Source of the DNA: Perna viridis
Lineage: Eukaryota
NCBI GenBank assembly: GCA_037379345.1
Contig: CM074516.1
Coordinates: 1,612,001-1,676,000, forward strand
Direction: 5' to 3'
Length of the DNA: 64,000 nucleotides
Shown: piece after piece, positions 1-64,000 of the stretch
Layout of the letters: every line of letters starts with the position of its first letter
Position numbering within the stretch: the stretch's first letter is position 1
Notes under the pieces: generated by a model
Database searches by the model: none
Told to the model about the DNA's origin: nothing
Seen by the model: the letters and a program-made list of their open reading frames with translations, nothing else
Program-made: the position numbers and the translations under genes

Positions 1-308
1 TTCATTTCAGAATTCCGGGAACCGCCCTGCCATTCCTAACTTGCAGTTCTTTTGCTGTGAGGTTCCTTCGTGCACCCCCACTAATCAACTTACTGATGAT
101 ATGCAGGTGCCTCAATTTATACCTTCCATTATCGAAACAATTTGTCTCCAAATAATACTCTTGGATTCTTTTTTAGTTTAAGCATATATAAAATACTCCA
201 CTGGCACATAAACCCAAGATTTGTGTGACTAAATTATTCGAGCTTCGAGCGTCTGAGTCTTCCTAAAACATCACATGTAAAGAGACTAAATATATATATT
301 TATATTTA

Positions 309-608
309 TACAACGTCTCAGAATGTGACGACTCTATTCGCTACACTGCTCCATCGGATCAAATTGATACAGGGAAGATAACGTAAACTTATAGAAAGGT
401 CTGAAAAATTCCCAACGATGTTAGAACTGTCATATTTGCGATGCAAATTTTTGGTCGTTCCCCGGGACAGTTCATCTAGGTATTACTATGATCCTCTATC
501 CTACATAATAACACCTAGATGAACTGTCCCGTACTACCATACATCGTGTACTAAGTTGCAGCCCTAGATTAATCTTACGAGAAGGAATGACTCGGCCAGC
601 GAAAGCTA
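309..608 (-). mobile_element. tRNA-derived SINE copy, minus strand, interrupted by foreign sequence at ~463-589
   Basis: 321-462 matches the SINE copy at 797-950 (aatgtgacgactc...ggtctgaaaaattcccaacgatgttagaactgtc). 590-608 (actcggccagcgaaagcta) is the reverse complement of a SINE head. Confidence 0.6.
463..531. repeat. Inverted repeat / hairpin with a 19-bp perfect stem
   Basis: cgggacagttcatctaggt (463-481) pairs with acctagatgaactgtcccg (513-531). The stem extends imperfectly to ~28 bp around a 13-nt loop. Confidence 0.85.
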
Positions 609-620
609 TATTTTTATATA

Positions 621-779
621 GCCTAGCTGGCCGAGTGGTCTAGGGCGCTGGATTTAGTGCAGGCGGTGTTGCCATAGATGTCACATCGGTACGAGTTCGA
701 GTCCCGCGGAGGGAACGACCAAAAATTTGCATCGCAAATTTGACAGTTCTAACATCGTTGGGAATTTTTCAGACACCCT
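621..779 (+). mobile_element. tRNA-derived SINE (pol III A and B boxes), 3'-truncated
   Basis: A-box TGGCCGAGTGG at 628-638 and B-box GAGTTCGAGTCCC at 693-705, followed by a non-tRNA body shared with two neighbouring copies. Flanked by TA-rich tracts. Confidence 0.75.
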
Positions 780-796
780 TATATATATATATATCA

Positions 797-1035
797 CAAT
801 GTGACGACTCTTCGCTACACTGCTCCATCGAATTAAATTGATACATTGATGCAAGAAAGATAATGTACATGTAAGCATAGAAGGGTCTGAAAAATTCCCA
901 ACGATGTTAGAACTGTCAAATTTGTTCGCAAATTTTTTGCTGTTCCTTCCGCGGGACTCGAACTCGTACCGCTATGACATATATGGCAAACTGTCTGCAC
1001 AAAGTCCAGCGCCCTAGACCACTCACCAACAAGGC
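797..1035 (-). mobile_element. tRNA-derived SINE copy, minus strand
   Basis: The reverse complement reads gccttgttggtgagtggtctagggcgctgga...gagttcgagtcccgcggaagg, colinear with 621-779. Confidence 0.75.
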
Positions 1036-1779
1036 TATTGACGTCAAAGTACCAAATTAGTTTACCTGTATTCAAAATTACCGCTATTCCTAAAAGAAAT
1101 CCAAACAATCAGTGGACTTATTACGAATCAAATTAAATTAATTTAGCTGGAGATATCATTAATGCCATCATTTGAATTCTGAAATAACTTTTATCTGAAT
1201 CTATTTCGAAAGAATGACTAGTGGGATTAATCAAGTAATGAAATTGCTCGATCTTGTTTTTCTGACCTAGTAAAAAAATATTTTTTTGTTAAATACACGA
1301 AAGCTAAATTATGTATCACAATACCATGTTTGACAAAAAAAAAATAATTGTTGAAAAAGAGCATCTACTTATGAATGGTGTAAGTTCAAGTGAGTACCTT
1401 AGGCACTGTAAAATGTTGGAAATGCCTCCAATAGTGTTTTTATAACTTCAAGAAAAAATAAAAGAACATAAAATGACGTTAAGTCTTGGCTATTCAACTT
1501 TTTTTATCATCACTTCAACTCAGAAGACTATAGACCGTTTTGTGGTAAGTTGGTGAGCATGCTCACGTCACAGTAACACACAATTAAAGGGTTTATATAA
1601 ACCAAATATCATTGAAATTAAAACAAGTGTACAAATTAGCGAGAAAATGGCAGCCATTTTAAAAATGGTCGCCCAGAACAAATTTTCCTCATCAACAATT
1701 TAACTAGGAATACCATGTGTTTGTCTTTTGAATAGATTTTATCTTCATTATTCTTCTATAGTTGAGCAAAAAATAACCC

Positions 1780-2289
1780 ATTTTGACCTGTATGTTCTAT
1801 TTTTAGTAATAACGGCCATGTTTTTTAACCGTTGAAAATTTTTAAACAATCAGTTTGTGCAGGATACCCTAAGAAACAATTATGTCAACTTGAATTAAAT
1901 TTTGTTGCATGTTTTCAGAGATTTTCAAAGTTGTACATGTGAAGAACACCACATAAGCACAACCATAACTCCTACAGCTGGAGACGGATCATTTTGAAAA
2001 TTTCGGCACAAGTCCGTCTTCTGATGGTAAATAGCCATTATCATAAATCAGAATTTCGCTAATTTCTAAACTAAATTTTGACTCCTATGTCCTATTTTGA
2101 GAAACGGCGGTCAAGTTTTTTTAATAACGATCAGTTTGTGCAGAATACCTTTACAAACAACCATGCCAAGTTTCATCCCAATTGGTCAGTTTGTTTCAGA
2201 TGTTTGAAAAAAACTAACGACAACAGACGACGACGGACGCAAAGTGATGACAATAGCTCACATGATCTTTAGGCCAAGTGAGCTAAAAA
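1780..2289 (-). mobile_element. Non-autonomous Helentron/DINE-like interspersed repeat fragment
   Basis: Contains the core tgacc..tatgttctatttttagtaa..gcggccatg found many times in this window, a gacgacgacggacg microsatellite and the terminal hairpin tagctcacatg...gtgagctaaaa. Confidence 0.6.
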
Positions 2290-3739
2290 GTGATGTCCCC
2301 ATTGAGCGTCGGATAGACCAGACGACTGTTATGGCGGTTGTCCGTCGGTGGTTTTTAAATGAAAAAAAGACTTCTCTAATTGTATTTAACAGAATGACAA
2401 GGTGACTCCTGGGACTATGATTCCGTGATTTTAGGAGGAGGTCCCAATAGGTTCCAGGAAAAGAGCAAGATCCATGATATAATTTTCTCGTTTTTGCCCA
2501 AAGTTTGCATGAAATTTACATAAACTTTCAACAAAAAGGGGGTGTTCTGGATCCGCCAGTGGTGTGACAGACTCATTTGGTTATGGTTCCTGTTGATAGA
2601 ACTCAGTCCTAGAATTGAAATGAGTTTGACAGATGGACAGACAATGTTCATTTATTTTAAGCAATGACCACCAATTTCAGGTCCTGAGACAACAAATTTT
2701 CTCCATTGCAGGTATTTATTAGTCTACAAATCAGTGACTTTCAAAGTTAACGTCTCCAATGCAGGGATTTATAAATATCAAAAGGAGCGACTGCCAATTT
2801 TTATATCTTTGAATAAATGACTACCAACTTTTAAATCTTTTAAGAAGTGACCATCAATTTAATTTTTTTTTTGGTGGGGGAGGCTAAGCTGAGACTGTCA
2901 AGACCAGGATATGCAGGCCAAAAATTCTTTTCCATCTGATCAATACATATAGATTTAAATTTGTTAGCAGAATCAGGGGTGGGTTTTGATTCAAACCCCC
3001 CCCAACCCACACCCACACCCCTACCCCAAAAATCAAATCGTCTGCCATGGGACAACAAATCCATTGAGTGTTGTTTTCTTAGAATCAAACACTAAAATTC
3101 AATCATCTTTTATTTTTCTTTTAAAAAAATCCACATTTACAACATATTTTAAGTATGTACATACTGATGATTTACAGTTCAACTTGCTGCTTTTTTTACA
3201 GATCAACAGATTTAAAAATTATTTTCCTTAATTTGAAAACTTAGTTAAAAAAAATTTAGCTGACACACCTTTACAATATTGCTTAAATCTGATACAGTTT
3301 GAAGAGTTGAATAAAACAAGAGTTCAAAATGAAAACAGAATCTTGAATGAAAAATAAGGATACAAGACTTACATATCAGCTGACAACATTCTACAAAATT
3401 AATAAAAAAAAAACCAACTTTTTTTTTCACAAATCTTAAAGTTGTTGACATTTTATATAATTCAATAAGTTGTATAAAATGAGATCCCACAACAAGGAGT
3501 AAAATACTTTTGATGTCAAATATTGAAAATAAAAAAATATACAGTATGTTGAAGGAAAAAATTGAAAAACTATTTTTTTCAGCAAATCTTAAAAATAATG
3601 TTTTAATCTTATTCAGAATAATGAGCTGAGTTAAACAAGACCCCATAAGTCATGTTAAATATTGAATATAAAAAATAAACACCATCATGAAAAAATGTCT
3701 GCTTCATTTTTGTGATTATTTGAGGCAGAGAAAATTTTG

Positions 3740-4110
3740 AAAAACAACTTTTTTCATCAAATCTAAAAAATATCACTTTTATCTGATGCAGAATGATGAG
3801 CTGAGTAAATCAAGACCCCACAACAGGGGTCAATAACTTAAAATATAAAAATAAATCACTAAAATCAACTCAAAATATAAAACATCCACTGTACAGAACA
3901 TTCCAAAAAATTTAGAAAAACAACTTTTTTCGTCAAATCTAAAAAATATCACTTTTATCTGATGCAGAATGATGAGCTGAGTAAAACAAGACCCCACAAC
4001 AGGGGTCAAATACTTAAAATATAAAAATTAATCACCAAAATCAACTCAAAATATAAAACATCCACTGTACAGAACATTCCAGAAAATTTAGAAAAACAAC
4101 TTTTTTTCAC
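3740..4110. repeat. Tandem duplication, ~177-bp unit (2 copies plus degenerate flanking units)
   Basis: aaaaacaacttttt...tcaaatctaaaaaatatcacttttatctgatgcagaatgatgagctgagtaaa... recurs at ~3740 and ~3916, with weaker copies between 3400 and 4190. Confidence 0.8.
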
Positions 4111-4260
4111 AAATCATAAAAATAATTAAATTTTCTGATTCAGCATAAAAAGACGATTAAAACAAGACCCCACAAGTCATGTCAAATATTTAAAATGAAC
4201 GCAGTAAAGGGTCATTATAAATAAATCATGTGTAGTTTATTGAGACATGAAGAATGAATA

Positions 4261-6077
4261 TCAATCTTTTATGTAACTCATTAGAAGTTTTTCAATTGTT
4301 TCATTGTCTGCTGCATCTAAAGGTGTGAGACCCCCCTCCCACCCACCTCTCTGCCTGGGGTCTGCATTACTCTGTAGTAACAATCTGACAATATCAGTAT
4401 GACCCATCCAACATGCAGTTAACAGTGGAGTCCATCCAAACCTACCACCAGACTGTGACACATCAACATTTCTCTCTAGACACATTCTCACTATATTAAT
4501 ATTACCACACTCACATGCATAACACAAAGCATCTTGAATGTTTCCACCATTTGTTATTAACAGTTCTACAATATTTACATGACCATAATAACAACAATAC
4601 CACAAAGGTGAAAATCCATAATTACCTGTTTTGTTTACATTACATTTTATAGAAATGAGATATTTAACTAATTCATAAAAACCAATCTTTGAGGCTTCAA
4701 TCATTGGTGTACTAGTGTAAAAATAACTTCTGATAGGTCTATGTGTACTAGTGTAATCATCATCATTTTTATCTAGAAGACCTTTATCATCCAACTCAAG
4801 GAATAATTGTTTACATGAATCTGTGTGTTCCTTTATATATCCCATCACTTTGTCTTTATATCTTTCTTCTTTCAACTGTTGATTATGAAAGAAGGACGTT
4901 CCATCTTGTTCTTTGAGATCTCTGAATATTCTGTCAAAATAAACATTCTCAATATCATCAGATAAATACAGGAAGGAATCATCTTGTTCTAGATTTTGAC
5001 CTGACAAAAGTCTGAATCTTTCTGCTATGAATGATGAAGGTGAATATTCAATGAAAAGTTTCACAAGTTTTTGACCACAAGTTACAGCAACCATATCATA
5101 CAGTTTATCATGGGCTATACTGTAGACTGATCCTATTTTCTTTATATATGTTCCATCAAGTCTATTGAAGGTGTCAACAAGTTGTTTTCTTTCTAGTTCT
5201 ATTTTTAGATCTATTCTAAAATTAGCAACTATTTCTGTTACTTTCACTTTAACATCTTGTGGTGCTGTTCTAGGATTTATGTATGTTTCATCTAATTCAT
5301 TAGGAAACAATACACATAACACCAAGGCACAGAACTCAAAATGTTTATATTCTATCATGTCTTTGATATCCTTCTTTATACTTTCAACAGGAGATGTGAA
5401 AAGTTCAGTCAACTGATTTACTTGTTTATCTTCAGACATTTTACACAGCAATGGAAAAAAGGAACACTTGTCCATCACTTTATCCAATTTCTTCAAATTA
5501 TAATCTGATAGAGTTGTAAATTTGCTGATCATGTTATGTCTTTCTTTAGGCAGTAAGCTATAATCCTTGGATTGTAAGTCTACTGACTGTTTATTGAATA
5601 TCTCCAAAGACTTGAATTTGTTATCGTTTAATATATGCAATCGACAAGAAATTAGAATTTTCATTTGTCCATAAGTTTCTCCTTTTTTAACTGACTGTGC
5701 ATATTTTTGGTTTCTATTCTCAAAAAGAAATAATTGCTCAATTTTGTCAGCCTGTTCTTTCCATGTTTGTAAGTCTCGTTCATTAATAAAATTCTTCCCA
5801 CATAAATCATCTATGACAAAAACTTGATTCTTCTTTAAATCTCTGTATTGTAAAATGTCACCAGGAGAGGATACAAATGGGATAACATCATATTTCTCCT
5901 TTGATTGTAATTCTAATGCTACATGGTGTATGATGGATGATTTCCCTGATCCAGAACTACCAGTAACAAGAACCACACCATTTTCTTGAATCAATCTGGT
6001 TACTTCTTTTGTTGCCCTGGTAACAGTAAATGTTGATTCATCTTCTTGCCATCTTTCAATGTAACCCTGATATTTTT
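4261..6077 (-). CDS. Terminal exon: nSTAND3-type P-loop NTPase plus ~4-5 ankyrin repeats
   Basis: Walker A GSSGSGKS (5938-5961), Walker B VFVIDD, sensor KILISCR and IAHDKLYD. Ankyrin motifs TPMIEAS, SPLWYCC..GH, TPLLTACWMGH and TPLDAA. Acceptor ttattatag|AAAAATAT (phase 1); TGA stop at 4261-4263. Confidence 0.92.
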
Positions 6078-9000
6078 CTATAATAATTAAAACTGAGATT
6101 TTGTCATAAAAATTAAAATAAATTATGCCAATATTCAAAACAAAAAAATAAACCATTATTTTAAGTTTAATTGTTTAATCATAATAAATTATAAAATGCT
6201 TTGCAGAATGATAAGACAATATAAGTGTAACCCTGAATAGCTGGGACAAGAATAAGCCTCCTATATGCTGCATCCATAGCAAAAAAGCAGTGACTACTAC
6301 CAATTTTAAAGTCCTTAATATTTTACTGAAAATCTATATAAAATTTAGGTTACCATGTCAACGAGAAGGAAGTTATATAATCAAACTAAAGCCTATCTTA
6401 CAGCTCCTGGTTTCTGTTCAGCCTCACAAGCAACATAACAAAAAACGGGAGCTGTGAAATCGGCTTTTAATTGAACTGGATATTATACGACATAAAATCT
6501 GTTAAAGCTACAAGCTTCTACTGAAACAGTAATTAATACTGCAGGTACGAAATTTCTGTGTGACATTATTGTTTTTCCTGCCTCTGACCTTTACTAAGGG
6601 TTAAAAATGATGTGTAACTATTTTTGTTGTATTTTTTTACTGGGGTCCCTGTTTATTTATAGGTTGTCTAATATCCAAGGGTCTAGAAATTATTGTGTAC
6701 CTTGTGTGTTAGTACAGTATAAACATAAGTATGTGTTTGTTATCTTTGTCCTAAATGTCTTCCTATCAAAATCCTTAGTGTCTACTGTCATAGTCCCTAT
6801 AGTCTATAAGTCATCTTAAACGCTAGTGTCTATATGTTGCCTTAGTCCCTAACCCTATATGCTGTTTTAACCTTATTCTAAGTGCCTATCTGTGGTCTTA
6901 GTTCCTTATGATTTTATGTTGTTTAAGTTTTGACTGTCTAAATGTTGTCATAGTCCTCACTGTCTATATGTTGTCATAGTCCTCAATGTCTATATATTGT
7001 CATAGTCCTCAATGTCTATATGTTGTCATAGTCCTCAATGTCTATATATTGTCATAGTCCTCAGTATCAATATGTTTTAATAGTCCTCAGTATCAATATG
7101 TTGTCATAGTCCTCACTGTCTATATGTTGTCTTAGTCCTCAATGTCTATATGTTGTCATAGTCCTCAGTATCAATATGTTTTAGTAGTCCTCGGTATCAA
7201 TATGTTGTCATAGTCCTCACTGTCTATATGTTGTCTTAGTCCTCAATGTCTATATGTTGTCATAGTCCTCAGTATCAATATGTTTTAATAGTCCTCGGTA
7301 TCAATATGTTGTCATAGTCCTCACTGTCTATATGTTGTCATAGTCCTCAATGTCTATATGTTGTCATAGTCCTCAATGTCTATATATTGTCATAGTCCTC
7401 AGTATTAAAATGTTGTTATAGTCTTCAATGTCTATATGTCGTCATAGTCCTCAGTATTAACATGTTGGCTTAGTTCTCAATGTCAATATGTTGTCATAGT
7501 GCTCAGTGTCTAAATGTTGTCTTAGTCCTTAATGTCTATATGTTGTCAGTCCTCAGTATCAATATGTTTTAAATAGTCCTCAGTATCAATATGTTGTCAT
7601 AGTCCTCACTGTCTATATGTTGTCTTAGTCCTCAATGTCCATATGTTGTCATAGTCCTCAGTATCAATATGTTTTAATAGTCCTCAGTATCAATATGTTG
7701 TCATAGTCCTCAATGTCTATATGTTGTCAAAGTCTTCAATGTCTATATGTTGTCATAGTCCTCAGTGTCTATATGTTGTCATAGTCCTCAATGTCTATAT
7801 GTTGTTTAAGTCCCGAGTGTCTAAATGTTGTCATACTCCTCAGTGTGTACATGTTACATTATTCCATAGTGTATATAATGCTTTATTCATCCTTTATGTT
7901 TATAAGATTACTTAGCCCTAAGCATCATGTTGTCGTCAAAGTGTATATACATTGTCATAGCCCTCAGTGTCTATAAATTGTCATAGTCCTCAGTATCAAT
8001 ATGTTGTCTTGGTCCTAAATGTCTATGCCAGCACTCCACAGTTTAGTTTAGTTTCGCACTTTTGGCTAGGGATGAAAAATGACATAAATGGAAACCGGTG
8101 GTTGCTATGGTGATTAATAATGAAGAATCTATTGTTGATAAAACATTTTCTGAAAAAAGGGGACTTTTAAAAGTATTTTGCAATGTTTTATATACTTTCA
8201 ATGTTGAAGGGGCTTTTTTTCAATGACAATTTGACTTCATTGTGAAAGTGAAAGTAAGTCAATTTTTTACCATGCTAAATTTAATAAGTGGATTACAAAG
8301 TGAAATAGCTCAAAATCTAACAGGCGATGCCCATATGAGGAAGGGGTTTTTGAAGGGAAAAGTTTGAACAGTTTCAGGGATTGAAATAAAAATTTCAGAT
8401 ATTTTGCGGGAAATTTGATATTTTTAAACCTGATTTTATGAATTTTTTTGCAAATTTTCGCATATTTTTGCACGGTTTCTATGGTAACCCTATATGCTGT
8501 GGGTAATTTTTTTTCCAGAAATTTTTTATTGCATCCTGAAGGCCTTGGCTTGAGCTATTTCTAGATATATAGATTTACAGATGCTTGACAATTTTTTAAA
8601 GTGATAAAAGTTACAAAGCATCAGATTACAAGACCAAAATTAGGCAGTTCTACAATACTGTGGAGTGCTGGCTATATATTGTCATAGTCCTCAGTACCAA
8701 TATGTTGTCATAGTCTTCAATGTCTATATGTTGTCATAGTCCTCAGTACCAATATGTTGTCATAGTCATCAGTATATATGTTGTCATAGTCCTCAGTATC
8801 AATATGTTGTCTTAGTCCTCAATGTCTATATGTTGTCATACTCCTCAATGTCTATATATTGTCCAAGTCCTCAATGTCTATATGTTGTCATAGTCCTCAG
8901 TATATATGTTGTCATAGTCCTCAGTATCAATATGTTGTCTTAGTCTCAATGTCTATATGTTGTCATAGTCCTCAGTACCAATATGTTGTCATAGTCCTCA

Positions 9001-12000
9001 ATGTGTATATTTTGCCATAGTCCTCAGTATTAAAATGTTGTCATAGTCTTCAATGTCTATATGTCTTCATAGTCCTCAGTATCAATATATTGTCTTAGTT
9101 CTCAATGTCTATATGTTGTCATAGTCCTCAATGTCTATATGTTGTCATAGTCTTCAATGTCTGTATGTTGTCATAGTCATCAGTATCTATATGTTGTCAC
9201 AGTCCTCAATGTCTATATGTCATCATAGTCCTCAGTACCAATATGTTGTCTTAGTCCTCAATGTCTATATGTTGTCATAGTCCTCAGTATCTATATGTTG
9301 TCATAGTCCTCAATGTCTATATGTTGTTTAAGTCTCGAGTGTCTAAATGTTGTCATAGTTCTCAGTGTCTATATGTTGTCATAGTCCTCAGTGTCTATAA
9401 GTTGTCATAGTCCTCAGTATCAATATGTTTTAATAGTCCTCAGTATCAGTATGTTGTCATAGTCCTAAATATCTGTATGTTGTCTAAATCTTGACCGCAT
9501 AAATGTTGTCAGAGTCCTCACTGTCCATATGTTGTCATAGTCCTCAATGTCTATATGTTGTCATAGTCTTCAATGTCTGTATGTTGTCATAGTCCTCAGT
9601 ATCTATATGTTGTCACAGTCCTCAATGTCTATATGTCATCATAGTCCTCAGTGTCTATATATTGTCATTGTCCTCAGTGTCTATATATTGTCATTGTCCT
9701 CAATGTCTATATGTTGTTTAAGTCTCGAGTGTCTAGATATTGTCATACTCCTCAATGTCTATATGTTGTCATAGTCCTCAGTATCAATATGTTGTCTTAG
9801 TCCTCAATGTCTATATGTTGTCATAGTCCTCAGTACCAATATGTTGTCATAGTCTTCAATGTCTATGTGTTGTTTAAGTCTCGAGTGTCTAAATGTTGCC
9901 ATACTCCTCAATGTCTATATGTTGTCATAGTCCTCAATGTCTATATACTGTCATAGTCCTCAATGTCTATATGTTGTTTAAGTCCCGAGTGTCTATAAAT
10001 GTTGTCATACTCCTCAGTGTGTATATGTTGTCATAGTCCTCAGTGTCTATATGTTGTCATAGTCCTCAGTGTGTACATGTTACATTATTCCATAGTGTAT
10101 ATAATGCTTTATTCATCCTATATGTTTATAAGATTACTTAGCCCTAAGCATCATGTTGTCATCAAAGTGTATATACATTGTCATAGTCCTCAGTGTTTAT
10201 AAATTGTCATAGTCCTCAGTATCAATATGTTGTCATAGTCCTCAATGTCTATATGTTTTCATAGTCCTCAATGTTTATATGTTGTCATAGTCCTCAGTAC
10301 CAATATGTTGTCATAGTCTTCAATGTCTATATGTTGTCAAAGTCATCAGTATCAATATGTTGTAATAGCCCTCAGTATATATATGTTGTCATAGTCCTCA
10401 GTATCAATTTGTTGTCATAGTCCTCAGTGTACATATGTTGTCATAGTCCTCAGTATCTATATGTTGTCACTGTTCTCAATGTCTATATGTCATCATAGTC
10501 CTCAGTGTCTATATATTGTCATAGTCCTCAATGTCTATATGTTGTTTAAGTCTCGAATGTCTAGATGTTGTCTTACTCCTCAATGTCTATATGTTGTCAT
10601 AGTCCTCAGTATCAATATGTTGTCTTAGTCCTCAATGTCTATATGTTGTCATAGTCCTCAGTACCAATATGTTGTCATAGTCTTCAATGTCTATATGTTG
10701 TTTAAGTCTCGAGTGTCTAAATGTTGCCATACTCCTCAATGTCTATATGTTGTCATAGTCCTCAATGTCTATATACTGTCATAGTCCTCAATGTCTATAT
10801 GTTGTTTAAGTCCCGAGTGTCTAAATGTTGTCATACTCCTCAGTGTCTATATGTTGTCATAGTCCTCAGTGTCTATATGTTGTCATAGTCCTCAGTGTGT
10901 ACATGTTACATTATTCCATAGTGTATATAATGCTTTATTCATCCTATATGTTTATAAGATTACTTAGCCCTAAGCATCATGTTGTCATCAAAGTGTCTAT
11001 AAATTGTCATAGTCCTCAGTATCAATATGTTGTCATAGTCCTCAATGTCTATATGTTGTCATAGTCCTCAATGTCTATATGTTGTCATAGTCCTCAGTAC
11101 CAATATGTTGTCTTAGTCCTCAATGTCTATATGTTGTCATAGTCCTCAGTACCAATATGTTGTCATAGTCTTCAATGTCTATATGTTGTCAAAGTCATCA
11201 GTATCAATATGTTGTAATAGCCCTCAGTATATATGTGTTGTCATAGTCCTCAGTATCAATATGTTGTCATAGTCCTCAGTGTATATATGTTGTCATAGTC
11301 CTCGGTGTCTATCTGTAGTCTAAGTCTCGACTGTCTATATTTTGTCATAGTCCCCAGTGTCAATATGTTGTCATAGTCCTCAGTATATATGTTGTCTTTA
11401 TCCCTTGTGTCTACATGGTGTCTTAGTCCCTTGTGTCTTTATGTTGTTTTTGTCACTTTTGTCTACATGTTGTCTTAGTCCCTTGTGTCTTTATGTTGTT
11501 TTTGTCACTTTTGTCTATATGTTGTCTTAGTCCCTTGTGTCTTTATGTTGTCTTTGTCCCTAGTGTCTATATGTTGTCTTTGTCCCTTGTGTCCATATGT
11601 TGTCTTAGTCCCCTGTTTCCATATGTTGTCCAAGTCCCTTATGTATATATGTTGTCTTAGTCCCTTGTGTCTATATATTGTGTTAGTCCCTTGTGTCTAT
11701 ATGTTGTCTTTATCCCTTATGTCTATATGTTGCCTTTGCCCCTTGCATCTATGTTGTCTTAGTCCCTTTTGTCTATAAGTTGTCTTTGCCCCTTGTGTTT
11801 ATATGATGTCTTTGTCCCCCCTGTGTCTTTATCCCCCCTGTGTCTTTATGTTGTCTTAGTCCCTTATGTCTATATGTTGCTTTTGTCCCTTGTGTCTTTA
11901 TGTTGTCTTAATGCTTTATTCATCCTTTATAAGTTGGCTAAGCTGTAGCATATTTATTTTGTCTTAGTTTATGTGTCCATATTTTGTATGTATGGTTTTG

Positions 12001-15000
12001 CTTTGTTTTTGGTGTGTTGAGGTTCTGTTTGTTTGGTTTTGTCTTGTTTTTGCTGTGTTTAGGTAATGTGTGTATAGTTTTGTCTTTTTCATGGTGTGTT
12101 GATGTTATATTTGTATGGTTTTGTCTTGGTGAGTTTAGGATATATTTGCATAGTTTTGTCTTGTTCTTGGTTTATTGATGTTGTGTTTGTATTGTATTGC
12201 ATGTTATTGGTGTGTTGATGTTATGTTTGTATGGTTTGGCTTGTTCTTGGTGTGTTTATGTTGTGTTTTATGGTTTTGTCTTGGTGTGTTGATGTTGTGT
12301 TTGTATGATTTTGTTTTGTCCTTGTTGGGTTCATGTTGTGTTTGAATGGTTTTGTCTTGTTTTTGGTGTATTGGCATTGTGTTTGTGTGTTTTAGACTTG
12401 TTCTTGGTGTGTTGATGTTATGTTAAAATGGTGTTTTTAAGATCGATATCTTAAACATATACAATAATTTTAAATGGTTCACAACTTAATATTCCTTTTA
12501 CCTTTCATATGGTTAGGAACACTGTCTTCTACTTTGTCTGAAAAAGAAATTTATACTGTATACACAGGACAGTAAAACAGTAATATCATACTCTAATATT
12601 GTAATAAACCAGGTCTACTGGAAGGGTAAGAAATCTATACTGTATACACATGATGTTACTACAATAATATCATACTTAAACAGTGTTATAAACAAGGAAT
12701 CTGGACCAGGTGTACTGGAAGGGTAATAAATATATACCATATACACATGACAGTACAACAATAGTATAATACTCTTACACTGTACCAAACAAGGAAACTG
12801 AATCAGGTGTACGGGAAGGGTAGGAAATCTATACTGTATACATAACAGTACAATATCATATCCTAACATTGTAACAAACAAGGAATCTGGACCAGGTGTA
12901 CTGGAAGGGTAGGAAATCTATACCATATACACATGACAGTACACAAATAATATCATACTCTATCATTGTAACAAACAAGGAATCTGGATCAGGTGCACCA
13001 GAAGGGTAGGAAATCTTTACTGTATACATGACAGTACAACAATACCATATCCTTACATTGTAACAAAGAAGGAATCTGGACCAGGTGTACTGGAAGGGTA
13101 AGAAATCTAACAACACATAAAACAAAATTCAACAGAATATGAATATGAATGGAGAGATGAACATGCTGAATGTTAAGGACCTTCAGGAAGCAAAAGTAGT
13201 TATAAATTTGGTAATATTTCATCATGTAATTGTGTAAAGTTCTTAGATAGTAAATAAAGTTTCTTACCCATTTCTTCTTTTATTTTGGCAATAGATCTTT
13301 TATTCTGCAGGATTTCCTGAAAACAGAATAAAATGTTTAAAATAATCTGTATGTCAGATCTAAACTATTAAATATATAAGAGAGTTGTAAAAACATGAGA
13401 CCTAAGTGACAGGAAATATGTCAAGTATTATCCCATGTGGTGAACATTTTTTTTTACAATAAATTAACAATGTTGTATTGTCTTTAGAAAGAAAGCAAAT
13501 CTGTTAAAACTAATGATCTATATTTCAATTCTGTGGAAAAAAACATTTCCTGCTATGCTTTAATGGTTCACCAGAAGAAAGCAATGCAGCTTGCCTCATA
13601 AATTCATTAAGTTAAATCATACCTTTGTTTTTGTTTTTTGTTTTTTTTGTTTTGTTTATAGATTTTCCTATTTTCTCTGATTCAAAATTCAAAACTCATA
13701 ATTCACTTACAAAATGTTCAGGTAATTCCGCCTTTAAATGTGGTAATATTTACAAGATTTTATGTATACTATATCGGTTATTTTCTGCATTTTGCAAAAA
13801 ACTAAAAAAAATACTTTACAGCGCACAGTCAATACATCCACAGAAGTCGAACATTAGACAGTTGGGGCAAATATGGACACAACATTCAAGTTCAATTTAG
13901 TTCAGAGTTTGGATTGTGTTTAAATGTTTGACACAGCAATTTAAGATGCCAATATAGACTGAAACTGTTAAAAAAATTTACATTTCAACTTAAATATTTC
14001 CTTAATTTGGTCATTTCCATAATTAAAAAATTAAACAAGAGCTTGCATGCTATGTCATGCTAAGAATACCTCCATTTAACCTGGTAAAGGAGACATGAAT
14101 CAATCAGTAAACAGGTTGTATATGAGTGAGGAACCTGGAAGACACAGTACAAGTTATCATACAAAAGCAATACAAGAAATTTCTAAGCTTTCCTAACAGG
14201 AGCTATGGAACCTGTTACAATAAAAGGCTTTGTTGAGCACAGCATGATATGACCACAGTGGTTGAACCCCAAAGAATTGGGGCAAGTGTGGACACAATTT
14301 AGGTTTTGACACACTTAAGCATGGGGACTTTCACTTCATTATGGACACCACAACAACTGGTTTGTATATATATTGTAGAAAATTTGAAATTCAAATAAAA
14401 ATTTTCAAAATCAGACCAAAAAATAAACTTCAATTTCTTGAAAAAGCAACCATATTTTTTCATGGATAAAAATTCCCAACAGACACTTTTTTGCAGAACA
14501 CCCTAAGGAATACTCATACAAACTTTCATCGAATTATGTACAGTAGTTTCTGATTTATTAAAACCAAAACACCAAAAATAGCAACAACAAAGAACATCCA
14601 AAAAAGGCAATAACTCCACCGTGGGTCAGCAGATTCTCACCACAATTTGACCTCAAAGATATCTAATCATGCCAAACACTTGTATCCCCAATGTCAGTAT
14701 TTTTGTCAATTAGGGCCTAAAGTGGCCCCCTATACCCCCAGCTGAATGTCAGATCACTGATTCTTCTTCTGGAGGGTAAAATTTGGCAGGTCTAGATTTT
14801 AATGAAAGACGAGGAAACCCCACATCACAGGGCAGGCTGCAGCTGGCCCTAAAACATCTAACAGTCGAACCTCGTTAAGTCAAAGTCGAAGGGACCATGC
14901 AAAATGTTCAAGTAATCCGAGGTTCGAGTAATCCAAGGTCGATGATAAACCGGAAATACTAGTAGTATACACATGTACGGTTAAAGAGTTACCCCTATAT

Positions 15001-18000
15001 ACTCAAGTGACATAAAAATAAACTAAAGGTGAAAATGAAATGAGACATGCAGAGGCCAGAAAATCCGGACTTGGGATAGCCACAAAAATCTGATAGGGTT
15101 AAAGTACTTTTACCTGATCACAACCCTCCCCTTAAAATCTGGCCATTATGGAAAAAAATATTACACAATTAAGTCCATTTTTAGGGGTGTGGTCACTTGG
15201 ACCCATTATAACTTCAAAACCATAAGAGATATCTGAAATCTGATTGAAAAATGAAGGGAAGATTTTCATAAGGAATCCAATACAAAAAATTTCAAAATTG
15301 GACCAAAAATGAAAAAAGTCAATTTTTTGTGTCTGGTCTCTTTGACCCCTTTCAACCCAAGAACATTAAGGAATCTGATAAAAAAAAATCAGGCAGGAAT
15401 TTTCATAAAGAATCCAATAAAAAATTATAAAGGTATAGCACTGTGGATTATTTCGAGGAGATCTCAAATTATTGTCAGGACATCAGGAAAAAGCTTGTTT
15501 CTGGTCCCTCCCTCACCTTAACAGGTTCAAGTCACGACCCCCAAAATTAATCATGGCCTTCCTTTGGCAGTGTGGCACCTTCTGGTGCAATTTCAAAGAG
15601 ATCCAATAAATTTTACTCTAGTAATGGTCTAAACTATAAAAAAATTGTTTAGTTTCTGGCGACTACAGCATGATACCATTATACTAAATCTTATGGTTGT
15701 AAAAAACTGAGTTCCAGTGTTCCCCACTTCGTGTTTTATACTGAGATTATTACATTGAAAGCATATTTCACCCTGAAAATTCATTATAAGTAAGCAAGAT
15801 TTTAGAGAGAAGTATCTTTTCAAACAAGACTCGTTGAATGCCTGATAGTATGCACATCTCCATCAGATTAAATTACATCCGACAAAAATTCATAACAATA
15901 CCGCATGCTGCTTAGAAAGTAGTTCAGACAGACGGACAGACTGACAGACTGGGTGAAACCTATATAGTATATACCACTAAACTTTTTTGCAGGGGGGCAA
16001 AAATATCTTTCAAACGAAACCATTTTTAACCTATTTTCTGTACACAAACAAACAAAACTGATCAAATCTCTGAAACCAGAATAATACCCATATAAAGCTA
16101 AACATAAATATGCTAGGTTCTCAGGCTCTGAGAAAAACCCTCCTGCATCTGCAATTTTTATTGCGATAAAATCCGGAATTTCATATACGTTCCAGAAATT
16201 CATATCTTTTAATAGACTTTTAATTAGTTAACAGATTAGTCTGCCCGCTTGACAGAAAGGTAAACAATTTGATGCGAATGAGGCTGTTATTTAACATTGA
16301 TCGTTAAAATGAAAGTATGTCTCGTGGCGATGGCTCTTATTTCTTGCAACATCTCATATTTTAGTAGTTTTAATGCCATGGAGCATTTTATTTAACTTCT
16401 CAACATCCTGTATGTTTACAGAATTGTTCAATTTGATGAAATGTCTTGAAAAAAAAAGAAAACTTGCTTCTAAGCCTCCCTCCCACATCAATTTTTTTTA
16501 AAAAGTAGCCTGAGAATCTAGGCATTTTTTTGTTTGGCCTAAGTTAGCTTGAACAAATATGGGAACAGCAGTGTTTTTCATTATTGGAGGCAAAATTTGC
16601 ATTGCATTTCACAATTTTTCTTGATATTTGTATTTGGACTTCTTTCTTTAATTTTATTTTCAATTAATGTATACATACTTGTTCTGTTTGCTGTAGTCTG
16701 AAAGAAAGATTCAACAGTTTCTGCTCTGCCCCATTTAACTCATCTTTCAGCTTCTGAATCTTTTCTGGAGTATCAACAACAATCCCTTCAGCATCTTTAA
16801 TCAAAGCTTTAACATCTGTAATTATTTCAGCCAAGACAACACTGGTTGTTCCATCTATGAACTTTTCACCTTAAGTAGAAAATGACACAAAGTGATGAAA
16901 AAATGGCAATGTTAAACAAGCTTAAAATCTAGGGAAACATTTAAGGGATTCCTCCATTCTAGGAAGTGTTCATTTTAATTTGTATACAAACATTGTGCTA
17001 AGATTGAAGATGTTGATTCTATACTTCTAGAGATACAGATTACACATAGTGGGTACCAAACCGTATCATGAACAACATGGTGAGCTAAAACGTTGATAAT
17101 TTGGGTGTGACATTATTTATTAAACCTAAACAATACAAACGATCTTAAATCTGATTGAAATATGCTGGAAATTTCAACATTAGAAACAAATATTTTCACA
17201 TTGATTTTTGGGGTGTGTCTCACTTGGAACTCCTTACAAATGGAAAAACTGTAAGAGATACATGTAGCTGACATCTCATTGAAATATGCAGGCAGAAATT
17301 TTAATGAGGACTTGAAGAAAAAAATAATCAAAAACTGATAAAAAATGAGAAAGTTGATTTATTTCCTCTTTTGGTCCCTTTTTTCAGAACGGTAGACCCA
17401 TTAAATATCAAAGTGCTGTCAGCACTGGAGGTTTTTGATTCTTGTGAAAATTGTACCATGAACGAAATTTTGAAGAATACATGATGTAAAAAAAAAATTG
17501 TCATCATACATTTGAATTTTTCATATTTATTATCAAGAATTGTTTTTCCCTAATTTGTATAAACTGAATGTCAATCCATACTTCTGATTCAATTTCACAC
17601 TTTTCCTAATTTTTTAAAACTGTCAAAAAGTTAATTTCCATTAACATTAAAAAACTATAGTAAAACATCATTTACTATAAAATGTCAGGGATTGAAATTT
17701 TGTTTGGGAAGACTCGAGCCCTGGACTTTTTCATCTTTTGTACACTAAGTCCGAACAATGTTTTGTCAAGTCCCAAGATATATAAATGAAATTTATTATC
17801 TGATATTCTTCAGTCAGGAATTCTGTATGAAAATAGAGATATTCTCCCAATCAAGCGACGAACATTTTGTTTAAAACTTCTAATACAAATGCGGAAAAAA
17901 GTCTTTGACAGCAAATTTTTCAAGATGGAAGACAGGAAGGTCATGGAGAAAGAGGAAATTTCACCATGTAATTGGTGCATAATCCCTGCAGAAAGCATGG

Positions 18001-21000
18001 CTTTCTCCCCATCTGGAGACTTGCAATACTAGAATAACAAAAGATACATCTGTAACATTGTGTTTGGGATGCTAAAGTCTACCAAACACCAAAGAGGACA
18101 GTGAATATGGCTAAGTCCTAATTTTCATGACTTTAGAGTACCCAAAATCAGCGGTCCATGTTACCCAAGCGCCCAGTGCAAAGAATAATCCAAGACTGGA
18201 AGATGCAAAAATATAATTTTTTAACATTGACATATAATTACTTGTTCTTTGAACATATTACCAATTCCAAGTAGTTTTCTTCCTAGTCAGTGCAATCTTT
18301 GTACATTCACAGGCACTTGTTTCTGTCTATGTGGGGGAAATATTATCTAATTGGGGTCGACAATCAATGGGCAATGTGTGTACATTATATGTATATTGCA
18401 ACGCGGACGTGACACTGAAGGTGAACTTGTTAAATTCTTACTTGTCAATCAAAGTGCTCATGTTCTGTACAGTGTCTTTCAAAAGTAGATTTTCAAAGAA
18501 ATGAAATCTGATGACTAAGTTTGTTTCTTAATTATTAATTATTACAGAATTCCTGACTGTTCTTATGTATATCTATGTTTGCATGGAAGAATACACAGTG
18601 TCAATTGATTCCAATTGGTCTGATTGCCTTGTCATCAGCTTTCCGTTTTTCTGCATTTTTTTCAACCATGAAATTGTAATGGAGCAACAATATTTTCCTC
18701 AAAAGTTTATCAACAGAAGTTGATCTTTATCATTCCCGCATGTCAAAAATGGGTCTGATCAAGTGCAGGTGCGATTCAGACTTGAGAATGACTTATCAAT
18801 AGATCGATCTAGTGAATACCCATTCTAAAAATAAAGTTATAAGTATTTATAGGTCAGGGAATAGATTGAGAATCATGGTCCAAATAATGACAACAAAATC
18901 TTAAAAAAAGATTTTACCGAATAAAACTTTATGTATATTTTGAAATCATTTATATTATTGGATTTCTCTTAGGTGGTATTTTGCCAATAATAATGCAGTC
19001 TCTGCACACTGGTAACAAAATACCATGTGTTTTAAGGGCCTCCTTGTCTTTCGTTTGGAGCCTCTGCACACTGGTAACAAAATACAATGAGTTTTAAGGG
19101 CCTCCTTGTCCTTTGTTGCTCCAACAGCATATAGCTTGCTTTACACAAATATTCAGAAAAAAACCAGATACTGAAGTAAAACAAGGTTTATAATTAACCA
19201 CCACCACCATTATCATTGTTTATAATTAACCACCACCACCATTATCATTGTTTATAATTAACCCATCCACCACCATTATCATTGTTTATAATTAACCTAT
19301 CCACCACCATTATCATTGTTTATAATTAACCCATCCACCACCATTATCATTGTTTATAATTAACCTATCCACCACCATTATCATTGTTTATAATTAACCT
19401 ATCCACCACCATTATCATTGTTTATAATTAACCCATCCACCACCATTATCATTGTTTACAATTAACCCATCCACCACCATTATCATTCAACTCAGGATAC
19501 CATGTTTATAATTAACCTATCCACCATTATCATTGTTTATAATTAACCCATCCACCACCATTATCATTGTTTATAATTAACCACCACCATTATCATTGTT
19601 TATAATTAACCTATCCACCACCATTATCATTGTTTATAATTAACCTATCCACCACCATTATCATTGTTTATAATTAACCTATCCACCACCATTATCATTG
19701 TTTATAATTAACCCATCCACCACCATTATCATTGTTTATAATTAACCCATCCACCACCATTATCATTGTTTATAATTAACCCATCCACCACCATTATCAT
19801 TGTTTATAATTAACCCATCCACCACCATTATCATTGTTTATAATTAACCTATCCACCACCATTATCATTGTTTATAATTAACCTATCCACCACCATTATC
19901 ATTGTTTATAATTAACCTATCCACCACCATTATCATTGTTTATAATTAACCTATCCACCACCATTATCATTGTTTATAATTAACCTATCCACCACCATTA
20001 TCATTGTTTATAATTAACCCATCCACCACCATTATCATTGTTTATAATTAACCCATCCACCACCATTATCATTGTTTACAATTAACCCATCCACCACCAT
20101 TATCATTGTTTACAATTAACCCATCCACCACCATTATCATTGTTTATAATTAACCCATCCACCACCATTATCATTGTTTATAATTAACCCATCCAACACC
20201 ATTATCATTGTTTATAATTAACCTATCCAACACCATTATCATTGTTTATAATTAACCTATCCACCACCATTATCATTGTTTACAATTAACCTATCCACCA
20301 CCATTATCATTGTTTACAATTAACCTATCCACCACCATTATCATTGTTTACAATTAACCTATCCACCACCATTATCATTGTTTACAATTAACCTATCCAC
20401 CACCATTATCATTGTTTATAATTAACCTATCCACCACCATTATCATTGTTTATAATTAACCCATCCACCACCATTATCATTGTTTATAATTAACCCATCC
20501 ACCACCATTATCATTGTTTATAATTAACCTATCCACCACCATTATCATTGTTTATAATTAACCTATCCACCACCATTATCATTGTTTATAATTAACCTAT
20601 CCACCACCATTATCATTGTTTATAATTAAACCACCATTATCATTGTTTACAATTAACCTATCCACCACCATTATCATTGTTTACAATTAACCTATCCACC
20701 ACCATTATCATTGTTTATAATTAACCTATCCACCACCATTATCATTGTTTATAATTAACCCATCCACCACCATTATCATTGTTTATAATTAACCTATCCA
20801 CCACCATTATCATTCAACTCAGGATACCATGAAAGATAAAAAATGTCCAGAACAGTACGCGAAAATAACCCCTTACCACCTACTACCTGGGGAGAAGTAA
20901 GGGCTGTCTGCTTTTACAAGACTAGTGTGGGATGGTTCTGTTCAATTATTTCCATCTTCGAAAATCTGCGCCATTGTTAACAACAGTTTAAAAGTTTCCA

Positions 21001-24000
21001 GCCAAATAAACAGCAACAGAAACTGACAGAATGGCGTCTATGTGTTTATTTAAATTTACGAACAATCTAGAGGATATAGTAAGACCCGAGAAAGCCTAGT
21101 CGCATCATTGATGTGTTTTCATCTATGTTGATAACAAAAACGCTTTAAAGAACAGCGTCCCCTTCTTATGTATTTGGCTCCTCCATTTTATAGGAGCACC
21201 ACAGCATGGATTTTAACAACAACTACAAAAATAATTTCTACACGAAATCGGCAATAAAATTATTTGGGTCATGATGATTTTTTGGGTCGATCGGGATTGG
21301 GGAAACAAAAAATATTTTATTTTTGGCCAAATCCAATTTTATTTTCCATGTAGTAATTTGATACCTGAGTATCTAAATAATAACATGAAGTCATACTTGT
21401 TGTCTTGCTAGGCATAATCCCATTTGTACAGGTAGTTGATATCAGAGAGCAATCAAAATGGGATACAATGTATACCCCATCTATATAAAGCCAATCATTT
21501 AATCTGAAATCAATCCATCTATTGGGATCCAAGATTTTTTGTGACAAAACTTCTTTATCGTTCCACATATTGAAAAATGGCAAAGTCCTCCAAACAGAAA
21601 GTTGATATCCGACAGCACCAAAAATTTCTTTAAGATAAGATATGTTTATTGTACTATAAAGGCCTCCAGCCCACGGTACCAATTTACAATAAGTAATTAA
21701 TAATTTATGCCAACTACATCATTTGAACAACATTTAACACAACAAAAATATGCCCCATCTAAATGAAACCACACACCAAATTTGAAATGAATTTATCAAT
21801 TGGGAATGGAGATAAGTGTGATGAAATCTGGACATTTGGACAGAATTGTGGATGTTTTTTTTGCAGATTATTTTACCATTGCAATGCCATCTTTCAAGTT
21901 CTGCAATTGTATCATTTTCCTTCTCAATTGAGAGTCCTAGGTTCCAGACAAGCTCTTCCATAAGATCTAAGCTTTCTTTATATTTGGCCTTATCCCACTG
22001 AGTGAAGTCACAATGAGTCCAGGGGTTCCATATCTCTGAATGAACCTAAAATATATTGAGATAAAATCCATAAATGTTGACCCCAATGTAAATAATTTTT
22101 AAAGACAAATTTGTGAGGAAAGATTAATGGTAATCCATGTGCATAAAACTAATTTAGAAATCCAGTCATCAAAAACAAAGCCAAAGAGCAATAATCTTAC
22201 CTTGAAACCAGTCCAAGGTCAAATGCCCACATGCCGTTTACAACAAACTGTGTAACAACCTTAATATTTCAAAAGTCTTTCTTCTAAGATAAAAAGTAAC
22301 AGTTCAGACATAATCCAACATCTTTTGACCCAAAGTTTATCGTTCAAAGTAAAGTTTTAGCAACACTATAACTAGTATGTGACAATAGCCATATTTACAT
22401 ATTTTTTTTACAAATAATTTTTCCAACAGAGTTCAGAATTTCTTTATCCTCACAATTTAGATTCCAAAATAATTTATTATCATTAAAAAAGTTGCAAAAA
22501 TTTGGAACCCAGCAGTCCTTTTCACAAAAAATCTTAGGTGTAAAATTAGTTGTAAGTTATGACATCATAATAGATCAAAATATTGTGACATCATAACTTA
22601 CAACAGATTTTATACTTACGATTTTTTTGTGAAATTGACCACTCAGACTGGCCATAGTTTTTCTCTGTCATCTTATTTAACATACTAATACTGTGGAAGT
22701 ATTGTAGGCCAAATCACGAAATTCGGTTTCCAACAAAATGGAGAATCCCAAGGATGTGTATACTGAAACCTCAAAACCTGGAATTCAAAAATGCATGAAC
22801 TAGCGTTCTTCCCTTAACCACGAAAATTGGTATCCACAAATTAAAGTACTTTCACAAGAATATGTGGAACTCTTTTGTGCACCATTAGTGTACAAAATAC
22901 ATTTTTTTGTAAAAAAAGTAATACCGGTAGATATTTTGCCAAAAGGTGCACACAATGAGAAACCATGTTTGATAAGAAAATATGCCTTATCTTCCACATG
23001 ATAACCTGACCATTTTTAATAGATTCTCTATGAATCATGAGATTTATCTGTAATGCCTCATTATGGAAGAATCATGAATGGAGATTTATCTGTAATGCCT
23101 CATTATGGAAGAACCATGAATGGAGATTTTTCTGTATTGCCTCAATATAGAAGAATCATGAATGGAGATTTATCTGTAATGCCTCATCATGGAAGAACCA
23201 TGAATGGAGATTTATCTGTAATGCCTCATTATGGAAGAACCATGAATGGAGATTTATCTGTAATGCCTCATTATGGAAATCTCCTCAACTTTGTTATTTA
23301 TCTTTCATCATACTATTTTATTTTACTATTGTAAGATTTGGCCCCTTATTCCTCAATAAATACAACCCCCAAAATCAATCCCTGCCTTCCTTTGGGGCAT
23401 GGCACATTTGGTACAATTTCAAAGAGATCCTTTCACCTTCAGGAAATTGCTTGTTTTTGGCCCCTTATTTTTATCAGTACAACGTATGTCACACTACCTA
23501 AAATAAATGCCAGCAAACCATTGTCTGGTACTTCCTTCCTTGGCACTCAATGGTATAATCTCAAAGAGATTCATTCACTTGAAGATAAGTTATTATTTGG
23601 ACATGATGAATCATGAAAAAATTTGTTTGTGTGTTGGCCCTAATTCATAGACAGTTTAAGGCACAACCCCATAAAAATTAGAAAATAGTAGAATTTTTTA
23701 TTTTTTATTTTTATTTTTTGATAAAGGGAATAATTGTTACCTGGTTTTGATATTGTATGTAAGACAATTACATTTTTACATACCCTTTCTGCAAAATCTA
23801 TTGCACTTCCAGGACATATGCCAGCTTTGATAATGATGCAAAGCAAAGCTGATAAGTCACAGTTTTCATCTATTACTGAATGCAGTGCCATATTAGTCTG
23901 TAAAAAAAGTTTTGATAAGTCGGTTGAATCTTTAACTCGGTAGTCAAATTTAGCCTGCTGTTTTACTCCAAGACTTCTATTGTTATTGATGGCTTCATAA

Positions 24001-27000
24001 TTAAAGAATGTTGACAGATAGCTTTTCATCTGATGTGGATACACCTGTACATCAATTTTGTTTGTTGTTTTCAGATTTTGCCAGAGCTGGTCGAGCCTAG
24101 GGGCAACATATTTCCTTAATGCAGGGATTATAACTGTGTGTAAACCAATGCCTACAAGAAGCCATCTTTTGTTGTTGTCCGTTAAGTCACACAGATCACC
24201 TGTAAAAAGACCATAGTACATGTACATGTATTATTTCATTTTAAAATTCTAATACAGTCTGGTTTACTTCTGAAACAACAAGAGGCTCCCAGTAGCCTGA
24301 ATCGCTCACCTTGTAAAAGTTGGTCTTTCAAGGGAAATAATTTAACAAAACGCTGTCCAACAATTTTAACTGAAGAAGACTTTGGTAGGACTATCACAAG
24401 GATCAGTTCAACTATAGAAAGTTTCTATCTAATATAGTTTTCAACATATTGGCTGAAAAATGTAAAAAAAAAAACCCTGTCATTTTTCATCAAGGACAAT
24501 AACTCTTACAAGGAGTCACCTGACAACTTTGATCCCTGAAGACTTTTGAAGGCCTTATAATAAGGGTCATTTCACCTATAGTTATAATTTGGCTAAACCT
24601 AACAGTTTTGGAGATGCAAAAAACTACTGTCTAACCCCTATGTTCTATTTTTAGTAATGGCAGCCATGTTTTTTAACGGATAAAAATCCCAACATCAGTT
24701 CTAATGAACATTCATACCAAGCTTGGTTCCAATTGGTCAAGTAGTGTCAGAAGAGAAGATTTTTGAAAGAAATAATATTAAAAATTGCAAAAAAACATTG
24801 AAAAAAGAGCAATAACTCCAACATGGCTTAACAGATTAAAATGAAAATTTGACCACAGATAGATCTCATCACGCTGAACACTTTTATCAAGTCCGGATTT
24901 GGCTAAACTTAACGATTTTGGAGACATATGCAAAAAAACTACTGTCTGACCCCTATGTTCTATTTTTAGTAACGGCGGCCATGTTTTTCAAATGGATTAA
25001 AAATTCCCATATCAGTTCTATGCACAATACCCCAAGGAATATTCATACCAAGTGTGGTTCCAATTGGTTAATTAGTGTCAGAGGAGAAGAAAAATTGTCA
25101 ACAATGACAGACAACAAGTGATGGTTATAGCTCACATGGCCTTTGGCTAGGTGAGCTAAAAACCGAACTGGAGAATAAATACAGAGCCTGATATTGCTCA
25201 ACTGGCCAAAAATTGCCAAGATTTTTCTAGTGATACAGATTTTGAAATTTTGTGCATGAACCAATTTTTGTTTCTTCTATCACAATGAAAATGTCACAGA
25301 CCCAATACAAAATAAAAAGCTTTGTGGAGCGCAGCAAGATACCCTCACAGAGGTCATACCATGAACAGATGGGCAAATATGGACACAAAATTTAAGCTTG
25401 ATACAGCTCTGAATTTTGATTGTGATCAAACATTTGACTCAATTAATATTTTACCCAAAATGGAAGCAGTCAAAACGCTTAAATACCTAAGAGTTTTAAA
25501 CGTAAACATGAACAGATAAACAGACGAACAGACAAATTACTTTCTATAGATCCTAGAATTTTGTATCAGTAGGGTGTTAAAAAATCCAAAAGCCCGGATC
25601 AAAAGAAATAAATAATTCACAATGTCATGGCATTTGGTGGAGGTATATTTGAGTTAATGTTAAAAGAAGAAAAATTACACTACATTTGTTGTATAAAATG
25701 ATTCCCCCTTTTTAATGAATTAAGTACCGTAACTCATAAAAAAATCATAAAAATGATATTATCTTCCTGTTGTGTTCATTCATTATGTTAACATTGTTCA
25801 TAATTGTATATATGTTTATTTTGTACTACTATACTCCATGTGGAGCCTCTTAGTGAAATAAAAAAGTTTCAAAGTTTCAAAAAAGTTTTAAAGAAAAATC
25901 AGAAATTTATAAGAATTGTCATCAATCATAACAAACAACAATTCAATCAAGTTTTATGAAAATAGGTCCAACCACAACTGAGTTGTAGTCTAAAAATTGT
26001 AAAACTCACGCCATTTTTATAATGAAGTCCCATAACTCTAAATAACAAAATCACAAATTTAAAAAAATTTTAAAAATTGAAAGGGAAATTTCATGACAAA
26101 TATTTTATGCAAATTACTCATTGACCTATACTGTAATTTCAAACCTTTGAATATAAAACAGAAGAAATACATTCTTACACTCCTAATCTATTGAAGATCT
26201 TATATGAGAAATTCTTCTTTTTTTTCTCATTCCATTGCGCTCCACTCATCAGAAGACAGAATTTCTCACATTTGTGGAAAATTTTCTCAGATATAAAATA
26301 GAGACTGGTATAAGGACCTATTAGTCTTTGTCAGCCCAGTATAGACTATCTCTATATTAGAGACTCGTATAAGGACCTATTAGTCTTTGTCAGCCCAGTA
26401 AAGACTATCTCTATATCAGAGACTGGTATAAGGAACTATTAGTCTTTGTCAGCCCAGTAAAGACTATCTCTATATTAGAGACTCATATAAGGACCTATTA
26501 GTCTTTGTCAGCCCAGTAAAGACTATCTCTATATCAGAGACTGGTATAAGGAACTATTAGTCTTTGTCAACCCAGTAGAGACTATCTCTATATTTGTGTA
26601 TTAATATAGTGTTTGTATGGTTTTATCTTTATATAACATAAAATCTGCCTAAATGGTTAAACACTAAATCTTCCTCATACCTTTCAAACGTTTCTGGACT
26701 CTATCTTTTTGTTCGTCTGAAAAAAGAAATTGACAACATATTAATACTAGAAAAACAGAAACATCAAAAATAAAGAATAAGGGGACTTAAGATGGACCTG
26801 ACTGCATAAGGAATATTCCTTTCCATCCTATAAAACAGATCTCAGTATGAAATACATTTTCAGCTTAACATCAATGTAAATCAAATGTTTTTGCCATTTA
26901 TGATTAGAATTGGGGGGGGGGGCTATTTGCAATTATAACCTTATGAACATTTGTGTCATGATAGGCTCATCCCCCCCCCCACCCCACCCCAAAAAGAAGT

Positions 27001-30000
27001 ACTTACAAATATAAATTATATATCAAATGTTATGGCCAAGTTTACTCTTATAATTCAGGGATTTTGTACCATGTTAGACTTATTATGAATGAGATGTTTT
27101 AGTAGCAACACAGTGATTTTTGTTCTTATTATGGTACAGTTTAACTTGTGAAAATAAAAGCTTTACCCAGTGCAGCATGATATGACTGCAAACAGTTAAA
27201 CTCTATTCATTTCAGGCAGGTTCGGATACAATATCAGTTTTTGACACACTTAAACATGGAGCCTTACAAGTCATTTTGGACACAACAACTGATTTGGGTA
27301 CAATGTTGCACAACATTTAGTAATTCAATTTAAGTACAAATTTCTTTTTTCGGGTGCATTTATGGATCAATTTGTTCCTCATTATCTCAAAAACAGTAAA
27401 TGATCGAGTACATTTGCTAAGCATACTTCTTATGGCTCTTATACTTAGGTGGGGACTTTCATAAGGAACAAGAGGCTCCCAGAAACTTGAATCTCTCTCC
27501 TGATTAAATTGTTGTCTTTCAAGGGCATTAACTCTAACAAAGAGTTGTCCAACAATTTGGATTCAGAAAACTTTGGTAGGACTAATCATAAAGATCATTT
27601 CAGCAATTACAAGAATTTTTCTATCTATTATAGTTTTCAAGATATTGGCTGAAAAGTGCTAAAACACCATTTTTCGCCTTTCACTGGCAATAATTCTAAC
27701 AAGGATTTCTCTGACAGCTTTGATTCCACACAAACTTTTGTAGGCCTAATATTATAAGGATCATTTAGGCAATTGAAAGAACTTTGCTAAACCTAACGGT
27801 ACTAGAGATATCTGAGAAAAACTTCTGACTGCTACTTTTGTTCTATTTTTAGTAAGAGACCATGTTTTTCAATGGACCAATTTTCCCAACATCAGATCTC
27901 ATCATGGTGAACACTTTCAGTCCCTCTCAGAATTTGGTTAAACCTAACAGTTTTGGAGATATATGCAAAAAACTGCTGTCTGACCCCTACGTTCTATTTT
28001 TAGTAACAGTGGCCATGTTTTTTTTTCACGATCAAAAATCCAAATATTCATTTTATGCAGGATACCATAATAAACAAAAAACTAACTTTCATTGAAGTAT
28101 GTATAGTAATTTCTGAGAAGATTTTTGTAAGTACATGTAATAACATCAAAAACAGCAAAAAAAGTACAAAAAGGGCATTAACTCCAATAACTTTAATGGA
28201 CCCCAAATGATAGCAATAGCTCATATGGTCTACCGCCGGGTGGGCTAAAAACTGCTGTCTGACCCCTATGTTCTATTTTTAGTAACAGTGGCCCTGTTTG
28301 TTTACCGATCTCAAACCCAAATGGTCATTTTGTACAAGGATACCCTAAAAAACAGTAATACATGTTCCAACTTTCATAGAATTTCTGAAGAGAAGATTTT
28401 TGAAAGTAATTTTTTTGCAGGATACCCCAAGGAACATTAAATACCCAGTTTGGTTTCAATTGGTCAAGTAGTGTCAGAGGAGAAGATTTATTATAGAAAT
28501 AACATTAAAAATAGCAAAAAATCATTGAAAAAAGGCAGTAACTCCAACATGTTTCAACAGATTAAAACCAAAATTTGACCGCAGGTAGATCTCATCATGC
28601 TGAACACTTTTACCTAGTCAGAATTTAGCTTGAAAAAATTTAAGATGGCTGACATAGTGGTCACATAAGTATCAGCTCTCAGATTTTTTGGCAATTTGGA
28701 AATGTTTAAAAACAGGAATGATATTAAAATTTATATGAGGATGTGTATAATTTTTTTCTCTTTTATGTGATGCTTGTGGAATTGAAATATCAGATGGAAT
28801 AATAAAATCTGCACTAATTAATGATAAAATTTGGATGGACAGTGAGTAAAAATCAGAACTAGATCTTATTTTGCAAGTGCCTACAGGAATATTTACTTTA
28901 AAAGTACTACAGCTATTGTTCACAAGACTTACTTTAAGATGCCTTCAGGAAGTAGTAGTAGAAATTCATCCAATAATGAAAAAGACAAATCTGGCAAGAA
29001 ATCAGAAAAGAAAACTTTTCAGACCTTATTGGCAGTGTAAGGACAAAGAATCAGCTGACAAAAACCCTAAAGGAACTCATTAAGATATTTCTATGGACAG
29101 TAGTTCTGATCTGATAGTAGAATTCAGTAATTTTCAAAAGGACTTACAATCCATCAAGAATAGCCTGAAGGATGTAGTAAAAAAAACAGACCTTGAACAG
29201 TCCTTAGGCAAAATTGTAAAGAAAGGGGATTTAGAAACAGTTGTTACCTCTATTGTCACCAAATTGATCAATCAAGCCAAAAATGATAGTGATGGAAAGT
29301 TAAGAGAAAAGACAAACAAACAAACAAAAGCTATTGAGGAACTTACCGCTGAAAATGAAAAGCTGAGAGAGGCAATTGCTGAACAAAATAAAACTATTAG
29401 GGAACTTAAAATGGAAGTTGCTAGTAACAAAACTGCAGTAACAGATGCACTTCAGATAGCTAACTACAATCAGCAATATTGCAGGAAATTTAATATCAAA
29501 GTGATGAACTTTCCAGAAAGTCCAACAGAAAACACCAAGGACTTGTTTATCAATGAGACTCAAAATCACAGTGAAATCTGAAGATATCCAAGCTATCCAT
29601 AGAATACCTGGTCAAAACAAACAACACAGACCAATTCTTGTGAAACTCAGGAACTCTGAAGTAAAGTACAATATAATGAAAGAAAAAAAGAACCTCCCAT
29701 TGGAAAAGACATTCAACTTAGCTGATGATGTTACAAAGCACAATATGGATTTGATTTCCAAACTTAGAGATGACAAAGATGTGGACAGTGCTTGGTACTT
29801 TAATTGTGCAGTTTATGCAATGATTAAGTCATCAGGAAAACAAATGAAATTTGATATCTGTGATGACATTCGTAAGAAATTAAATACATATTATGGGTAA
29901 TTTGCTTACTAGTTTCCCTACTTCCTTTGGAAGTATTTATTGACATATATTATCATTTATTCAGTCAGGACATGGAACAAGTGTGTTGTTACTTGTGTGT

Positions 30001-33000
30001 AATAAAATACGTTAATTTATTTTAACTATATACTTATTTTGTTTGTTTGTTTACACATTCATTCTTCTTTTTGTATTTATTCATTCATTCATCATTTTGA
30101 TTATCAATACATGTAAGTGAAGGTTTGATGTGTTCATACTTGAACAGAGGGGTTCATTATTTTTTTTTTAAATTGCAGACACTGTGAGCAATGTTAATTA
30201 CTGATATTTTCACCTTGTTTTGGATTGCTGTTAGGCTTGATGAGCTGTAGCACAGATCCTAGGCCTCTGTTGTTACAGCTCCTCAAATCTATCAATCTCT
30301 TCAAGCTTACAGTATATGGGCATACAGTCAAATGTATGGATGAATGATACATTAATTTTGCATTTTATTTGTGATAATAACACATCCTTTCTAGGTGTAC
30401 ATTGCATGTAAAATAATATGATATGATGTTCATGCCAATCAGTATGCACAAAAAATTTGAATGTACAACATAATCAGTTGAATTTTGAATTTCAGAATTG
30501 ATAAAATATTATGATTTTTGATTAATCTCCCTCTTTACTAGAGGTTTTTGTACAAGCTATGGTTGTTCTATCCATAAGTAGTCACACACACAAGAAGGAT
30601 ACAAGTATATTAAATTAATATGATATCTTCTTGAGTACATTTCTTGCTACTTATTTTCCTATGTTGTTGACTACATAACACATATTGATTAATTTCCAAT
30701 TACTTGAGTACTCAGTTGCTCAACTCTTACAAGTTACAGCATATTTATGTACATGTTTTCTAAAAACAAATGAATTCATTCTCTTATTGAAATATTTGCC
30801 ATCAATCTGAACTAATTTTTAGAAACTTCTACAAACAAAATGTCCTATCTTGAGTGTGTGAGTTTAAGAGAATCTGTTTTTCTTAATTTTTTTGGATACT
30901 TTTTGTTAAATTCACTGTCTTGTGTAAAAGGTTATCAAATTTCATTTGTAGTAATGAGTAGTTGTGTAGAAAAATTATCAATGAATGTAAGAGGCCTACA
31001 ATCAAATATTAAGAAAAGAGTAGACATTTTTAATTGGGTAAAAAAAAATGCATCCATTATTTGTTTACAAGAAACCCATAGCACTGAGGTGGTAGAAAAG
31101 AAGTAGGAAGATGAGTGGGGTCATAAGTGCTATTTCAGTCATGGTGATAGTAAGGGTGCCGATGTATGTAATTTGTTCAAGCCAGGTCTTCAATATGACG
31201 TCCATAATTCAATCATTGATCAACATGGTAGATATATCATACTAGATATAACTACCTTTGAGCACAGATTTACTTTTGTATGTTTGTATGGTTATAATTT
31301 AGATAGACCTGACTTTTTTGATGAAGTTCTGTTTCATGCTGTTAAATTCAGCAATACAAGCTATATATTCCGTGGAGACTGGAATGTAATGCAGGACAGG
31401 TATGATGATACCTGTGATGTACTGCATGACAGGAACCCAAAAGCTAGAGACAAGATAGAGGAAATAAAAAGCTCCTTAGGAATGCTAGACCCATAGAGAA
31501 CATGTTATCCTGATGAAAAAAGGTTTACATGGCATCAGTCTAGTCCTTAAAAACAGAGCAGAATAGATTATTTTCTTGTTTCTGTGGATATTTTTTGTTT
31601 GCTAAAATCAGCAAAAATTGAGGCTGGATACAGAATTGATCATTCTGCAATCACTTTTTCATTCACAGCATCCTTTTCCTGCTGAGAGATAAAGATTATT
31701 GTCATCTTATCAAGCAATGCATCAGAGACTTGATTGATGAGTACTATGCTGGTGGTGACAAATCTGATCTATTACAAGTGGAGTAATCCTGTAGTGATCA
31801 ATTATTCTTTGAAGTATTAAAAATGAAGATCAGAAGTGAGACCATCAGTTATGGTATTAAAAATCAAAACAATTTAGTAGATTAGAGACAGAAATGGAGC
31901 AATTAGAAAAAGATGTAAACAAAAATTCTTCAGAAAACTTATCATTGTCTTTGAATAAGAAAAAACTTGAGTTAGAAATTCAAAGACAAAATCTTGTTGA
32001 AGGCATTGTTCTCCGTTCTCATGCAAATTGGCATGAGAGTGGAGAGAGATGCACAGAATATTTTTGTAAGTTAGAAAAAAGGGCATCTATGAACAAAATT
32101 ATGACTGAGACAATTAGTGATGATGGTATATGTGTGTCAGATCAAAAGAAAATATCTGAACTGACACAATTTTACCAAAAAATATTTAAATCTTCCCACA
32201 AACCCATAGAAAACTTAGATTTTTTTAAGCATGTCAATCAGATGAATGAAGAACAAAAAAATTCATGTGAAGGTAATCTGACATTTGATGAGTGTAGTAA
32301 AGTGTTGAGCAGGATGCAAAATGGAAAAAGTCCTGGCTCTGATGACCGAATTTCTCACATTTGTGGAAAATTTTCTCAGATATAAAATAGAGACTGGTAT
32401 AAGGACCTATTAGTCTTTGTCAGCCCAGTATAGACTATCTCTATATTAGAGACTCGTATAAGGACCTATTAGTCTTTGTCAGCCCAGTAAACACAATCTC
32501 TATAATAGAAACTGGTATAAGGACGTATTAGTCTTTGTCAGCCCAGTAAAGACTATCTCTATAATAGAGACTCGTATAAGGACCTATTAGTCTTTGTCAG
32601 CCCAGTAAAGACTATCTCTATATCAGAGACTGGTATAAGGAACTATTAGTCTTTGTCAACCCAGTAGAGACTATCTCTATATTTGTGTATTAATATAGTG
32701 TTTGTATGGTTTTATCTTTATATAACATAAAATCTGCCTAAATGGTTAAACACTAAATCTTCCTCATACCTTTCAAACGTTTCTGGACTCTATCTTTTTG
32801 TTCGTCTGAAAAAAGAAATTGACAACATATTAATACTAGAAAAACAGGAACATCAAAAATAAAGAATAAGGGGACTTAAGATGGACCTGACTGCATAAGG
32901 AATATTCCTTTCCATCCTATAAAACAGATCTCAGTATGAAATACATTTTCAGCCTAACAACAATGTTAAGCAAACGTTTTTGCCATTTATGATTAGAATT

Positions 33001-36000
33001 AAGGGGGGGGGGGGCTATTTGCAATTATAACCTTATTAAAATTTGTGTAATGTTTGGCTCATCCCCCCCCCCCAAAAAGAAGTACTTACAAATATAAATT
33101 ATATATCAAATGTTATGGCCAAGTTTACCCTTATAATACAGGGATTTTGTACCATGTTAAGACTTATTATGAATGAGATGTTTTAGTAGCAACACAGTGA
33201 TTTTTGTTCTTATTATGGTACAGTTTAACTTGTGAAAATAAAAGCTTTACCCAGTGCAGCATGATATGACTGCAAACAGTTAAACTCTATTCATTTCAGG
33301 CAGGTTCGGATACAATATCAGTTTTTGACACACTTAAACATGGAGCCTTACAAGTCATTTTGGACACAACAACTGATTTGGGTACAATGTTGCACAACAT
33401 TTAGTAATTCAATTTAAGTACAAATTTCTTTTTTCGGGTGCATTTATGGATCAATTTGTTCCTCATTATCTCAAAAACAGTAAATGATCGAGTACATTTG
33501 CTAAGCATACTTCTTATGGCTCTTATACTTAGGTGGGGACTTTCATAAGGAACAAGAGGCTCCCAGAAACTTGAATCTCTCTCCTGATTAAATTGTTGTC
33601 TTTCAAGGGCATTAACTCTAACAAAGAGTTGTCCAACAATTTGGATTCAGAAAACTTCGGTAGGACTAATCATAAAGATCATTTCAGCAATTACAAGATT
33701 TTTTCTATCTATTATAGTTTTCAAGATATTGGCTGAAAAGTGCTAAAACATCATTTTTCGCCTTTCACTGGCAATAATTCTAACAAGGATTTCTCTGACA
33801 GCTTTGATTCCACACAAACTTTTGTAGGCCTAATATTATAAGGATCATTTAGGCAATTGAAAGAACTTTGCTAAACCTAACGGTACTAGAGATATCAGAA
33901 AAACTTCTGACTGCTACTTTTGTTCTATTTTTAGTAAGAGACCATGTTTTTCAACGGACCAATTTTCCCAACATCAGATCTCATCATGGTGAACACTTTC
34001 AGCCCCTCCCAGAATTTGGTTAAACCTAACAGTTTTGGAGATATATGCAAAAAACTGCTGTCTGACCCCTACGTTCTATTTTTAGTAACAGTGGCCATGT
34101 TTTTTTTTCACGATCAAAAATCCAAATATTCATTTTATGCAGGATACCATAATAAACAAAAAACTAACTTTCATTGAAGTATGTATAGTAATTTCTGAGA
34201 AGATTTTTGTAAGTACATGTAATAACATCAAAAACAGCAAAAAAAGTACAAAAAGGGCATTAACTCCAATAACTTTAATGGATGCCAAATGATAGCAATA
34301 GCTCATATGGTCTACGGCCGGGTGGGCTAAAAACTGCTGTCTGACCCCTATGTTCTATTTTTAGTAACAGTGGCCCTGTTTGTTTACCGATCTCAAACCC
34401 AAACGGTCATTTTGTACAAGGATACCCTAAAAAAACAGTAATACATGTTCCAACTTTCATAGAATTTCTGAAGAGAAGATTTTTGAAAGTAATTTTTTTG
34501 CAGGATACCCCAAGGAACATAAAATACCCAGTTTGGTTTCAATTGGTCAAGTAGTGTCAGAGGAGAAGATTTATTATAGAAATAACATTAAAAATAGCAA
34601 AAAATCACTGAAAAAAGGCAGTAACTCCAACATGTTTCAACAGATTAAAACCAAAATTTGACCGCAGGTAGATCTCATCATGCTGAACACTTTTACCTAG
34701 TCAGAATTTAGCTTGAAAAAATTTAAGATGGCTGACATAGTGGTCACATAAGTATCAGCTCTCAGACTTTTTGGCAATTTGGAAATGTTTAAAAACAGGA
34801 ATGATATTAAAATTTATATGAGGATGTGTATAAATTTTTTCTCTTTTATGTGATGCTTGTGGAATTGAAATATCAGTTGGAATAATAAAATCTGCACTAA
34901 TTAATGATAAAATTTGGATGGACAGTGAGTAAAAATCAGAACTAGATCTTATTTTGCAAGTGCCTACAGGAATATTTACTTTAAAAGTACTACAGCTATT
35001 GTTCACAAGACTTACTTTAAGATGCCTTCAGGAAGTAGTAGTAGAAATTCATCCAATAATGAAAAAGACAAATCTGGCAAGAGATCAGAAAAGAAAACTT
35101 TTCAGACCTTATTGGCAGTGTAAGGACAAAGAATCAGCTGACAAAAACCCTAAAGGAACTCATTAAGATATTTCTATGGACAGTAGTTCTGATCTGATAG
35201 TAGAATTCAGTAATTTTCAAAAGGACTTACAATCCATCAAGAATAGCCTGAAGGATGTAGTAAAAAAAACAGACCTTGAACAGTCCTTAGGCAAAATTGT
35301 AAAGAAAGGGGATTTAGAAACAGTTGTTACCTCTATTGTCACCGAATTGATCAATCAAGCCAAAAATGATAGTGATGGAAAGTTAAGAGAAAAGACAAAC
35401 AAACAAACAAAAGCTATTGAGGAACTTACCGCTGAAAATGAAAAGCTGAGAGAGGCAATTGCTGAACAAAATAAAACTATTAGGGAACTTAAAATGGAAG
35501 TTGCTAGTAACAAAACTGCAGTAACAGATGCACTTCAGATAGCTAACTACAATCAGCAATATTGCAGGAAATTTAATATCAAAGTGATGAACTTTCCAGA
35601 AAGTCCAACAGAAAACACCAAGGACTTGTTTATCAATGAGACTCAAAATCACAGTGAAATCTGAAGATATCCAAGCTATCCATAGAATACCTGGTCAAAA
35701 CAAACAACACAGACCAATTCTTGTGAAACTCAGGAACTCTGAAGTAAAGTACAACATAATGAAAGAAAAAAAGAACCTCCCATTGGAAAAGACATTCAAC
35801 TTAGCTGATGATGTTACAAAGCACAATATGGATTTGATTTCCAAACTTAGAGATGACAAAGATGTGGACAGTGCTTGGTACTTTAATTGTGCAGTTTATG
35901 CAATGATTAAGTCATCAGGAAAACAAATGAAATTTGATATCTGTGATGACATTCGTAAGAAATTAAATACATATTATGGGTAATTTGCTTACTAGTTTCC

Positions 36001-39000
36001 CTACTTCCTTTGGAAGTATTTATTGACATATATTATCATTTATTCAGTCAGGACATGGAACAAGTGTGTTGTTACTTGTGTGTAACAAAATACGTTAATT
36101 TATTTTAAATATATACTTATTTTGTTTGTTTGTTTACACATTCATTCTTCTTTTTGTATTTATTCATTCATTCATCATTTTGATTATCAATACATGTAAG
36201 TGAAGGTTTGATGTGTTCATACTTGAACAGAGGGGTTCATTATTTTTTTTTTTAATTGCAGACACTGTGAGCAATGTTAATTACTGATATTTTCACCTTG
36301 TTTTGGATTGCTGTTAGGCTTGATGAGCTGTAGCACAGATCCTAGGCCTCTGTTGTTACAGCTCCTCAAATCTATCAATCTCTTCAAGCTTACAGTATAT
36401 GGGCATACAGTCAAATGTACGGATGAATGATACATTAATTTTGCATTTTATTTGTGATAATAACACATCCTTTCTAGGTGTACATTGCATGTAAAATAAT
36501 ATGATATGATGTTCATGCCAATCAGTATGCACAAAAAATTTGAATGTACAACATAATCAGTTGAATTTTGAATTTCAGAATTGATAAAATATTATGATTT
36601 TTGATTAATCTCCCTCTTTACTAGAGGTTTTTGTACAAGCTATGGTTGTTCTATCCATAAGTAGTCACACACACAAGAAGGATACAAGTATATTAAATTA
36701 ATATGATATCTTCTTGAGTACATTTCTTGCTACTTATTTTCCTATGTTGTTGACTACATAACACATATTGATTAATTTCCAATTACTTGAGTACTCAGTT
36801 GCTCAACTCTTACAAGTTACAGCATATTTATGTACATGTTTTCTAAAAACAAATGAATTCATTCTCTTATTGAAATATTTGCCATCAATCTGAACTAATT
36901 TTTAGAAACTTCTACAAACAAAATGTCCTATCTTGAGTGTGTGAGTTTAAGAGAATCTGTTTTTCTTAATTTTTTTGGATACTTTTTGTTAAATTCACTG
37001 TCTTGTGTAAAAGGTTATCAAATTTCATTTGTAGTAATGAGTAGTTGTGTAGAAAAATTATCAATGAATGTAAGAGGCCTACAATCAAATATTAAGAAAA
37101 GAGTAGACATTTTTAATTGGGTAAAAAAAAATGCATCCATTATTTGTTTACAAGAAACCCATAGCACTGAGGTGGTAGAAAAGAAGTAGGAAGATGAGTG
37201 GGGTCATAAGTGCTATTTCAGTCATGGTGATAGTAAGGGTGCCGATGTATGTAATTTGTTCAAGCCAGGTCTTCAATATGACGTCCATAATTCAATCATT
37301 GATCAACATGGTAGATATATCATACTAGATATAACTACCTTTGAGCACAGATTTACTTTTGTATGTTTGTATGGTTATAATTTAGATAGACCTGACTTTT
37401 TTGATGAAGTTCTGTTTCATGCTGTTAAATTCAGCAATACAAGCTATATATTCCGTGGAGACTGGAATGTAATGCAGGACAGGTATGATGATACCTGTGA
37501 TGTACTGCATGACAGGAACCCAAAAGCTAGAGACAAGATAGAGGAAATAAAAAGCTCCTTAGGAATGCTAGACCCATAGAGAACATGTTATCCTGATGAA
37601 AAAAGGTTTACATGGCATCAGTCTAGTCCTTAAAAACAGAGCAGAATAGATTATTTTCTTGTTTCTGTGGATATTTTTTGTTTGCTAAAATCAGCAAAAA
37701 TTGAGGCTGGATACAGAATTGATCATTCTGCAATCACTTTTTCATTCACAGCATCCTTTTCCTGCTGAGAGATAAAGATTATTGTCATCTTATCAAGCAA
37801 TGCATCAGAGACTTGATTGATGAGTACTATGCTGGTGGTGACAAATCTGATCTATTACAAGTGGAGTAATCCTGTAGTGATCAATTATTCTTTGAAGTAT
37901 TAAAAATGAAGATCAGAAGTGAGACCATCAGTTATGGTATTAAAAATCAAAACAATTTAGTAGATTAGAGACAGAAATGGAGCAATTAGAAAAAGATGTA
38001 AACAAAAATTATTCAGAAAACTTATCATTGTCTTTGAATAAGAAAAAACTTGAGTTAGAAATTCAAAGACAAAATCTTGTTGAAGGCATTGTTCTCCGTT
38101 CTCATGCAAATTGGCATGAGAGTGGAGAGAGATGCACAGAATATTTTTGTAAGTTAGAAAAAAGGGCATCTATGAACAAAATTATGACTGAGACAATTAG
38201 TGATGATGGTATATGTGTGTCAGATCAAAAGAAAATATCTGAACTGACACAATTTTACCAAAAAATATTTAAATCTTCCCACAAACCCATAGAAAACTTA
38301 GATTTTTTTAAGCATGTCAATCAGATGAATGAAGAACAAAAAAATTCATGTGAAGGTAATCTGACATTTGATGAGTGTAGTAAAGTGTTGAGCAGGATGC
38401 AAAATGGAAAAAGTCCTGGCTCTGATGACCGAATTTCTCACATTTGTGGAAAATTTTCTCAGATATAAAATAGAGACTGGTATAAGGACCTATTAGTCTT
38501 TGTCAGCCCAGTATAGACTATCTCTATATTAGAGACTCGTATAAGGACCTATTAGTCTTTGTCAGCCCAGTAAACACAATCTCTATAATAGAAACTGGTA
38601 TAAGGACGTATTAGTCTTTGTCAGCCCAGTAAAGACTATCTCTATAATAGAGACTCGTATAAGGACCTATTAGTCTTTGTCAGCCCAGTAAAGACTATCT
38701 CTATATCAGAGACTGGTATAAGGAACTATTAGTCTTTGTCAACCCAGTAGAGACTATCTCTATATTTGTGTATTAATATAGTGTTTGTATGGTTTTATCT
38801 TTATATAACATAAAATCTGCCTAAATGGTTAAACACTAAATCTTCCTCATACCTTTCAAACGTTTCTGGACTCTATCTTTTTGTTCGTCTGAAAAAAGAA
38901 ATTGACAACATATTAATACTAGAAAAACAGGAACATCAAAAATAAAGAATAAGGGGACTTAAGATGGACCTGACTGCATAAGGAATATTCCTTTCCATCC

Positions 39001-42000
39001 TATAAAACAGATCTCAGTATGAAATACATTTTCAGCCTAACAACAATGTTAAGCAAACGTTTTTGCCATTTATGATTAGAATTAAGGGGGGGGGCTATTT
39101 GCAATTATAACCTTATGAACATTTGTGTCATGATAGGCTCATCCCCCCCCCCCCAAAAAGAAGTACTTACAAATATAAATTATATATCAAATGTTATGGC
39201 CAAGTTTACCCTTATAATACAGGGATTTTGTACCATGTTAAGACTTATTATGAATGAGATGTTTTAGTAGCAACACAGTGATTTTTGTTCTTATTATGGT
39301 ACAGTTTAACTTGTGAAAATAAAAGCTTTACCCAGTGCAGCATGATATGACTGCAAACAGTTAAACTCTATTCATTTCAGGCAGGTTCGGATACAATATC
39401 AGTTTTTGACACACTTAAACATGGAGCCTTACAAGTCATTTTGGACACAACAACTGATTTGGGTACAATGTTGCACAACATTTAGTAATTCAATTTAAGT
39501 ACAAATTTCTTTTTTCGGGTGCATTTATGGATCAATTTGTTCCTCATTATCTCAAAAACAGTAAATGATCGAGTACATTTGCTAAGCATACTTCTTATGG
39601 CTCTTATACTTAGGTGGGGACTTTCATAAGGAACAAGAGGCTCCCAGAAACTTGAATCTCTCTCCTGATTAAATTGTTGTCTTTCAAGGGCATTAACTCT
39701 AACAAAGAGTTGTCCAACAATTTGGATTCAGAAAACTTCGGTAGGACTAATCATAAAGATCATTTCAGCAATTACAAGATTTTTTCTATCTATTATAGTT
39801 TTCAAGATATTGGCTGAAAAGTGCTAAAACATCATTTTTCGCCTTTCACTGGCAATAATTCTAACAAGGATTTCTCTGACAGCTTTGATTCCACACAAAC
39901 TTTTGTAGGCCTAATATTATAAGGATCATTTAGGCAATTGAAAGAACTTTGCTAAACCTAACGGTACTAGAGATATCAGAAAAACTTCTGACTGCTACTT
40001 TTGTTCTATTTTTAGTAAGAGACCATGTTTTTCAACGGACCAATTTTCCCAACATCAGATCTCATCATGGTGAACACTTTCAGCCCCTCCCAGAATTTGG
40101 TTAAACCTAACAGTTTTGGAGATATATGCAAAAAACTGCTGTCTGACCCCTACGTTCTATTTTTAGTAACAGTGGCCATGTTTTTTTTTCACGATCAAAA
40201 ATCCAAATATTCATTTTATGCAGGATACCATAATAAACAAAAAACTAACTTTCATTGAAGTATGTATAGTAATTTCTGAGAAGATTTTTGTAAGTACATG
40301 TAATAACATCAAAAACAGCAAAAAAAGTACAAAAAGGGCATTAACTCCAATAACTTTAATGGATGCCAAATGATAGCAATAGCTCATATGGTCTACGGCC
40401 GGGTGGGCTAAAAACTGCTGTCTGACCCCTATGTTCTATTTTTAGTAACAGTGGCCCTGTTTGTTTACCGATCTCAAACCCAAACGGTCATTTTGTACAA
40501 GGATACCCTAAAAAAACAGTAATACATGTTCCAACTTTCATAGAATTTCTGAAGAGAAGATTTTTGAAAGTAATTTTTTTGCAGGATACCCCAAGGAACA
40601 TAAAATACCCAGTTTGGTTTCAATTGGTCAAGTAGTGTCAGAGGAGAAGATTTATTATAGAAATAACATTAAAAATAGCAAAAAATCACTGAAAAAAGGC
40701 AGTAACTCCAACATGTTTCAACAGATTAAAACCAAAATTTGACCGCAGGTAGATCTCATCATGCTGAACACTTTTACCTAGTCAGAATTTAGCTTGAAAA
40801 AATTTAAGATGGCTGACATAGTGGTCACATAAGTATCAGCTCTCAGACTTTTTGGCAATTTGGAAATGTTTAAAAACAGGAATGATATTAAAATTTATAT
40901 GAGGATGTGTATAATTTTTTTCTCTTTTATGTGATGCTTGTGGAATTGAAATATCAGTTGGAATAATAAAATCTGCACTAATTAATGATAAAATCTGGAT
41001 GGACAGTGAGTAAAAATCAGAACTAGATCTTATTTTGCAAGTGCCTACAGGAATATTTACTTTAAAAGTACTACAGCTATTGTTCACAAGACTTACTTTA
41101 AGATGCCTTCAGGAAGTAGTAGTAGAAATTCATCCAATAATGAAAAAGACAAATCTGGCAAGAGATCAGAAAAGAAAACTTTTCAGACCTTATTGGCAGT
41201 GTAAGGACAAAGAATCAGCTGACAAAAACCCTAAAGGAACTCATTAAGATATTTCTATGGACAGTAGTTCTGATCTGATAGTAGAATTCAGTAATTTTCA
41301 AAAGGACTTACAATCCATCAAGAATAGCCTGAAGGATGTAGTAAAAAAAACAGACCTTGAACAGTCCTTAGGCAAAATTGTAAAGAAAGGGGATTTAGAA
41401 ACAGTTGTTACCTCTATTGTCACCGAATTGATCAATCAAGCCAAAAATGATAGTGATGGAAAGTTAAGAGAAAAGACAAACAAACAAACAAAAGCTATTG
41501 AGGAACTTACCGCTGAAAATGAAAAGCTGAGAGAGGCAATTGCTGAACAAAATAAAACTATTAGGGAACTTAAAATGGAAGTTGCTAGTAACAAAACTGC
41601 AGTAACAGATGCACTTCAGATAGCTAACTACAATCAGCAATATTGCAGGAAATTTAATATCAAAGTGATGAACTTTCCAGAAAGTCCAACAGAAAACACC
41701 AAGGACTTGTTTATCAATGAGACTCAAAATCACAGTGAAATCTGAAGATATCCAAGCTATCCATAGAATACCTGGTCAAAACAAACAACACAGACCAATT
41801 CTTGTGAAACTCAGGAACTCTGAAGTAAAGTACAACATAATGAAAGAAAAAAAGAACCTCCCATTGGAAAAGACATTCAACTTAGCTGATGATGTTACAA
41901 AGCACAATATGGATTTGATTTCCAAACTTAGAGATGACAAAGATGTGGACAGTGCTTGGTACTTTAATTGTGCAGTTTATGCAATGATTAAGTCATCAGG

Positions 42001-45000
42001 AAAACAAATGAAATTTGATATCTGTGATGACATTCGTAAGAAATTAAATACATATTATGGGTAATTTGCTTACTAGTTTCCCTACTTCCTTTGGAAGTAT
42101 TTATTGACATATATTATCATTTATTCAGTCAGGACATGGAACAAGTGTGTTGTTACTTGTGTGTAACAAAATATGTTAATTTATTTTAAATATATACTTA
42201 TTTTGTTTGTTTGTTTACACATTCATTCTTCTTTTTGTATTTATTCATTCATTCATCATTTTGATTATCAATACATGTAAGTGAAGGTTTGATGTGTTCA
42301 TACTTGAACAGAGGGGTTCATTATTTTTTTTTTAATTGCAGAAACTGTGAGCAATGTTAATTACTGATATTTTCACCTTGTTTTGGATTGCTGTTAGGCT
42401 TGATGAGCTGTAGCACAGATCCTAGGCCTCTGTTGTTACAGCTCCTCAAATCTATCAATCTTTTCAAGCTTACATTATATGGGCATACAGTCAAATGTAT
42501 GGATGAATGATACATTAATTTTGCATTTTATTTGTGATAATAACACATCCTTTCTAGGTGTACATTGCATGTAAAATAATATGATATGATGTTCATGCCA
42601 ATCAGTATGCACAAAAAATTTGAATGTACAACATAATCAGTTGAATTTTGAATTTCAGAATTGATAAAATATTATGATTTTTGATTAATCTCCCTTTTTA
42701 CTAGAGGTTTTTGTACAAGCTATGGTTGTTCTATCCATAAGTAGTCACACACACAAGAAGGATACAAGTATATTAAATTAATATGATATCTTCTTGAGTA
42801 CATTTCTTGCTACTTATTTTCCTATGTTGTTGACTACATAACACATATTGATTAATTTCCAATTACTTGAGTACTCAGTTGCTCAACTCTTACAAGTTAC
42901 AGCATATTTATGTACATGTTTTCTAAAAACAAACGAATTCATTCTCTTATTGAAATATTTGCCATCAATCTGAACTAATTTTTAGAAACTTCTGCAAACA
43001 AAATGTCCTATCTTGAGTGTGTGAGTTTAAGAGAATCTGTTTTTCTTAATTTTTTTGGATACATTTTGTTAAATTCACTGTCTTGTGTAAAAGGTTATCA
43101 AATTTCATTTGTAGTAATGAGTAGTTGTGTAGAAAAATTATCAATGAATGTAAGAGGCCTACAATCAAATATTAAGAAAAGAGTAGACATTTTTAATTGG
43201 GTAAAAAAAAATGCATCCATTATTTGTTTACAAGAAACCCATAGCACTGAGGTGGTAGAAAAGAAGTGGGAAGATGAGTGGGGTCATAAGTGCTATTTCA
43301 GTCATGGTGATAGTAAGGGTGCCGATGTATGTAATTTGTTCAAGCCAGGTCTTCAATATGACGTCCATAATTCAATCATTGATCAACATGGTAGATATAT
43401 CATACTAGATATAACTACCTTTGAGCACAGATTTACTTTTGTATGTTTGTATGGTTATAATTTAGATAGACCTGACTTTTTCGATGAAGTTCTGTTTCAT
43501 GCTGTTAAATTCAGCAATACAAGCTATATATTCCGTGGAGACTGGAATGTAATGCAGGACAGGTATGATGATACCTGTGATGTACTGCATGACAGGAACC
43601 CAAAAGCTAGAGACAAGATAGAGGAAATAAAAAGCTCCTTAGGAATGCTAGACCCATGGAGAACATGTTATCCTGATGAAAAAAGGTTTACATGGCATCA
43701 ATCTAGTCCTTAAAAACAGAGCAGAATAGATTATTTTCTTGTTTCTGTGGATATTTTTTGTTTGCTAAAATCAGCAAAAATTGAGGCTGGATACAGAATT
43801 GATCATTCTGCAATCACTTTTTCATTCACAGCATCCTTTTCCTGCTGAGAGATAAAGATTATTGTCATCTTATCAAGCAATGCATCAGAGACTTGATTGA
43901 TGAGTACTATGCTGGTGGTGACAAATCTGATCTATTACAAGTGGAGTTATCCTGTAGTGATCAATTATTCTTTGAAGTATTAAAAATGAAGATCAGAAGT
44001 GAGACCATCAGTTATGGTATTAAAAATCAAAACAATTTAGTAGATTAGAGACAGAAATGGAGCAATTAGAAAAAGATGTAAACAAAAATTCTTCAGAAAA
44101 CTTATCATTGTCTTTGAATAAGAAAAAACTTGAGTTAGAAATTCAAAGACAAAATCTTGTTGAAGGCATCGTTCTCCGTTCTCATGCAAATTGGCATGAG
44201 AGTGGAGAGAGATGCACAGAATATTTTTGTAAGTTAGAAAAAAGGGCATTTATCAACAAAATTATGACTGAGACAATTAGTGATGATGGTATATGTGTGT
44301 CAGATCAAAAGAAAATATCTGAACTGACACAATTTTACCAAAAAATATTTAAATCTTCCCACAAACCCATAGAAAACTTAGATTTTTTTAAGCATGTCAA
44401 TCAGATGAATGAAGAACAAAAAAATTCATGTGAAGGTAATCTGACATTTGATGAGTGTAGTAAAGTGTTGAGCAGGATGCAAAATGGAAAAAGTCCTGGC
44501 TCTGACGACCGAATTTCTCACATTTGTGGAAAATTTTCTCAGATATAAAATAGAGACTGGTATAAGGACCTATTAGTCTTTGTCAGCCCAGTATAGACTA
44601 TCTCTATATTAGAGACTTGTATAAGGACCTATTAGTCTTTGACAGCCCAGTAAAGACTATCTCTATATCAGAGACTGGTATAAGGACCTATTAGTATTCT
44701 ATTGAAATATTACAAGCACAAATCGCAAACTTTAAAAGCCAAATCATTTAAAAATCAAGTACACCAACCAGCACATGATAAATGTACAAGTAATAATGTG
44801 CTAGTAAGTTATTTAGAAAATGAAAATGAAGTTTTAAGGGAACAGATGGATGAGTTGTTGAAAAGTAAACATGTTCAATTTTTTAAAGATGGAAAATATG
44901 TTGACTGTGTACGTGAGGTATATGCCACACTTTTATCCATGAACGTTGGAGTGAAGAATGTAGAAACAATTGTTAAAACGGTGTTAGATAAAATGGTTGG

Positions 45001-48000
45001 AATTAAATTTGATAGGCTTCCTAAGAAAACATTTGCAGAGTACATGTTTGTTGAGGCTAAACTGTTAGCCCAATTTCAGGCTGCAGAAGCAATGCTTAGC
45101 AGCGATTTTAACACTTTACACACTGATGGTACCAAAAGAAAAGGCAGAGAGTATGGGGGTGTTCAGGTTGGCACATCATCAGGTCAGTATACTTTAGGTT
45201 TGAGTGAACTTGTAAGTGGAAACACTGAAAACTTTGTTAAATTGATAGATCAAGTTCTATTTGATATGGGAAATTTATTGGAAAAAAACCATGATGATGT
45301 TAAAGCTAGAAAAGCAGAACTCCTTTTATCTATCAAAAACTTAATGACAGGCACATCGTAAATTCTTGTTTGAAGGATTGTTTAGAAAAAATGAAAGTAG
45401 AATGTATGCCTGAAGATGATGACACCCCAGCTGATATAAAAAAGAAAGTTGCTAAATTGAATGGTTTTAAATGTAACCTCCATGTAATTGTGAATTTTGC
45501 ATCTCAGGCAGAAGCAGGGTTGAAGCAATGGGAAAAAAATGTTACAAATTTTGATGATGAGTGTCCACAAAAATTTACTTATAATCAATGTACAACTGAC
45601 TTTATCAAAGCTTCTTGTAAGCTCTGTGTTCCAGGTGCAGATGAAAAATCTGGCTATGGACTACTATTTCAAACTTTTTTGAATGAATTAGACATACATT
45701 TAAAGATGACCACTTTTCATGGACATCGTATTAATTTGCTTTTTGTCATGGGTGCTGCTGTTTTTTATCATAGAGATAATATTAAAGAGTTTATTGAGTG
45801 TTATTTTGAAAAAGAGAAAAGAAATGGTTTAGTCAATGCGGTATACAAATACTTATCTAATCCAGTATACTTAGCTGGTTGCAGGGCATTTGGTATTGTT
45901 GATAAACTATTAACTGGGCCTTTATGGCGAATAATAGAAAACACAGATCATATTTTAGATCTGAATGAAGTATGGGTCAAGGTTAGGTCATTTCTTGAAA
46001 TTTATTCTCAAGATGCCTCAGAGTTGATTCATGGCAAAATTTTATTTGATAATTTTACGAATGAAAAGGATGAAGTTTTTGATTGTTTGTTTGATGTTGA
46101 TGATGATGATTTTAATGTTCTCACTATAGAAGCTTTACAAATTATTTTGTTGAATTTTCAATTAGTACTTGAAAGGCAGTTGAGTGACTGTCTTCTAGGT
46201 GGCTGTTTAAATGAAAACACTGAAGGGGTTGATAAAAATCTCAGGGAGCAATCTAAAACAGTAGCTACTACAAATATCATATCAGAAAGAGACTTTGCTA
46301 ATTTAGACCGTTTGCAAAGAGAAAAGCCAAATGCAAACTTGATTGCCCTTGAGGGTATGATTTTATTTACAAATAATAAAACAATTAATTGGTTGTCGAA
46401 TTTAGAAGAAGAAAAAGAATGTGAATATTTTAGATTAGCAAGAAGTAAAACTCCAGAGGTTATTAGAAAGTTTAAGGAAAGAAAAATTTTAATTCAAAGG
46501 CAACATCAATTACTCTTAAAAAAGAGAGAGGATGAGAAATTGTCTAAACATTTAATGAAACAGAAAGAAGTAGAAAAAATTTCAAAAGATATTCAATTGA
46601 TAGGTGGTTTGTGGCAAAATTGTAATGACATCAACAATAATTTATTGATGTTGTCAACTCAAAATGAAAAAATTGAGGCAGTAAAAACGCAACTCAAGTT
46701 TAGGAAAAAGGTATTGGGTATGATTGTTGATGACAGAACACTATTTCAGTTTTCCTCAAGTAATGTACAGTTTTCATTGGAAAAACTTGTATCAAATTTA
46801 AAATGTTTAATAGAGCAGCCTACTACTTCTAATGATCAACTTGAAACAGAGTCTGAATATTCATTTTTTAATTTTAGTATAAAAAGTAAAGAGGAAAGAG
46901 AGGCTATTATGCAAGAACAAAGAGAGGTTGTCCAAAAAAAAATAAATTCCATTAAGAATAAGAAAAGTTCAGTTTCTGAATCAGTTACTAAAAAAATAAG
47001 AAAGGCAAACACATATTACTGCTCTAGTTCAGACATTGATTCTGATAATGATACACATGAATCTAATTGTGATAATGTTTCTAAGAACTCATATGTTCCC
47101 AAGCCTTTTTCTATTAGAGTTGGACAGAATGTTGCTGTTGCTTATATGGATACTTAGTATCCAGGTCAAGTTTTATCATGTAAGAATGATATGCTTGTTG
47201 TAGTTAAATTTATTTTGCCATCTAACCTTAAGAAAAATGTTTTCAAATGGCCCAACAAAGACGACATTAGTGTTGTTGAAAATTTTTTTATCTTTTATTC
47301 AGATTTTGAGATCAACCCCAAGGACACCAGTGGTAGAACCTGGTTTTTAACACAGTTTGAATTTATTTGTTCTGAATATAAAAAGTATTATGATGAATAT
47401 TTTTCCTAGGTCTTTGTGTATGACGTGTACACTTATTCAAGAAAATTAATATCTGTTATACTTTCAGTAGTACAATGATTTTACCATTTTTTTTATCTAT
47501 TCATAGCATCTAGTACACATACTAAATTAATGAACTTTTCTTGTAGAGAATCCTTGGACTTTCCATATAGATGTAATTGCTGTTTTTATAGGAAAATCAT
47601 AAGTTATGTTGTAGAGAAACTGACCTCATGCATCATATCTGCTATCATAAAATGCATGTATTATTCTTAATTAAGACACCTAAAAAATTAGACATTTTTT
47701 ATGTCTTGACATAACTGTTGTAGTGGTTTTATCAGATTAATATTTTGAAAATTAAATATCTTTTCTATTAAAATATCACACCATTTAAAAAACATAAGGT
47801 CAGTTTCACTGCAAAAGTACTGCATTGACTCAATTTTTTATCATGTCATGTTGTATTTACATTCTTACATGTGTATACTGATTTTTCTTGTAATTATTTC
47901 TTGCAATTACAACAGATATTCTTACTAACTGATATTTAAATAGATTTTTATATTTCTTTTTCATTAGATTTGGTTTGTCTTGACTCACTGTATGATCATG

Positions 48001-51000
48001 ATGGCAGTTATATTTAAGTATTGTGTTGATCAAGAAAAACAATAAATGAAGTAAAATCAACATTTCGCTCTGCTTATTACTGCCTGAAGATGTAAAAACT
48101 TCACATACACACAAAAGAGAACCACTTACATTGCACAAATACAGTTGCTTACCGAAATAACATATATGATTATAGTGTAAAGCTATTATGGCAAAACCAG
48201 AATCTTGATATTTTGATCTAACAACTATTTTAAATCAATTCAGTCAGTAACCTTACTAAACTTGGTCAGTTTTACATGAAAGCATCTGTAGCATTGAATA
48301 AAACAAGAAGTAAACATTAAAAAAAAATAACAAGTTTGAAACTTACCATATAAAAGTTCCTCACTTATCTTAGGATTTTTATGGTGTCTGTTATAAAAAT
48401 TCTTCATTTACCAAATCTATACATGTACATGTACTTTTACAACATTCAATTTAAAGTAAAACATGTAGTTTTAGAAAGAAAGATGACAATGAGACGATTA
48501 AAATGATACCAAGATTGTAAAAATCGGTTGATTTTTAAGAAAGTTATTGCTGAAAATAAACTTTCTGGTTGCGGAATGGATATCAACGAGAGCAGCAGCC
48601 ATTTTTATTCAAAATGGCTGCCTTTCCTTTCGTCTCTCTTGTAATATACTACAGTACACAAATAAATAGTGTCATAATACAGGAAATAACAAAACATGAA
48701 AGGACTAGCTTAAAAAATCTGGACTAAGTGAAAGAAACAAACTGTTGTCATAATTTGGCGGCCATCTTGATTCAAAATGGCCGCCATTGCTCCATGACGA
48801 CACTCGAAACCAAAATAAAAATTTTGCTTATTCTATAATGACAATGCATGCCAATTTTCTTGATCGTATCTTTACTACTTTTAAAGACGTGATACATTAA
48901 GTGATATGGATTATTAGTCTTATACTGAATTGGTTGCACTGCACTACAGATACTATAGTGCCATTTTGCCATTATAGGATGAAATGGTAGAAGTGGGATA
49001 TAAAGTAGTTGATCAATCTTAAATTTTATGTTTGGATTGATTCTAAACACTTATATCTTGAAGAATTCTTGTAGTTCTCTTACGAATTAAGCCAAGAAAC
49101 AAGTTTGTAGTAAGCATTTTTTTTTTTTGGCAGGGGAAAAATGGTCATGGAGGCTGTTTCGACCCCATCAAAACAGACTTGCTGTAGTACTTGGGTTGGT
49201 TATATTTCTGAAAGAGGAAAAGGCTGGGTCATAATACATAGTAATTTCAATAAAAAGACTCCATTCTTTGAGAAAATAAATGTTGAATGATGTCATTTCA
49301 ATAATGGCTTCAGTATTTGCCTTCAAAAAATGGCTTAAAGTAATTTTCTGAATTCATTGCGAGTGGAAAAAAGGGGGGATGATTTTGGGACTTTAAAAAT
49401 GTCATAACTTTGCAACCCCTTGTTCGATTTCAGTAAATGAGGGCTCAAAATGCTGGTCTAAAGAAGTTCTATCTATTAAGCATAAAATAATCACCACATT
49501 TCTTAAAAATATAGATACATGGACTCTCTACATGTGAAGGTAATCTGACATTTGATGAGTGTAGTAAAGTGTTGAGCAGGATGCAAAATGGAAAAAGTCC
49601 TGGCTCTGACGATTTTTCAGTTGATTTTTATAAATTTTTGTGGAAAGATATTCCTTCCTATTTAGATCACTAAGATATGGCTACAATTCAGGAGCTTTTT
49701 CAAATTTTCAAAACCAAAGTATTATAACCTGCATTCCTAAGGAAGGGAAAGATAGAAGATTCATAAAAAATTGGAGACCAATAAGTCTGATGAACACTGA
49801 TATGAAAACAGCATCAACTGTCATTTCCTTTCGATTTAAACAGGTTCTTTCTTCCATTATTACTGATTCTCAAAAAAGTTTTTTGGAAAATAGATTCATT
49901 GGAGAGAATACCAGATTACTCTACGACCTGATGCATTATTTAGAAGAAAATTATGAGGAAGGTCTATTGTTGCTTATTGATTTTGAGAAGGCTTTTGATT
50001 CAATTGAATGGGATTTCATTAAAAAAAAAAACACTACAAAGTTTTAATTCTGGTGAATCTATTTGTAATTGGGTTGATATTTTATATAAAGGGGCAAAAA
50101 GTTGTGTGATAAATTATGGAGACTTATCAAATTTCTTTCAATTAGAAAGAGGTTGTCGTCAAGGTGAGCCTCTCTCACCTTACTTGTTTATAATTGGAGT
50201 CAAACTGTTAGCTATGTAGCTTAAATTAACATCTGATATAAAAGGAGTACACGTGGCTGACTGTAAACCCACAGTAAGCCAATATGCAGATGATACATTT
50301 TTATTACTAGATGGTAGAGATTCATCTTTAAGAGAATCACTGAAATGAATTAATGATTTTTATTTGATATCTGGGCTGAGAATGAACACTTCAAAGACAA
50401 AAGTGTCATGGGTAGGTAGTAAAAAGTTTTCAAATTTGATCTTATGTCCTGACATTGAACTTGATTGGTCATTTTCAAATTTTAGGTATCTTGGCATAGA
50501 TTTTTCATTAGATTTAAGCTCAATGGTATTATTGAATTTTAAAAGGAAAATAAGAATATTAAAAGGTTTACTGAAAAGCTGGCAACATAGGAAGCTGACA
50601 CTTCAGGGTAAAATCATGGTAATAAAAAATCTAGCAATTCCAAAGCTTATACATTTATTTACAGCATTGCCTAATATGAATCAATCTTTGATTAATGACT
50701 TAGATAGAATGTTTTACAGTTTTATATGGGATGGAAAAACAGAAAAGATAAAGCGTAAAACACTCAAAAGATTGGGGATTAAAGATGGTCCATCTACATT
50801 CTTTTATTATGTACCTGTATTTGAAAATTGGCTGGGTGAGAAGGCTCTTTTTACAAAAAGAAGGAAAGTGGCAAAGCTTGCTTAATAATGAATTAAAAGA
50901 CTTTTGGGGGGGGGGGGGTTGAGAACCTTTTCATTACAAAACAGGAAGTTATTAGAAGTATCACAAAATATTAAAAATCCGTTTTGGAAAGATGTGTTTT

Positions 51001-54000
51001 ATGCCATATCGTTATCTAAACCATTACAGAAACTTACAGATATTAATGAGTGCTTAAGCTTAGATATTTTAAATTTTGTGCCTTTACAAGATTTTTCTTA
51101 CTTTATTAAGTGGGAAGATTCAAATGTCAAATATCTTAGTGATGTATTTGATATAGTGGGGAAAAATTCCTCATCTTTACAGAACTGAGTGCAAGGTACA
51201 TACACAAAACTTTGTGAAATATTTTTCCTTAATATCAAGTATTCCTACTGACTTAAGACAATTTATTAAAAAAAAATGTAGACAACACAGTGATACACAC
51301 TCTTGAGGATTCATTTTTGACAATGCTTGTTAATAATAAATGTATAGATTTATTTATCGTCATTTAGTGAAATTACAATGCTATCTTCCCCATGAAAAAT
51401 CTTTAAAATGGGAAAGTGAATTGTATACTGAAATTCCAGATTAAAAATATTTTGTTCTGAATATGAAGTGTTGTAGTAATGTTTATCTTGCCAATTTCCA
51501 ATACAAGTTTTTACATAGAGTTGTACCTACAATTATGTTTTTGTATAAGATTCATATAAAAGATTCAAATTTGTGTTCTTTTTGTAACCAGAGTATAGAG
51601 ACTATAGAACATCTGTTTTTTGACTGCTTAGTCACTTCAAAATGTCTTATATGACTTTCAGATTTTTCTTAGAAAATATTATTCTGATTTTGTTATGAAA
51701 AAAATCACTTTCTTTTTTGGTGTTCCTGAGGCAGATATCAAATTAAATCTTTTGTTATTTATTGGAAAACAGTACATATTCAAATGTTAATTGGAAGAAA
51801 AACTGCCTAACATTGTTGGTTTAAAGCAAAGAATTTGACATCAGTATCGCATTGAACATTTTATTGCCAAGAAAAATAATGTTTTGCTTAAATTTGAGAA
51901 GATATGGGCCCCTATTAGAAATATTTCAGATATTTGATAACTAAAAATGTGCTTATTAGACTTTAAAATACAAGACAATATATTTCATCTTTTCTTATTT
52001 CAAATTAAAAATTAAAATGTATGTATCATAGAATGATTGTCTTTTGAGCATGACAGAGTGTGAGAGTGAGAGTGAATAAGTATGATAAAAGTAGTCTTTC
52101 AAATTAATATAATACAGTGAGGATTATCTACATGTTTACAAAACCCCACTACACTCCAGTCAGGTAGTGATGTAGGGGAATGCTGTAAAACCCTGACTAT
52201 ATTCAAAAAGAAATAAAATTAAAAAATTTTTTTAGCTTAACCTCACGGATTTGAGATATATGCAAAAACTACTGTTTGACCCCTATGTTCTAGTTTTTAG
52301 TAACGGTGCTTGTGTTTTTCGAAAGATCAAAATTCCCTACATCAGTTCTATGCAGAATACCCCAAGGAACAGTCATACTAAGTTTGGTTTCAATTGGTCA
52401 AGTAGTGTCAGAGGAGAAGATTTTTGAAAGAAATAACATTAAAAATAGCAAAATTGATGAAAAAGGGCAATAACTCCAACATGGCGTAACAGAATAAAAC
52501 CAAAATTTGACCAGAGATAGATCTCATCATGCTGAACTCTTTAACCTAGTCAGAATTTAGCTAAACCGAACGGATTGGAGATATATGCAAACACTTCTGT
52601 CTGACCCCTATGTTCTACTTTTAGTAACAGCGGCCATGTTTTTTGACAAATCAAAATTCCCTACATCAGTTCTATGTGGGATACCCTAAGAAACTTTCAT
52701 ACCAAGTTTGGTTCCAAATAGTCATGTACTTTTAGAGGAGAAGAATTTTGTATAATTGTTAAATATGACGGCGACGACAGACACCAAGTGATGGCAATAG
52801 CTCACTTGGCCTTTGGCCAGATGAGCTAAAAATGCACCAAAAATATGGCACTATCATAGCAAATGGTCCGGTTTCACTAATTTTTCAATGAATAAATTTC
52901 CTTGGCCGTTTCTGCCTTTTTTTAAAAGAGTAAAACTTCATAACACGGAGACATAAAATTTGACATTTATACAAATCGAAAGGGAGCTCATATCAATAGA
53001 TATGAACAATCCAACAAAGTTTCATAAAAGTCAGTGAAAGTGTTTTTGAGTTATTGTGCAAAAACTTGAAAATCCCCCTTTTTTAAGTATAAAAATTCAT
53101 GGAACACGGAAAACACACACGGAAACGAAAAACCTGAAATTTAAAAAAATTGAAAGGGTATTTACGTCAATAGATATGAACAATTCACCAAAGTTTCATA
53201 AAAGCTGGTGTAAGTGTTTTTTAGTTATTGTCCAAAGTGTTGACGACAGACGGACAGACAGACAATGGTATACCATAATACATCCTGTCTTAGACGGGCG
53301 TATAAAAATTAATAATGCCATTTAACTCAGTGGCCTTAAAAGATCCACTAAAAAGGAGTTGTTACTGTTTTGTTCATTTCCGCACTGTGGGAAGCTTTAA
53401 CCCTAATGTGCACGTCTTGGTCCATGCTCCCAGTTTTTAGTTGAGTCCGTATAGCTCATTTGCTTTTGTTGCTTTATACGAGTTTTTTTTTTTTTTTTTG
53501 TTATTTTATGTTCTTTGTTATGTGTGTAGGTTTTCCCTGTCTGGTGTATATCCCTGATTATTACAACCTTTTGATTTCTGCCAAAATCTTGGTTCCCTTG
53601 ATTATTCTTACATACTATAACCTCTGGAAATGTGTTAAATCAGTATTACAGCACAAATAATGATAATGTTCAAGGGACATAGGTGGTTTTCCCTTTATTA
53701 AAGGACAAATCCTCCGATGAACTGCCTTTCGTTAAGATATAGAACTGGATTGTTGACAAGTAGATTTTAACTTTCAAACATTATTTCTATGTTAGATAAA
53801 ACATTCATTCTAGCTATAGAGATCATGCACTAGGCCTAGATTCTAGTTATTATTATGTTGTTGAACTGATTCATAACTTCTATATTCTATAGACATGATG
53901 ATAACATCATTGTTCTGAATGAATGTTGAATGTTTCATTGACATCCAAGACCAACGCCGACACAGAAAGTAGTGAAAGGAAAAACTGACTTTATGACAGG

Positions 54001-54834
54001 TCAAACAACTTGACAAACTAGAAGCCCTGTTTATCACAGAAGCCCCTGTCTCATTTGTTAGCAGTGATTATTTTTAAGTCAAATGTTGTCATGTAGAAAT
54101 GTACTTTACTCAAGTGCTTGAGGACATGTATTCAATCCAAGGAAAATTAAAAAGTTTAAAAGTAACAAGTGTGGGTTATTTCAGAGATAGATAGACAAAT
54201 TGGTGGCTCTAATTCAGAATACAAAGTCTAAGCAGGATGACATGCTATGCTGTAAGTTGTTTGTTCTGTGGGATAGGGCAATAAAAATTTGGCTCAGTAT
54301 GTCGATCAAATACGTCGAATACACGGCGAGGTGTGTGTTTGAATGACCAACGTACTTGTTTTGAAAAACATGCAATATCTGCAATTGGACATTTAACTGT
54401 AATAAATCAACCAGTCACTCTATGATAACAACCACCAAAACAGCACTAGGGTAAAATTAAAGCAGCATAGTACTATGATGCTATAATGCCGAGGAAAAAT
54501 ACTGCTCCATATAAGTGAACATGTAAAAGACATATTTTACCTTTTGAAGTTGATGATGAAAAGAACATTTCAACCTCTATTCTGTTTCTTGTGGTTGTCT
54601 CAAGGTCTGTGATTTCTGCAAACTGCCTAATAAAGTCTTCAGGTTTAACTTCAAACCCAATATCAAGGATATCCTTCTGAATTGTTGATGTAATTACCAC
54701 AATTGATCCTTCATAAACAAATTCTATTTTGTAGTCAGCAATCATTGAAATTCCTTTTAACTTTTTTATCATATCTTGTTTATTCCAGTTTCCGGGGTTT
54801 TTGAATTTCCAAGCAATATAACACTTTCCATTAC
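4261..54834 (-). CDS. Spliced gene model: GSI-motif domain - HEPN-like - coiled coil - nSTAND3 NTPase - ankyrin repeats (NLR/STAND-like receptor); 5' end not established
   Basis: Exons 54541-54834, [38853-38888, 32770-32805, 26681-26716], 23784-24199, 21877-22045, 16679-16869, 13268-13316, 12502-12537 and 4261-6077 all have canonical AG/GT ends and matching phases. They join into one stop-free frame of about 1000 aa or more. Confidence 0.8.
6940..8026. repeat. 26-bp satellite, block 1 (tgttgtcatagtcctcaatgtctata)n
   Basis: Clear 26-bp periodicity, with degenerate monomers extending left to ~6730. Confidence 0.95.
8027..8672. mobile_element. MITE, 646 bp, with 16-bp perfect TIRs and a 3-bp TSD (TAT)
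   Basis: gccagcactccacagt (8027-8042) and actgtggagtgctggc (8657-8672). Removing the element and one tat restores the satellite monomer gtctatatattgtcatag. Confidence 0.9.
8673..11910. repeat. 26-bp satellite, block 2, with higher-order structure and a variant monomer at the right end
   Basis: Same monomer as block 1. From ~11395 it shifts to tgttgtcttagtcccttgtgtctata. Confidence 0.95.
11960..12425. repeat. Degenerate GT-rich ~41-bp tandem repeat
   Basis: Recurrent tggttttgtcttgttcttggtgtgttgatgttgtgtttgta. Confidence 0.7.
12502..12537 (-). CDS. 36-nt microexon, phase 1-1: (D)KVEDSVPNHMK(E)
   Basis: atttctttttcag|ACAAAG...ATGAAAG|gtaaaa; joins in frame to the NTPase exon (E-KYQGYIERW). 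Confidence 0.8.
12545..13110. repeat. ~95-bp tandem repeat, ~6 copies
   Basis: ctggaagggta-like anchors at ~12618, 12715, 12811, 12901, 12998 and 13090. Confidence 0.85.
13268..13316 (-). CDS. 49-nt exon, phase 0-1: EILQNKRSIAKIKEEM
   Basis: ttctgttttcag|GAAATC...GAAATGG|gtaaga; its phases fit both neighbouring exons. Confidence 0.8.
16679..16869 (-). CDS. 191-nt exon, phase 1-0: helical/coiled-coil linker (G)EKFIDGTTSVVLAEIITDVKALIKDAEGIVVDTPEKIQKLKDELNGAEQKLLNLSFRLQQTEQ
   Basis: ttctacttaag|GTGAAAAG...GAACAA|gtatgt; 63 open codons with a heptad-like pattern. Confidence 0.85.
19000..19117. repeat. 62-bp tandem duplication
   Basis: ctctgcacactggtaacaaaatac.atg.gt..taagggcctccttgtc occurs at 19000 and 19062. 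Confidence 0.8.
19186..20814. repeat. 34-bp minisatellite (tttataattaacctatccaccaccattatcattg)n, ~48 copies
   Basis: Highly homogeneous head-to-tail monomers with no spacers. Confidence 0.97.
21877..22045 (-). CDS. 169-nt exon, phase 0-1: C-terminal half of the HEPN-like domain, VHSEIWNPWTHCDFTQWDKAKYKESLDLMEELVWNLGLSIEKENDTIAELERWHCN(G)
   Basis: atatattttag|GTTCAT...TGCAATG|gtaaaa. The NPWxH motif lies where the HEPN Rx4H motif is expected. Confidence 0.88.
23031..23278. repeat. 42-bp minisatellite, ~5.5 copies
   Basis: atgaatggagatttatctgtaatgcctcattatggaagaacc is repeated. Confidence 0.9.
23784..24199 (-). CDS. 416-nt exon, phase 1-0: N-terminal part of the HEPN-like domain (KRWLLVGIGLHTVIIPALRKYV...CDLSALL...FAER)
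   Basis: tctttttacag|GTGATC...GAAAGG|gtatgt, lying inside ORF 23640-24227. Joins in frame to exon 21877-22045. Confidence 0.9.
24277..25162 (-). mobile_element. Apparently complete non-autonomous Helentron/DINE-like element
   Basis: The minus strand starts ttttagctcacctagccaaaggccatgtgagcta and ends aggtgagcgattcaggctactgggagcctcttgtt (subterminal inverted repeat plus 3' hairpin, T-rich flanks). It has internal tandem cores ~315 bp apart. Confidence 0.7.
26299..26593. repeat. 59-bp minisatellite, 5 copies (also 32388-32682, 38471-38765 and a partial array at 44551-44695)
   Basis: tagagactggtataaggacctattagtctttgtcagcccagtatagactatctctatat is repeated. Confidence 0.93.
26681..26716 (-). CDS. 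36-nt microexon, phase 1-1: (D)EQKDRVQKRLK, in repeat unit 1
   Basis: atttcttttttcag|ACGAACAAAAAGATAGAGTCCAGAAACGTTTGAAAG|gtatga. Open in phase 1, and its flanks resemble those of microexon 12502-12537. Confidence 0.7.
27467..28631 (-). mobile_element. Helentron/DINE-like element, part left of the LINE insertion (repeated at 33551-34714 and 39632-40795)
   Basis: Begins aacaagaggctcccag like the element at 24277, shares its internal cores, and is interrupted at gtcagaatttagctt. Confidence 0.7.
28632..32345 (+). mobile_element. L1/Tx1-clade LINE 5' half, copy 1 (decayed ORF1 ~28939-29900; ORF2 endonuclease region from ~30954)
   Basis: ORF1 has a coiled coil, QYCRKFNIKVMNFPE and IHRIPG..RPILVKL. 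ORF2 has APE motifs SMNVRGL, CLQETH, YFSHG and GDWN and runs to KSPGSD. Contains stops and frameshifts. Confidence 0.9.
32770..32805 (-). CDS. 36-nt microexon (D)EQKDRVQKRLK, in repeat unit 2
   Basis: Sequence and splice sites identical to 26681-26716. Confidence 0.62.
34715..38428 (+). mobile_element. L1/Tx1-clade LINE 5' half, copy 2
   Basis: Same ORF1 and endonuclease fragments (35176-35983, 36923-38468 in the ORF track). Confidence 0.9.
38431..44510. repeat. ~6.08-kb segmental tandem repeat, copy 3 (6080 bp)
   Basis: Near-identical to copies 1 and 2. It retains TGG at 43267 and 43657 where copies 1 and 2 have TAG. Confidence 0.97.
38853..38888 (-). CDS. 36-nt microexon (D)EQKDRVQKRLK, in repeat unit 3
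   Basis: Sequence and splice sites identical to 26681-26716. Confidence 0.62.
44702..47409 (+). pseudogene. hAT-like DDE transposase pseudogene (one frameshift at ~45349, one stop at 47155)
   Basis: LHTDGT (first Asp), KNLMT[D]RH (second Asp, lost at the frameshift), CNLH (CxxH), TGPLWR and TTNIISERDFANLD (Glu; hAT ER.F pattern). A C-terminal VAVAY..*YPG..FKWP..D module continues in frame past the TAG. Confidence 0.8.
48595..48786. promoter_or_regulatory. Two palindromic pairs of YY1-like GCCATNTT motifs inside the transposon
   Basis: gcagccatttt-tattc-aaaatggctgc (48595-48621) and tggcggccatcttga-t-tcaaaatggccgcca (48756-48786). Confidence 0.4.
49613..51938 (+). pseudogene. LINE ORF2 reverse transcriptase and C-terminal region (fragmented)
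   Basis: ORF fragments 49640-50047, 49953-50219, 50364-50885, 50904-51188 and 51463-51654 carry the RT and zinc-knuckle motifs in the expected order. Confidence 0.9.
52231..52832 (-). mobile_element. Helentron/DINE-like element, part right of the LINE insertion
   Basis: Resumes tttagcttaacctcacggatttgagatatatgc; the uninterrupted sister core at ~52550 reads gaatttagctaaaccgaacggattggagatatatgc. Ends tagctcacttggcctttggccagatgagctaaaa. Confidence 0.75.
52900..53310 (-). mobile_element. Second Helentron/DINE-like family fragment
   Basis: Internal tandem units (tcaatagatatgaacaat..caaagtttcataaaag), a gacagacggacagaca microsatellite and a terminal hairpin cctgtcttagacggg followed by tataaaaa. 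Confidence 0.5.
54541..54834 (-). CDS. 294-nt exon, phase 1-1: alpha/beta domain with GSI motif (NGKCYIAWKFKNPGNWNKQDMIKKLKGISMIADYKIEFVYEGSIVVITST...SSSTSK)
   Basis: atatattttgcag|GTAATGG...TCAAAAG|gtaaaa. 98 codons, open, and phase-compatible with the downstream exons. Confidence 0.8.
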
Positions 54835-56090
54835 CTGCAAAATATATGAATTATGGGTCAAGGCATGAGTTGGTCTGAAAACTGGGAACAGATCTAGAGG
54901 TACAATTTAATTTGGCCTAATTTCCCAGTACTGCACTTGTTAAAATTCTAAGTCGCTTGTATAAGAAAGTAGATAATCTAGAAAGATGAAAGGGGAGATA
55001 AGTCATCAGTCTTAAGCCATATACCAAAAATCTAATCATTCCTTCCTATTGGAGCTGAGAAATCTGCGATAATGTAAAAATAAGTCGCTCAGAAAACAAG
55101 AAGTAGATAATCTGGAACAAAGAGACACATAAAAAGTTATTATGGGTAAACAATATACAAAATACTAGCCATTCTCTCCAGTAGAAGCCAAGAAATCTGT
55201 GACAGAAGTATTTGTTGTGGGTGAAATGACGGATATCACTATACACCCCTACTTTCCAAGCGGAGGGTATAAAAGCATGGTGGTGTGGAATTGTGACAAT
55301 AATATAAGTTGCACACTAATCACTCATTACAACCTGTTTTGAAGAAATACCATGTCAAATTTCAAGTTACTTCAATGACTGGTTACAAGATTTAGGCAGA
55401 CAAATATTATGAAATAGACATAAATTCTTGTGTATACACTTACCTATTGACAGGAGCAAATCTTAGAAAAAAACATGACTTATCCTTATTTAAAACTAGC
55501 TTATATCTAAATCTATTTATTTTTATTTCTAATTTTCTAAAATTAATAACAACCTCATAGCCTGTTGAGACCTATACAATTGAGAACTGATGTGGTGGAC
55601 ATATGAGCAGGCTATCGATTTTTGAGAATTTAATGCATAGGAATAAAATACGGCTAAATTATATATTGATGGAAAGCTTATTTTAAGCCCTATCGAAATA
55701 TCGATGTCATACTCATCAATTGTTGTCACGTCTCTAACAAAATGGGGTCAAATGTTGTACCATATTTGTATGACTCACTTCCCTTTGCTAGTAAGAAAAG
55801 TCCCCAATTTTTTATGTCATATCAGCTAAAATTTCATCTCGTACAAGAATCAATAGCTATATTTTAGACAAACTAGCATATATTGCCGTCCTCAGCAGTT
55901 TTGATAAACATGCCAAAAACTTTTAAATTTTAGCAGTACAAAATGAAAGACCGACCTTGACCTTTGAGGTATCGCGATGCAAAATTAGAAACTAAATGTT
56001 TAAAAAGCATATTCTGAAATTGTTTTTTAATATCTAACATTTGCAGTAAAATATTGAATTTTCTATTTTAATAGCAGCATCAAAAGTATT

Positions 56091-56174
56091 ATTTCACCAT
56101 TAGTTCAAATACAAGTTCCCATTTGGTTCATTTCACCATTAGTTCAAATACAAGTTCCCATTTGGTTCATTTCA
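56091..56174. repeat. 39-bp perfect tandem duplication
   Basis: atttcaccattagttcaaatacaagttcccatttggttc occurs twice. Confidence 0.85.
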
Positions 56175-57121
56175 AAGATATTCTTATAATACTAAACTAA
56201 ACTGTTTTATATAAACACCTCAATTCTTGACAAAATTTGTAATAAACATGTCTATAATTTCTTGTTGTACGGGCTAAAACGAAAACTAACGTTTTAGTTG
56301 AGAAACAGAAAGCATGTATTAATTATGAAAAAAAGACAAAACCAATAATGCAATAAATCCAACACGAAGAAAATAGCAGAAACAACGTTTCATTATTTGC
56401 CGAAGTTGATTTTATTGCACATTACGAAACAGTGCATTACTGTATACTAATTGGTTTTTTTTTTTTTATTCCATATTGCCTATATTAGTCTTAAACACGA
56501 CAGTACAAGCCTCATTCATTTTATTGTATAATGGTACATTTGTACCAGGTTTTTGGAAGGTCATGCAATACAAAAAAAAATGCACCACAAAGACACTTTT
56601 TCTGACCAGTTTGTTTATTTTTATCAGCAGCAAGTTTTTCTCGGTTTGAAAAGCTTATTAGCTGTTGACTTGGAATAATTTCTTGAAAATAAAAACATAA
56701 CTTTTACTAATAGTTCCCAGGTGTTGAAAGAATAGGTTCTGAACAGATTTAAGCTGTTGTAAATTGAAAGTGAGTAAAAGTAATATACTTTTTGGCTGGT
56801 AAACTCATATCCTTCACACAGACCTGTTATGAAAGTACATTTTGTGATTGAATAATGGGGTAGCTTTTGATATGAAGCCGGCATGTCAGGTAATGAGAAT
56901 ATCTTTGCGGAAAATAAAGAATATTTCAATGTTATTGCACCGACCTCTTGGCAGGATAGGATATATTCTAATCCTTCGTATACCAACCTAACATATTTCA
57001 TATTATTAATAATTTTTCTGCTTCAAAAGAACTAAAACAAATAAATGGACTTCAGGGAGGCTTGGATGTTTGAGAAGATATCCAAACAGAAGTAAATATA
57101 GATATAAATACTTGTTGCTTG

Positions 57122-57276
57122 CAATGGCGGATCCAGGGGGCTGGGGGCCCATGGCCCCCTTTAGAAAAAAAACTGTTGAAAGATTGTGTGTGTTAAAGTA
57201 CCCCACCGGTGATCCTGTCAAGAATTTTATTTTTGCATCCCCCCCTACTAACCCAAAACAGTGGTTTCGCCACTGG
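57122..57276. mobile_element. Small degenerate MITE (ca.tggcggatcca...tggtttcgccactg)
   Basis: Imperfect terminal inverted repeats and a GC-rich body. A related end, ctggatccgccagtg, occurs at ~2547. Confidence 0.45.
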
Positions 57277-57330
57277 CTTGGGTGTGAGTTAACATGATAA
57301 ATATGAATATTTAAATGTTGTCAATCTTAC

Positions 57331-57363
57331 TCCTAGTGTGTTTAGATAATGTTCCCTTTGAGT
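57331..57363 (-). CDS. Candidate 33-nt exon, phase 1-1: (D)SKGTLSKHTR
   Basis: tttgctttatcattag|ACTCAAAG...ACTAGGA|gtaaga; open in the phase the gene model requires. Confidence 0.5.
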
Positions 57364-60300
57364 CTAATGATAAAGCAAAATTGCATGAAAGAACAAAAGT
57401 GAAACAACAATATTAAGATTTCAGCCTGACATAGGTCTGAAAATCATTAGTATGATTATTGATTACTGTGTAAAGTGTTTGTTCACTGAGGTATATCACG
57501 ATTGGTTACAGCATGCAAAAGTGGCAGAGACCCCTTTTTTCTTGTCTACAGATTTAATAATTAGATAAGATTCAGTATTATGGTATATTATACAGATATA
57601 CATGCAAATAAAAATTTGCAGTACATGATATCATTTTAGCCCTGATTTAATATATGGAATCCCTTTTCTTCATGGGTTTCAAACAAATGCATTATAGTGA
57701 AAGGAGGTTCCAACATAGAAACAGAATCATAAAAATAACATCAATTTTCTTCTTAGTCCACCAACATAGTACCATAATATAGCACCAACATAGTACCATA
57801 ATGAAACGACTTTTTGAGTAAGATATTCTAAATCAACTGGAGCTCTGAATAAGACTGGACACGCTATGAATTCCTAGTTTTGTGGATATAAAGGAAATGT
57901 TGTGGGTCGAAGCAAAAAAGTTTTATTGGATCTATACAATTAATGCAATTGCAATCTTTCACTGTGATTTCTTATTAATAAGAAACAAACAATTCCATGT
58001 GTTATATGTACTTCTTTTCAAATGTTTAGGCACACTTATAATTTAGCTAAACCACTCATCCAATCCTCTCTTTTTATATGCCTTAATGTTTTATTGACTA
58101 AGATTTGTATAACCCCCATTAAAATCATCTCTCAAATCTACTAGTCCCAGTACTATATGTCGAAAATTTGAAAGTTTATACACATTGACTATTACAATCT
58201 GGAATTAAAATGTATCATACTCAAATTTGGCCAGAGTCTTATAAATGTCACTTGAATATCCAAATAAGAACAAAAATACAGAATTCTATTGATGATTTCT
58301 TGCAAACTTAACAAAGCAAACCCAGCAGAATGAATAGTACACAACATATCTTTAGCAAAACTCAACAACACAAGAGTGTAATTTTGACTACACATACTAG
58401 TTATTGACTGGCCACAATATGTGATAGATAATACACAGAGCACGAGAAATTCCGCATTTATAAGATAGCTTGTACCGCCGATATTGACCTTTTTGTTTAA
58501 TAATTAAAAATACTTTTTATCAAAACTAAGAGTTAATTCATAAGGTACCTGGTTACAAAATCTATACATTTAAACCCACTGTGGTCGATAGACATGCAAG
58601 AGTTTCATACAATTGATGAAAATTGGCTTAAAAATTGGCACAAAAATACATTCTGCAAAACTACGTCAATATTTTCTGTATGGCAATATTTGATTCAAAA
58701 TTACAGCTTTATGTGTAAGCATTTATGCTTTCTCCGAAAGTCACTTTGATCATTAACAACCTTTTTTCATGTTTTCATAATCAAAATTGACTTTTGAACA
58801 GCCTGTACTTGTGGAGGAAAACAGGGCACCCTCACAAAAACACAAATTTTCACAAATTGTGACCATAATACGTTTGTATGACAATTCTAAGTTGAATGGT
58901 TTTCCTATAAAATTAAACCAAAAACAGCCGTATTATATTTCGGTGCATTAAACTTTGTAATTTTAAGACTTTTTAAACACTCCATTCACATGAGACCAAG
59001 TCTTGCTGAAAAACATGTAAGTCCATCAGCCATCATTTCTACAATTTTTCCCAAAACATAAATTCCTGATAGTATTCACATCTTCATGTGACTAAAATAA
59101 AATGCTGCAAGCTGCTTAGAAGATAGTTCAAACAGACAGACTGACTAAACTTCATTTGCCAGGGTTATAAAAACGCTGAGGTCAGATAAATGGAAGGAAC
59201 ACAACTAAGATCCTTTCCAAGATTGCTATCACTTAGTTTCAATTTTATACATTTATACTATATAACTAAGCTACATATGTACATGTACATGTAGATATGC
59301 AAATGTCATTTATAATCAAAGTTCTGTTTGTACTGGGATTTTTTTTATTCTTGTGAAAATTGTAGCATAGACAAAATTTAAAAGACTACATGATGTACAT
59401 GTAAAATAAAACTATAAACATACATATGCATTTCCCATACCATTTAGAACTGTTTTTCCTAATATGTATTAACTGATTGTCAATCAATACTACTGATTTC
59501 TGAAGTAATAACTGTAATGGATATTTAAACAGTATCCAAATTCACACACATTTACAAATTTTGTTCTGTTTCACCTTTTTCCTAACTTTTTAAACCCGTC
59601 TAAAAATTTTAAAATTGCAAATTGCAAACCCATTCATTATAATGACACTGAAACAGTATTGATTTCAGCTTAAGAAAATAATTTCCTTGATTAATATAAG
59701 ATTTTCACAATTAGACACTTTTTATCAATTTGAATTTCCAGCCAATCTTACTTGGTTAAAATCACTGCTTTTCACTTCCTGTTTATTAATAAAAAAATAT
59801 TGAAGATAGGGTGGAGATTTCGACTGATAATTGTATCACGTGGAACATACTTAGCACATATAATGCTTTTTGACACATTTCTGCAAAAACTTCATTCCTT
59901 TAATGCTAATTTATTACCAAGCATATAAAAAGGAGTCCCTAAAATCTTTGGTTCCTTTAAAAACTAGATCTTATTTTTTTAGCAGAAAAAATAAAATAAT
60001 ATTGAGCTGAATTATTGCTAAAAACATATATTTACAGGCTATAAAAGATGTATTGAATGATATAATGGAGTTTGTGGAAAATATTTTTGGGTAGTGTTCA
60101 GAAATAGTAGAGTAGTTCCAGGCATGAGCCGGCGACATACATATAAGGTATTTTTATTTTAAAAAACAAAAATAGGAGATATAGTAAAATTGCCAATGCG
60201 ACAGTCATCTACCAAATGCTAAGCAACGAACAATTAAACTTCTACAGGCCATCACACAGTCTTCATTGATGGGTTGATGGGCAAAACCCATACCATAAAA

Positions 60301-61065
60301 CAAGCTGTAAAAGGCCCCAAAATAAATGATATGAAATTATTCATAAAAGACAAAAATCTACCTTATTTTTAGAAAAAACACATAAAACAAATAATAATGA
60401 ACATAAAAAATAACAACCACTGGACTACAGGTGGACAGACATTAAAAGTTTATGGCGGGGTAAAACATGTCTGTGAGTGCTCAACCATCACTTAACATAG
60501 GACAGGTGGGAAAATATAACAATAAAAATGACTGTAAAAATCTGTTGATCTCTACAGAAAAAAGACACTTTAAGAAATAGGAAAAATACAATAAGCTGTA
60601 TCTATCTCAAAAGAGCACTCATTTTTACTGCTAATTCAAAGTCCAAAAGCGATTGACAAGCACACTTTGTTTTATCAATAAAGACATGTCCAACAGGATT
60701 TAGTGGAAATATATAACTTCTATTAAAGTAAGACAAGGTCTTCCTGCAAATGCCAAGATATAAAGCAATGATGTTCACATGGCACAATAATATAATTTAC
60801 TAACTACTGGAAAATACCCCAAAAACTACAACTATGCAATAATAAGTCTCCATCTTTCAGTTTCACCAATGAATATTGATGAAATACAAAAAAAAAAAAA
60901 GAAAAAAATGCAACATAACCACATGAACAACATACTGTTTATTTCGTTTATCTTTCTCAAATGATTAATCATGCTTGTATTATTTTTCAAATTTTCAAAA
61001 TATTGACTTTACAGTGTTCTGGATATATAAACTTGTCGGTAAATTAACACTTAGTTCTACTATAC

Positions 61066-61158
61066 CTTGTTCATCACTATTCATTCTGTCAACTACATTA
61101 AACCGTGTTGTATTATCTGTCGTCACTCGTTTTTCTTTTATTTGGAAGCAGAGATTAT
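61066..61158 (-). CDS. Candidate 93-nt exon, phase 1-1: (D)NLCFQIKEKRVTTDNTTRFNVVDRMNSDEQ
   Basis: ttgtttcattgtag|ATAATC...GAACAAG|gtatag; open in phase 1. Confidence 0.45.
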
Positions 61159-61729
61159 CTACAATGAAACAAACAATGGTATAAAAGGAACTAATCACAA
61201 AAACATAATTTTGTTCGCGGCACATGAACAGTAGTGGAGTTGGTACCATACCTATTGTACCTCTTTACATACACTATACACAATTTTTTCGTATAAATGT
61301 AAATACTACAAAATTCTACCAGCTGCAGTTGTTCAAGTTGTTTACCAATTCTGGCAAATTTTGAAGTTGTTTACCGATTCCGGTGAATGTTCAGAGTTTT
61401 TTTACCAATGCTTGCAAACGACTACTAATTGATTATTCATATGGATTCATGAGCAGTTTTATTTGCTCGGAGTATCATGTGTCTGAACGCATGATAGTTG
61501 GGTTCATTTAACAAGATAGGTGCGTTAACATAAGTACCAGTCCACATAAAATTCAGACACTGCCAATGGTAAAGTGATTCAGGGTGAAGAAAAACCTACC
61601 AAACAAAATGTGTTTTTCCAGTCTACATATGCTATAATTTCACATAATGATAATTATGCATTCAGATCTGCCCTCTTTAGAAAATCAGTCATTAATTTCC
61701 CAACTAAAATCAACCAAATGAAACCAAAT

Positions 61730-62775
61730 AAAGGACAATAACTCTTGCAAAGTGCCAACTTCATGTACAATCTATACAATTTCGGGAACCAACTCCTACA
61801 TCAGTTCACAAATCGTTTTGAAAATTTTAGCAAAGATACATCCCATGATGCTGAACAATATTACCCTTCAGACCCCTATGTTCTATATTTAGTAATGGTG
61901 GCCATGTTTTTCACAGATAAAAAATCCCAATAGTCATTTTGTGTAGGATACCCTAAGGAACAAATATGCCAACTCATATTGAATGGTTTTAGAGAAGATT
62001 TTCAAAGTTGTACATGCGAAAAACGCAAAAAAATTAAATTGTTTCAGGGGTCGCAACTCCTACATCAGTCGAAAAATCATTTGAAAAATTTCAACATAGG
62101 TCCGTCTCATGACGCTGACGTTGTCTTAATATTAAGTAATTGGCAAAATATTATCCCCTTTCAGAATTTTGCCAAAGACAACAGTGTTTGAGTTATTTGC
62201 AAAAAATGCCTTTTGATCCCTAAGTTCCATTTTTAGTAAAACTCAACCATATCTATTTACAGATTAAAAATCACAACAGTCATTTTTTGCCAAAGGTAAA
62301 AGTTTTTGAGTTATTTGCAAAAAACTTCCTTCAGACCCCTATGTTCTATTTCAAGTAAAAGCTACAATGTTCTTTCAAAGATCGAAAATCCCAATGGTCA
62401 TTTTAAGTAGGACACCCTAAGAAACAATTATGCAAACTTTCATTGAATTCTGTAGAATAATTTTGAGAAGAAGATGTTCAAAGTTGTAAATAAGAAAAAT
62501 GCAAGAAAGCTGTTTCAGGGACTGTTTCTCCTACATAAGTTGACAAATCGTTTTTAAAATTTCAGCATAGGCCTACCTCATAATCCTGAAAAATATTACC
62601 CCACCAGAAATTTGTTAAAGATAACGGTTTTTGAGTTCTTTGCAAAAAAAAACAGCTTCAGGTCCCTATGTTCTATTTTTAGTAGCGGCGGCCATCTTTT
62701 TTCAAGATACAAAAATCCCAACATTCATTTTGTGTAGAATACCCTTACTAACAAATATGCAGACTTTCACTGATA
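61730..62775. mobile_element. Degenerate Helentron/DINE-like repeat cores
   Basis: The gacccctatgttctat...ggccatg...gataccctaag core recurs at ~61870, 62334 and 62661. Confidence 0.55.
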
Positions 62776-62807
62776 CAAATATATCACTGATTTCAAGAGT
62801 TCCTTAC

Positions 62808-62840
62808 CATAGGTCCACCTCCTTAATACCAGACTTCCTT
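62808..62840 (-). CDS. Candidate 33-nt exon, phase 1-1: GSLVLRRWTY
   Basis: atttactttag|AAGGAAG...CCTATG|gtaagg. The splice sites are strong and it is open in phase 1, but I have no homology support. Confidence 0.35.
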
Positions 62841-63555
62841 CTAAAGTAAATCACCATATAATTAAATATCAAATAGATCCATTTTTTTCACTAAAGTTAT
62901 AACATGGACATCAATCAATGCATGTGTTTGGCTATGGGTCTGATAGTCTGGGGTAAAAATAATATCAAAGTCAAGTGATACTTATCTGAAGATCAACCAA
63001 ATTTTATGTATTTATTTTCCACACATATACTTAAGGTCAACCCAATTTGATCAAGTAGAATTCTCATCAACTTGACCGACAGGACATGAAATTACTAATG
63101 GTCTTTTGTGGCCCCTCATTCCCAACCTTCTTCATCATTTCTTTAGTGGTATGACGCCTTGTACAAGATAACAAAGAGATCTATTTAATTTAATTCAAGT
63201 GATTGTCTTGAGATCAGGAAGATGCTTATTTTTGGATCCTACAAACTTCAAATGACAAGTCCCCAAAATTAACCCAGCTGTCCTTGTTTGATTTAACACT
63301 GGGAGGCGCAATTTTACAGACCTTTCTTTTAATACATTTTAAACTCAAATACTGTCTATATGCTCAGTGTCTACAGACAAAGATAATAGGAACATAATAC
63401 CTTTATAAAATGTACAACTGGAATATTTGCGTTTGTATAAAAGGAAGTGTGACATTTTGCCCCATCAAAGTCTGAAAATGAAAGCAAAAACAAATGAAAA
63501 ATATTAAGAATTTTGATGAATCAAAGTTATTTATTTAAAAGAAATGTATACTAAC

Positions 63556-63580
63556 CTACTTTGATTTCCAATTGACGAAT
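63556..63580 (-). CDS. Candidate microexon (25 nt with gttagt donor, or 21 nt with gtaggt donor)
   Basis: Strong acceptor tttattttttattttcag|ATTCGTC. Either donor can give a phase-1 end; it may be 5' UTR rather than coding. Confidence 0.35.
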
Positions 63581-64000
63581 CTGAAAATAAAAAATAAAAA
63601 ATCAATTAATATGTGATTACAAATATACAATTTCTGTTATCATTTTTGTTAGTGAGCAAAATTGTGAAGTATTTACTAAACATACATAATACAACTTAAT
63701 TGTTTTGATCAATCTTATTAGTCTTTAAGCAAAATTTCTTCATTGATGTATAGATTTATTAATTTTTGTAGTTGCTAACTTTTACAGATTCTGTCAAGTG
63801 AACATTTTTAATTTGGCTGGTGTTAATTATTTTGAGATATGATAATAAGATAAGAGTTTCAAAGTATTAAACATCAATTTCACAAGTACAATAATTTTGT
63901 GCCAGAATACTTTATCGTTTATCGTAAAAATCCGAAAATGAAAACACTGAGAAAATTAATACTTTTGCAATAATCTTCTAACAGTTCATTCATAAATGTA

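Follow-up and report, generated by a model that had tools for sequence, protein, structure and literature searches.

The analysed window is a 64,000-nucleotide stretch of AT-rich animal DNA from Perna viridis (G000:C6:1612001-1676000 of a 723-Mb assembly). Its minus strand contains seven exons (A, B, C, D, D2, E and F) with AG/GT ends and matching phases, which combine into a chain of 990 codons whose only stop is the terminal one. An eighth distinct exon is a 36-nt phase 1-1 mini-exon that is present in three identical copies. An earlier note, made from the sequence alone, had assembled scattered reading frames into one stop-free multi-exon gene. The gene is indeed real and spliced, and RNA-type contigs show its B-C splice.

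Exon organization of the gene

Exon A (54541..54834, phase 1-1, symmetric) encodes a TRADD-N-like domain. It is followed by the three copies of the linker mini-exon at 38853..38888 (phase 1-1, with a weak match to a paralog mini-exon, E 0.02), 32770..32805 (phase 1-1) and 26681..26716 (phase 1-1). Exons B (23784..24199, phase 1-0) and C (21877..22045, phase 0-1) form the N-terminal part and the motif part, respectively, of a second, probable HEPN domain of the CXorf38/Swt1-like type. A predicted coiled coil is encoded by exon D (16679..16869, phase 1-0), which has 52-69% identical exons in three paralogs, and is completed by the 49-nt exon D2 (13268..13316, phase 0-1), which restores phase 1 and has a weak counterpart at the corresponding position of the C14 paralog (E 0.03). 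The 36-nt linker exon E (12502..12537, phase 1-1), with matching mini-exons in the C14, C6 and C7 paralogs, lies ahead of exon F (4261..6077, phase 1-stop), which contains the nSTAND3 NTPase, a helical/winged-helix region, four ankyrin repeats and the stop codon.

The gene probably reaches past position 54834, which had previously been taken as its limit, to two more minus-strand candidate exons inside the window and a 657-nt minus-strand exon, H1, outside it. The 93-nt candidate linker exon (61066..61158, phase 1-1) has a counterpart at the equivalent place in the C14 paralog, with a similarity judged by eye. The 25-nt candidate (63556..63580, phase 0-1) is of low confidence; no other 0-1 candidate between H1 and A survives the filtering, and no paralog match to it was found. 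H1 (G000:C6:1679204-1679860; L060:3204-3860) is located 3.2 kb past the window end, starts with ATG and ends in phase 0. With both small candidates included, the whole chain from H1 to F starts with M and comprises 1248-1284 amino acids with no internal stop, whether zero, one, two or three mini-exons are used. The likely protein order is HEPN - TRADD-N - pseudo-HEPN - coiled coil - nSTAND3 - ankyrin, in what is likely a young exon-shuffled chimera.

The nSTAND3-ankyrin exon and the size of the family

The nSTAND3 profile PF20720 matches exon F with 74.7 bits against a Pfam cut-off of 27.2 (E 8.6e-21), and Ank PF00023 matches four stretches of the exon above the Pfam cut-off. Among the Pfam matches that the earlier note had anticipated, those to nSTAND3 and ankyrin are thus present, and a HEPN match was not found on exon B or exon C. 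The two Walker motifs from which a P-loop NTPase had been proposed, GSSGSGKS (A) and VFVIDD (B), are both intact in exon F. Walker A, Walker B and the sensor arginine fall at residues 39, 85 and 141 of the exon, and all are intact.

Over its full length, exon F shares 81-82% identity with two C6 paralogs. In the NTPase core (window 5500-6066), identity is higher with C14 and C15 genes (80-83%) than with the C6 paralogs (76%), and gene conversion is a possible source of this difference between core and whole exon. The four ankyrin repeats are fewer than in most database homologs. A private truncation of the ankyrin tail was considered and rejected because the exons of the C6 paralogs are equally short and their sequence matches continue beyond the stop.

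The genome contains at least 52 matches to exon B and at least 118 to the NTPase, which are lower bounds and not copy numbers. The earlier view of a spliced effector-STAND-repeat gene from a family expanded in invertebrates was right. Twenty-three of the 52 exon-B matches are followed on their own strand by an NTPase match less than 30 kb away, taking up 66 of the 118 NTPase matches. Eleven of the 52 are grouped at G000:C6 0.79-4.5 Mb, near the contig start. nSTAND3 and ankyrins are found in six of ten database homologs of exon B, and the combination of HEPN_DZIP3, nSTAND3 and ankyrin (PF18738+PF20720+ankyrin) is already annotated on six of 33 database homologs of exon F. The named protein homologs are mostly from mussel and clam.

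The TRADD-N-like exon A

The exon-A model (pLDDT 82.9) adopts a beta-alpha-beta-beta-alpha-beta arrangement, in which a four-stranded sheet (strands 3-11, 34-40, 45-51 and 86-92, with helices between) presents a GS motif in the beta2-beta3 turn. The G42 and S43 residues are kept in at least 90% of 54 exon-A-type sequences. TRADD-N is described as an RRM/ACT-like two-layer fold with a uS motif, usually GS, in the beta2-beta3 turn (PMC8195603). By its predicted fold and GS motif, exon A quite likely belongs to TRADD-N. The fold matches of the model are generic ferredoxin/ACT-like domains (Z 5-6.5), a common arrangement, and no TRADD chain appears in the top 50 rows of structure matches. Pfam lends TRADD-N no backing, as PF20694 matches one of the 54 family members at E 0.11. 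Exon A alone as a query gave no homologs, and none in the Atlas either; a profile of eight exon-A sequences retrieved 86 relatives, and the 31 longer relatives include four with HEPN_DZIP3 matches and several with B-box matches. The extra N-terminal module that had been named for a GSI motif is TRADD-N-like by fold and GS motif, and the intact HEPN exon H1 upstream of it had been missed.

The inner HEPN-like domain

The domain encoded by exons B and C is probably, though not certainly, a CXorf38/Swt1-like HEPN, an assignment from several lines of sequence and model evidence that are each weak alone. Its Atlas neighbours, at 0.95-0.97, carry PF18738 (HEPN_DZIP3) or PF15112 (DUF4559) on 11-38% of their members. 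The B-C profile matches the DZIP3-type HEPN with a probability of only 8.6% (E 0.004) and with the motifs aligned, and HEPN_Swt1 matches the motif region of homolog P0006 at E 0.008. The R-N-x3-H pattern occurs in nine of nine database homologs (P0009 left out), where it aligns with the DZIP3 motif. Structure modelling of this domain used the clam homolog P0003 in place of this gene; the model's match to the C-terminal domain of Swt1 (Z 6.0, rmsd 4.1, 126 residues) ties with bromodomains and other unrelated helical bundles. Neither the P0003 HEPN model nor the exon-A model had a Foldseek match at E 0.001, and nothing meaningful came from searching PDB sequences with the B-type alignment.

At the Rx4H position in exon C of this gene, W replaces the catalytic R and the H is retained. 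Among the 30 exon-C matches examined, of 35 found, R..H is kept in 19; nine carry Q, one a stop and this gene W. Because W stands where 19 of the 30 keep the catalytic arginine, the inner HEPN is probably a pseudo-nuclease. The HEPN-like domain of the earlier note is thus a probable HEPN but probably no active RNase. Two other readings of B-C, as a domain still catalytic without the arginine or as another helical bundle and no HEPN, draw on the retained histidine, on a HEPN family with H and without R in Table 1 of PMC3710099 and on the fold matches shared with unrelated bundles. Both are very unlikely in view of the aligned R-N-x3-H pattern, the Atlas neighbours and the HEPN_Swt1 match on P0006. 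A single CpG-type change separates the W codon from the CGG found in the paralogs, so its origin requires no special history.

Exon B is under purifying selection on its own branch (dN 0.084, dS 0.55 by simple counting), and exon C is apparently relaxed (dN 0.22, dS 0.21 over 53 codons by simple counting). Private changes account for seven of 22 in exon C versus eight of 83 in exon B (Fisher p 0.015), and the comparison of the own exon C with exon C of the two closest paralogs yields p 0.09. A conserved Y and a conserved F of exon B are also replaced. These replacements and the near-equal dN and dS of exon C, together with stops in many family matches and low expression, would suit a young, near-neutral chimera in a birth-and-death cluster that is becoming a pseudogene and has no specific job. 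That outcome is unlikely, since 1248 codons run without a stop or frameshift and the branch dN/dS is about 0.15 for exon B, 0.29 for exon D and 0.31 for exon F, although part of the branch may predate the fusion.

The upstream HEPN exon H1 and the paralogous loci

H1, found by comparing the flanks with those of paralogs, contains two Cys-rich inserts and an intact Rx4H motif. It matches the DZIP3-type (PF18738) HEPN in hhalign with a probability of 98% (E 1.9e-13; controls <3%), and as a single sequence it matches Pfam PF18738 at E 0.068, below the cut-off. R-N-x3-H is present in H1, and the pattern occurs in 26 of 28 H1-type rows, in one of them off-position. All nine exon-A matches in the genome have an H1 match at most 13 kb upstream on the same strand, which is the reason for linking H1 to A. 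H1 likely belongs to the same gene as exons A-F and is likely its putative working enzyme.

In the three closest paralogs, a 30-codon ATG first exon takes the place of H1 and A. In the exon-B tree (20 of the 52 genome matches and six database rows), the own exon nests with those paralogs with support of 98/97 and 94/94, and C7:41.15 lies outside. The H1 + A cassette is probably a recent addition, because the first exon of the closest paralogs is not matched in 144 kb around this locus and exon B nests among them. The C14:1.44-1.48 Mb paralog reads H1-A-mini-HEPN-nSTAND3-ankyrin with both HEPN motifs intact. The C7:41.14 Mb locus reads H1-TRADD-N-like-B-C, with the TRADD-N-like exon at some distance. 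Its second motif has neither R nor H, so that the combination of an intact and a degenerate HEPN recurs at this separate locus.

The Q residues at the catalytic arginine position belong to nine near-identical exon-C copies on C13, which are probably segmental duplicates. The copies are located at 15.1, 22.07-22.36 and 23.9 Mb (L047, L051-L054, L056-L059). In two C13 stretches with Q copies, neither an upstream HEPN nor a downstream NTPase exon was found. A rule that arginine loss needs an upstream HEPN was accordingly dropped; the loss is not specific to two-HEPN genes, because it also affects these nine copies, for which the two stretches examined revealed no HEPN upstream.

This distribution bears on the idea that the dead HEPN is a selected regulator, which would either pair with the intact HEPN of the same chain, the resulting half-site dimer holding the RNase inactive, or act as a decoy for pathogen RNase inhibitors, with NTPase activation swapping the partners. 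The arginine has gone at two of two loci where H1 precedes a B-type HEPN, through distinct changes that fall on separate branches, and exon B is constrained where exon C is not. However, n is 2, the C14 two-HEPN paralog retains both motifs, the C13 copies lost theirs although two stretches examined showed no HEPN upstream, the contrast of exon C with its paralogs is only p 0.09, and the two HEPN types are very divergent (profile probability 1%). Simple redundancy accounts for the same pattern, and a selected regulator is improbable.

Introns, transcript evidence and extent of the transcription unit

The introns are rich in repeats. Three tandem 6.08-kb units occupy window positions 26249..44695 and differ by 25-58 mismatches per pair, a triplication that is either a real duplication or an assembly effect. 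Within each unit lie a single copy of the mini-exon and a retrotransposon 5' half of the non-LTR type. Because the mini-exons are identical, in frame and flanked by intact splice sites, zero to three copies could be spliced in. The 5' half of the retrotransposon (ORF1-like and endonuclease regions, + strand) lies at 29084-32337 and is present three times, and the reverse-transcriptase half lies at about 49515-51800 on the + strand; the element is broken by stops and frameshifts and shows an 82-nt direct duplication (44427-44508 / 49531-49612). Between the two halves, at 44684-47157 on the + strand, are two long ORFs of 225 and 615 amino acids with no good Pfam match, which are presumably transposase-like, judging by their motifs. 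This segment has three dispersed copies of 93-97% identity, and the C7:27.06 Mb paralog lies about 35 kb away from one of them. Intronic satellites with periods of 26, 34 and 42 nt are located at 6933-11910, 19186-20814 and 23039-23278.

The read evidence covers window positions 20850-26290 and uses four of four runs; that X1 and X2 are RNA is a guess. Each of these two putative-RNA runs has one contig in which exon B passes straight into exon C (23784 to 22045), a junction that the earlier note had predicted. The X1 contig (1726 nt) carries the two exons at record positions 741-1160 and 1161-1331 and has 742 nt 5' of B; the X2 contig (883 nt) carries them at 358-777 and 778-883 and has 359 nt 5' of B. 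Both contigs show one or two differences per exon from the genome exons. Raw stranded reads (X21 and X22) cover exon B at low depth (up to 9.75) in an orientation that fits minus-strand RNA. At 21942-22123, the bin with most of exon C, raw-read depth is zero in two RNA runs, although B is well covered in one of the two. Skipping exons C and D (360 nt) would preserve the frame and remove the dead motif. The W codon is a genomic and not a direct RNA reading, since 40 of the 633 read-versus-genome differences were listed. A dispersed repeat at 24277-25162 shows very high RNA read depth that comes from other loci.

The remaining junctions (21877/16869, 12502/6077 and A-to-B) are predicted from phase and from paralogs with the same exon order. 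From the paralogs, a single transcript running from H1 to F is likely. The alternative is a split into two transcription units: one made of H1 and A, whose NTPase exon was lost or never existed, and one running from B to F with another first exon, the product of the latter serving as a nuclease-dead sensor that works in trans with intact paralogs. Such a division could be read from the 30-kb A-B intron, which contains retrotransposon and transposon sequence, and from the H1-A paralogs on C13, which have no downstream nSTAND3 exon in the stretches examined. It is nevertheless unlikely: no match to the short ATG first exon of the paralog type was found in 144 kb around the locus, the linker mini-exon follows A here as it does in the C14 paralog, the phases join without a stop, and the contig letters directly 5' of B in X1 and X2 are compatible, if weakly, with an exon ending in AG, like A and the mini-exon.

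Predicted function

The best explanation, with a probability of roughly 0.5, is that the locus encodes one NLR-like cytosolic immune receptor with the predicted order intact HEPN - TRADD-N-like - pseudo-HEPN - coiled coil - nSTAND3 - four ankyrins, in which RNA would be cut by the upstream HEPN only. Comparison with the paralogs suggests that the H1 + A cassette was shuffled in via phase-1 introns, replacing a short first exon of the paralog type, and that the older HEPN subsequently lost its catalytic arginine. By analogy with STAND and HEPN biology, the repeats would keep the NTPase closed. Ligand binding would lead to nucleotide exchange and oligomerisation, a step modelled on STAND biology only, and the oligomer would bring the upstream HEPNs together into a putative two-subunit RNase site. 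The assembled RNase could then cause translation shutdown or cell death, and the TRADD-N serine may recruit a signalling partner. The second HEPN may still serve as a folded spacer or as a surface for dimerisation; the simplest view is a redundant, still-folded spacer. A bolder and improbable scheme is that bivalve STAND receptors repeatedly gained an active HEPN + TRADD-N cassette, that the old HEPN became a selected pseudo-nuclease pairing intrachain as an off-switch or decoy, and that the triplicated linker exon lets splicing tune the spacing.

In the literature covered, no member of the bivalve family has a tested function, so that any of them could be chosen for the first assay of an animal RNase gated by nSTAND3. 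The chief use of this copy is as a clean snapshot of exon shuffling, as it is nested among paralogs and combines a swapped first exon with the decay of a redundant catalytic motif. If the dead HEPN were a regulator, the gene would show how a toxic effector is held off.

Comparison with known systems

The closest described proteins are encoded at two oyster loci, where Kaur et al. 2021 (PMC8195603) report TRADDN-NCOA6+HEPN+nSTAND3+Ankyrin (for example Crassostrea virginica XP_022306070.1 and XP_022308753.1); the alignment list of that paper describes nSTAND3 as the STAND domain that accompanies bivalve TRADD-Ns. The predicted domains of the Perna gene follow the same four-domain order. In the published description, the oyster proteins begin with transmembrane and cysteine-rich regions, whereas the Perna gene apparently begins with a second HEPN, lacks the arginine in its inner HEPN and contains only four ankyrins. 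The coral Orbicella protein XP_020616738.1 is given in the same paper as HEPN + coiled coil + TRADD-N + HEPN + coiled coil. It shares two HEPNs around TRADD-N with the predicted Perna protein, but its entry lists no NTPase or ankyrin. In the literature listings covered, which include few subscription papers, no intact-plus-dead HEPN pair in molluscs was found.

HEPNs of the CXorf38 and DZIP3 types are fused to NACHT and ankyrin and expanded in oyster (PMC3710099), and further HEPN-NACHT expansions are reported in PMC9646362 and PMC8260672, the former with Rx4-6H kept in 194 of 202 pearl-oyster HEPN proteins. DZIP3/hRUL138-like (PF18738) and CXorf38/Swt1-like (PF15112, PF18731) HEPN-STAND/NACHT fusions share with the Perna gene an N-terminal HEPN on a STAND NTPase and a lineage-specific expansion; the NTPase here is nSTAND3 and not NACHT, and the inner HEPN is without Rx4-6H.

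In bacteria, nSTAND3 is the NTPase of Avs5 (AVAST type 5), for which a closed state with the repeats folded on the ATPase is predicted (PMC12931631; PMC13581612 and PMC13449251 provide general context only). Avs5 and the Perna gene share the effector - nSTAND3 - repeat layout. As described there, Avs5 differs in being a single prokaryotic gene with a Sir2 effector, a TPR/Sel1/PPR sensor and a tested antiphage role. A PADLOC 2023 search gave no Avs model at E 0.01, and the best PADLOC match of the NTPase is the candidate system PDC-S73 (E 2.8e-8). Because no Avs model of that set matched, the earlier description of the gene as an animal counterpart of prokaryotic antiviral STAND effectors is best taken as an analogy of layout and not membership. 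The architecture itself is already in print for bivalves, so the gene adds little as an architecture discovery; it is another member of a described, heavily shuffled family, with a modest twist.

Follow-up and report, generated by a model that had tools for sequence, protein, structure and literature searches.

Within the 64,000-bp window of Perna viridis DNA analysed here, an intron of a minus-strand gene carries three head-to-tail units of 6089, 6083 and 6080 bp, each with the same candidate 36-nt exon. On balance, and with slightly better than even confidence, we regard this as a young, real intragenic copy-number gain that carries the small exon as a frame-neutral passenger. The initial annotation had described a 6.08-kb intronic tandem triplication of units composed otherwise of transposon debris, and both descriptions hold: substitution divergence between unit pairs is 0.43-0.94%, comparison of the array with itself by BLAST gives 99.2% identity over 12,376 columns, far above chance, and LINE, dispersed repeat and minisatellite sequences account for 87% of the first unit (U1). 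The coordinates of the array and of the exons of the host gene are given in Table 1.

Table 1. Features of the array and of its host gene (positions within the window)
Feature	Position	Strand	Size and phase	Remarks
Last exon, nSTAND3 NTPase and ankyrin repeats	4261-6077	-		PF20720 E 8.6e-21; Ank_2 E 7.3e-25
Linker exon m0	12502-12537	-	36 nt, phase 1-1	paralogue of the tripled exon and probably its source
Predicted coiled-coil exon 2	13268-13316	-	49 nt, phase 0-1	
Predicted coiled-coil exon 1	16679-16869	-	191 nt, phase 1-0	splice sites and frame; coiled coil inferred from composition and position
HEPN-like exon 2	21877-22045	-	169 nt, phase 0-1	tblastn
HEPN-like exon 1	23784-24199	-	416 nt, phase 1-0	
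Left breakpoint	26249-26258	+		short imperfect microhomology to LINE sequence at the right breakpoint (junction contexts)
Unit U1	26259-32347	+	6089 bp	sequence type A
U1 interior	26299-26594; 26681-26716; 27143-28630; 28631-32347			in order: 59-bp minisatellite (five monomers), candidate microexon, dispersed repeats, LINE 5' half
Candidate microexon in U1	26681-26716	-	36 nt, phase 1-1	
Unit U2	32348-38430	+	6083 bp	chimera
Candidate microexon in U2	32770-32805	-	36 nt, phase 1-1	
Unit U3	38431-44510	+	6080 bp	sequence type B
Candidate microexon in U3	38853-38888	-	36 nt, phase 1-1	first in transcript order
Partial fourth unit	44511-44698	+	188 bp	junction and 2.5 minisatellite monomers; no microexon
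DNA-transposon-like element	44699-49530	+		5'-truncated, inside the LINE, 82 bp before the array breakpoint; one end left
LINE 3' half	49531-52229	+		degenerate, reverse transcriptase (RVT_1 E 1.5e-13), single copy
GSI exon	54541-54834	-	294 nt, phase 1-1	splice sites and frame

Structure and origin of the array

The unit boundary is a microhomology junction within an old LINE. The junction occurs three times in identical form and every unit contains one LINE 5' end, while the LINE 3' end is present only once; the LINE is bounded by an 8-bp repeat, at 28630 and 52229. Remnants of a fourth unit lie on either side of the truncated DNA transposon: the 188-bp partial unit, which has none of the six changes common to U2 and U3 in that stretch, and an 82-bp segment (49531-49612), identical to 44427-44508, which opens the LINE 3' half and represents the surviving right end of this unit. 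The array end originally placed at 44695 falls inside the partial fourth unit and has to be corrected, as does the treatment of the units as equivalent, since U2 is a chimera.

U2 resembles U3 over alignment columns 1-3920 and U1 beyond. It differs from U3 at 8 of 3905 positions on the left and 18 of 2174 on the right, and from U1 at 45 of 3904 and 2 of 2174, respectively; all 39 U1-private sites are located at columns up to 3917, and 16 of the 18 U3-private sites beyond (Mann-Whitney P 4e-9). This chimerism is the mark of unequal crossing-over (NAHR), and an assembly loop would give the same pattern. A recent expansion of the array by unequal exchange is supported at the sequence level. The units are distinguished by 65 substitutions versus 6 indel events, and CpG-context transitions (12 of 36, versus approximately 17% by chance; P 0.013) occur as real mutation predicts. 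Because the between-unit differences look like real mutations, the three-unit array is probably real and not a product of the assembly.

We consider it quite improbable that the assembly contains fewer real units than it displays, either because the assembly passed once too often through a two-unit repeat, giving a false U2, or because two alleles were stitched together via the 188-bp repeat flanking a single unit. An assembler working on a two-copy repeat would presumably also yield a chimeric middle unit, the divergence between types A and B is within the bivalve allelic range, and the partial fourth unit repeats the start of the unit in direct orientation; in addition, five of the eight private substitutions of U2 are clustered between two homopolymer tracts. 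Against this, a single-unit origin requires two mis-joins within 107 identical bp or fewer plus a haplotype switch, three of the eight U2-private substitutions are isolated (alignment columns 2498, 4084 and 5675), and the window contains no N and resolves minisatellite arrays of 1.6 kb and 3 kb, which points to long reads. That the genome holds one unit only is very improbable; that the third unit alone is false is unlikely. The gap between the two unit types (0.9%) is below the heterozygosity of 1.73% reported for Mytilus galloprovincialis (PMC7653742), so that types A and B could be alleles, which would fit inter-allelic crossing-over and also a mixing of haplotypes in the assembly.

For a real copy-number gain we infer the following history. 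Long ago, the linker exon m0 or its equivalent in a paralogue would have been copied, with approximately 150 nt of flanking sequence, ahead of the HEPN-like exon; a LINE would then have inserted nearby, and one microhomology-mediated join between this LINE and a site 6.08 kb away would have produced the first duplicate. A DNA transposon would have entered the last unit, most of which was presumably lost by deletion together with the left end of the transposon, and unequal crossing-over between two diverged units would have generated the chimeric middle unit; the order of the transposon insertion and deletion relative to the crossing-over is not firmly fixed.

The DNA transposon has a transposase-like frame interrupted by one frameshift and one stop (ORFs 44684-45358, 45310-47154 and 47158-47406), with the candidate motifs TDG, DRH, CxLH and ERDFA. 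Members of the hAT family are characterised by a DDE transposase with a CxxH motif and by terminal inverted repeats in pairs with an 8-bp target duplication. To judge from its motifs the element may be hAT-like, and its right end would fit a hAT terminal consensus. Its transposase matched no entry in Pfam or the PDB, and the structure model was unusable (pLDDT 38.7). A reading of the unit start as the transposon left end, and of the 82-bp repeat as a giant target duplication, was rejected because the window contains no counterpart of the right end and a lost fourth unit accounts for both remnants; the left end of the transposon is missing.

The host gene and its domains

The array is located in a bivalve-type TRADD-N-like/HEPN-like/coiled-coil/nSTAND3/ankyrin gene on the minus strand, in which the TRADD-N assignment is tentative. 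The gene had been called immune-like, and its immune-type nSTAND3-ankyrin architecture with a HEPN-like domain bears this out. A ten-exon model is free of stops and frameshifts over approximately 1000 codons. In the last exon, which has 81 relatives (best 59% identity), both the nSTAND3 domain (74.7 bits versus a curated cut-off of 27.2) and the ankyrin repeats (87.8 versus 27.3) pass their thresholds.

HEPN-like exon 1 shares 44-50% identity with nine bivalve proteins and 38% with one sea-anemone protein, and has 248 relatives at E<=0.001; the window's own protein is absent among the HEPN-like and last-exon relatives listed. The HEPN-like exon has no Pfam HEPN match, including PF18738, and sub-threshold HEPN_Swt1 matches were found in 4 of 12 scanned relatives (E 0.004-0.026). 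HEPN-like exon 2 reads W-N-P-W-T-H where relatives show R-N-x-W-x-H: the arginine at the catalytic position is replaced by tryptophan, and the host domain lacks the Rx4-6H active-site motif. The 244 fetched proteins gave 84 motif matches, of which 80 have arginine at this position. Judged from its sequence, the domain would be HEPN-derived and is probably not an active RNase.

The GSI exon probably encodes a TRADD-N-like domain of RRM/ferredoxin-like fold, an assignment that we make tentatively on the basis of a low-confidence structure model (pLDDT 48.5). The model predicts the order strand-helix-strand-strand-helix-helix-strand and places Gly42-Ser43 in the turn that separates strand 2 (predicted at residues 39-41) from strand 3 (44-48); in the TRADD-N superfamily the uS motif is described at the strand 2-3 turn of the RRM-like fold (PMC8195603). 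A fold search with this low-confidence model returned generic ferredoxin-like structures (best Z 6.1, rmsd 3.4, 80 aligned residues) and a SEA domain (Z 5.7, rmsd 2.8, 81 aligned); no TRADD-N entry is among the 50 matches listed, which says little against the family. The exon matched no Pfam family, including PF20694, PF09034 and PF13820, and a homologue search, which covered longer proteins only and is weak evidence, gave 40 candidates, none at E<=10. Relative P0069 combines a TRADD-like_N look-alike N-terminus with this HEPN-like domain, and the similarity of that region to the GSI exon is not significant (E 41). The GSI exon is linked to the HEPN-like exon by phase and position only. Upstream, candidates for the 5' end of the gene are located at 63556-63580 and 63401-63471, and no convincing phase 0-1 exon that would join them to the GSI exon was found.

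Probable source and predicted splicing of the 36-nt exon

All three sites show the identical minus-strand arrangement ttttcag, 36 nt, gtatga. The phase, the encoded peptide and the flanking GSI and HEPN-like exons are as first annotated, and so is the preservation of the frame: a single open frame runs from the GSI exon to the stop with 0, 1, 2 or 3 copies, encoding 989, 1001, 1013 or 1025 aa. The identity of the three copies is itself uninformative, because only about 0.5 differences are expected in approximately 57 nt at 0.9% divergence.

The tripled exon matches m0 at 24 of 36 nt, with 12 of 15 and 32 of 50 identical positions in the flanks, and the local alignment score is 109 versus a maximum of 49 in 2000 shuffles. 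On this sequence comparison the tripled segment is exon-derived, an old and diverged paralogue of m0. Among the 244 fetched proteins, 11 have the m0 motif ahead of the NTPase, a count that is circular as family support, as the pattern was written after seeing m0. No coiled-coil or NTPase exon remnants, which would mark a gene-fusion origin, were found above background beside the tripled exon.

Splicing of the candidate microexon is plausible from its sequence signals. Scored with a home-made matrix, its acceptor ranks within the top 0.8% among 3302 minus-strand AGs and its donor within the top 0.9% among 3328 GTs; with the same matrix, a 261-nt antisense LINE segment present in each unit (29347-29607 and its copies) scores higher than the microexon (12.5 versus 9.9), and the control strand contains two comparable candidates. 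Transcripts would most likely include between one and three copies, which would lengthen a flexible linker by 12-36 charged residues and have little effect on function, and since the exon is symmetric and the frame is kept at any copy number, the gain would be tolerated. Divergence from m0 is alike in the exon (20 of 32), the flank (32 of 50) and the splice windows (19 of 24), as in neutral drift, and the comparison with m0 gave no sign of selection on the tripled exon.

A less favoured reading, which we consider unlikely, accepts the array as real and regards the 36-nt segment as a dead pseudo-exon, a decaying and skipped copy of m0; the GSI exon could then be left over from a separate gene upstream, or the gene as a whole could be decaying. 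The splice windows show no excess conservation (19 of 24; P 0.10 at a 65% background), and AG, GT and frame all survive in 13-36% of neutral decay simulations. The Pro and His of the family linker motif are missing from the microexon, the HEPN-like domain has Trp in place of its catalytic Arg, the GSI exon aligned with none of the fetched relatives (best E 0.048 of 156), and the 5' exons do not close into a model. Arguing against a dead exon are splice scores higher than for m0 and for two exons that homology supports or the frame requires, the uninterrupted ten-exon model, and a tblastn search with 156 relatives, which revealed no other leader exon for the HEPN-like domain in the interval from 24.2 to 54.5 kb.

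Linker variation and related systems

About 10% of animal genes are cited as having tandemly duplicated exons (PMC9013439), and, judged from its sequence, the array would belong to this class: adjacent similar segments each carry an exon copy within its own gene, through a tandem duplication of more than 1 kb, and the duplicated sequence is homologous to exon m0. It differs from the cases described there in that the copies are identical, 6 kb apart and symmetric, and in its two layers, of which the dispersed copy is old and the array young. Because the copies are identical, 6 kb apart and symmetric, additive inclusion would be likelier here than the mutually exclusive choice stressed in that paper. 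The bivalve lineage-specific immune expansions of TRADD-N, HEPN, STAND and ankyrin domains (PMC8195603, PMC9646362) share the domain set of the host gene, and are described as having architectures shuffled between close species and copy number varying between haplotypes; the HEPN-like domain here differs in having neither a PF18738 match nor the Arg of the RxxxxH motif, and the TRADD-N call is tentative.

The class is not new, as exons are often duplicated in tandem and the structural instability of bivalve immune genes is known. The locus serves as a worked example, in which the junction, the order of repeat insertion, the recombinant middle unit and the source of the exon can be read in a single window. 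The word exon does not occur in the main text of PMC8195603, whose supplementary architecture tables may list this order of domains, and we found no paper dealing with the locus or with a linker microexon in such genes in a search confined mostly to main texts outside subscription journals. Brown algal ROCO candidate immune receptors (PMC11378527) also have tandem small exons, with shuffling and alternative splicing, but these encode ligand-binding LRR under diversifying selection, whereas the exon here encodes a linker with no selection signal.

The initial annotation had further proposed a charged helical spacer that could be lengthened or shortened by splicing or by array copy number, tuning the distance between the N-terminal and HEPN-like domains. 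Part of this stands, as the peptide is charged (five basic and three acidic among 12 residues) and 0-3 copies are frame-neutral. Linker modules do vary in relatives: two Mytilus edulis proteins have two copies of a 17-aa unit ahead of the HEPN-like domain, and a 20-aa unit is present in four versus two copies in the RefSeq isoforms X4 and X9 of Crassostrea gigas LOC105333531. As an adaptive device that changes the coupling of the two domains, however, the spacer seems improbable. Each unit is 87% repeat DNA and the repeats explain both breakpoints, the copy shows no selection signal and lacks the family Pro and His, and tandem linker repeats were found in only 7 of 244 fetched proteins. The peptide forms no heptad, its two hydrophobic residues recurring every 12 residues, the Ser/Thr-rich and Gly residues on its flanks would uncouple it, and the downstream domain, without its catalytic Arg, is probably not an active RNase.

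We consider it similarly improbable that the segment is a reusable 36-nt phase 1-1 linker exon of bivalve STAND immune receptors, copied before other domains and amplified by ordinary copy-number change, so that linkers would vary by 12 residues (approximately 18 angstroms and 120 degrees if helical) between alleles and isoforms and change the way in which the adaptor at the N-terminus engages the remainder of the receptor; diversity would then arise from spacer length and not from ligand-binding repeats. If linker-length alleles do change receptor behaviour, immune receptors of invertebrates would have a further source of diversity, one that has been little studied. The closest architectures are those of the Mytilus proteins CAG2233483.1 (P0020) and XP_071172953.1 (P0027), which share the order HEPN-like domain, coiled coil, IP.HI[RK]-type linker, nSTAND3 and ankyrins. 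The Mytilus HEPN-like, nSTAND3 and ankyrin proteins are 44-59% identical to the host protein, and, unlike it, most begin approximately 40-50 aa before the HEPN-like domain and have no GSI domain; in CAG2233483.1, a 17-aa linker ahead of the HEPN-like domain is present twice.

The tandem array and its formation

The triplication reported in the initial annotation is confirmed: three tandem units (U1 to U3) each carry one copy of an identical 36-nt segment on the minus strand. Its description of the units as otherwise transposon debris also holds, since about 87% of U1 is repeat-derived, comprising LINE sequence (3.7 kb), dispersed repeats (1.3 kb) and five copies of a 59-bp minisatellite unit. 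The alignment of the three units, 6094 columns long, contains 65 substitutions and 6 indel events; U1 represents type A sequence and U3 type B. Types A and B are real DNA, because substitutions are about ten times as numerous as indel events and CpG context is enriched among the transitions (12 of 36, P 0.013). They could be alleles, a possible reading because their 0.9% divergence lies below the 1.73% heterozygosity given for Mytilus galloprovincialis in PMC7653742.

Features of the array and of its host gene (window positions)
Feature	Position	Strand	Remarks
Tandem units	U1 26259-32347; U2 32348-38430; U3 38431-44510		
Candidate microexon copies	26681-26716, 32770-32805, 38853-38888	minus	36 nt, identical, between ttttcag and gtatga
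Antisense LINE ORF1 segment	29347-29607, 35430-35690, 41511-41771	minus	261 nt, open, phase 1-1, strong splice scores
Candidate upstream exons	63556-63580; 63401-63471	minus	25 nt, phase 0-1; 71 nt, phase 1-0
GSI exon	54541-54834	minus	phase 1-1; first in gene model, followed by the candidate microexons
HEPN-like exons	23784-24199; 21877-22045	minus	
Predicted coiled-coil exons	16679-16869; 13268-13316	minus	
Linker exon m0	12502-12537	minus	36 nt, phase 1-1
Last exon	4261-6077	minus	nSTAND3 and ankyrin repeats above Pfam cut-offs
Transposase-like element	44699-49530	plus	5'-truncated, left end missing

A single LINE extends from 28631 to 52229, flanked by an 8-bp repeat, and is older than the array, since all units contain its 5' half whereas the 3' half is present once. 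At all three junctions an identical position in the LINE is fused to an identical start via a short imperfect microhomology, so the joining event happened once. U2 is a chimera, corresponding to U3 on its left and to U1 on its right: the U1-private substitutions (39 of 39) are confined to columns 1-3917, whereas 16 of the 18 private to U3 are located past that point (Mann-Whitney P 4e-9; Fisher P 3e-12 for a cut position picked afterwards). Such a unit would be the expected product of unequal crossing-over. Because U2 differs from its donors at only 8 of 3905 and 2 of 2174 positions, the A-B split must be several times older than the event that formed the chimera. Beyond U3 lie, in order, 188 bp of a fourth unit, the transposase-like element, 82 bp that repeat the U3 end exactly, and the resumed LINE; most simply, a transposon would have inserted into the last unit and a deletion would have come afterwards. 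This element has no Pfam or PDB match and, going by its motifs, may be hAT-like.

A genome with one unit only, the array being an assembly artefact, is unlikely, as it requires two mis-joins, both inside 107 identical bases, together with a switch of haplotype, and the window is gap-free with its long minisatellites resolved. It is more difficult to dismiss a false third unit: U2 carries 8 private substitutions, which speak against it, but five of these are clustered between homopolymer tracts. The array is probably real; at least two units are very probably present in the genome, and three are likely.

Nearly half of the differences between U1 and U2/U3 (19 of 39) fall, often clustered, within columns 1-850 of 3917 (P 2e-4 for an interval picked afterwards), which may stem from error-prone repair close to the junction or from turnover of the minisatellite. 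At 10 of the 12 CpG-type transitions the decayed base is confined to type A sequence (U1 and the right part of U2), and in the LINE endonuclease U3 keeps two Trp codons that are stops in U1 and U2. The LINE is inserted within one copy of a dispersed repeat with internal repeats, present in the same orientation at 24277-25162, 27467-28630, 52231-52832 and 61790-62773. Palindromic MITE-like elements lie at 618-1038 and 22520-22634 (79% identity to own reverse complement).

The host gene and its domains

Every intron of the gene model is GT-AG, and the frame stays open with zero to three microexon copies (989-1025 aa), as had been proposed. No exon was found joining the two candidate upstream exons to the GSI exon, and the 5' end of the model is not closed. 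Named relatives are mainly Mytilus and oyster proteins, the best identities among the matches listed being 50% (HEPN-like exon) and 59% (NTPase region). These matches indicate a probable bivalve source, whose own protein is absent from those listed.

The GSI exon, for which neither a Pfam match nor a homologue was found, is likely TRADD-N-like. Its single-sequence model (pLDDT 48.5) places Gly42-Ser43 between strands 2 and 3, the position of the uS motif in TRADD-N domains, and bivalve expansions are described that join TRADD-N with STAND, HEPN and ankyrin domains (PMC8195603). One Mytilus coruscus relative combines a TRADD-like N-terminus with the same HEPN-like domain. Fold matches of this low-confidence model are generic, SEA domains among them.

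The HEPN-like domain gives only sub-threshold HEPN_Swt1 matches, in 4 of 12 relatives scanned. Arg occupies the first position of the xNxWxH motif in 80 of 84 matches among 244 fetched relatives, and Trp in the host gene, where a TGG codon (22029-22031 region, minus strand, exon 21877-22045), one base from an Arg codon, replaces the Arg of RxxxxH. As Rx4-6H is treated as a putative RNase site (PMC9646362), the domain is probably inactive as a nuclease, possibly reflecting an inactivated effector domain or the beginning of gene decay.

In OPL32697.1 (Mytilus galloprovincialis), two HEPN-like stretches are separated by coiled-coil and linker, suggesting that the whole phase 1-1 HEPN-coiled-coil block is duplicated in that relative. 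The host-gene introns are rich in minisatellites (6933-11910, 11957-12424, 12544-13109, 19186-20814, 23039-23278), with arrays of 26-bp (about 118 copies, 8672-11732), 41-bp, 97-bp, 34-bp (48 copies) and 42-bp units; m0 and the tripled exon each adjoin a minisatellite.

Origin and predicted splicing of the tripled exon

Self-comparison matches 26650-26731 to 12471-12551 (75.6%, E 9e-8), the second site being m0, the gene's own linker exon. Identity reaches 24/36 in the exon, 12/15 upstream and 32/50 downstream, and the local score is 109, whereas 2000 shuffles reach at most 49 and 1320 tiles from outside the m0 region at most 38. The tripled segment is therefore exon-derived, which bears out what the initial annotation could merely suppose. 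The m0 peptide fits a linker motif that 11 of the 244 fetched proteins carry ahead of the NTPase, by a pattern composed after m0 had been seen; the tripled peptide lacks the motif's Pro and His and scores below m0 against these proteins, yet above shuffles (P 0.004). Remnants of neighbouring exons are absent next to the tripled exon, which leaves a local copy indistinguishable from a fusion of paralogues.

With a splice-site matrix built for this analysis, the microexon acceptor is among the best 0.8% of 3302 AGs and its donor among the best 0.9% of 3328 GTs; the two outscore those of m0. The antisense LINE ORF1 segment within each unit scores higher still, and is a candidate cryptic exon, likewise tripled. 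Comparable short exon candidates number two on the control strand and three others, besides m0, on the gene strand. Relative to m0, the splice windows are no better kept than the flanks (19/24 vs 32/50, P 0.10), and AG, GT and frame survive in 13-36% of simulated neutral decay runs. Inclusion of at least one copy in a transcript appears likely.

Tandem exon duplication and linker length

The proposal of exon duplication caught in progress stands in part: on testable features the array is a tandem exon duplication, as cited for about 10% of animal genes (PMC9013439), but it is a well-preserved example of a known process and probably neutral. Brown algal ROCO genes offer a closer immune analogy, although their exons encode ligand-binding repeats under selection, unlike the linker exon here (PMC11378527). 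Our literature search, which covered papers without their supplements, found none on this locus or linker exon.

As to the suggested charged helical spacer, the charge is borne out (5 basic and 3 acidic residues), whereas hydrophobic residues occur at positions 7 and 11 only, and the 12-residue period equals 3.3 helical turns and therefore gives no coiled-coil stripe; the flanking residues are Ser/Thr-rich and Gly. The idea that spacer length tunes the distance between domains is unsupported, and the boldest reading, linker-length diversity via a reusable microexon, is improbable. Linker repeats in the family show tolerance of linker length rather than tuning. Such repeats occur in 7 of 244 proteins: CAG2233483.1 and CAG2251719.1 of Mytilus edulis have two copies of a 17-aa unit ahead of the HEPN-like domain, Crassostrea gigas LOC105333531 has four 20-aa units in isoform X4 versus two in X9, and the other two proteins carry short-period coiled-coil repeats.
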